Shown: positions 1 through 20,000 of the stretch, one piece after another | Layout of the letters: every line of letters starts with the position of its first letter | Position numbering within the stretch: the stretch's first letter is position 1 | IMG/VR virus record: IMGVR_UViG_3300048609_000030 | Length of the DNA: 20,000 nucleotides | Strand: one strand, 5' to 3' | Source of the DNA: an uncultured virus (IMG/VR IMGVR_UViG_3300048609_000030) | Lineage: Duplodnaviria; Heunggongvirae; Uroviricota; Caudoviricetes | Made by a program: the position numbers and the translations under genes | The notes under the pieces: model-generated | Databases searched by the model: none | The model's input: the letters and a program-made list of their open reading frames with translations, nothing else | What the model was told of the DNA's origin: nothing

Positions 1-1
1 G

Positions 2-253
2 GGTCCGCCGCTCGACACGGTTGAGCGTCTCGAACGGAGACGGCAGGGACACGAAACGCAAGACACCAAAAAGCAGATGGACGTGCTTTGCGATCTTCGC
101 CGTGAACTTTTTGCTCGTGCCGACAAAGTTCGTCAGGGACCGCGCTATCGAGCTTATCGGACTGCGGGAGATGTCATTCAACGACTTGTTGAGGACTATC
201 CCGGAGGTCGCGATTACTTCTGGAGCAAACGTTGCGGAACAAAACAACGTTGA
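2..253 (+). CDS. 3' part of a hypothetical protein truncated by the window edge
   Basis: Frame 2 is open from base 2 to TGA at 251-253 (…MDVLCDLRRELFARADKVRQGPRYRAYRTAGDVIQRLVEDYPGGRDYFWSKRCGTKQR*). It reads as more protein-like than the 21..263 ORF in the track. Confidence 0.6.
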   Translation, partial: GPPLDTVERLERRRQGHETQDTKKQMDVLCDLRRELFARADKVRQGPRYRAYRTAGDVIQRLVEDYPGGRDYFWSKRCGTKQR

Positions 254-310
254 TGACACGTAGCGCTCAGCGCTGCTAGCGCTGGCCAACCCAAACATAA
301 GGAGACAGCA

Positions 311-973
311 ATGGCAGACCTGGGAGCTTACAACCTTGAACTTATGGATTCGGACAAGTCGGTAGACCTGTTCGGTCTTGACGAGTTCGGCAACCCGACT
401 GGTATGGACCAGATCTGGGGCGCAGTCATCGGTGGCGGCCTTGGTACGGGTACCGCGATTGCGGTTCGCGCACTCGCTGGTGAACCGGCTGCTGGCAAGT
501 TCGACTGGAAGAAATACTCCGAGGGTGTCGGCTTCCTGGTTGGCGGCGCTGCTAGCGGTCTGATGATGGCGTTCGAGGGTACTCGTGCAGCGGGCACCGC
601 AGGATTGGCAGTGGCCTTCCTGACCAACGGTCTCCGTCAGCTCGAAAGCCTTTTCAGTGAGAAGTCGACTGGGCTTGGTGCAGCGACCATCGAACGGCTG
701 AACGGTGTCGTGATGGAACGTTTGTCGCCTGGGACCAGGAACGTCGGCCTCGGCATCCCAAGTGCCCAGTACGTACCTGAAGCCTACGGCACCATCCCTG
801 GCGTTTACGGCACTCCTGTTGCCGGTACTCAGATCTCCACCGGTCAACCACCGGTCGATCTGATGGCGCCGCAAAACCTGCCGCAGAGCGCGTATCAGGT
901 CGAGCTGATGGGCGGTCCTGCTCTCAGCGGTCTGGGTATGCACTACGGCGCGACCCTCTTCGGCAGCGACTGA
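311..973 (+). CDS. Membrane-associated putative virion protein, Gly-rich, with multiple [LF]G motifs
   Basis: Strong RBS TAAGGAG upstream of ATG. Three hydrophobic Gly/Ala segments in the N-terminal half. Repeated DLG/LFG/GLG motifs. Lies directly upstream of the putative major capsid gene. Confidence 0.7.
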   Translation: MADLGAYNLELMDSDKSVDLFGLDEFGNPTGMDQIWGAVIGGGLGTGTAIAVRALAGEPAAGKFDWKKYSEGVGFLVGGAASGLMMAFEGTRAAGTAGLAVAFLTNGLRQLESLFSEKSTGLGAATIERLNGVVMERLSPGTRNVGLGIPSAQYVPEAYGTIPGVYGTPVAGTQISTGQPPVDLMAPQNLPQSAYQVELMGGPALSGLGMHYGATLFGSD

Positions 974-1065
974 CAGAAGAACAACTAACCGTCGGCCGTG
1001 AAGCCGACAAGTGAAAACAACCGGTCGGTGACGACCAGAAGAAAAACCTTTCAAGGAGGCTTATC

Positions 1066-1773
1066 ATGCGCGGAACAGTCGGTGTAGCACCTGGTACCAC
1101 TACCCTCACCCTGCCTGACGGCACTGCTGTTGCCCTCGCGGACTGGATCGACGACAAGCTGTATGGCACCGTCCAGTTTGCGAACGGTCAAGCCACGCCG
1201 ATCGAGGCGTTCTCGGCTGGCCGTAGCCAGGCGATCCCTGGTGGTACTCGCGTTCAGACGCGGGTTGACACTAACATCCCACGTAACGGCGACTCGGGTC
1301 TGCCGAAGGACTGGGAGATGTTGGTTTACGGCTGGGGCCTCAAGATGACCCGCGTCTGCCGTCCGCAGACTGGTCAGGCACAGCCCGTTCTCGGTGATGG
1401 CACTGGTGCGCTCTCCGACCCGCCGCGTCTTGCGACGCTGTTCGGTGTCGACCGTGTGGTCTTCATGAGCTACGAGTACAACGCGAAGATCTACACCTCG
1501 GGTGTCATGCAGGACTATCCGCAGGGACACGGCTACAGCGTGTTCAGCACGAACACCTCGTTCGAGCTGGCACAGAACGGCATCCCATCGCCGCGTGACC
1601 GGCTGGCGCTGGTGCTACCGGTCCACGAACGCGAGAATTTGGGCTTCAAGATGATCTTTCAGCCCGAGGCTGCACTGATCATCGCACAGCCCGCCAGCGA
1701 TGGTGGTGCGAACCTCACCTTCGCGGACATCAAGACCTATAAATACGGCCTCATCAAAAGGACAGTTGTGTAG
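1066..1773 (+). CDS. Putative major capsid protein, single jelly-roll type
   Basis: Very strong RBS AAGGAGG, strong C/G third-position bias and a terminator downstream indicate high expression. The 235-aa sequence is beta-strand-like with an LYGT…F…G…T..DTN…G.LP…M.V.G pattern and a terminal …YGLIKR strand, which I associate with jelly-roll capsid proteins. The fold call is inference. Confidence 0.55.
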   Translation: MRGTVGVAPGTTTLTLPDGTAVALADWIDDKLYGTVQFANGQATPIEAFSAGRSQAIPGGTRVQTRVDTNIPRNGDSGLPKDWEMLVYGWGLKMTRVCRPQTGQAQPVLGDGTGALSDPPRLATLFGVDRVVFMSYEYNAKIYTSGVMQDYPQGHGYSVFSTNTSFELAQNGIPSPRDRLALVLPVHERENLGFKMIFQPEAALIIAQPASDGGANLTFADIKTYKYGLIKRTVV

Positions 1774-1825
1774 CAATTTCGAGCAGATAGCTGCTGAGAT
1801 AGTACTACTGTCCGTCTGTATCCAC

Positions 1826-1870
1826 CTTGAAGGCCCAACACCAGAAATGGTGTTGGGCCTTCGAGTTTTT
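1826..1870 (+). terminator. Intrinsic terminator after the putative capsid operon
   Basis: Stem CTTGAAGGCCCAACACCA / TGGTGTTGGGCCTTCGAG (18 bp, one G-U) with a GAAA loop, followed by TTTTT. Confidence 0.85.
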
Positions 1871-1939
1871 CAGCAAAAACAAGTTGTAGAAGGTAAAAGA
1901 TTGACCGAAGAAGTGTTTGTGCCTTTCTGCCTCGTCCGC

Positions 1940-1969
1940 TTGTATCAACTTTCGATACGATGGTATATT
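1940..1969 (+). promoter_or_regulatory. Sigma70-like promoter, probably leaderless, for the methyltransferase
   Basis: TTGTAT-18-TATATT with an extended -10 TG. ATG at 1977 lies 7 nt downstream and has no SD. Confidence 0.5.
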
Positions 1970-1976
1970 GCCGCAA

Positions 1977-3515
1977 ATGCTTTGTCGTGCTTCTTTGCAA
2001 ACAAACGGCAACTTGAATCTTCCAGCTGACCTCAACGTAGATGACGCAGCAGCCCTTTCTGTACGTTTTCAACGTGCTGATCTCGACGTGGCTGTGGTGG
2101 CAACATTGTCACGGTGGCATCAACGTTGTTGGATGATGTTTCCTGGTGAAGCTCGTAGATTGTGTCAACCACCATGTCAGCTTGATGTTGATGTGACCAC
2201 GTTAAAAGATCTTGTGGCAACCGACACACGAGCACTTGTCCCGTGTAATGGGATCGTAAGGTTCAAGGCACGCATACGAGAACATGGTGGCTTGCTCGTA
2301 TCTGTACCACTGGTTTGGTATCGCGGAATGCAGCGCGCAGGATGGTCTCATGAAGTAGCAGTTCAGGTTACCTCTACAAAAGACACGATAAGATTTAAGC
2401 GTATGTTATCTGTACGTGCAGGCGGCAAGACGGTTGTTTTAGCGCTGCCACGTTCCACATGTTCAATGTTAGAAGCTAACCAAGAGGTTGAAGTTGAACT
2501 ACGTCCACATAAGGCCGCGGGCGCACCTGACCTAATGCAGTTGAAGCACTTTCCGATTAACGAATGGTGCACGTGGACTAAAGATAGACAAGAAGCGGAG
2601 TTGGCTATTCTTGTAGAGACATATCGTGCTGCAGGGTTTCCGTGGGATGTTGTACGTTCTAGAACAGAACGTGCACCGCTTGATGGTGTAAGAAGAAGTC
2701 GTATCAGCGTAGTCGGCGATCTTATCAGCAGTGTCGGTTACGCGGGACAACGCACTTGTCTTGCAATTCACGCACATCGTTTGAATGCTCGTTGCGGAAA
2801 ATCACCGTCAGTGGTTGAGGCATTTGAGAATGATCGACTACTACGACACGCGTTACGTTTTCAACTTGATCGCGGGAATCCAGTAGTACCACATCGTCTG
2901 TTGCGTGCACTGTCTGCACTAACGCACAGTCCGCTTAACTTTCCACCTACGTTGGCGCGTTGGCTGGTTGATCTATACGCCCCAGAAAACGGCATCGTTT
3001 TTGATCCGTGCTCAGGATACGGTGGCCGTTTACTCGGGTCTCTTGCTAGTGTAAAAAGCGTCACGTATGTCGGTGCGGACATCGAACCAGCTAGTGTCAG
3101 TGCAAATATCAGGTTGGCTGCGTTTTTAGGTGCTGCACATCGTGTAATACAAGAAGAGCGCGCAATTGAGACTTCTTGTGCTTGGCCTAAAGCAGACCTC
3201 GCTCTTGTGGGTCCGCCATACTACAATCGCGAGAACTACGGTGAAGCTTCGTACAAGGCTTTAACTAACTATCCAACTTATGATGTGTGGATCGAACAGT
3301 TCGTTTCACTTCTTGTTGTGCGTACATTGGAGGCAGCACCTGTAGCTGTATTTAATGTGGCAGCTATACGAGACAAAACTGTCATCAGAGATTTACCTGC
3401 TGATCTGATTCGGACAGCACAACAGCTCGGCATAAAAATAGAACGGATTCTGGAATGGAAAACGGCTAGGTTTAACAGCGCACGGACCGAAAAGCTTATC
3501 GTATTGACACGATAG
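1977..3515 (+). CDS. Amino (N4-C/N6-A) DNA methyltransferase-like protein with N-terminal AbrB-like repeats
   Basis: Motif I VFDPCSGYGGRLLG, YVGADI, and motif IV-like GPPYYNRENY. The ORF is open from 1917, but ATG 1977 is the preferred start given the promoter. Confidence 0.8.
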   Translation: MLCRASLQTNGNLNLPADLNVDDAAALSVRFQRADLDVAVVATLSRWHQRCWMMFPGEARRLCQPPCQLDVDVTTLKDLVATDTRALVPCNGIVRFKARIREHGGLLVSVPLVWYRGMQRAGWSHEVAVQVTSTKDTIRFKRMLSVRAGGKTVVLALPRSTCSMLEANQEVEVELRPHKAAGAPDLMQLKHFPINEWCTWTKDRQEAELAILVETYRAAGFPWDVVRSRTERAPLDGVRRSRISVVGDLISSVGYAGQRTCLAIHAHRLNARCGKSPSVVEAFENDRLLRHALRFQLDRGNPVVPHRLLRALSALTHSPLNFPPTLARWLVDLYAPENGIVFDPCSGYGGRLLGSLASVKSVTYVGADIEPASVSANIRLAAFLGAAHRVIQEERAIETSCAWPKADLALVGPPYYNRENYGEASYKALTNYPTYDVWIEQFVSLLVVRTLEAAPVAVFNVAAIRDKTVIRDLPADLIRTAQQLGIKIERILEWKTARFNSARTEKLIVLTR

Positions 3516-3587
3516 GTGTTCAAGTAGCGCTACAAGTACGGCCTCAAAACATACAAATAAAGGAAGGATAATAGCGGGTATTTTCAG

Positions 3588-3617
3588 TTGACTTTCTAGG
3601 TTCAGGTTGTGTATCTT
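3588..3617 (+). promoter_or_regulatory. Sigma70-like promoter for the LAGLIDADG gene (leaderless)
   Basis: TTGACT-18-TATCTT, with ATG 6 nt downstream. Confidence 0.5.
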
Positions 3618-3623
3618 GGTTAA

Positions 3624-4607
3624 ATGCAGCTTGATGACTTTCCCTACATCGCTGGCTATTTTGATGCTGAAGGTTGTGTTGGCCTTGCTTTTAGCACTGC
3701 TTGGTCTTGCTACGTGCAGTTCAAACAAACACAGCCCCAGGTCATTGCATGGTTGCTTCAACAATTCGACGGCAACACTTGGATCGAAGAACCTGAAGTT
3801 GGTCGACGACTTCTTCGTCTCAGATTCTGTTCGTTTGCTGAAACAACAAGATTTTTGCGTGCTATTGAACCGTTCTGCAAAGAGAAACATGAGCAAGTAG
3901 TAAAGGTACTAGAACAGTATCGACCAGACAGTACTACGAATTGGCGTCTCAAACGGGAATTGGAAGATTTAAAGAAAGCTGTAAGTAGGCCGCTTATTCT
4001 GGAGAAACACCTAGCGGTTGCTGTCCACGATCCGAATCGTCTTTGTTCGGTAGTAGGGTGTACCAAGAAATCTTTCGCGCGTGGACGATGCTCGGTACAC
4101 TACACTGCTGCACGTCTTAAAGGAGAGTTTACACCTCGAAAAAGACAAGAAGGCGTACCGTTTGTGTATGACGTCGTGCCGACAGATGACGACCGCCGTT
4201 ACTTAGCGGGATATTTTGACGGTGATGGTTGTGTATTGGTACACCGTGAGAAATACGGTTGGGGCATCAAAGTGCATTTTGGACAAACACAACTGCACGC
4301 GATCAAGTTAATGCACACAATCTACCACGGGTCATTGTCGGAACGTCGTGTCAAACCTGGCTGCAAACCTGTTTTCGATCTGCAAATTGTACAACGTGAG
4401 GCTGCTCTTGCCTTTCTACGTGACGTACAACCATATACTAAAGAGAAGCGCGATCAAATTGATATCGCCCTTGCTCAATATGATCCACGTGCTTCAAAAG
4501 AGACAGGGGTATTACTACAACAAACACTGACGGCGATGAAGAAACGTGAATACACAAAAAACGATCTTACTACCCTTGTCAACCGTGTTGTCCGAAACAG
4601 GGCGTAG
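3624..4607 (+). CDS. Free-standing double-motif LAGLIDADG homing endonuclease with a central Zn finger
   Basis: Motifs YIAGYFDAEGCV and YLAGYFDGDGCV, each followed by F.QTQ and K.EQ/K.DQ. The linker contains CSVVGC-x9-CSVHY. Confidence 0.9.
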   Translation: MQLDDFPYIAGYFDAEGCVGLAFSTAWSCYVQFKQTQPQVIAWLLQQFDGNTWIEEPEVGRRLLRLRFCSFAETTRFLRAIEPFCKEKHEQVVKVLEQYRPDSTTNWRLKRELEDLKKAVSRPLILEKHLAVAVHDPNRLCSVVGCTKKSFARGRCSVHYTAARLKGEFTPRKRQEGVPFVYDVVPTDDDRRYLAGYFDGDGCVLVHREKYGWGIKVHFGQTQLHAIKLMHTIYHGSLSERRVKPGCKPVFDLQIVQREAALAFLRDVQPYTKEKRDQIDIALAQYDPRASKETGVLLQQTLTAMKKREYTKNDLTTLVNRVVRNRA

Positions 4608-4623
4608 ACGATAGGAGGTACAG

Positions 4624-4827
4624 GTGCTGAAAGTACAAAAACTGTGTACGTATATGAAAGCTAGAGCTGCCTACGAAGGTGTTGTTTGGAAGCTTACTAA
4701 CAACTTCATACAACGCAACTTTGATGTTGGTATTCGTACCTTCTTTGGTGTGCAAATTGATAATGCGGGCAATCTTCTCGAAGATACGCAACAACCGGAG
4801 TTTTTTAGACAATATCACACGAATTGA
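4624..4827 (+). CDS. Small hypothetical protein
   Basis: RBS AGGAGGT upstream of GTG. The stop overlaps the next start (TTGATG). Confidence 0.5.
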   Translation: MLKVQKLCTYMKARAAYEGVVWKLTNNFIQRNFDVGIRTFFGVQIDNAGNLLEDTQQPEFFRQYHTN

Positions 4828-5381
4828 TGATCTCTTTACGGTACTTTGTCTGGACTCGCTATGGTACCGAAGCCGGTGAGCCAATCGAAGAGATACTAAG
4901 GCGCAAAGAAGCCGAACGCGTCGCCAACAACGGCATCTTCCTCTGGGGTATCGGTAATGCTCTCGGTCCTTCCATCCAAGCCCTCAAAAAGCGTGTAGCC
5001 GACCCCTGCGTCGTGTTCAGTCCCATAAAGACACCTCCACGCGCGATTGACGTACGGCCCTCCAAGGTCGTTTCCTGGACAACAGGAGAGCTAATCGACG
5101 GTACTGCCTACAGGCTGCCTGTCCACTCGATTGTCACAAGCCGCGAGAAACGTGCCCACTACGCGCTTGTCTGTTTCAGCACACAAAAGCTGTGTTTTGA
5201 AGCCGCAACTGAGACCGTCGAGTTCGGAACACTTCGTAATCTTGTCTCGGGGCGACCTTTGGGTAGGCAACAAGTCACAGCCGTAGTTGAACGCTGTATG
5301 ACGTCATGTGGCGACACTTACGCCTATCCCGCAACGATTGTTAGCCTGTACCCGCCCTACTACGTCAAGTTGACATCGTGA
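4827..5381 (+). CDS. Hypothetical protein (WTRYGTEAGE…RKEAER…FLWGIG motif)
   Basis: ORF of about 185 aa, translationally coupled to the upstream ORF, with a conserved-looking N-terminus. Function unknown. Confidence 0.7.
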   Translation: MISLRYFVWTRYGTEAGEPIEEILRRKEAERVANNGIFLWGIGNALGPSIQALKKRVADPCVVFSPIKTPPRAIDVRPSKVVSWTTGELIDGTAYRLPVHSIVTSREKRAHYALVCFSTQKLCFEAATETVEFGTLRNLVSGRPLGRQQVTAVVERCMTSCGDTYAYPATIVSLYPPYYVKLTS

Positions 5382-5547
5382 AGCGGTGTTTTGCCAACAG
5401 GGTGCGCATCCGCATCGCGGCGTCCATTAGCTCGCCCAACTCGCCACCCGCTCTTGCACGCAGCCTCTTCACATCGGGCGACTCCGGCCCGCTTGTGTTG
5501 AGAGCGTCCACAAACTCGCCAAGTCGCTTTTGCTCCTTCTCGTTCAT
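5365..5547 (-). CDS. Small helical hypothetical protein
   Basis: MNEKEQKRLGEFVDAL…, 60 aa from the internal ATG at 5547. Divergent from the 5663 ORF. Confidence 0.5.
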   Translation of the reverse strand: MNEKEQKRLGEFVDALNTSGPESPDVKRLRARAGGELGELMDAAMRMRTLLAKHRFTMST

Positions 5548-5662
5548 ACACGTATGACGTTTGGGGAATTGACAAGTGGACACTCTTTTGAGTTTGTCCT
5601 GCGATATTCGCGTGTTAGATGTTGTTAGAATATCCACTTCTGTGTATTCGTCATACGGTTGT

Positions 5663-5860
5663 ATGATCTCCAAAGCTCAGATCGAAGCACAAGTCCTTCG
5701 GGCGCAACTGAAGCTGATCGAACCAAGAGCTACGGTACGCCTAAAAGCAAATGGCTGGGACGTCTATGCGCCGCCACTTCGTGCAGCGCGCTCGCGGGCC
5801 CTCCTTCGCGCGGTGGGCTTGGAGTGGTGTGGATCCTGGTGCTACAAAAGCGGCAAATGA
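5663..5860 (+). CDS. Small basic hypothetical protein
   Basis: MISKAQIEAQVLRAQLKLIEPRA…, from an internal ATG of the 5576..5860 ORF. Confidence 0.5.
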   Translation: MISKAQIEAQVLRAQLKLIEPRATVRLKANGWDVYAPPLRAARSRALLRAVGLEWCGSWCYKSGK

Positions 5861-5899
5861 GGCTTGTCGTTTTTGGCAGCTGCTAAACACTGAGGTTAA

Positions 5900-6235
5900 G
5901 TGGCGACGTTGGATGTGGCGAACCTGGGACCGAGCCTCACTGGCGTCGGTGCGTACGTCCACGTCTACCAGAAGCTAGATCAGCGAGTCCGATACAGTCC
6001 ACGGATAAAAGTCTATCCAGGTAACCCAGGCGCAGGCGACGCAACCACGATCGCGATTCCACACGATGCCGAGCAAGAGCCGTATGTGACAGGCAGCGTC
6101 ACAGTGTCGCGCGCCGTGCTGCGAAAGGCTCTGCACTTCGCCGATCTGAATCGCGACGTGCTGACACGATACTGGGCGAATCCTGACATGGGCACAGACG
6201 AGCTGCTCGGTGAGCTGGTGACTCAGGTCGAATAA
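5900..6235 (+). CDS. DUF4160-like protein (paralog 1)
   Basis: RBS GAGGT before GTG. Pattern ANL.P..TG…PRIKV…F..LN…L..YW, clearly paralogous to 16294..16626. Confidence 0.65.
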   Translation: MATLDVANLGPSLTGVGAYVHVYQKLDQRVRYSPRIKVYPGNPGAGDATTIAIPHDAEQEPYVTGSVTVSRAVLRKALHFADLNRDVLTRYWANPDMGTDELLGELVTQVE

Positions 6236-6316
6236 TCAAAGAAGATTCAACGGTTAGCCCAAGCTAGAATATCGTTGTGGAAGGCGCGTCCAAGCTTGCG
6301 TATGATGTATGATCGC

Positions 6317-6784
6317 ATGAGCAAGCTCAGCCTGATTTTTGTTGCACTTCTGGGTTGTGATTGGCGTCCTGAAGAGCAACTTGTAGCCGCTCCACAGCAC
6401 GTAGATCGTGCAGTAGAAACAATCACAGAAGTGTTTGAAGCGGCGCACGGTACTCTTCCGCCTCTGACAAACGACGTTTTTTGGGTTGACGCACCGTGTA
6501 TGCGGCACGACGACAAATGCTGGACAGGTCTTTATTTTGAGGACGGACGGGATATTTGGCTTGGCACATTCAGTTCTGTCAGCATGTCTTCGTTGTCACA
6601 CGAAATGGTTCACTACTGGCTTGATGTAACACTTGACGACGTAGATGGTAACCATTCTCGTGTAGATTGGTGGTCGTTGGTAGAAGTTGCCGATGATCGT
6701 GTTTGGTTTTGGGAGAAGTGCTATGTAGTCACTTCATGGCGCGAGGGTATGCCAGACGAATGTTTGAACGAGCTAGGTATATGA
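6317..6784 (+). CDS. Putative lipoprotein zincin metallopeptidase
   Basis: From ATG 6317: MSKLSLIFVALLGC (lipobox-like signal), then HEMVH (HExxH) and a downstream His (DGNH). Confidence 0.65.
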   Translation: MSKLSLIFVALLGCDWRPEEQLVAAPQHVDRAVETITEVFEAAHGTLPPLTNDVFWVDAPCMRHDDKCWTGLYFEDGRDIWLGTFSSVSMSSLSHEMVHYWLDVTLDDVDGNHSRVDWWSLVEVADDRVWFWEKCYVVTSWREGMPDECLNELGI

Positions 6785-6796
6785 TAAACTGCTTTC

Positions 6797-7393
6797 ATGT
6801 CTACTGAGTACTGGAATCAACGCAACGAAGTCTTCGTCAAGACCTACCAAAAACTGAACGACCTCCCCGCTGATGGCCTTGCGGGCGAACAAACCTTTAC
6901 CGCACTCGACGGTCGTTGCTGGCCACTCAGGAACCTACCTGACGGGCGCGAGTGTTTCATCACCAACCCGTTCAAGGCAGGTGTCCACGACGGCGTTGAC
7001 GTCTTTTGGCGTTGGCAAGACGGTGACCAGCTCATCGACGGCTACTGGACCAAGTTCGGTGACGGCCGAGTTTGGTATCCCTATGGAACGCGGGCTGTCG
7101 TCGCGTGTGACGGCGTTGTACGCCGTAGCGAGGCCATTACTACAGGCTGGCTGGTAACCGTCGAGCACGCCAACGGAGACGTGACAGGCTACTTCCATGG
7201 CGTCAAACAGACGGCGCTAGTGAAGCCTGGCAACAATGTCGGGATGGGAACGCCAGTGTTCTATTGTGGGTGGGACTTGCGACAGCCGTTGTCTGAGGAT
7301 AACGTCGTACACGTGCACTTCAGCGTGCAGCGGGACGGTGCTTTCATCGACCCTGCAGCGTGGTTGAAGTATGCAGCGCACAACATCATATGA
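6797..7393 (+). CDS. M23-family peptidoglycan endopeptidase with an N-terminal PG-binding-like domain (putative endolysin)
   Basis: HDGVD (HxxxD), TGYFHG and HVHF (HxH) motifs. The N-terminal VKTYQKLNDLPADGLAGEQT matches the PG_binding_1 pattern. Confidence 0.85.
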   Translation: MSTEYWNQRNEVFVKTYQKLNDLPADGLAGEQTFTALDGRCWPLRNLPDGRECFITNPFKAGVHDGVDVFWRWQDGDQLIDGYWTKFGDGRVWYPYGTRAVVACDGVVRRSEAITTGWLVTVEHANGDVTGYFHGVKQTALVKPGNNVGMGTPVFYCGWDLRQPLSEDNVVHVHFSVQRDGAFIDPAAWLKYAAHNII

Positions 7394-7414
7394 ACCGCCT
7401 ATCGGTCCGTGTAA

Positions 7415-7902
7415 CTACCTGGAATCACTGGGTGCGGCAACCACAATTAAGAACCCTTGAAAACAGATCTCCACACGTGTGTTGGGAGCTATACCCGCTG
7501 TTATCAGGTTGTCGACTGTGACCTGAAAGCCTTCTGACCTACTCAACACGTAAGGCTCTGCCCACTCCCACGTCTGTTCTGATGTACCTTTGGTCATCAG
7601 CTCAATGAGTATTGCGTTCTTGGTCAGGTTTTCGTTCTTCGAGAAGTCGAAGATACGAAGTCGCGTTGCGCGTTGAAGCGCATCAGTAGGCTGTACAGCA
7701 ATTAACGCGAGGTTGGCGTCGAGACCTGTAACGCGTGGGATCACACGGTGGATCTCGAACGGCTTGTCCGAGTTGTGTAGGAACGTTGCTTCGGGGAACT
7801 GAATGCCGATTGCGCCGGCAGCTACAATCAGTTCACCCGGCATTGAAAAGGGACGCGGAACGAAATCTCTCTTCCTGCAAACCGTGCTGGTAGACGACCC
7901 AT
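7415..7902 (-). CDS. Putative small single jelly-roll capsid protein with a -1 frameshift at 7846-7852
   Basis: RBS AAGGAG 7 nt before ATG 7902 (MGRLPARFAGREISFRVPF). This joins the long frame (SMPGELIV…DKPFEIHRV…LRIFD…EPYVL…FQVTVDN…VEICFQGFL) after a -1 shift at C CCT TTT, giving about 162 aa. Beta-sandwich pattern. Confidence 0.6.
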
Positions 7903-8076
7903 GGTTGTTCTCCTTTGCCCAACGTTTGATCTTGATGTGTGGGCTAGAAACCAACCTAGCACGAAGAGATCGTTACTACGATCCAATTTCAGACGTAACG
8001 TATTGATCGCACTTGCGATCACCCCAATCTTGTTGACATTCATTTGCTGATCGATGCTGTGATCAGTTAGATTGGA

Positions 8077-8406
8077 GTGGTCATGCGACCAAGCAACATG
8101 AACACCATCACGGTTCCGGCAGTCGGCACGACTACTCCAGGTACCGTAGCGAAGGCAGCAGGAGCACCTCTACGCGTGCTGGTGCGTAACGTAGGGCCGG
8201 TGCTCTGCTTCTTGTCGCATGAAACTGAGAACCTGGCCAATCCAGGCGGACCGTCTACAGGTGTCTATCGCTTGCCGGCTGCAGGAGATGACGTCTTCGT
8301 TCTTGCGCCGGATCAAAACATTTATGCGGTATCGGCTGGTGTTGGTGGCTTGCTGACGATAGCTACGTCAGAAGCGTTCCCAATCGTGCTGCACAACCAG
8401 GATTAA
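8077..8406 (+). CDS. Small beta-rich putative structural protein (vertex/penton-like)
   Basis: GGAG RBS (start GTG 8077 or ATG 8083). Alternating beta pattern RVLVRNVG…CFLS…YRL…IYAVS. First gene of a long + strand operon. Confidence 0.6.
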   Translation: MVMRPSNMNTITVPAVGTTTPGTVAKAAGAPLRVLVRNVGPVLCFLSHETENLANPGGPSTGVYRLPAAGDDVFVLAPDQNIYAVSAGVGGLLTIATSEAFPIVLHNQD

Positions 8407-8409
8407 CCA

Positions 8410-9243
8410 ATGGCACTGTCTTACACCGCTGATCCTACAACTGCTCTAAATCGAGGATATGGACAATTCGATATAATCCTAACAAACTGGGGTAACATAG
8501 GGGCGTCAGCTGATTCTAGAAGTGTGAGCACAGGAAGTCAAAATTACTCGCTTGCGGGGCTTGCTATTCATCCAGATAGTGATGTTGAAACGGTCACTAT
8601 CGGAGGGGTAGCTAAGTTTGACCCTGTAGCACCTATACAAACGGTGAGTATTGACACACCATTTATCGGGGATCTGCCTGGTCCGTGGGGTGCTGCTGCG
8701 GTTGCAAAATCACTATTCAACGCTTTCTATCTCCCCGTAGGTTCAAATGTTGGCGCTGTTTTTGGGTTTGGGATGGGTGCAATACTTGGACGTCCAATCT
8801 TTGGAGGCGCGAAAGGCAGTGTTGTAACGCCCCAGTATCCAGTACTCCGACTCATTGCTTTTCTACGACCGTCATTGTATGCACCCACCGAACGAGGCCC
8901 ACTCTACGACACCGGTGGTGACTACCTGACTGTTGGGGCAGGTACCACTATTATGCGTGTGTTGTCTGTACCGGGACGTAGAAGACTGCGTGCTGTGTTT
9001 AAGAGGGGTGTTGCAGTTGGTAGTTGTGACGTACAGCTGACAGCCGCGTTAAACGGATCTCTCGACGCCACCGCTGCTGCTGCGATAGCCGAGTTTGCAC
9101 TGACGGCCCCGCAAACACTAGCAGCGGCAGGTAACCAGGTAACATTTGATCTTCCGATTCCTTCAAGTGTTGATTGGGTGTTTGTCAAAACGACACTTAA
9201 TGCTGGAGCAGCCGATCTCAACTGGTGGATTCAGGCTGTCTAA
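8410..9243 (+). CDS. Putative structural/spike or receptor-binding protein
   Basis: 277 aa, Ala/Gly/Thr/Val-rich, with a beta-sandwich-like C-terminal domain. More T-rich third positions than its neighbours. Confidence 0.55.
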   Translation: MALSYTADPTTALNRGYGQFDIILTNWGNIGASADSRSVSTGSQNYSLAGLAIHPDSDVETVTIGGVAKFDPVAPIQTVSIDTPFIGDLPGPWGAAAVAKSLFNAFYLPVGSNVGAVFGFGMGAILGRPIFGGAKGSVVTPQYPVLRLIAFLRPSLYAPTERGPLYDTGGDYLTVGAGTTIMRVLSVPGRRRLRAVFKRGVAVGSCDVQLTAALNGSLDATAAAAIAEFALTAPQTLAAAGNQVTFDLPIPSSVDWVFVKTTLNAGAADLNWWIQAV

Positions 9244-9270
9244 CATACACAAAGTGAGTGAGGTTTGAAA

Positions 9271-9627
9271 ATGTGGAACCACAGCGGATTCGGTTACTCA
9301 ACTACTGACGTCAATGGCAAGCAAGTAATCGTTGGCGGTACTGCCGACGAGACAGCGGCCATCAAAGCGTTGCAGCAAGCCATCAAGGTGGCCCAGACAG
9401 GAGCGCTTAGTGAGGGCGATGTTGCAATCTTCAACAAGCATACTGGCTTGAGCTGGGCCGGCGTAGAAATCACAGGTAACATCACGCAGGCGATCACGTT
9501 GGCCTTGCAAGGAAAGGCTTCCACGCCGTGGTACAAGGATTGGAAGATCCTTGTTCCCATCGCGCTTGGTGGCGTTGTAGTCGTCGGTGGCGGCGTCTAC
9601 GCGGCTCGGACACGTCGCGCACAGTAA
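9271..9627 (+). CDS. C-terminally anchored membrane protein with a degenerate PG-binding-like domain
   Basis: RBS GAGGT, leader MWNHSGFG, AIKALQQAI, and a PWYKDWKILVPIALGG… TM segment followed by RTRR. Confidence 0.7.
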   Translation: MWNHSGFGYSTTDVNGKQVIVGGTADETAAIKALQQAIKVAQTGALSEGDVAIFNKHTGLSWAGVEITGNITQAITLALQGKASTPWYKDWKILVPIALGGVVVVGGGVYAARTRRAQ

Positions 9628-9638
9628 GGAGGCCTTCA

Positions 9639-10253
9639 ATGGGCCAGCTCAACGCGTTCCCTTGGGACTCGATTTCGTCGATGACCCAGTACGCACAGGC
9701 GGCGGTCGAAGCCGTCAAGGTGCTTCAAGGCTACCTGAAGGTGCCTGCTACCGGCGTTGCCGACGAAGCAACGGTCACGGCAACCAACAAGACGCTCGGG
9801 ACCAACTACGATGCCAACTACATCGTACAGAACGCCATACCGCTAGCCGAACAAGTCCGTCTCAAGGCCGAGACCGGAAGTCCGTCTGGGACAAGTTCTG
9901 GCAGTTCCGGCAGTGCAGCAGCGGCAGCTGCAGCTGCCCAAGCAGCTAGACGTAAGGAAGCGGTGAAAGTGCTACAGGGCCACTTGGGTGTGGTCGCCGA
10001 CGGCATCGTAGGACCGATAACGATGGCCGCGACCAACAAAATCCTCGGGACGCACTACACCGCCGCCTACATCACACAGTACGCCGTGCCGCTAACCGAT
10101 CAAGTCCTTCGTATAGGGCGACAAAGGCCGCCCTGGTACAAGAACTGGAAGATCCTTCTTCCCATCGGGTTGGGTAGCATCGTCATCATCGGCGCCAGTG
10201 TTTGGGCTGGTAAGGCCAGTGCACGCAAGAAGCTGGTAGCACCAACGCCATAA
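9639..10253 (+). CDS. Membrane-anchored protein with two tandem PG-binding-like repeats
   Basis: RBS TAAGGAGG before ATG 9639. Repeats EAVKVLQGYLKVPATGVADEAT / EAVKVLQGHLGVVADGIVGPIT, a Ser/Gly/Ala linker, then a PWYKNWKILLPIGLG TM segment and a basic tail. Confidence 0.75.
   Translation: MGQLNAFPWDSISSMTQYAQAAVEAVKVLQGYLKVPATGVADEATVTATNKTLGTNYDANYIVQNAIPLAEQVRLKAETGSPSGTSSGSSGSAAAAAAAAQAARRKEAVKVLQGHLGVVADGIVGPITMAATNKILGTHYTAAYITQYAVPLTDQVLRIGRQRPPWYKNWKILLPIGLGSIVIIGASVWAGKASARKKLVAPTP
9708..10109 (+). repeat. Intragenic tandem domain duplication (two units of about 51 aa)
   Basis: Units start at 9708 and 9957 and share EAVKVLQG…ATNK.LGT.Y.A.YI.Q.A.PL..QV. Confidence 0.85.
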
Positions 10254-10672
10254 TGCACACCATCGACACTACGACACTAGGAGTTGCTGGCACACCGGTT
10301 CAACTTGAAGGGTGGCTGTCCGACCTTCAGAAGATCGCCAGCAAAGCACCCACGTTGTTGAATCAAATCTCGCCAATTGTCGTAGCCGTCATCGAAGACC
10401 CTGCCCTTCCCGAGGTGTTAGTACGTCTTCGAGCGATTGTAGCAATGGAGCAGGCCATTGCTCGTAAGAAGACGACGTCGGCAGGGTTCGGTGCGTTCGG
10501 AGCTGATCCAGGTGTCAACCTCATCAAGGCAATCCCGTTTCTAGACGCGTATCTCTATCTACGTCAACATCCTTGGGTCGGGATCGCAGCAGGAGCAGGC
10601 GTTGTAGCAGCGCTGTTTGGAGCAGGCTTCGGTGTAGGCCGTTTGACCAAACGCTGCAAGAGTGGATCGTAG
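10253..10672 (+). CDS. C-terminally anchored membrane protein
   Basis: TAATG coupling to the upstream gene. TLG, LEG and GFGAFG motifs. TM segment PWVGIAAGAGVVAALFGAGFGVG followed by a basic tail. Confidence 0.7.
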   Translation: MHTIDTTTLGVAGTPVQLEGWLSDLQKIASKAPTLLNQISPIVVAVIEDPALPEVLVRLRAIVAMEQAIARKKTTSAGFGAFGADPGVNLIKAIPFLDAYLYLRQHPWVGIAAGAGVVAALFGAGFGVGRLTKRCKSGS

Positions 10673-10697
10673 TAACGATCCAGTATAGGATGGGTAC

Positions 10698-11600
10698 ATG
10701 GCTGACCCGAAAAAAGACGTACTCAAGGCGTTGGCAATACTAGAGTCGACGTATCAAAACCTGCGCAAGGTTGCGCAGGCTCAGATATCGATTCTGGCAA
10801 AGAGTGGCGCTAGGTGTACCGAACTACGTGAGTACAACCTACTCATGATGTCAACGTACAACTCACAGGCGGCCTTCTTGGAGATTCTTAGATCTCAAGG
10901 CGTGACCGCACCAGAGTTGCCGCCCTTCCCGACGCTGTTTGCGATGCAGGGGTACTCGGGACAAGACGCTCTCAACATCGACTGCAACAAACTTCCGAAG
11001 TTTGTCGGTCCGACACACATTCGTGTCATCACAAGTGATTCGCAGTTGATGGTCTCTGAGGTTCCAGCATTCAAACAGTTCACAGTGCCTGGTCTTGGTC
11101 TCGTGTTTGAAATACTCGCGGTCGCGGGAATCGTTATCGCGGTCTATGGCGCGCATGCTTGGGTGGACACTGCAAAAGAGGCAACGAAGCAAAAGATCGC
11201 CGATCTTGAAAGCGTACATGAAAGGTCCGAGACAGCGAAAAAGATTGCTGAGCTGCGCAAAGAGTCTTTGGACCGCTGTTGGAATCGTATTGACTTTAGT
11301 GATCCAGCTTTGGTGAGTGCTTGTGCAACCAGTGTTGACAAAGCCATTCCAAGGCTTCCTGATGACTATTACAGCGATGGCAGACCCAAGTATACATCTG
11401 GTATCTGGGGGTCGTTGGGCACACTTGCAATCACTATCGCCGTCGTTGTTGGCGGCATCGCCATCTACAAGCGTGTCAAACGTCGTCGCAGCGGTGGAGA
11501 CGTCAACGTCAACATCGAGACGGATGATGACGATGACGAAGAGCCACCGCGTCTCAGACCTGCAGTCAGAACACACGGACGTGCTATTCGGAGGGCATGA
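10698..11600 (+). CDS. Two-TM membrane protein with an acidic/basic C-terminal tail
   Basis: GLG precedes TM1 (LVFEILAVAGIVIAVYGA). TM2 is followed by KRVKRRR and a poly-Asp run. Confidence 0.7.
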   Translation: MADPKKDVLKALAILESTYQNLRKVAQAQISILAKSGARCTELREYNLLMMSTYNSQAAFLEILRSQGVTAPELPPFPTLFAMQGYSGQDALNIDCNKLPKFVGPTHIRVITSDSQLMVSEVPAFKQFTVPGLGLVFEILAVAGIVIAVYGAHAWVDTAKEATKQKIADLESVHERSETAKKIAELRKESLDRCWNRIDFSDPALVSACATSVDKAIPRLPDDYYSDGRPKYTSGIWGSLGTLAITIAVVVGGIAIYKRVKRRRSGGDVNVNIETDDDDDEEPPRLRPAVRTHGRAIRRA

Positions 11601-12013
11601 TGCACTACAACACAAAAACCTGTCTCAAGATGGCACGTGATATCGAGCGTATTGCCAACGTCACAGCACACCTGGCCAGCGGCGAGGTCCATGCACCAGG
11701 TGCAGGCAAGCCGACAATTCGCGGCACTGTTTTGGGGCCTGACGACGGCGACGTGGTTTACGCGCTACGGTGCGTCACGCCACAAAAGAAGGGCTCTTTT
11801 GGACCAGGCACTTGTGGGGTGTACGAAATCACCCGCAACGGTCCTGGTGTTGCTGCAAAGGGGCTGAAGCCAAAGACTACCGTGGGCAACTTGTTCGGGC
11901 TCGGCGAGCAGTTGGCACGCGATGCGACCCGTCTGTGGGGCTGCATACCTGAACGCGTCAGCGGCTTCGAGGGTGCAAAGACGGGCCGCCGCGCAAAGAA
12001 AGGCAGACGCTAA
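11597..12013 (+). CDS. Basic hypothetical protein
   Basis: ATGA overlap with the upstream gene. LFGLG and GFEG motifs. C-terminal GRRAKKGRR. Confidence 0.7.
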   Translation: MMHYNTKTCLKMARDIERIANVTAHLASGEVHAPGAGKPTIRGTVLGPDDGDVVYALRCVTPQKKGSFGPGTCGVYEITRNGPGVAAKGLKPKTTVGNLFGLGEQLARDATRLWGCIPERVSGFEGAKTGRRAKKGRR

Positions 12014-12585
12014 TGCTGATTGCCAGCTATCTAGGCGTCACCGAACAGGCGTTAGCGCCCGAGCCCGAGCAACCCTCTGACGACGTGTCTCGCGGGTCTA
12101 CGACGATTGTTGCCCGTCGTGGCACGATCACGACCGCGACAGAAGATGCGGTGCGGACTACGGCCGAAAACCTCGTTGCGCGACGTGTGCCGTTGCCAGC
12201 ACCGATAGCTTTTGAGCCAGCTGTCAAGCCGAAGAAGAGTTACCCGATAGGCACCCTTTACTACTACATTCCAGAGACCGGTATGTATATGGTCTCGTTG
12301 CCGCTCAGCGCCAAATCACTGGAAGGCGCGTTTGGAGCGTTCGGGGAAGATGGTGTTACGAACCTGCCTCCTGAACCGACACCAGTAAAACCTGAACTAC
12401 CTGCGCAAGAAACGACAAAAGAGGTTGTGGAAAAGGCTAGTGGCATATCACCCGTGGTACTCATAGAACCTCCACAACCTTCGACACCTATGTGGAAGAA
12501 GTGGCAGTTCTGGGCGGCGGTTAGCGGTGGCGTGGTTGTGCTCGGAACCGGTGGCTATTTCATTCTTCGAGGAGCACGTCGATGA
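12013..12585 (+). CDS. Pro-rich C-terminally anchored membrane protein
   Basis: TAATG coupling. Leader MLIASYLG, an SYPIG mini-domain, LEGAFGAFG, then PMWKKWQFW + TM + RGARR. Confidence 0.7.
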   Translation: MLIASYLGVTEQALAPEPEQPSDDVSRGSTTIVARRGTITTATEDAVRTTAENLVARRVPLPAPIAFEPAVKPKKSYPIGTLYYYIPETGMYMVSLPLSAKSLEGAFGAFGEDGVTNLPPEPTPVKPELPAQETTKEVVEKASGISPVVLIEPPQPSTPMWKKWQFWAAVSGGVVVLGTGGYFILRGARR

Positions 12586-13877
12586 TTGTTGCACAATTTG
12601 GAGCACTTCCTTCCAGCCTAGTCAGACCCGAAAAACCCGGCGGGATTCAGGCAGCACGCCCCAATCGAATCCCTTCTGGGCCGCATGTTGCTGTAGGTCC
12701 ATTTACCTTTCCTGTGAACGTCAACGAGTATTCGTACAAAGCGTCATACAATAAACTTGTAAGTACTGCTGAGGGCCGCGATCTCATGCAGGACATCTTG
12801 CAAGAGGTAAATAGACTATCCAAAGATACGTTGCATGTTTACGGCACTGCCGTAGGAGAGATGGCTGGCGGAAAGTGTTCAGCAGAACATGCCACCACTT
12901 CTAACGGAGTTGCGTTCGTTCCGGCAGTGCCTCGTTGTAAAGACAGAAAAAAAGCTGACGGTCGAGTGTGGCATAGTATTAGAATTCCAGAGGATCACAT
13001 ATGGGATTATCGATATCTTACCGATGATCCAAAGCTCTTAGTTGACGGGCTTCACCAATTACCTGTTTACAGGTTTGAACATCCTGTGAAGCTTGAACCT
13101 TGGGGTGTGTACATCAGTATCAACGAGTATGGCAATTACAAATTTACCGTAAAGAAGGTTGTCAAGTATCCTAGTTGGCTTGCTAGCCTATGGAACTCGT
13201 TTTGGAATGGTCTCAAAGATCTGGTAGCCAAAATCATCGAGTTTTACGGTGATATCTTCGATATCCTCAAAGCTGCCGCATGCAGCATGGCGCAGCCATA
13301 TCTGACAGATCTGAATAAAATCTCGAACCAAAACTATGCAGGTATGGATCTGGTAGCTACTAACGCTAAGTTCTCTGCGATTGGCATTTCTCCAACACAA
13401 CTATCTTCACTAGCGGCCGGAGGTCTTGAAGTTCAGGCAGCAATGGCGATTGGCCAAGAAGTCGCTGCACGGTTCTGTAAACCGTCAGGCAGCGGCGGCG
13501 GCGGCGGTTTCCCTTGGAGCAGTTATCCCAAAGGCTCCGTTGCGCGACTCAACACTACGCGTAATGTTTGGTCTGTCTACGCACCAACCACCACAACTGG
13601 ACTGGGTGATGCGTATGCTTCAGGTGCAGGTCTGGGTGGTGATCCTGTGGAACCACCGGTTCCAGGCGGCACCACAAAAGTCGGGGAAGAACCAGCGACA
13701 GCACCCAAACCTACTGGTGATCCTGTCAAAGATGGCGGCACAGAAGTCGACAAGCCTATCTACAAAAGAGCATGGTTCTGGGCTTTGATCATTGGCGGTG
13801 GTGCAGCCACTGCGGGCGGGATCTATTGGTGGCGAAAGCGGAAAACACCTCCACAGCTCAAGTCAGCTTGGATGTGA
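12582..13877 (+). CDS. Large C-terminally anchored membrane protein
   Basis: ATGA overlap. Leader MIVAQFG, an amphipathic WLASLWNSFWNGLKDLV helix, poly-Gly, an SYPKG mini-domain, two GLG motifs, then PIYKRAWFW + TM + RKRK. Confidence 0.75.
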   Translation: MIVAQFGALPSSLVRPEKPGGIQAARPNRIPSGPHVAVGPFTFPVNVNEYSYKASYNKLVSTAEGRDLMQDILQEVNRLSKDTLHVYGTAVGEMAGGKCSAEHATTSNGVAFVPAVPRCKDRKKADGRVWHSIRIPEDHIWDYRYLTDDPKLLVDGLHQLPVYRFEHPVKLEPWGVYISINEYGNYKFTVKKVVKYPSWLASLWNSFWNGLKDLVAKIIEFYGDIFDILKAAACSMAQPYLTDLNKISNQNYAGMDLVATNAKFSAIGISPTQLSSLAAGGLEVQAAMAIGQEVAARFCKPSGSGGGGGFPWSSYPKGSVARLNTTRNVWSVYAPTTTTGLGDAYASGAGLGGDPVEPPVPGGTTKVGEEPATAPKPTGDPVKDGGTEVDKPIYKRAWFWALIIGGGAATAGGIYWWRKRKTPPQLKSAWM

Positions 13878-13889
13878 TACAGTGGAAAT

Positions 13890-14036
13890 ATGTTGCGACG
13901 CATAGTACGAAGACCTATACGACCGGCACGGCCAGCGGACGATTGTTGCAACCGTCCTGTACAACGTCCCGAGATACAAAGGCCAGGCGTCAGGCGGCCT
14001 GTACAACAACCAGTTAGGCGGCCAGGTTGGTGGTAA
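13890..14036 (+). CDS. 48-aa Arg/Pro-rich peptide (absent from the ORF track)
   Basis: MLRRIVRRPIRPARPADDCCNRPVQRPEIQRPGVRRPVQQPVRRPGWW*. It fills an otherwise empty gap and follows TG-A-TACAGT by 6 nt. Confidence 0.55.
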   Translation: MLRRIVRRPIRPARPADDCCNRPVQRPEIQRPGVRRPVQQPVRRPGWW

Positions 14037-14092
14037 AAGCACGGTGGAGTGAGGATGTGGTGAGGTGCTAACAACCATGGTGAGACTCCAAT

Positions 14093-14374
14093 ATGGAAGT
14101 AACGCTTCTAGAAGCACTTACCGTCTACGGCCCGCTAGGCATACTGGCTGGTGTAGGGTTTTTTGCTTCGCTGAAGATGTTCCGTACTCTGTGTGAGGAG
14201 CGCACGGCAAAAGATCGGGAGTTACAAAAGGTGTCTGTCGAGCATCGAACTGAGATGCAAGCCATGATCGACCGCTACATAAGAACCACGACCTCTCAGG
14301 TCGAGCAGTACCACAACTTAGCCGACAAGATCGGGGCTGTCCTTGAGTCCCTCACTCAGCGTATGCGGAGGTGA
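14093..14374 (+). CDS. Holin-like membrane protein
   Basis: 93 aa with a single N-terminal TM segment (YGPLGILAGVGFFASL) followed by a coiled coil. The call rests on architecture only. Confidence 0.5.
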   Translation: MEVTLLEALTVYGPLGILAGVGFFASLKMFRTLCEERTAKDRELQKVSVEHRTEMQAMIDRYIRTTTSQVEQYHNLADKIGAVLESLTQRMRR

Positions 14375-14377
14375 CCT

Positions 14378-14713
14378 GTGTCGAAAGGAAACGGAACAGC
14401 GCTTCCTACAGGTGCAGGACGGGTGATAGCACTAGTTCAACGATCAGCGCCTGATCCTACACGCCCTAGACTGGCTGATGAATGGGAAACACAACTAGCC
14501 GAGGTAGAAGCACGTAGCGCTGGTTGCTATGCATCAATGGAAGACTTGAGCGATCGACTAGATCAGTTCATACAAGATCTTAGTGATGGTGTTGTAGTCG
14601 AAGAGATCAACGAAGAAGAAGACGACTCATTGGTTTTCCACATCGGCGCCGCTCAATTCGTACTCCCCGTTACTGGCCTCAAAGCCGCTGGAAATGGTTC
14701 CATCAAGCGCTGA
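14378..14713 (+). CDS. Acidic hypothetical protein
   Basis: RBS GGAGGTGA before GTG. 111 aa. Confidence 0.6.
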   Translation: MSKGNGTALPTGAGRVIALVQRSAPDPTRPRLADEWETQLAEVEARSAGCYASMEDLSDRLDQFIQDLSDGVVVEEINEEEDDSLVFHIGAAQFVLPVTGLKAAGNGSIKR

Positions 14714-15466
14714 CGCCAGCAATTCGTAGTCGATCATCGGTAAGAGCGGTTCTAGTTGCGTGGCTTCGTCTTGTATAGCCGCGTTGGCTTCCGGTTCACC
14801 GTGTAGCCATTGAATGCCTTGGAGTACGGTTGCTGGGATAAAGCAATCGTCTTCTACCACTTGGCGTCTCAACCATTGTCCGAATACTCTATCCGCACCT
14901 AATACCCGAGCCCGCTCTTTTCGGATCGGGATGTACGACAGAATGTCTTCTTCGTGCGGAACCGGCAGACCGTACTTGCCGAAGCATTCAGTCTTGTACC
15001 CATTGGACTCGACTAATGCTGCGTCCCAGATGCTGCTACGGATAGCCCATTCGGCATCCGTCATATCCGGTGTGCGTAGATACTGGAAAGGCTCTACGTG
15101 TTCCTGCGCCTCCCAAAGAGCAACTACCTCTTCGTTTTGTGTTTGTAGCAGGATCAAGGTGTCGTCATGAGACGGGTAGAGCGTGAGATGTATGTCTGTC
15201 TCTTGTACGACGCCGGTTGCGTGAGCTTGCCGATGCGCCTTAAGCAGTACTCGGTAGGCCACAGTCAAGGGTGTCTCGGTGGTCGAGTACGAAAGACCGC
15301 CGATGATTGGTGGCAGCTCCAAGACGCGTTGATCGATAACGTAGGCGCACAGCACAGCTGCCTGTTTGCATACAGCTTTGTAGAGCAACGGTTTGGCCTG
15401 TGTGAAAAAGGCTGCTACCAGGTTTGGTGCGTTGGGGGACTGAGGAGCGAGACGATATCCTCTCAT
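14627..15466 (-). CDS. Hypothetical protein
   Basis: 279-aa ORF with RBS GAGGT. Its 3' end overlaps the convergent gene by 87 nt. Confidence 0.7.
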   Translation of the reverse strand: MRGYRLAPQSPNAPNLVAAFFTQAKPLLYKAVCKQAAVLCAYVIDQRVLELPPIIGGLSYSTTETPLTVAYRVLLKAHRQAHATGVVQETDIHLTLYPSHDDTLILLQTQNEEVVALWEAQEHVEPFQYLRTPDMTDAEWAIRSSIWDAALVESNGYKTECFGKYGLPVPHEEDILSYIPIRKERARVLGADRVFGQWLRRQVVEDDCFIPATVLQGIQWLHGEPEANAAIQDEATQLEPLLPMIDYELLASALDGTISSGFEASNGEYELSGADVENQ

Positions 15467-15534
15467 GTAACCTCTTGAAACATATAAAGTATTACATATT
15501 GAATAGTTGTACGCTATCTACGTCCGATACTATC

Positions 15535-15933
15535 ATGACAGTCGGCAAGTCGGAAGACTTCGTATCGCCACTCGTCTGTAAACATTGCGGTGGTCCGGTG
15601 GGAGCGTTGCGTCTGGCCGATCACTATCTCCACGACAACGCCACCGAGTGGTATGCCGGCAAGCAGATGGACCACGACGCAGAGGTGGCACTCGGTATTT
15701 GCCACTTCTGGGTTCGCAACGTCCAGCTTCTGGGTTACGGCGCACGGCCAAACATGTTCATTCCGCCTGGAACTGTCGGCGACATGGAGGTTATCGAAAC
15801 TACCATAGACGCGCATGTTCTACAGGCAAACTTCTATCCAGGCGGAGGAGGCCACGGCTCCGGCCTTGTGGTCTATCCCAAATGGCGGTATGAGGTGCTC
15901 GAAAAGCATGGTGGTGCCGCAAGACAAGTGTAG
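15535..15933 (+). CDS. Hypothetical protein with CxxC and His residues (possible Zn binding)
   Basis: From ATG 15535, after an AT-rich divergent spacer. Contains CKHCGG…H…DHDAE. Confidence 0.55.
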   Translation: MTVGKSEDFVSPLVCKHCGGPVGALRLADHYLHDNATEWYAGKQMDHDAEVALGICHFWVRNVQLLGYGARPNMFIPPGTVGDMEVIETTIDAHVLQANFYPGGGGHGSGLVVYPKWRYEVLEKHGGAARQV

Positions 15934-16288
15934 CGATCCGTACGCCGTTGATGTACGAGTGACAACGAACGGTGAATGCCTACGCCTGAGGCTAGAGGAC
16001 GGGCGCGAATTCTGCGTTCCATTCGCGTGGTACCGAGGCCTGCGGCTTGCACCACTGACTGCAAGGCGAAGAATGACCAAGTGGTCAGGCATCGGCGTTG
16101 AGTGGCCCGACATCAGCCGAGACTTGAGCGTCCGCGGCATGGTAACCGACTGTATCGATCACGGCGTCGAGCCGACGTATTGGCGTAAGCCGCAGCGGAG
16201 GACAGCAGGACGTCCAGCGCAGCCTCAGCGACGCGAGAGACGTCGAGCGAAGAAGTAGATGCTCGAAAAGCATGGTGGTACCGCCAGA
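15896..16288 (+). repeat. Direct repeat pair flanking the DUF2442 gene
   Basis: TGCTCGAAAAGCATGGTGGT (20 nt identical) at 15896-15915 and 16260-16279, extending to 29 nt with 2 mismatches. Confidence 0.9.
15908..16258 (+). CDS. DUF2442-family protein (putative antitoxin)
   Basis: AVDVRV…LRLRLEDGREFCVPFAWYRGL…GIGVEWPDISRDLSVRGM follows the DUF2442 pattern, with an Arg-rich tail. Start uncertain. Confidence 0.8.
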   Translation: MVVPQDKCSDPYAVDVRVTTNGECLRLRLEDGREFCVPFAWYRGLRLAPLTARRRMTKWSGIGVEWPDISRDLSVRGMVTDCIDHGVEPTYWRKPQRRTAGRPAQPQRRERRRAKK

Positions 16289-16293
16289 TAGGA

Positions 16294-16626
16294 ATGCAAA
16301 ACATGCTCGGAATGGCAAATCTACGACCGGAGCAAACTGGTGTCCCGGTCGTCCTGCACGCACTCAAAAACGTTGAACATCGAGCGCGTCATGCACCGAG
16401 GATCAAGGCGTTCCCTGGGCGACCGCACGCGGGAAACGCGACGATCATCTCGATCCCGACCCACGACGAGGATAGTGCCCAAGTGGTGGGCAGAGCGACG
16501 ATCCGTGGCACTGCATTGCAGCAGGCGCTCGAATTCGTTGATTTGAACTGGGAAGCGTTGCTGCTCTACTGGTATGAACTAGAGTTTGGCGAGGCCGAGT
16601 TGCGTGATCGATTGAAAGAAGTGTAA
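16294..16626 (+). CDS. DUF4160-like protein (paralog 2; start possibly 16312)
   Basis: MANLRPEQTGVP…HAPRIKA…FVDLNWEALLLYW. Adjacent to DUF2442, its usual partner. Confidence 0.65.
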   Translation: MQNMLGMANLRPEQTGVPVVLHALKNVEHRARHAPRIKAFPGRPHAGNATIISIPTHDEDSAQVVGRATIRGTALQQALEFVDLNWEALLLYWYELEFGEAELRDRLKEV

Positions 16627-16634
16627 TTCAGCAA

Positions 16635-16952
16635 CTACGCGGCTAATAGGCGGCACGCAGGTTCTTTGTGTAGTTGGCACAAACCAGAATAGTACACCTT
16701 GTCCTCAGCAAGGTGGTCCATACTTATTTCACGCGCTTGGTACGGATCGTTCGTGTGTTCCAGTTCGATCAAGGTACCGACCAACAACTGTGTTGGATCG
16801 AAGTCAGACGGTTTCCTACCTGCCGCTCTTCCACCTGGTATTGCCTCGTCGTAGCCCAACTGGTGGGCGCGACGAGAGACGTAGATCGCACCTCCGATGG
16901 TTGCGAGACCAACCGCACCCGCAGCTAGTAGTATGTAATTCTCTGTCCTCAT
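16635..16952 (-). CDS. DUF5661-like protein with an N-terminal TM segment
   Basis: TM YILLAAGAVGLATIGGAIYV, then QLG, then FDPTQLLVGTLIELEHT…AREISMDHLAED..YY. Confidence 0.7.
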   Translation of the reverse strand: MRTENYILLAAGAVGLATIGGAIYVSRRAHQLGYDEAIPGGRAAGRKPSDFDPTQLLVGTLIELEHTNDPYQAREISMDHLAEDKVYYSGLCQLHKEPACRLLAA

Positions 16953-16962
16953 ACCCAGTATC

Positions 16963-17193
16963 TTAGCCTTCTAGTTCTTGGTCCAACTCTGCTAGTGCCG
17001 CGGGCCTGCTTGGCGCCGCTGCTACAAACACGTTTCCGAGTTGGTCCCAGATCCACCACGTACCACCCGACACATCGACTAGCAAGGACTCAGCTTTTAC
17101 GCGTTTCTCTGCGCGGCGTACTGCCCACTTGTGCTGTTGGCAATAGGGGTAGGATTTCGTTTTCGTGCCGCACACTTTGCAGTAGTAGCTCAT
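16963..17193 (-). CDS. Small Zn-finger protein
   Basis: CKVC-x9-CQQH. It starts immediately after the thioredoxin stop codon. Confidence 0.6.
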   Translation of the reverse strand: MSYYCKVCGTKTKSYPYCQQHKWAVRRAEKRVKAESLLVDVSGGTWWIWDQLGNVFVAAAPSRPAALAELDQELEG

Positions 17194-17194
17194 G

Positions 17195-17512
17195 TTAACG
17201 TCCGTTCAAGTGGACGCGGTAAGCAACATCCATCAACGTCTTGATGCCGTGATCGTCGATCGCACCTTCTTCCTTCAACATACCAGGACCGTGGCGGGCC
17301 ACGATAGTCGTAGGAGTGGCTTCGACACCCCACCGATCAGCCAAGCTTTGTATCCGTTGATCCTCAGAAGCAGCGTCGTAGACGAGTACAGGTACACCAG
17401 CTTGGGCGTAAGGTGCGGCTACCCGTTGAAACCGCGGTAGGTACTCTTCACACGCAGGGCAGCCACTCATCAAAAACACAACGACTACGACTGGTGGTTG
17501 GGGCGAGTTCAT
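17195..17512 (-). CDS. Thioredoxin-like protein
   Basis: VVVFLMSGCPAC…LADRWGVEATPT (CxxC plus cis-Pro motif). Start at the internal ATG 17512. Confidence 0.85.
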   Translation of the reverse strand: MNSPQPPVVVVVFLMSGCPACEEYLPRFQRVAAPYAQAGVPVLVYDAASEDQRIQSLADRWGVEATPTTIVARHGPGMLKEEGAIDDHGIKTLMDVAYRVHLNGR

Positions 17513-17553
17513 GGTCTTGATGCTACAACGTTTTCTGCTATTGCGCCAAGTGG

Positions 17554-17946
17554 TTAGTTCTTGTGCCTTTGAAACAACAGCGTCGCAGTGAAAACGCCAA
17601 CAGCGGCCATTCCGAATCCGACGCCGGCAACCCACTGCCACGTTTTGATCTTGGGCGTTGCGTAAGCGCGAACAGCGTCGGCGGTTTTCTGATCCCAAAG
17701 CTGCACGATCTTCGTGTAGATCAAGGCCTGCTCAGCACTAGGCGTTTTGGCAGCTTTCAGGATCTCGCCAGCGCGCTTCAAGTCGCCCGCTTGGACAGCT
17801 CCGAAGACACATCCAGCGACTAGATCGAGGCGGTCTTCGCCAGTGTCCTTCACAAACTGTGTGATGTTGAGGCAGCGGGTCTCTGTGACCGGAATTTTGT
17901 CGCTTTCTTTAACGAGAGCACCAAAACCATAAGTTGCTGTCAGCAT
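17554..17946 (-). CDS. C-terminally anchored membrane protein
   Basis: RBS GAAAGGT, leader MLTATYGFG, then PKIKTWQW + TM + QRHKN. Confidence 0.7.
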   Translation of the reverse strand: MLTATYGFGALVKESDKIPVTETRCLNITQFVKDTGEDRLDLVAGCVFGAVQAGDLKRAGEILKAAKTPSAEQALIYTKIVQLWDQKTADAVRAYATPKIKTWQWVAGVGFGMAAVGVFTATLLFQRHKN

Positions 17947-17973
17947 CACAACCTTCTTTCTACTGCTTGTGTG

Positions 17974-18228
17974 TCACCTTCGAGGACGGCGACAGATTGA
18001 CGGACCAAATTGGTGCTCGAAGAGGGCGTCAGTCGCGATACGATCCATCACATATAGATTGTCGAGTGCTGTGGTGTTCTGTGCACGCCGCGCCTGCCGC
18101 TCTTGTTTCTGGATTGCTAGTTGCTGTCTGCGCAACTGGTTCAAAGGGCGCTGTGCAAGATGGCATACAATAGCGCGGTATTGAGGCTCGGTGATCTTGG
18201 TCAAGTCTTTTGGTAACGCCTTCTTCAT
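17974..18228 (-). CDS. Basic coiled-coil hypothetical protein
   Basis: RBS AGGT, 84 aa, first gene of the minus-strand unit. Confidence 0.6.
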   Translation of the reverse strand: MKKALPKDLTKITEPQYRAIVCHLAQRPLNQLRRQQLAIQKQERQARRAQNTTALDNLYVMDRIATDALFEHQFGPSICRRPRR

Positions 18229-18301
18229 GACTGCACCTACTTAGTAGCCTATCACACATCTGACTAAGACCGCAGTGGACAAACAAAAGTTGAATATCGA
18301 C

Positions 18302-18330
18302 TTGACGAGTGTAGTCAACCCACGTAACGT
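18302..18330 (+). promoter_or_regulatory. Sigma70-like promoter of the tRNA cluster
   Basis: TTGACG-17-TAACGT, ending 7 nt before the first tRNA. Confidence 0.65.
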
Positions 18331-18337
18331 AGACTTC

Positions 18338-18409
18338 TGCGGAGTGGAGAAGTAGTAACTCGCGAGCCTCATAAGCTCGAAATCCTGGGTGCAATTCCCA
18401 GCTCCGCCA
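18338..18409 (+). tRNA. tRNA-Met(CAT), initiator-like
   Basis: Acceptor TGCGGAG/CTCCGCC with a 1:72 mismatch and A11:U24. Anticodon arm CGAGC-CTCATAA-GCTCG. T arm CTGGG-TGCAATT-CCCAG. Confidence 0.85.
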
Positions 18410-18418
18410 CCGAGACAA

Positions 18419-18633
18419 GAACATCAACATGTTGTGTTTAGCGAGACATATGCAGCCAACAGCGTCAACGTGGCGCCAAGGAGCATATGTGTTTGCGAAA
18501 CCGTCGAGTGTCTTGGGTTGCAACGAGCCGATTACCTCCCTACCCAAGGCACTCAACGACCACGGGAGGGCTTCAATCTAGGCAGGTAGCAACATAGCCA
18601 GATTGAAGCCACCTAGACCAGGTGGCTTCTTTC
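18419..18633 (+). ncRNA. Candidate unknown structured RNA
   Basis: A series of hairpins and a possible pseudoknot between two tRNAs, with no convincing ORF (see findings). Confidence 0.45.
18605..18633 (+). terminator. Terminator-like hairpin
   Basis: GAAGCCACCT-AGACC-AGGTGGCTTC followed by TTTCGTT. Confidence 0.55.
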
Positions 18634-18638
18634 GTTAA

Positions 18639-18720
18639 GGGGACGTGACCGACTGGGAAGGTACCCGACTGTAAATCGGAGGTCGTCTTGCACGAGGTGG
18701 TTCGACTCCATCCGTCCCCA
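18639..18720 (+). tRNA. tRNA-Tyr(GTA)
   Basis: Acceptor GGGGACG/CGTCCCC, anticodon loop CTGTAAA, long variable arm, GGTTCGACTCC T arm. Confidence 0.92.
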
Positions 18721-18727
18721 CAATGAC

Positions 18728-18801
18728 GGGTCGGTAACTCAATTGGTTAGAGTATCTGCCTTTTAAGCAGAAAGTTGCGGGTTCGAGGCCCGCCCGACCT
18801 A
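18728..18801 (+). tRNA. tRNA-Lys(TTT)
   Basis: Acceptor GGGTCGG/CCGACCT, anticodon arm TCTGC-CTTTTAA-GCAGA, T arm GCGGG-TTCGAGG-CCCGC. Confidence 0.93.
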
Positions 18802-18812
18802 CAAGGTGGTAA

Positions 18813-18998
18813 ATGCGCAAAGAGATTTCCATAAGCAGCAAACAGCTTCTACGGACACGAGACATGGCGGGCTACGATCACGAACGCGGCAAAGTAGGCT
18901 GGGCGCATTGGCGTGCTCGTAAGAAACAAGCAACGGCGCAATACCGCCGAAGATGGTTGGACAGGAAAGCAATCACAGCCAGTGCTGATGGGGTGTAG
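18813..18998 (+). CDS. Small basic hypothetical protein between tRNAs
   Basis: AAGGTGGT RBS-like sequence. 61 aa, Arg-rich, with the last 10 nt overlapping tRNA-Gln. Confidence 0.45.
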   Translation: MRKEISISSKQLLRTRDMAGYDHERGKVGWAHWRARKKQATAQYRRRWLDRKAITASADGV

Positions 18999-19061
18999 CG
19001 TAACAGGCAACGCGCTCGACTCTGGATCGAGAGATTGAAGGTTCAACTCCTTCCACCTCAA
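18989..19061 (+). tRNA. tRNA-Gln(CTG)
   Basis: Acceptor TGGGGTG/CACCTCA, anticodon arm CTCGA-CTCTGGA-TCGAG, T arm GAAGG-TTCAACT-CCTTC. Confidence 0.9.
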
Positions 19062-19122
19062 CGAGAAGTTCTCTGAAAAGTGAATAGAAGACAAAGGACG
19101 CGGGGTTCGAGTCCCCGCAACT

Positions 19123-19195
19123 GTCACTCAAGCTAACCAAGTGGAAGCGGCGGCCTGAAAAGTCGCAGGGCTCGGAGCGTTACCGAGGAGTGACA
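19123..19195 (+). tRNA. Atypical tRNA-Phe(GAA)
   Basis: Acceptor GTCACTC/GAGTGAC, anticodon arm GCGGC-CTGAAAA-GTCGC, T arm CTCGG-AGCGTTA-CCGAG (non-canonical loop), and A at position 8. Confidence 0.75.
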
Positions 19196-19215
19196 CTGTA
19201 TGTTATATTGAGTTC

Positions 19216-19701
19216 GTGAAAACAAAGCAAATTTATGTAAGAGGCAGCCAACTTCCGGCTCTCGTAGACACAGAAGATTACGCACGTGTCGCTATTTACA
19301 CGTGGCGACTTCAAACCAAGAAAAGCGGTGCTGTATATGTTGTTAGCGATTATCGCGACGGTGCTAAAACACATAAGCGGTTGCTTCACCGCGAAGTTCT
19401 TCGAGTGCCGTCAGCGGTTCTTATAGATCATAAAGATAGAAACGGCCTTAATAATACCAAGGCTAATTTGCGGGTAGCAACAGCATCTCAGAATCTACAC
19501 AACCGTCCAGGGCATAAAAATAGCACCTCAAAGTTCAAAGGGGTTTCGTGGAGCAACGAAAGAAATAGGTGGTGTGCTCAAATCATGGTAAATGGTAGGA
19601 CTTACCGGCTTGGGAAGTTCATTTCTGAGGTTGCAGCGGCTAAAGCGTATGATGCTGCCGCTAAAGCGTTAATTGGAGAGTTTGCGTATTACAATTTTTA
19701 G
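19216..19701 (+). CDS. HNH-AP2 homing endonuclease
   Basis: IDHKDRNGLNNTKANLRVATASQN (HNH_3) followed by SKFKGVSW…WCAQI…LGKF.SEVAAAKAYD (AP2). Confidence 0.93.
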   Translation: MKTKQIYVRGSQLPALVDTEDYARVAIYTWRLQTKKSGAVYVVSDYRDGAKTHKRLLHREVLRVPSAVLIDHKDRNGLNNTKANLRVATASQNLHNRPGHKNSTSKFKGVSWSNERNRWCAQIMVNGRTYRLGKFISEVAAAKAYDAAAKALIGEFAYYNF

Positions 19702-20000
19702 GGCGCGTTACGGTTTCGACGTGGGTGAGAAAGAGTTAGACTGCGTGTCGAGGTTGGTCGCGTGGCCTCGTATAAAAGGCGACCAAACTACAAGTGCCAA
19801 CGACAACGTTGACCTTGCTCCGCTTCGGGCTGCTGCCTGAACGGTCGGGTTCCGAGAACCTAGGAACAGAATCTCGGTGGTAGAAGGCGCTGGTTTCGAC
19901 CAGCTCTAACGTACTTGGAGATGGCTAAAATGCTTGCGATGTCAGAAGGCGTTGAGCAAGCTACACACGTAGATGTCTGATCTGAGTATTACTTGCGGAC
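19701..20000 (+). ncRNA. ssrA: tmRNA, 3' end beyond the window
   Basis: 5' GGGCGCGTTACGGTTTCGAC, tag ORF at 19796-19840 (ANDNVDLAPLRAAA*), and the window ends at …GCGGAC just before the expected T arm. Confidence 0.92.

What the first reader, a model, noticed from the sequence alone, without database searches (positions are those of the whole stretch)
311..20000. Candidate large tailless, membrane-containing jelly-roll virus carrying tRNAs and tmRNA
Seen: two or three beta-rich capsid-like genes (1066, 7902, 8077), about ten TM-anchored proteins, an M23 lysin, no recognisable head-tail genes, and a phage-style tRNA/tmRNA island with homing endonucleases. Known: characterised single-jelly-roll membrane viruses (SH1-like, P23-77-like) have small genomes, while tRNA/tmRNA islands are typical of large tailed phages. 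Inference: this may be an undescribed large lineage, probably infecting Myxococcota.
Basis: partly seen in the sequence, partly recalled or inferred. Interest (0 to 1): 0.85.

Follow-up and report, generated by a model that had tools for sequence, protein, structure and literature searches.

The report
Large tailless jelly-roll bacterial virus
This stretch is most likely the particle-building region of a large uncultured bacterial virus. It has none of the head, portal, terminase or tail genes of ordinary phages. Instead it has two small jelly-roll shell proteins among many membrane-anchored proteins, a build so far known only from much smaller viruses.

Summary
The window has 4 tRNAs, a tmRNA cut by the window end, a LAGLIDADG and an HNH-AP2 homing endonuclease, an M23 peptidase, 8 clear membrane-anchored proteins plus about 3 weaker ones, and no head or tail gene.

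gp1066 has more than 460 metagenomic relatives. I read five related IMG/VR genomes in full (77-221 kb, two closed as circles). None has a recognisable HK97 capsid, large terminase, portal or tail-tube gene, and none has an FtsK/HerA packaging ATPase.

The only link to a cultured virus is distant: Salisaeta phage SSIP-1, a tailless membrane phage of 44 kb.

An assembled contig from another study keeps the same gene order up to the tRNAs and joins tRNA-Gln to the tmRNA start without the HNH gene. A second study's contigs show the same joint.

This scan met the same kind of virus before on other DNA (e1-6130748, e1-5710543).

The parts
311..973 (+). gp311, a glycine-rich protein that is probably membrane-associated. 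It always lies directly upstream of the large jelly-roll gene.
   Evidence: tblastn finds it in 16 of 16 related IMG/VR loci at 31-56% identity. It is in the 5-of-5 core set. It has no Pfam or PHROG hit.
1066..1773 (+). gp1066, the large single jelly-roll protein and candidate large major capsid protein. It is the most conserved gene of the lineage.
1917..3515 (+). Methyltransferase-like protein, part of a variable insert.
   Evidence: phrog_12517 at 1.9e-15; N6_N4_Mtase below its cut-off. Shared only with L002 and L015. The X2 contig replaces 1730-4825 with 1842 other letters.
3624..4607 (+). LAGLIDADG homing endonuclease in the same variable insert.
   Evidence: Pfam LAGLIDADG_3 at 5.9e-9; phrog_5046 at 6.3e-26.
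6797..7393 (+). M23 peptidoglycan peptidase with a short PG-binding stretch.
   Evidence: Pfam Peptidase_M23 at 5.2e-9, above its cut-off.
7415..7846 (-). gp7415, the small single jelly-roll protein and candidate small major capsid protein. It is inverted here compared with the relatives.
8077..8406 (+). gp8077, a small conserved protein that follows the small jelly-roll gene in relatives. It was not folded.
   Evidence: Found in 11 of 16 loci at 37-48% identity, always next to the gp7415 homolog.
8410..9243 (+). gp8410, a beta-rich protein that varies strongly between strains. It may be a spike or receptor-binding protein (inference).
   Evidence: Weak similarity in 1 of 16 loci. The X2 contig replaces 8400-9257 with 834 unlike letters while both flanks stay about 93-95% alike.
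9265..14374 (+). A run of membrane-anchored late proteins: gp9265, gp9528 (two PG_binding_1 domains), gp10253, gp10698, gp12013, gp12582 and gp14093. Most are anchored by a C-terminal helix.
   Evidence: Hydropathy scan. Pfam PG_binding_1 at 3.4e-10. A PG-binding tail-anchored family is in the 5-of-5 core.
16635..17949 (-). Minus-strand block: a DUF5661-like membrane protein, a thioredoxin-fold protein with a CxxC motif, and a tail-anchored protein.
   Evidence: Pfam Thioredoxin at 4.2e-5. The thioredoxin is in the 5-of-5 core and in 9 of 16 loci, on the other strand there.
18338..19062 (+). Four tRNA genes: Met-CAT, Tyr-GTA, Lys-TTT, Gln-CTG.
   Evidence: ARAGORN and Rfam at 48-70 bits.
19216..19701 (+). 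HNH-AP2 homing endonuclease. It is present in some strains and absent in others.
   Evidence: phrog_99 at 9e-37; Pfam HNH_3 + AP2. Contigs of X2 and X6 join 19118 to 19701 and skip it.
19701..20000 (+). tmRNA gene, with its 3' end beyond the window.
   Evidence: Rfam RF00023 at 87.9 bits, E 3e-33, model positions 1-346 of 374.

Best explanation
The window is the virion-assembly region, followed by a tRNA/tmRNA island, of a large uncultured double-stranded DNA virus of bacteria. The virus belongs to a widespread soil and groundwater lineage. Complete relatives are 77-221 kb, and a 99%-identical copy of one of its genes lies on a 243-kb contig.

**Proposed build (inferred).** I propose a tailless icosahedral particle. 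Its outer shell is made of two single jelly-roll proteins, gp1066 (large) and gp7415 (small). The shell lies over an internal lipid membrane that carries the many tail-anchored proteins encoded just downstream. The membrane-anchored PG-binding proteins and the M23 peptidase would breach the cell wall at entry or exit. The thioredoxin-fold protein would handle disulfides during assembly.

**Replication.** Replication uses a module like that of tailed phages. In relatives it comprises PolA, an SF3 primase-helicase, an SNF2 helicase, a Sak4-like protein, an exonuclease and RIIA/B.

**Shown here:** the two folds, the conserved gene order, the absence of recognisable tailed-phage hallmark genes in complete relatives, and two genes shared with the tailless membrane phage SSIP-1.

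**Inferred only:** that the two jelly-rolls form the shell, that a membrane is present, and how the DNA is packed. No packaging ATPase was found.
For: **Folds**
- gp1066 model: pLDDT 84.8. gp7415 model: pLDDT 93.7.

**Conservation**
- gp1066 is the most conserved gene: 79% identical between G004 and G005, against 57% for PolA.
- It has 460 relatives and 124 clusters at 50% identity.
- The gp311-gp1066 ... gp7415-gp8077 module is present in 11 to 16 of 16 IMG/VR loci.

**No tailed-phage module**
- G004 (137,914 bp) and G005 (77,539 bp) close on exact end repeats of 123 and 127 bp.
- No large terminase, portal, HK97 capsid or tail-tube gene was found in G005 (111 ORFs against PHROGs and Pfam), in G004 (187 ORFs against PHROGs) or in G002 (134 ORFs of 170 aa or more).
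- Six-frame searches for PF03237, PF05065, PF03354 and PF04860 found 0 of 5 genomes.
- The 5-of-5 core set holds no unknown protein large enough to be a terminase or portal, apart from a coiled-coil protein.

**Link to a cultured tailless virus**
- A transglutaminase-like core protein hits only SSIP-1 gp34, annotated as structural, among 50,697 phage records (E 3e-9). phmmer gives 1e-11 to 2e-9 in 4 genomes.
- SSIP-1 gp48, also structural, weakly matches another core family (8.6e-5; hhalign probability 30).
- Reviews describe SSIP-1 as a 100-nm, T=49, membrane-containing phage with a 44-kb circular genome and two major capsid proteins (passages in PMC6356626, PMC4958249, PMC6260650).

**Island linkage**
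- A 33,187-base contig of run X2, from another study, runs colinear with window 256-18640.
- X2 and X6, from two different studies, both join 19118 to 19701, where the tmRNA starts.
Against: - **No sequence link for the shell proteins.** The gp1066 and gp7415 profiles hit no SSIP-1 protein. The two families are not detectably related to each other.
- **No packaging ATPase.** The only conserved P-loop proteins are the SF3 helicase, the SNF2 helicase and the Sak4-like protein.
- **Tailed-phage-like content.** The replication genes, RIIA/B, tRNAs and tmRNA are typical of large tailed phages. The Atlas taxon labels for neighbouring clusters say Uroviricota.
- **Fibre-like stretches.** Two G002 proteins carry short stretches resembling tail fibres.
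- **Limits of the search.** The absence of hallmark genes rests on sequence profiles only. Only two proteins could be folded. The remaining 57 kb of the window's own contig was not seen.
Confidence: 0.65

Rival explanations
1. It is a tailed phage (Caudoviricetes) whose capsid, portal, terminase and tail genes have diverged beyond the reach of Pfam and PHROGs. On this reading gp1066 and gp7415 are jelly-roll cement, decoration or fibre proteins.
For: - The gene content outside the module is that of large tailed phages: PolA, RIIA/RIIB, SNF2, Sak4, ThyX, ribonucleotide reductase, tRNAs and many homing endonucleases.
- The KHP30/KHP40 and Pam1 cement proteins match gp7415 almost as well as the shell proteins of tailless viruses do.
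- Two G002 proteins have short stretches resembling tail fibres, at 1e-6 to 3e-9.
- Atlas neighbour clusters are labelled Uroviricota.
Against: - None of the hallmark genes appears in five genomes, even at E <= 1 in six frames, nor in whole-proteome scans of G004, G005 and G002.
- In tailed phages these are usually the best conserved genes. Here the 5-of-5 core holds no unknown protein of fitting size; the one large unknown is a coiled-coil protein.
- The only cultured relative is a tailless membrane phage.
Confidence: 0.15
2. It is a membrane-containing virus of another build. One option is an SPV1-like particle, in which jelly-roll capsomers cover a membrane around a DNA-protein coil that forms without a packaging motor. 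Another is a pleomorphic enveloped particle. On either reading it is not kin to the SH1/P23-77 group.
For: - No packaging ATPase was found.
[quoted passage not shown] A word search of that paper found 'ATPase' nowhere.
Against: - SPV1 infects archaea, has a 20-kb genome and encodes no polymerase.
- I did not look for a homolog of the SPV1 nucleoprotein.
Confidence: 0.1
3. The tRNA/tmRNA end of the window is host chromosome next to an integrated copy of the virus. The tmRNA would then be the integration site, not a viral gene.
For: - Relatives encode tyrosine integrases, a 5-of-5 core gene. That tmRNA genes are classic integration sites is recalled knowledge, not tested here.
- One relative lies inside a 4.74-Mb Gemmatimonadota MAG chromosome.
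- None of the five relatives read in full carries a tmRNA.
Against: - No integrase lies near the island in the window.
- The island holds a phage-type HNH-AP2 endonuclease that is present in some strains and absent in others.
- Relatives carry 0 to 13 tRNAs of their own.
- Contigs from two other studies keep the same joint, and a contig of one of them is colinear with the viral genes at about 90-95% likeness.
- G+C of the island (0.49-0.53) lies within the window's range of 0.45-0.59.
Confidence: 0.15
4. It is a large plasmid-like or satellite element that builds no particle of its own.
For: - No capsid, portal or terminase gene of a known family and no packaging ATPase were found.
- Integrases are present.
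Against: - No conjugation genes turned up in the Pfam and PHROG scans.
- Endolysin, M23 peptidase and RIIA/B are present.
- Two structural genes of SSIP-1 are shared.
- A strongly conserved jelly-roll pair sits among membrane proteins, as in membrane-containing phages.
Confidence: 0.05

Closest known systems
[quoted passage not shown]
   Same: - It infects a bacterium.
- It is tailless and icosahedral with an internal membrane, and reviews say it has two major capsid protein types (PMC6356626, PMC4958249).
- It has a large shell, T=49 and 100 nm (PMC6260650).
- It shares a transglutaminase-like structural protein (gp34) and, weakly, gp48 with the lineage.
- Like the lineage it has no FtsK/HerA-type ATPase; its virion 'ATPase' gp40 is of the AAA_25/KaiC type.
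- It has an integrase and an endolysin.
   Different: - Its genome is 43.8 kb, against 77-221 kb or more here.
- The gp1066 and gp7415 profiles find nothing in SSIP-1.
- SSIP-1 has no PolA/SF3/SNF2 replication module, no RIIA/B and no tRNA or tmRNA annotated.
- The shared gp34 homolog lies outside this window.
Helvetiavirae, realm Singelaviria: Sphaerolipoviridae (SH1, HHIV-2, HCIV-1), Simuloviridae, and the P23-77/IN93 group
   Same: - These viruses have two shell proteins of single jelly-roll fold, one larger and one smaller, over an internal membrane (PMC4958249 passage; abstracts listed).
- They give the best Foldseek matches of gp7415 and are among the top three matches of gp1066.
- The shell genes lie next to a run of small membrane-protein genes.
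   Different: - Their genomes are 16-31 kb (abstracts).
- They share a packaging ATPase (abstract of PMC8328091), which is not found here.
- There is no sequence similarity.
- The replication module here is unlike theirs.
- Whether the barrels stand upright in the shell cannot be told from a monomer model.
Portogloboviridae (Sulfolobus polyhedral virus 1)
   Same: [quoted passage not shown]
   Different: - Its host is archaeal.
- Its genome is a 20-kb circle with no polymerase.
- It has a nucleoprotein core and is nonlytic.
- There is no sequence similarity.
Large tailed phages carrying tRNA and tmRNA genes
   Same: - The gene cargo is alike: a tRNA cluster, a tmRNA, homing endonucleases and RIIA/B-type genes.
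   Different: - No HK97 capsid, portal, terminase or tail genes occur in complete relatives.
- That tmRNA genes occur in some large tailed phages is recalled, not tested here.

Membership tests
Caudoviricetes (tailed phages) | HK97-fold major capsid protein | tested here: not met
   Pfam PF05065 in six frames found 0 of 5 related genomes at E <= 1. No capsid family appeared in PHROG or Pfam scans of the window, G004, G005 or G002. These are sequence profiles only; the unannotated proteins were not folded.
Caudoviricetes (tailed phages) | Large terminase subunit | tested here: not met
   PF03237 and PF03354 found 0 of 5 genomes. No PHROG large terminase was found. The only 'small terminase' rows are HTH or HNH stretches.
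Caudoviricetes (tailed phages) | Portal protein and tail genes | tested here: not met
   PF04860 found 0 of 5 genomes. The one 'portal' PHROG row covers a NUDIX domain. No tube, sheath or baseplate gene was found. Two G002 proteins have short fibre-like stretches.
Helvetiavirae (Singelaviria) | Two major capsid proteins of single jelly-roll fold | tested here: inconclusive
Helvetiavirae (Singelaviria) | FtsK/HerA-type packaging ATPase next to the capsid genes | tested here: not met
   PF01580 matched only the P-loop of the SF3 helicase, in 1 of 5 genomes at E 0.012. The conserved P-loop proteins are the SF3 helicase, SNF2 and Sak4-like only. The one Walker A pattern in the window's six frames (at 14017) lies in no called gene.
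Helvetiavirae (Singelaviria) | Internal lipid membrane | not testable with these tools
   Only indirect evidence: 8 clear membrane-anchored proteins are encoded beside the jelly-roll genes.
SSIP-1-like phages | Homologs of SSIP-1 virion proteins | tested here: inconclusive
   gp34 matches 4 of 5 related genomes at 1e-11 to 2e-9 and is the only hit among 50,697 phage records. gp48 matches weakly (8.6e-5; probability 30). No match was found for gp1066 or gp7415. Neither shared gene lies in this window.
Portogloboviridae | VP4/VP10-type jelly-roll capsid proteins with a nucleoprotein core | tested here: inconclusive
tmRNA (Rfam RF00023) | Score above the curated threshold, with a tRNA-like 5' end and a tag reading frame | tested here: met
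   87.9 bits against 47, model positions 1-346 of 374. From the alignment to the consensus I read the tag as ANDNVDLAPLRAAA followed by a stop; this is my inference. The 3' end lies outside the window.

The most novel reading that the evidence does not exclude
A widespread group, of order rank or higher, of very large tailless, membrane-containing bacterial viruses: 77 to at least 221 kb, perhaps 243 kb. They would be several times larger than any described non-tailed virus of bacteria or archaea.

The shell would be built of two single jelly-roll proteins. The viruses would be distant kin of SSIP-1 and would use no known type of packaging motor. They would have taken on the replication genes, tRNAs and tmRNA that are otherwise a mark of big tailed phages. 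A 700-940 aa coiled-coil protein that lengthens with genome size could be the ruler that sets shell size.
Probability: 0.5. Interest if true: 0.9.

Novelty: new variant of a known kind. Interest (0 to 1): 0.8.

Why it matters
**Size.** All described tailless membrane-containing viruses of bacteria and archaea named in the papers I saw have genomes of 10 to 44 kb. Large genomes with tRNAs and a tmRNA have been a hallmark of tailed phages. A common soil and groundwater lineage with 77-221 kb genomes, jelly-roll shell proteins and no terminase, portal or tail would lift the known size limit of this particle type several-fold.

**Classification.** Virus-finding pipelines that expect tailed-phage markers would mislabel such genomes. 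The Atlas already labels neighbouring clusters Uroviricota.

**Packaging.** How more than 100 kb of DNA gets into a membrane-lined shell without a known motor would become an open question.

**SSIP-1.** The lineage would give the orphan phage SSIP-1 a large family.

**In print.** I found no paper describing this lineage in six full-text searches. I saw mostly listings and abstracts, so a description could have been missed.

Tried and rejected
**Reaching the rest of the contig**
- No genome is held for this window.
- Exact 47- and 49-base patterns found nothing in IMG/VR. In the JGI metagenomes they found only a 1,624-base contig.

**Similarity to cultured phages**
- Megablast of the whole window against 50,697 phage records gave no match.
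- tblastn of gp1066 and of two large unknown G005 proteins (758 and 699 aa) gave no match.

**Candidate packaging ATPase**
- The G005 534-aa P-loop protein was tested. The Atlas features and structure point to a DUF5906/primase-helicase type, so I rejected it.

**Large unknown proteins**
- PDB sequence searches with the 699- and 758-aa proteins found nothing useful.
- The 777-aa phrog_2426 protein is a hypothetical protein of T4-like Klebsiella and Salmonella phages. It is missing from G005, so it is cargo.

**Relations between families**
- gp1066 against gp7415 by profile: no relation.
- gp8077 against the gp48-like family: no relation.

**Fold libraries**
- Foldseek of the gp1066 model against solved structures gave no match at E <= 0.001.
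- BFVD gave only generic jelly-roll hits, such as circovirus capsids and some fibre proteins.

**Other searches**
- An 18-base tmRNA pattern in IMG/VR gave two chance matches with no tmRNA.
- No RNA run was listed as holding the stretch.
- In one search, parts of the window had no cover in runs X2, X6 and X10.

**ORF calling**
- My first greedy ORF caller chose wrong-strand ORFs in the 62% G+C genome G004. I replaced it with a codon-usage caller. Five G004 ORFs that crossed locus borders were left out.

**Incomplete or unavailable**
- The primary SSIP-1 paper (PMC3344969) is not held.

Full report
**What is in the window.**
- Genes run mostly on the + strand.
- ARAGORN and Rfam agree on four tRNAs: Met 18338-18411, Tyr 18639-18721, Lys 18728-18802 and Gln 18989-19062.
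- Rfam finds a tmRNA at 19701-20000 with 87.9 bits against a threshold of 47. It covers model positions 1-346 of 374 and is cut by the window end. From the alignment I read the tag as ANDNVDLAPLRAAA; this is an inference.
- I scanned 36 ORFs against PHROGs and Pfam. The only hits were:
  - a methyltransferase-like protein (1917-3515);
  - a LAGLIDADG endonuclease (3624-4607);
  - an M23 peptidase (6797-7393);
  - a protein with two PG_binding_1 domains (9528-10253);
  - DUF2442 and DUF5661 proteins;
  - a thioredoxin (17195-17698, minus strand);
  - an HNH-AP2 endonuclease (19216-19701).
- No head or tail family appeared.
- A hydropathy scan gives strong membrane segments in 8 proteins, mostly C-terminal anchors. 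Three more have weaker segments.

**The two jelly-roll proteins.**
- gp1066 was modelled on 51 aligned sequences (pLDDT 84.8, pTM 0.77). It is an all-beta sandwich with one helix.
  - Foldseek against solved structures gave nothing at E <= 0.001. Its weak list is dominated by jelly-roll capsid proteins, among them SH1, HHIV-2, HCIV-1, SPV1 and P23-77 VP17.
  - The second look gave SPV1 8.6, HHIV-2 7.4, SH1 6.9 and VP17 6.6.
- gp7415 was modelled from the ATG at 7846 (143 aa, 45 sequences, pLDDT 93.7) and is an eight-stranded sandwich.
  - Its only two Foldseek matches at E <= 0.001 are SH1 6qt9_g (3.5e-4) and HHIV-2 6h82_E (4.5e-4). More HHIV-2, HCIV-1 and SH1 chains follow, with P23-77 VP16 at 1e-2.
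- Judging by chain lengths, the larger protein tends to match the larger shell chains and the smaller one the smaller chains. Which chain is VP4 and which is VP7 is recalled, not checked.
- These scores have limits.
  - Peptidylglycine monooxygenase, GOLD and nucleoplasmin-like domains tie with the viral hits.
  - Cement proteins of the tailed phages KHP30 and KHP40 are close behind.
  - The fold is settled. The shell role is not.

**A large, conserved family.**
- gp1066 has 460 relatives at E <= 0.001, and the best 120 are 66-100% identical. They lie on contigs of up to 232 kb, and the window's own contig is 77,433 bases.
- An exhaustive search gives 124 clusters at 50% identity.
- gp7415 has 91 relatives. 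One that is 99% identical lies on contigs of up to 243,706 bases.
- IMG/VR holds 16 loci on contigs of 39-221 kb. Within them:
  - gp311 and gp1066 are present in 16 of 16;
  - gp7415 in 13;
  - gp8077 in 11;
  - the thioredoxin in 9;
  - gp10698 in 5.
- In relatives the small jelly-roll gene lies on the same strand as gp1066 and directly before the gp8077 homolog. In the window it is inverted, and so is the thioredoxin gene.

**Do complete relatives have a tailed-phage module?**
- I read five IMG/VR records in full. G004 (137,914 bp) and G005 (77,539 bp) end in exact repeats of 123 and 127 bp, the usual sign of a closed circular assembly.
- The G005 scan covered 111 ORFs against PHROGs and Pfam. 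It found these genes:
  - PolA fused to a uracil-DNA glycosylase, an SF3-type helicase, an SNF2 helicase, a PD-(D/E)XK exonuclease and a Sak4-like protein;
  - an integrase, RIIA, ThyX, a GH25 endolysin and an M23 peptidase;
  - a thioredoxin and a transglutaminase-like protein.
- It found no large terminase, portal, capsid or tail gene.
- The same holds for G004 (187 of 192 ORFs scanned) and for G002 (134 of 136 ORFs of 170 aa or more).
- G002 has two proteins with short stretches resembling tail fibres.
- Six-frame searches for Terminase_6N, Phage_capsid, TerL_ATPase and Phage_portal found 0 of 5 genomes, the last three at E <= 1 and Terminase_6N at E <= 0.01. The control genomes did score.
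- Clustering the five proteomes gives 15 families present in all five:
  - the three module proteins;
  - a PG-binding tail-anchored family;
  - a family of about 135 aa and one of about 85 aa;
  - the thioredoxin and an HTH protein;
  - a 699-940 aa protein;
  - the replication and recombination set and the integrase.
- The one large unknown has a conserved N-terminal domain, a Pro/Gln-rich linker, a long Glu/Arg coiled coil, a conserved C-terminal domain and an acidic tail. It is not shaped like a portal or terminase.
- The expected FtsK/HerA packaging ATPase is also absent. The only conserved P-loop proteins are the SF3 helicase, SNF2 and the Sak4-like protein.

**The link to SSIP-1.**
- The transglutaminase-like core protein of G005 is 61% identical to its G004 copy. 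Among 50,697 phage records it hits only SSIP-1 gp34, at E 3e-9. phmmer gives 1e-11 to 2e-9 for four genomes. Pfam sees the same domain in both proteins.
- SSIP-1 gp48 weakly matches the 135-aa core family. The record annotates both SSIP-1 proteins as structural.
- Reviews describe SSIP-1 as a membrane-containing icosahedral phage of 100 nm and T=49. It has a circular 44-kb genome and two major capsid proteins, and it remains unclassified (passages in PMC6356626, PMC4958249, PMC6260650; taxonomy).
- The gp1066 and gp7415 profiles find nothing in SSIP-1, so the tie is distant. Neither shared gene lies in this window.

**The tRNA/tmRNA island.**
- Relatives carry 0-13 tRNAs and no tmRNA.
- A 33,187-base contig from a groundwater run of another study (X2) runs colinear with window 256-18640 at about 90-95% likeness. 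Its small jelly-roll gene has the same inverted orientation.
- X2 and X6, from a third study, both join 19118 to 19701. This links the tRNA-Gln region straight to the start of the tmRNA and skips the HNH-AP2 gene.
- The island therefore travels with the viral genes in independent assemblies, and the endonuclease is a mobile insert.
- A shared integration site in related hosts is not excluded.

**Host.**
- GTDB genomes give four loci:
  - one inside a 4.74-Mb Gemmatimonadota MAG chromosome;
  - binned contigs labelled Actinomycetes (28 kb), Polyangiales (10 kb) and Woesearchaeota (1.6 kb).
- In the Gemmatimonadota record the viral genes form two blocks of about 50 kb that lie 1.45 Mb apart. This could be a rearranged provirus or a scaffolding error.
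- The Myxococcota guess rests on one short binned contig.

**Verdict.**
- The best reading is a large tailless, membrane-containing jelly-roll virus, distantly related to SSIP-1 (confidence 0.65).
- Its build resembles that of Helvetiavirae and SPV1. It fails the membership tests for genome size and packaging ATPase, so I do not file it there.
- Helvetiavirae now forms the realm Singelaviria (PMC12714852 passages).
- The main rival is a tailed phage whose hallmark genes have diverged beyond recognition (0.15).
- I found no description in print in six searches.
- The scan itself noted the same kind of virus on other DNA.

Noticed in passing
window 7415-7954 (-) and 17195-17698 (-): The small jelly-roll gene and the thioredoxin gene are inverted here compared with all related loci, where they lie on the same strand as gp1066. 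The X2 contig from another study has the same orientation at 6795-8400, so this is not an assembly error. No flanking inverted repeat was found around 7415-7954.
   Followed up: partly
window 19118-19701: Contigs of two other studies join 19118 directly to 19701 and skip 582 bases, which hold the HNH-AP2 gene. The endonuclease is therefore present in some strains and absent in others, right at the 5' end of the tmRNA.
   Followed up: partly
window 1730-4825: The methyltransferase-like gene and the LAGLIDADG endonuclease form a variable cassette just after the large jelly-roll gene. The X2 contig has 1842 other letters in its place. G002 shares both genes with the window, the methyltransferase-like gene directly after its gp1066 homolog and the endonuclease about 10 kb further on.
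   Followed up: partly
window 8400-9257 (gp8410): The X2 relative replaces this gene with 834 unlike letters while both flanks stay about 93-95% alike. Only 1 of 16 loci shows weak similarity. This pattern fits a host-recognition protein.
   Followed up: no
window: N-termini of gp311, gp9265, gp10253, gp12013, gp12582, gp14093, gp17554(-): Seven of about ten membrane-anchored late proteins have a Phe/Leu-Gly pair within their first 16 residues. gp10253 and gp12013 share an internal AFGAFG motif. The transglutaminase-like putative protease lies outside this window.
   Followed up: partly
relatives: L028:5615-7714(-), L023:1874-4009(-), L036:14224-16413(-), L048:14689-17070(-), L053:15314-18136(-): The core coiled-coil protein lengthens with genome size: 699 aa at 77.5 kb, 729 at 121 kb, 711 at 138 kb, 793 at 196 kb and 940 at 221 kb. 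It could be a ruler for shell size. With five genomes this is only a lead.
   Followed up: no
G006 (L064-L076), Gemmatimonadota MAG chromosome: Genes of this virus lineage lie in two blocks of about 50 kb that are 1.45 Mb apart. The structural block is at about 3.67-3.72 Mb and the replication block at about 2.225-2.272 Mb. This is either a provirus split by a rearrangement or a scaffolding error.
   Followed up: partly
window 5900-6235 and 16294-16626: Two paralogous genes of 110-111 aa with no known family lie 10 kb apart in the window.
   Followed up: no
G002 (L052-L063): The 221-kb relative is crowded with homing endonucleases: more than ten HNH or endonuclease VII hits. One LAGLIDADG stretch lies inside the 1251-aa PolA, at residues 239-415. 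G002 also carries ribonucleotide reductase and 13 tRNAs.
   Followed up: no

Follow-up and report, generated by a model that had tools for sequence, protein, structure and literature searches.

A short tag, Leu-Gly or Phe-Gly ([LF]G) at the end of a brief N-terminal leader, is carried by several proteins encoded in a 20,000-nucleotide stretch of DNA from an uncultured virus (the window), and it recurs in related viruses, where it is specific to proteins with a C-terminal membrane anchor and to the family of a Gly-rich protein encoded at 311..973. Observed directly were the motif, the class of proteins to which it is specific, its conservation and placement, together with the presence and the intact catalytic triad of a membrane-anchored, transglutaminase-fold enzyme in the relatives. 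The most likely function of [LF]G, to which we give a little less than an even chance, is that of a processing site of this enzyme. Overall, the observation made in an earlier sequence-only reading of the window was partly confirmed, and the interpretation attached to it was partly supported.

The six leaders listed in that reading are all present, namely MADLG (start at 311), MWNHSGFG (9271), MHTIDTTTLG (10253), MLIASYLG (12013), MIVAQFG (12582) and, on the minus strand, MLTATYGFG (17946). The sequence context of the six start codons is plausible, with Shine-Dalgarno-like sites upstream of the starts at 311, 9271, 12582 and 17946 and stop/start overlaps, a coupling context, at 10253, 12013 and 12582. 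The same six starts were chosen by a crude gene caller blind to residue identity, and public gene calls have identical length for the ORFs at 12582, 17554-17946 and 9271. Wrong start codons as the source of the leaders were rejected because these public calls agree with three of the six. Enrichment within the window alone did not stand up: 9 of the 36 called ORFs carry the tag against 3.05 expected from the interiors of their own proteins (nominal P 0.0018; 9/30 in a hand-picked ORF set), a result no stronger than post-hoc motif choice, as the ten best of 3,800 possible [XY]Z classes reach nominal P <= 0.0018 in the same window. Three or more of the nine tags look like chance occurrences (5365 on the minus strand, 5900 and 16303), and in the case of 5900 and 16303, which are paralogues, the two LGs fail to align with each other. 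The six proteins had also been described as otherwise dissimilar; those at 12013 and 12582 have common relatives in G004, and the six are therefore not fully independent.

The tag is real only because the motif, with its definition fixed before counting, replicates outside the window. ORFs were predicted with our own gene caller in three complete or near-complete relatives and in 13 loci of 13-21 kb. The tag was found in 30 of 113 C-terminally anchored proteins and in 64 of 730 other proteins (Fisher 5e-7), and the difference survived controls for composition (33 observed vs 16.8 expected from own interiors in the anchored class, 70 vs 61.6 in the others) and for family membership (tag-majority in 17/64 anchored and 44/510 other families, p 1e-4), although the compared sequences are related and the P values therefore overstate their independence. 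Only the C-terminally anchored class is enriched, the strict tag being found in no more than about a quarter of its members, and whole-genome tag rates in the relatives are at background (14/160, 12/138 and 14/140).

Conservation among homologues was also observed. Among 120 non-self representatives of the 10253 family, taken from public gene calls with a mutual identity of at most 50%, [LF]G ends within the first 10 residues in 28 (13.4 expected) and within the first 15 in 52 (18.9 expected). In several ortholog families, including that of the 311 protein, leaders of differing length run up to an invariant LG, and a conserved block follows it. One of them, M(x)2-15-LG followed by [LIMF][IV]P.WQ[FY], keeps L and G in 9/9 sequences with synonymous codon variation, and the pattern M..LG followed by IIL.PYG holds in 5/5 sequences of another. 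A nucleotide-level signal was rejected because the L and G codons differ synonymously. A variable leader ahead of a conserved block is also seen without [LF]G, in families with the N-terminal motif VGVAPGTTT.

The 311 protein (311..973, plus strand, 220 aa) is encoded directly upstream of the gene for a 235-aa all-beta, jelly-roll-like putative shell protein (1066..1773, plus strand), and a homologue lies upstream of the jelly-roll gene in 16/16 viral loci. Of its 15 relatives with a readable N-terminus, 9 have an [LF]G that ends by residue 10 and 12 have one by residue 15; the closest, from L034, starts with MSDLG. Among the C-terminally anchored proteins, that with the leader MWNHSGFG (9271..9627, plus strand, 118 aa), had a single relative in a homologue search, the 94%-identical P0128, which starts MWNHHGLG and so replaces F by L inside the motif. 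Its paralogue at 9639..10253 (plus strand, 204 aa, two PG_binding_1-like repeats) is an untagged member of the anchored class and starts with MGQLNAF. The leader MHTIDTTTLG of the next protein (10253..10672, plus strand, 139 aa) was upheld in part: its TLG is present at residues 8-10, but the site conserved in the family aligns with L-E-G at residues 18-20 instead. Relatives of the MLIASYLG protein (12013..12585, plus strand, 190 aa) in L002, L003 and L016 start with MLFTQHNG, MLYAQLNG or MLTTQYNGTNGFGG, which conserves an ML...G pattern and not always a strict [LF]G. For the MIVAQFG protein (12582..13877, plus strand, 431 aa), P0002 (73% identity) has the identical leader and P0003 (46% identity) a possible internal start at MVEPSQLG; an ESM Atlas search with this protein gave no usable match. 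The MLTATYGFG protein (17554..17946, minus strand, 130 aa), which is C-terminally anchored too, found only itself and no full-length homologue in a homologue search, and its N-terminus resembles MLQTQYYGNGFGGFG followed by AL in L003 and MLTTQYNGTNGFGGQLG followed by AL in L016.

The internal copies of the motif reported in the earlier reading were likewise found. GFGAFG precedes the anchor of the 10253 protein; LEGAFGAFG in the 12013 protein is followed by an acidic, Pro-rich linker and then the anchor; GLGD and GLGG lie ahead of the linker and anchor of the 12582 protein; GLG lies at TM1 of a lineage-conserved, untagged 300-aa protein with two TMs (10698..11600, plus strand, start MADPKKD); QLG follows the TM of the 16952 protein; and eight [LF]G occur within the 311 protein. 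The motif does cluster near membrane anchors, but several other [LF]G in these proteins sit in Gly-rich membrane segments and not at the domain boundaries proposed. Interior G[LF]G is enriched about fourfold in the anchored class (47 vs 12.0 +/- 3.4 in shuffles), whereas the control G[AVIM]G is not (19 vs 27.4); GGG is likewise enriched (42 vs 11.8). The 78 G[LF]G sites are unevenly placed (chi-square p 2.6e-7): per 100 aa, there are 1.20 within the first 15 residues, 0.56 over the 60 residues that precede the anchor, and 0.25 in the middle part. Additionally, Gly occupies P3, two residues before the tag Gly, in 17/44 tagged anchored proteins.

The window belongs to a lineage of viruses with genomes of 77-221 kb that encode a jelly-roll-like protein but in which no terminase, portal or HK97 capsid gene could be recognised. 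None of these three families was found by Pfam in the 126 ORFs of the complete 85.6-kb relative G001, an absence from a profile library that weighs little, or by PHROGs in 43 of those ORFs. The same relative encodes two tailspike-like proteins. Clusters of small anchored proteins lie beside the shell gene, a trait of tailless internal-membrane viruses with single jelly-roll shell proteins (SSIP-1, Sphaerolipoviridae, Portogloboviridae-like). An FtsK/HerA-type packaging ATPase is another trait of that group; the only ATPases named by the Pfam scan of G001 were AAA_24 and SNF2. The 1066..1773 protein, the marker by which relatives were found, has 57-75% identity in 16 IMG/VR loci. Its AF2 model is all-beta (pLDDT 54), and the best structural matches are single jelly-roll capsid proteins, including SPV1, P23-77 VP17 and HCIV-1, at Z 5-6.7, below the level of a safe match. 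In the ESM Atlas it matched unnamed viral clusters only, with PRD1 P2/P3-like families at 0.75-0.77, below the usable level. A search of the phage collection gave no DNA match for the window and no protein match for 1066..1773 or 12582..13877. The viruses of the lineage appear to be large, tailless, membrane-containing bacterial viruses with a jelly-roll shell protein.

The window has two peptidase-like genes: an endolysin-like one with a Peptidase_M23 and PG_binding_1 domain (6797..7393, plus strand), the only one with a family match, and a putative lipoprotein (LLGC) in which a HEMVH metallopeptidase-like motif can be read (6302..6784, plus strand). The former gave no tblastn match in the 16 related loci, and the latter had no family match and is not conserved in relatives. 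Both look lysis-related, and 6797..7393 is not proposed as the tag protease. A candidate protease is present in every related viral locus examined: the membrane-anchored, transglutaminase-fold Cys-His-Asp enzyme was located by tblastn in 16/16 viral loci and in L035. Its gene lies 3.4-6.6 kb upstream of the jelly-roll gene in relatives and would therefore be expected just outside the window. Inside the window, which covers 20 kb of the 77.4-kb contig, tblastn and a three-sequence HMM on six-frame ORFs gave no match to it. A trypsin-like peptidase of G001 was rejected as the lineage enzyme because it was not found in G003, G004 or the window.

In the relatives, C159, H192 and D211 of the enzyme are invariant in 14/14 aligned sequences, as is an LG straight after the TM and a basic stretch. 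Pfam assigns Transglut_core to a relative's enzyme (E 1.6e-6), and the model (pLDDT 79.6) has as its best Foldseek match the putative cysteine protease 3isr (E 1.3e-4), with LapG proteases at E ~1e-3. Transglutaminases (4xz7, TG2), PNGase and the phage pseudomurein isopeptidases PeiP and PeiW are also among the fold neighbours, so that the solved structures near it comprise proteases, cell-wall isopeptidases and cross-linking enzymes; a PDB sequence search gave a chance-level match only. Papain-like proteases usually prefer a hydrophobic P2, and cleavage after Gly is common among the viral ones. The enzyme has a homologue in phage SSIP-1 (blastp 1e-13 to 3e-8), namely gp34, a protein with a C-terminal TM whose annotation is that of a structural protein; given this annotation and the mixed fold family, a virion cell-wall enzyme would be equally natural. 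Co-folding of the catalytic domain (residues 55-245 of the G001 enzyme, 14-row alignment) with the N-terminal 45 residues of one tagged family (9 rows) scored 0.01 against a mark of 0.32, which speaks neither for nor against binding.

We propose that [LF]G, often as G-[LF]-G, would serve as a short linear signal on C-terminally anchored proteins and on the Gly-rich 311 protein. The enzyme would cut after the tag Gly and remove a leader of 4-15 residues, and cuts at G-[LF]-G joints beside the anchors, the enzyme's own included, would free ectodomains during particle maturation. Three points here are inferences: the protease activity of the enzyme, its recognition of the motif, and the cutting itself. 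Taken further, a Gly-directed maturation code may operate in a bacterial virus whose lineage, with genomes of 77-221 kb, is undescribed and would consist of tailless, membrane-containing jelly-roll viruses; Gemmatimonadota would be among its likely hosts. G-[LF]-G sites at protein starts and beside membrane anchors would be cut on their C-terminal side by a virion membrane-anchored, transglutaminase-fold cysteine protease, in functional convergence with adenovirus, ASFV and poxvirus; this joint reading is a tentative one and somewhat doubtful as a whole.

The ASFV and poxvirus maturation sites end in Gly and have a hydrophobic residue upstream. The adenovirus AVP, ASFV pS273R and poxvirus I7L systems likewise belong to DNA viruses of jelly-roll lineage and act on many structural precursors with short Gly-ending sites and an upstream hydrophobic residue; AVP sites given in PMC4246237 include IVGL↓G and M-R-G-G. 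The analogy with these viruses, which had been drawn from the leaders, finds a parallel in the Gly-ending motif and in the existence of a candidate enzyme but not in the type of that enzyme, whose gene is not inside the window and whose transglutaminase/papain-like fold differs from the Ulp1/adenain-like (clan CE) type of AVP, pS273R and I7L. Pfam found no clan CE protease family in 30 window ORFs and the 126 ORFs of G001. Compared with the clan CE consensus GG↓X or (M/I/L)XGX↓G, [LF]-G and G-[LF]-G are alike only in the P1 Gly and a nearby hydrophobic residue, and unlike those systems the host here is bacterial and the putative substrates are mostly membrane-anchored. LapG, one of the bacterial transglutaminase-like cysteine proteinases, has the triad and fold of the candidate at 15-18% identity, the activity of the candidate being putative. 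LapG is a periplasmic, calcium-dependent protease with a di-alanine cut site, and one cut near the anchoring module frees a surface protein; such a cut resembles what G[LF]G joints beside anchors would permit.

Very short N-terminal leaders common to several proteins are also known from type IV prepilins, double-glycine bacteriocins and the Prp-cleaved L27 and phage 80alpha capsid and scaffold proteins, where one dedicated peptidase serves several proteins and several leaders end in Gly; removal of the window leaders is putative. A type IV prepilin signal, in which about 20 hydrophobic residues with Glu at +5 come directly after the Gly, was rejected because no hydrophobic segment follows the Gly here: the next residues are polar or mixed in 6/6 window proteins (for example AYNLELMDSDKS or VTEQALAPE), and Glu is at +5 in two of six. 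A double-glycine/C39 system was rejected as well, the leaders here having 4-15 residues and ending in [LF]G (vs 15-30 residues and GG). Pfam found no prepilin peptidase, C39 peptidase or Prp family in the 30 window ORFs and 126 G001 ORFs.

Docking remains a live rival to cleavage, and as viable. The tag would then be an uncleaved sorting or docking motif, whose hydrophobic start (M-[LIM]-x...) and G-[LF]-G would be bound by one partner shared by all these proteins, be it the jelly-roll shell protein, the Gly-rich 311 protein or a chaperone of assembly. Such binding would bring the membrane proteins into the membrane of the virus or fasten that membrane to the shell; taken by itself, we rate this explanation as possible but rather unlikely. 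It accords equally well with the class specificity, the conservation and the placement of the motif, and position 2 is L, I or M in 43/117 anchored proteins vs 129/762 others. The VGVAPGTTT motif is common to the jelly-roll protein and 11 small proteins of relatives, 10 of them classed as anchored, so that N-terminal peptides are evidently reused as modules in the lineage. SSIP-1 has an enzyme homologue, yet the tag occurs in only 2 of its 57 annotated proteins, neither C-terminally anchored; this counts against processing, and enzyme and tag therefore need not be linked. SSIP-1, a tailless phage that contains a membrane, is said to encode two types of major capsid protein (PMC6356626); its genome is 43.8 kb (vs 77-221 kb in the lineage), and none of its other proteins matched a window protein. 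However, docking leaves unexplained the enzyme's own invariant LG right after its anchor and the free leader length before LG as against the conserved block after it, and its binding partner is still putative.

It is improbable that the tag lacks a dedicated function and results from Gly-rich composition, from descent of the anchored proteins from a small set of modular ancestors and from a motif chosen after the fact. The unexceptional rank among motif classes in the window, the background whole-genome rates, the shared relatives of 12013 and 12582 and the enriched GGG fit this explanation. It does not account for the replication of a fixed motif in other genomes under both controls and in the 120 divergent representatives, for the rise of G[LF]G and not of G[AVIM]G, or for an LG that is invariant while neighbouring residues and codons vary. 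Cross-linking, in which Gln leaders (Q-[LF]-G, e.g. MIVAQFG) would be acyl donors for isopeptide bonds to Lys of shell or membrane proteins, is very improbable: Gln tags are known transglutaminase substrates, Gln precedes [LF]G in many 10253-family leaders (QLGG, QLGD, QLFG, QFGA) and true transglutaminases are among the fold matches, but Gln is at P3 in only 5/44 tagged anchored proteins and missing from 4/6 window leaders, and proteases are the best matches to the fold.

Proteolysis at specific sites during maturation is characteristic of eukaryotic jelly-roll DNA viruses; to our knowledge, no case is described among the bacterial viruses that are their membrane-containing counterparts. Our literature search found no report of one, nor of any phage whose virions carry a transglutaminase-fold protease. 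Should the tags be cleavage sites, Gly-directed maturation of virions could be studied in a bacterial model with simple genetics, and the protease and its site would form a new recognition pair. As docking motifs, they would reveal how a large internal-membrane virus picks the proteins of its membrane. In both cases the tag is of practical use as a marker for virion membrane proteins in an almost wholly unannotated virus group.

A related element of ~31 kb, which may be a remnant, lies in the chromosome of a Gemmatimonadota MAG. It keeps an MSDLG leader, yet no gene for the enzyme was detected in it, an observation that counts against processing.

All six of the N-terminal leaders ending in [LF]G that the sequence-only reading had picked out were present in the window, in the proteins starting at 311, 9271, 10253, 12013 and 12582 and in the minus-strand ORF 17554-17946, and their start codons are credible; some window proteins are identical to public protein records, which derive from a contig of 77,433 bases. 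With the tag taken as [LF]G ending by residue 10, it was found in nine of the 36 called ORFs against 3.05 expected (P 0.0018). The ten best of 3,800 comparable motif classes in the window also have a nominal P ≤0.0018, so that the proposed enrichment looks striking but is not exceptional within the window alone. At least three of the nine tags look like chance occurrences, namely those of 5365 (minus strand), 5900 and 16303, the last two being paralogues whose N-terminal LGs are not common to both. Judged by eye, the tag was carried by 5/7 window proteins with a last membrane segment near the C-terminus versus 4/29 others (Fisher 0.006).

The putative shell protein encoded at 1066-1773 (235 aa) is matched at 57-75% identity by proteins on 16 IMG/VR contigs, which range from 39 to 221 kb. 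Five of the related contigs were queried, and three of these have direct terminal repeats and a rating of complete, with lengths of about 85 kb. The AlphaFold model of this protein is all-beta and weak (pLDDT 54). Single jelly-roll capsid proteins head its list of structural matches, among them those of satellite panicum mosaic virus (Z 6.7), SPV1 (6.6), P23-77 VP17 (5.2) and HCIV-1 (5.0), values at which the likeness is suggestive only. In the complete relative G001, scans with Pfam (126 ORFs of at least 70 aa) and PHROGs (43 of these) returned DNA polymerase A, SNF2 helicase, ThyX, dUTPase, an integrase and two tailspike-like proteins; families for terminase, portal or HK97 capsid were not among the matches. 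The G001 ORF L018:11864-12916 is a phage-borne, pilin-like gene: residues 185-211 of its product match the prokaryotic N-terminal methylation (pilin-type) motif, and its called start probably lies too far upstream. Clusters of small proteins, each with a single C-terminal membrane segment and a basic tail, adjoin the jelly-roll gene.

The tag definition was fixed as in the sequence-only reading and then applied to 879 ORFs, called by a simple caller based on codon usage and ribosome sites, from the window, from G001, G003 and G004 (relatives with complete or near-complete genomes) and from 13 further loci of 13-21 kb; the loci L006, L014 and L016 were left out because they duplicate those three relatives. 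Genome-wide, the tag rate was at background in the three relatives (14/160, 12/138 and 14/140). With the window excluded, the tag was found in 30/113 proteins with a C-terminal membrane anchor versus 64/730 others (Fisher 5e-7), and BLAST families with a tag majority made up 17/64 of the anchored class versus 44/510 of the others (p 1e-4); since proteins of different genomes are related, the evidence can be no stronger than these P values suggest. When each protein's own interior served as the control, the anchored class showed 33 tags against 16.8 expected and the rest 70 against 61.6. The enrichment in the anchored class holds after the control for composition and at the family level. The anchor classifier was crude, admitting some beta-rich false positives and missing the Gly-rich anchors of 12013 and 12582, an error that runs against the hypothesis. 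The tag is real and class-specific.

Among the 15 relatives of 311 with a readable N-terminus (starts partly read by eye), the tag ends within 10 residues in nine, a number that rises to 12 if 15 residues are allowed; the other three lack it. The single relative of 9271 (94% identity) exchanges GFG for GLG; MIVAQFG of 12582 is kept in a 73% relative, and a longer ORF called in a 46% relative contains MVEPSQLG, which could be the true start. In relatives of 12013, M-L-x-x-Q-x-x-G is kept, but the residue before Gly is often N rather than L or F. No full-length relative was found for 17554-17946, the start of which is similar to those of two proteins recovered as relatives of 12013, one in L003 and one in L016. 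An exhaustive HMMER search with the 10253 family yielded 120 non-self representatives. Of these, 28 have a tag that ends by residue 10 (13.4 expected) and 52 have one that ends by residue 15 (18.9 expected); 50 have L or I as their second residue. The family motif is [LF]-G-(G/D) immediately ahead of a conserved V-x-E-D-L...K-A-P block, and in the window protein this position is L-E-G at residues 18-20; the TLG at 8-10 singled out earlier is therefore not the family site.

Twelve longer members of the 10253 family (public homologues P0009, P0010, P0012, P0018, P0022, P0023, P0025, P0039, P0043, P0069, P0082 and P0113) have at least one N-terminal module of the type QP(A/T)SWP..W.TE...DLQ.RL.RLPFYAP.G[LF]G before the conserved domain, each module ending in G[LF]G, as in a small polyprotein.

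Ortholog families of the relatives show a leader of 3-17 variable residues, an invariant LG and a conserved block: LG|[LIMF][IV]P.WQ[FY] in 9/9 sequences of one family, where the Leu and Gly codons vary synonymously, and LG|IIL.PYG in 5/5 of another. The anchored proteins, trimmed by 12 residues at the start and 45 at the end, contained 47 copies of G[LF]G versus 12.0 +/- 3.4 in shuffles, and G[AVIM]G was not enriched (19 versus 27.4). GGG was enriched as well (42 versus 11.8), so that Gly-rich linkers contribute to the pattern. The 78 ectodomain G[LF]G sites are unevenly distributed (chi-square p 2.6e-7): per 100 residues there are 1.20 sites among the 15 N-terminal positions, 0.56 over the 60 positions that precede the anchor and 0.25 in the stretch that separates them. 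Among the window proteins, joints of this kind lie between body and anchor linker in 10253, 12013 and 12582.

The N-terminus of the jelly-roll protein (window 1066-1110) contains VGVAPGTTT(M/L)xL, a peptide shared with 11 small proteins of the relatives (L001-L015; for example L008:4457, L013:347 and L012:2451), where it lies close to the start; the window encodes no small protein of this type. The leaders of the 11 vary in length and 10/11 were classed as C-terminally anchored; possibly these are membrane proteins imitating the N-terminal arm of the shell protein.

The window holds no copy of the candidate maturation enzyme that its relatives encode. This protein of 230-280 aa, in which a Transglut_core domain (Pfam E 1.6e-6) is combined with a membrane segment at the N-terminus, was detected by tblastn in 16/16 related viral loci, 3.4-6.6 kb upstream of the jelly-roll gene, and on the MAG contig L035; the equivalent position for the window would precede base 1. 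Cys, His and Asp are invariant across 14 aligned sequences, as is a Leu-Gly right after the membrane segment and basic stretch, in a region that is otherwise variable. The model is good (pLDDT 79.6), and the best fold matches are 3isr, a putative cysteine protease (E 1.3e-4), TglA of S. pyogenes, LapG proteases (about 1e-3), a transglutaminase and PNGase; the pseudomurein isopeptidases PeiP and PeiW matched more weakly.

We tentatively favor cleavage, in which the transglutaminase-fold enzyme would cut the tagged proteins at [LF]G, although we rate it at somewhat below even chances. It is favored because leaders vary freely ahead of an invariant LG, because sites concentrate at protein starts and beside anchors, and because the enzyme itself has an invariant LG. 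At P2, papain-like enzymes usually prefer a hydrophobic residue. The main points against cleavage are that the fold family has mixed activities, that freely varying leaders also occur without any [LF]G, and that enzyme and tag do not go together in two relatives. The tailless membrane-containing phage SSIP-1 encodes a homologue of the enzyme, gp34, annotated as a structural protein, and has the tag in only 2/57 proteins, neither C-terminally anchored. An element of roughly 31 kb inside a Gemmatimonadota MAG chromosome (L034:4400-16699 and L038:914-20000), abutting ordinary host metabolic genes, carries homologues of 311, 1066, 7415 and 8077 and an MSDLG leader, and no transglutaminase-fold gene was detected in it. 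These two cases weaken the link between enzyme and tag. The element, which may be a degraded provirus, indicates at least one host phylum.

Second in rank is an uncleaved motif for docking or sorting, a reading of the tag that we consider somewhat less probable than cleavage. That the tag has no dedicated function is unlikely. Last comes a transglutaminase acyl-donor tag, which we regard as quite improbable.

The suggested analogy to the maturation proteases of adenovirus, ASFV and poxvirus extends to a Gly-directed site with a hydrophobic residue upstream, as seen when the tag is set against the AVP cleavage sites quoted in part of PMC4246237. Membership in those systems was rejected, as Pfam scans of the window and G001 found no clan CE protease. 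Prepilin, double-glycine and Prp-type leaders were likewise rejected. Literature searches, mostly at the level of abstracts, returned no account of the tags of this lineage or of a transglutaminase-fold maturation enzyme in phages.

Across the window G+C is 45-59% and most genes are unannotated. Pfam and PHROGs named seven matches and no further families: a weak DNA methylase match, a LAGLIDADG endonuclease, DUF2442, a thioredoxin-like protein, an HNH-AP2 endonuclease, an M23 peptidase with a peptidoglycan-binding domain, and a protein with two PG_binding_1 repeats. Neither the window DNA nor the proteins 1066-1773 and 12582-13877 had a match in the INPHARED phage collection. In most relatives the jelly-roll gene is followed, after a gap of roughly 0.1-3 kb, by the homologue of 7415-7954; the gap is ~7.8 kb in L015 and ~5.6 kb in the window. 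The window segment 1917-7393 has the look of a variable or mobile insert: it contains genes for a methylase-like protein, the LAGLIDADG endonuclease, an HExxH lipoprotein and an M23 endolysin-like protein, along with small ORFs. Two paralogous ORFs of 107-111 aa (42% identity), one directly after the DUF2442 gene, may belong to a small toxin-antitoxin-like pair present twice (5900-6235, 15815-16258 and 16303-16626). Four tRNA genes (Met, Tyr, Lys and Gln; 18338-19062) are followed by the HNH-AP2 endonuclease gene, the whole spanning 18338-19701. The thioredoxin-like protein (17195-17698, minus strand), conserved in 9/16 related loci (L001-L016), is encoded near the membrane-protein cluster, a position that may bear on the many small virion proteins that contain Cys.
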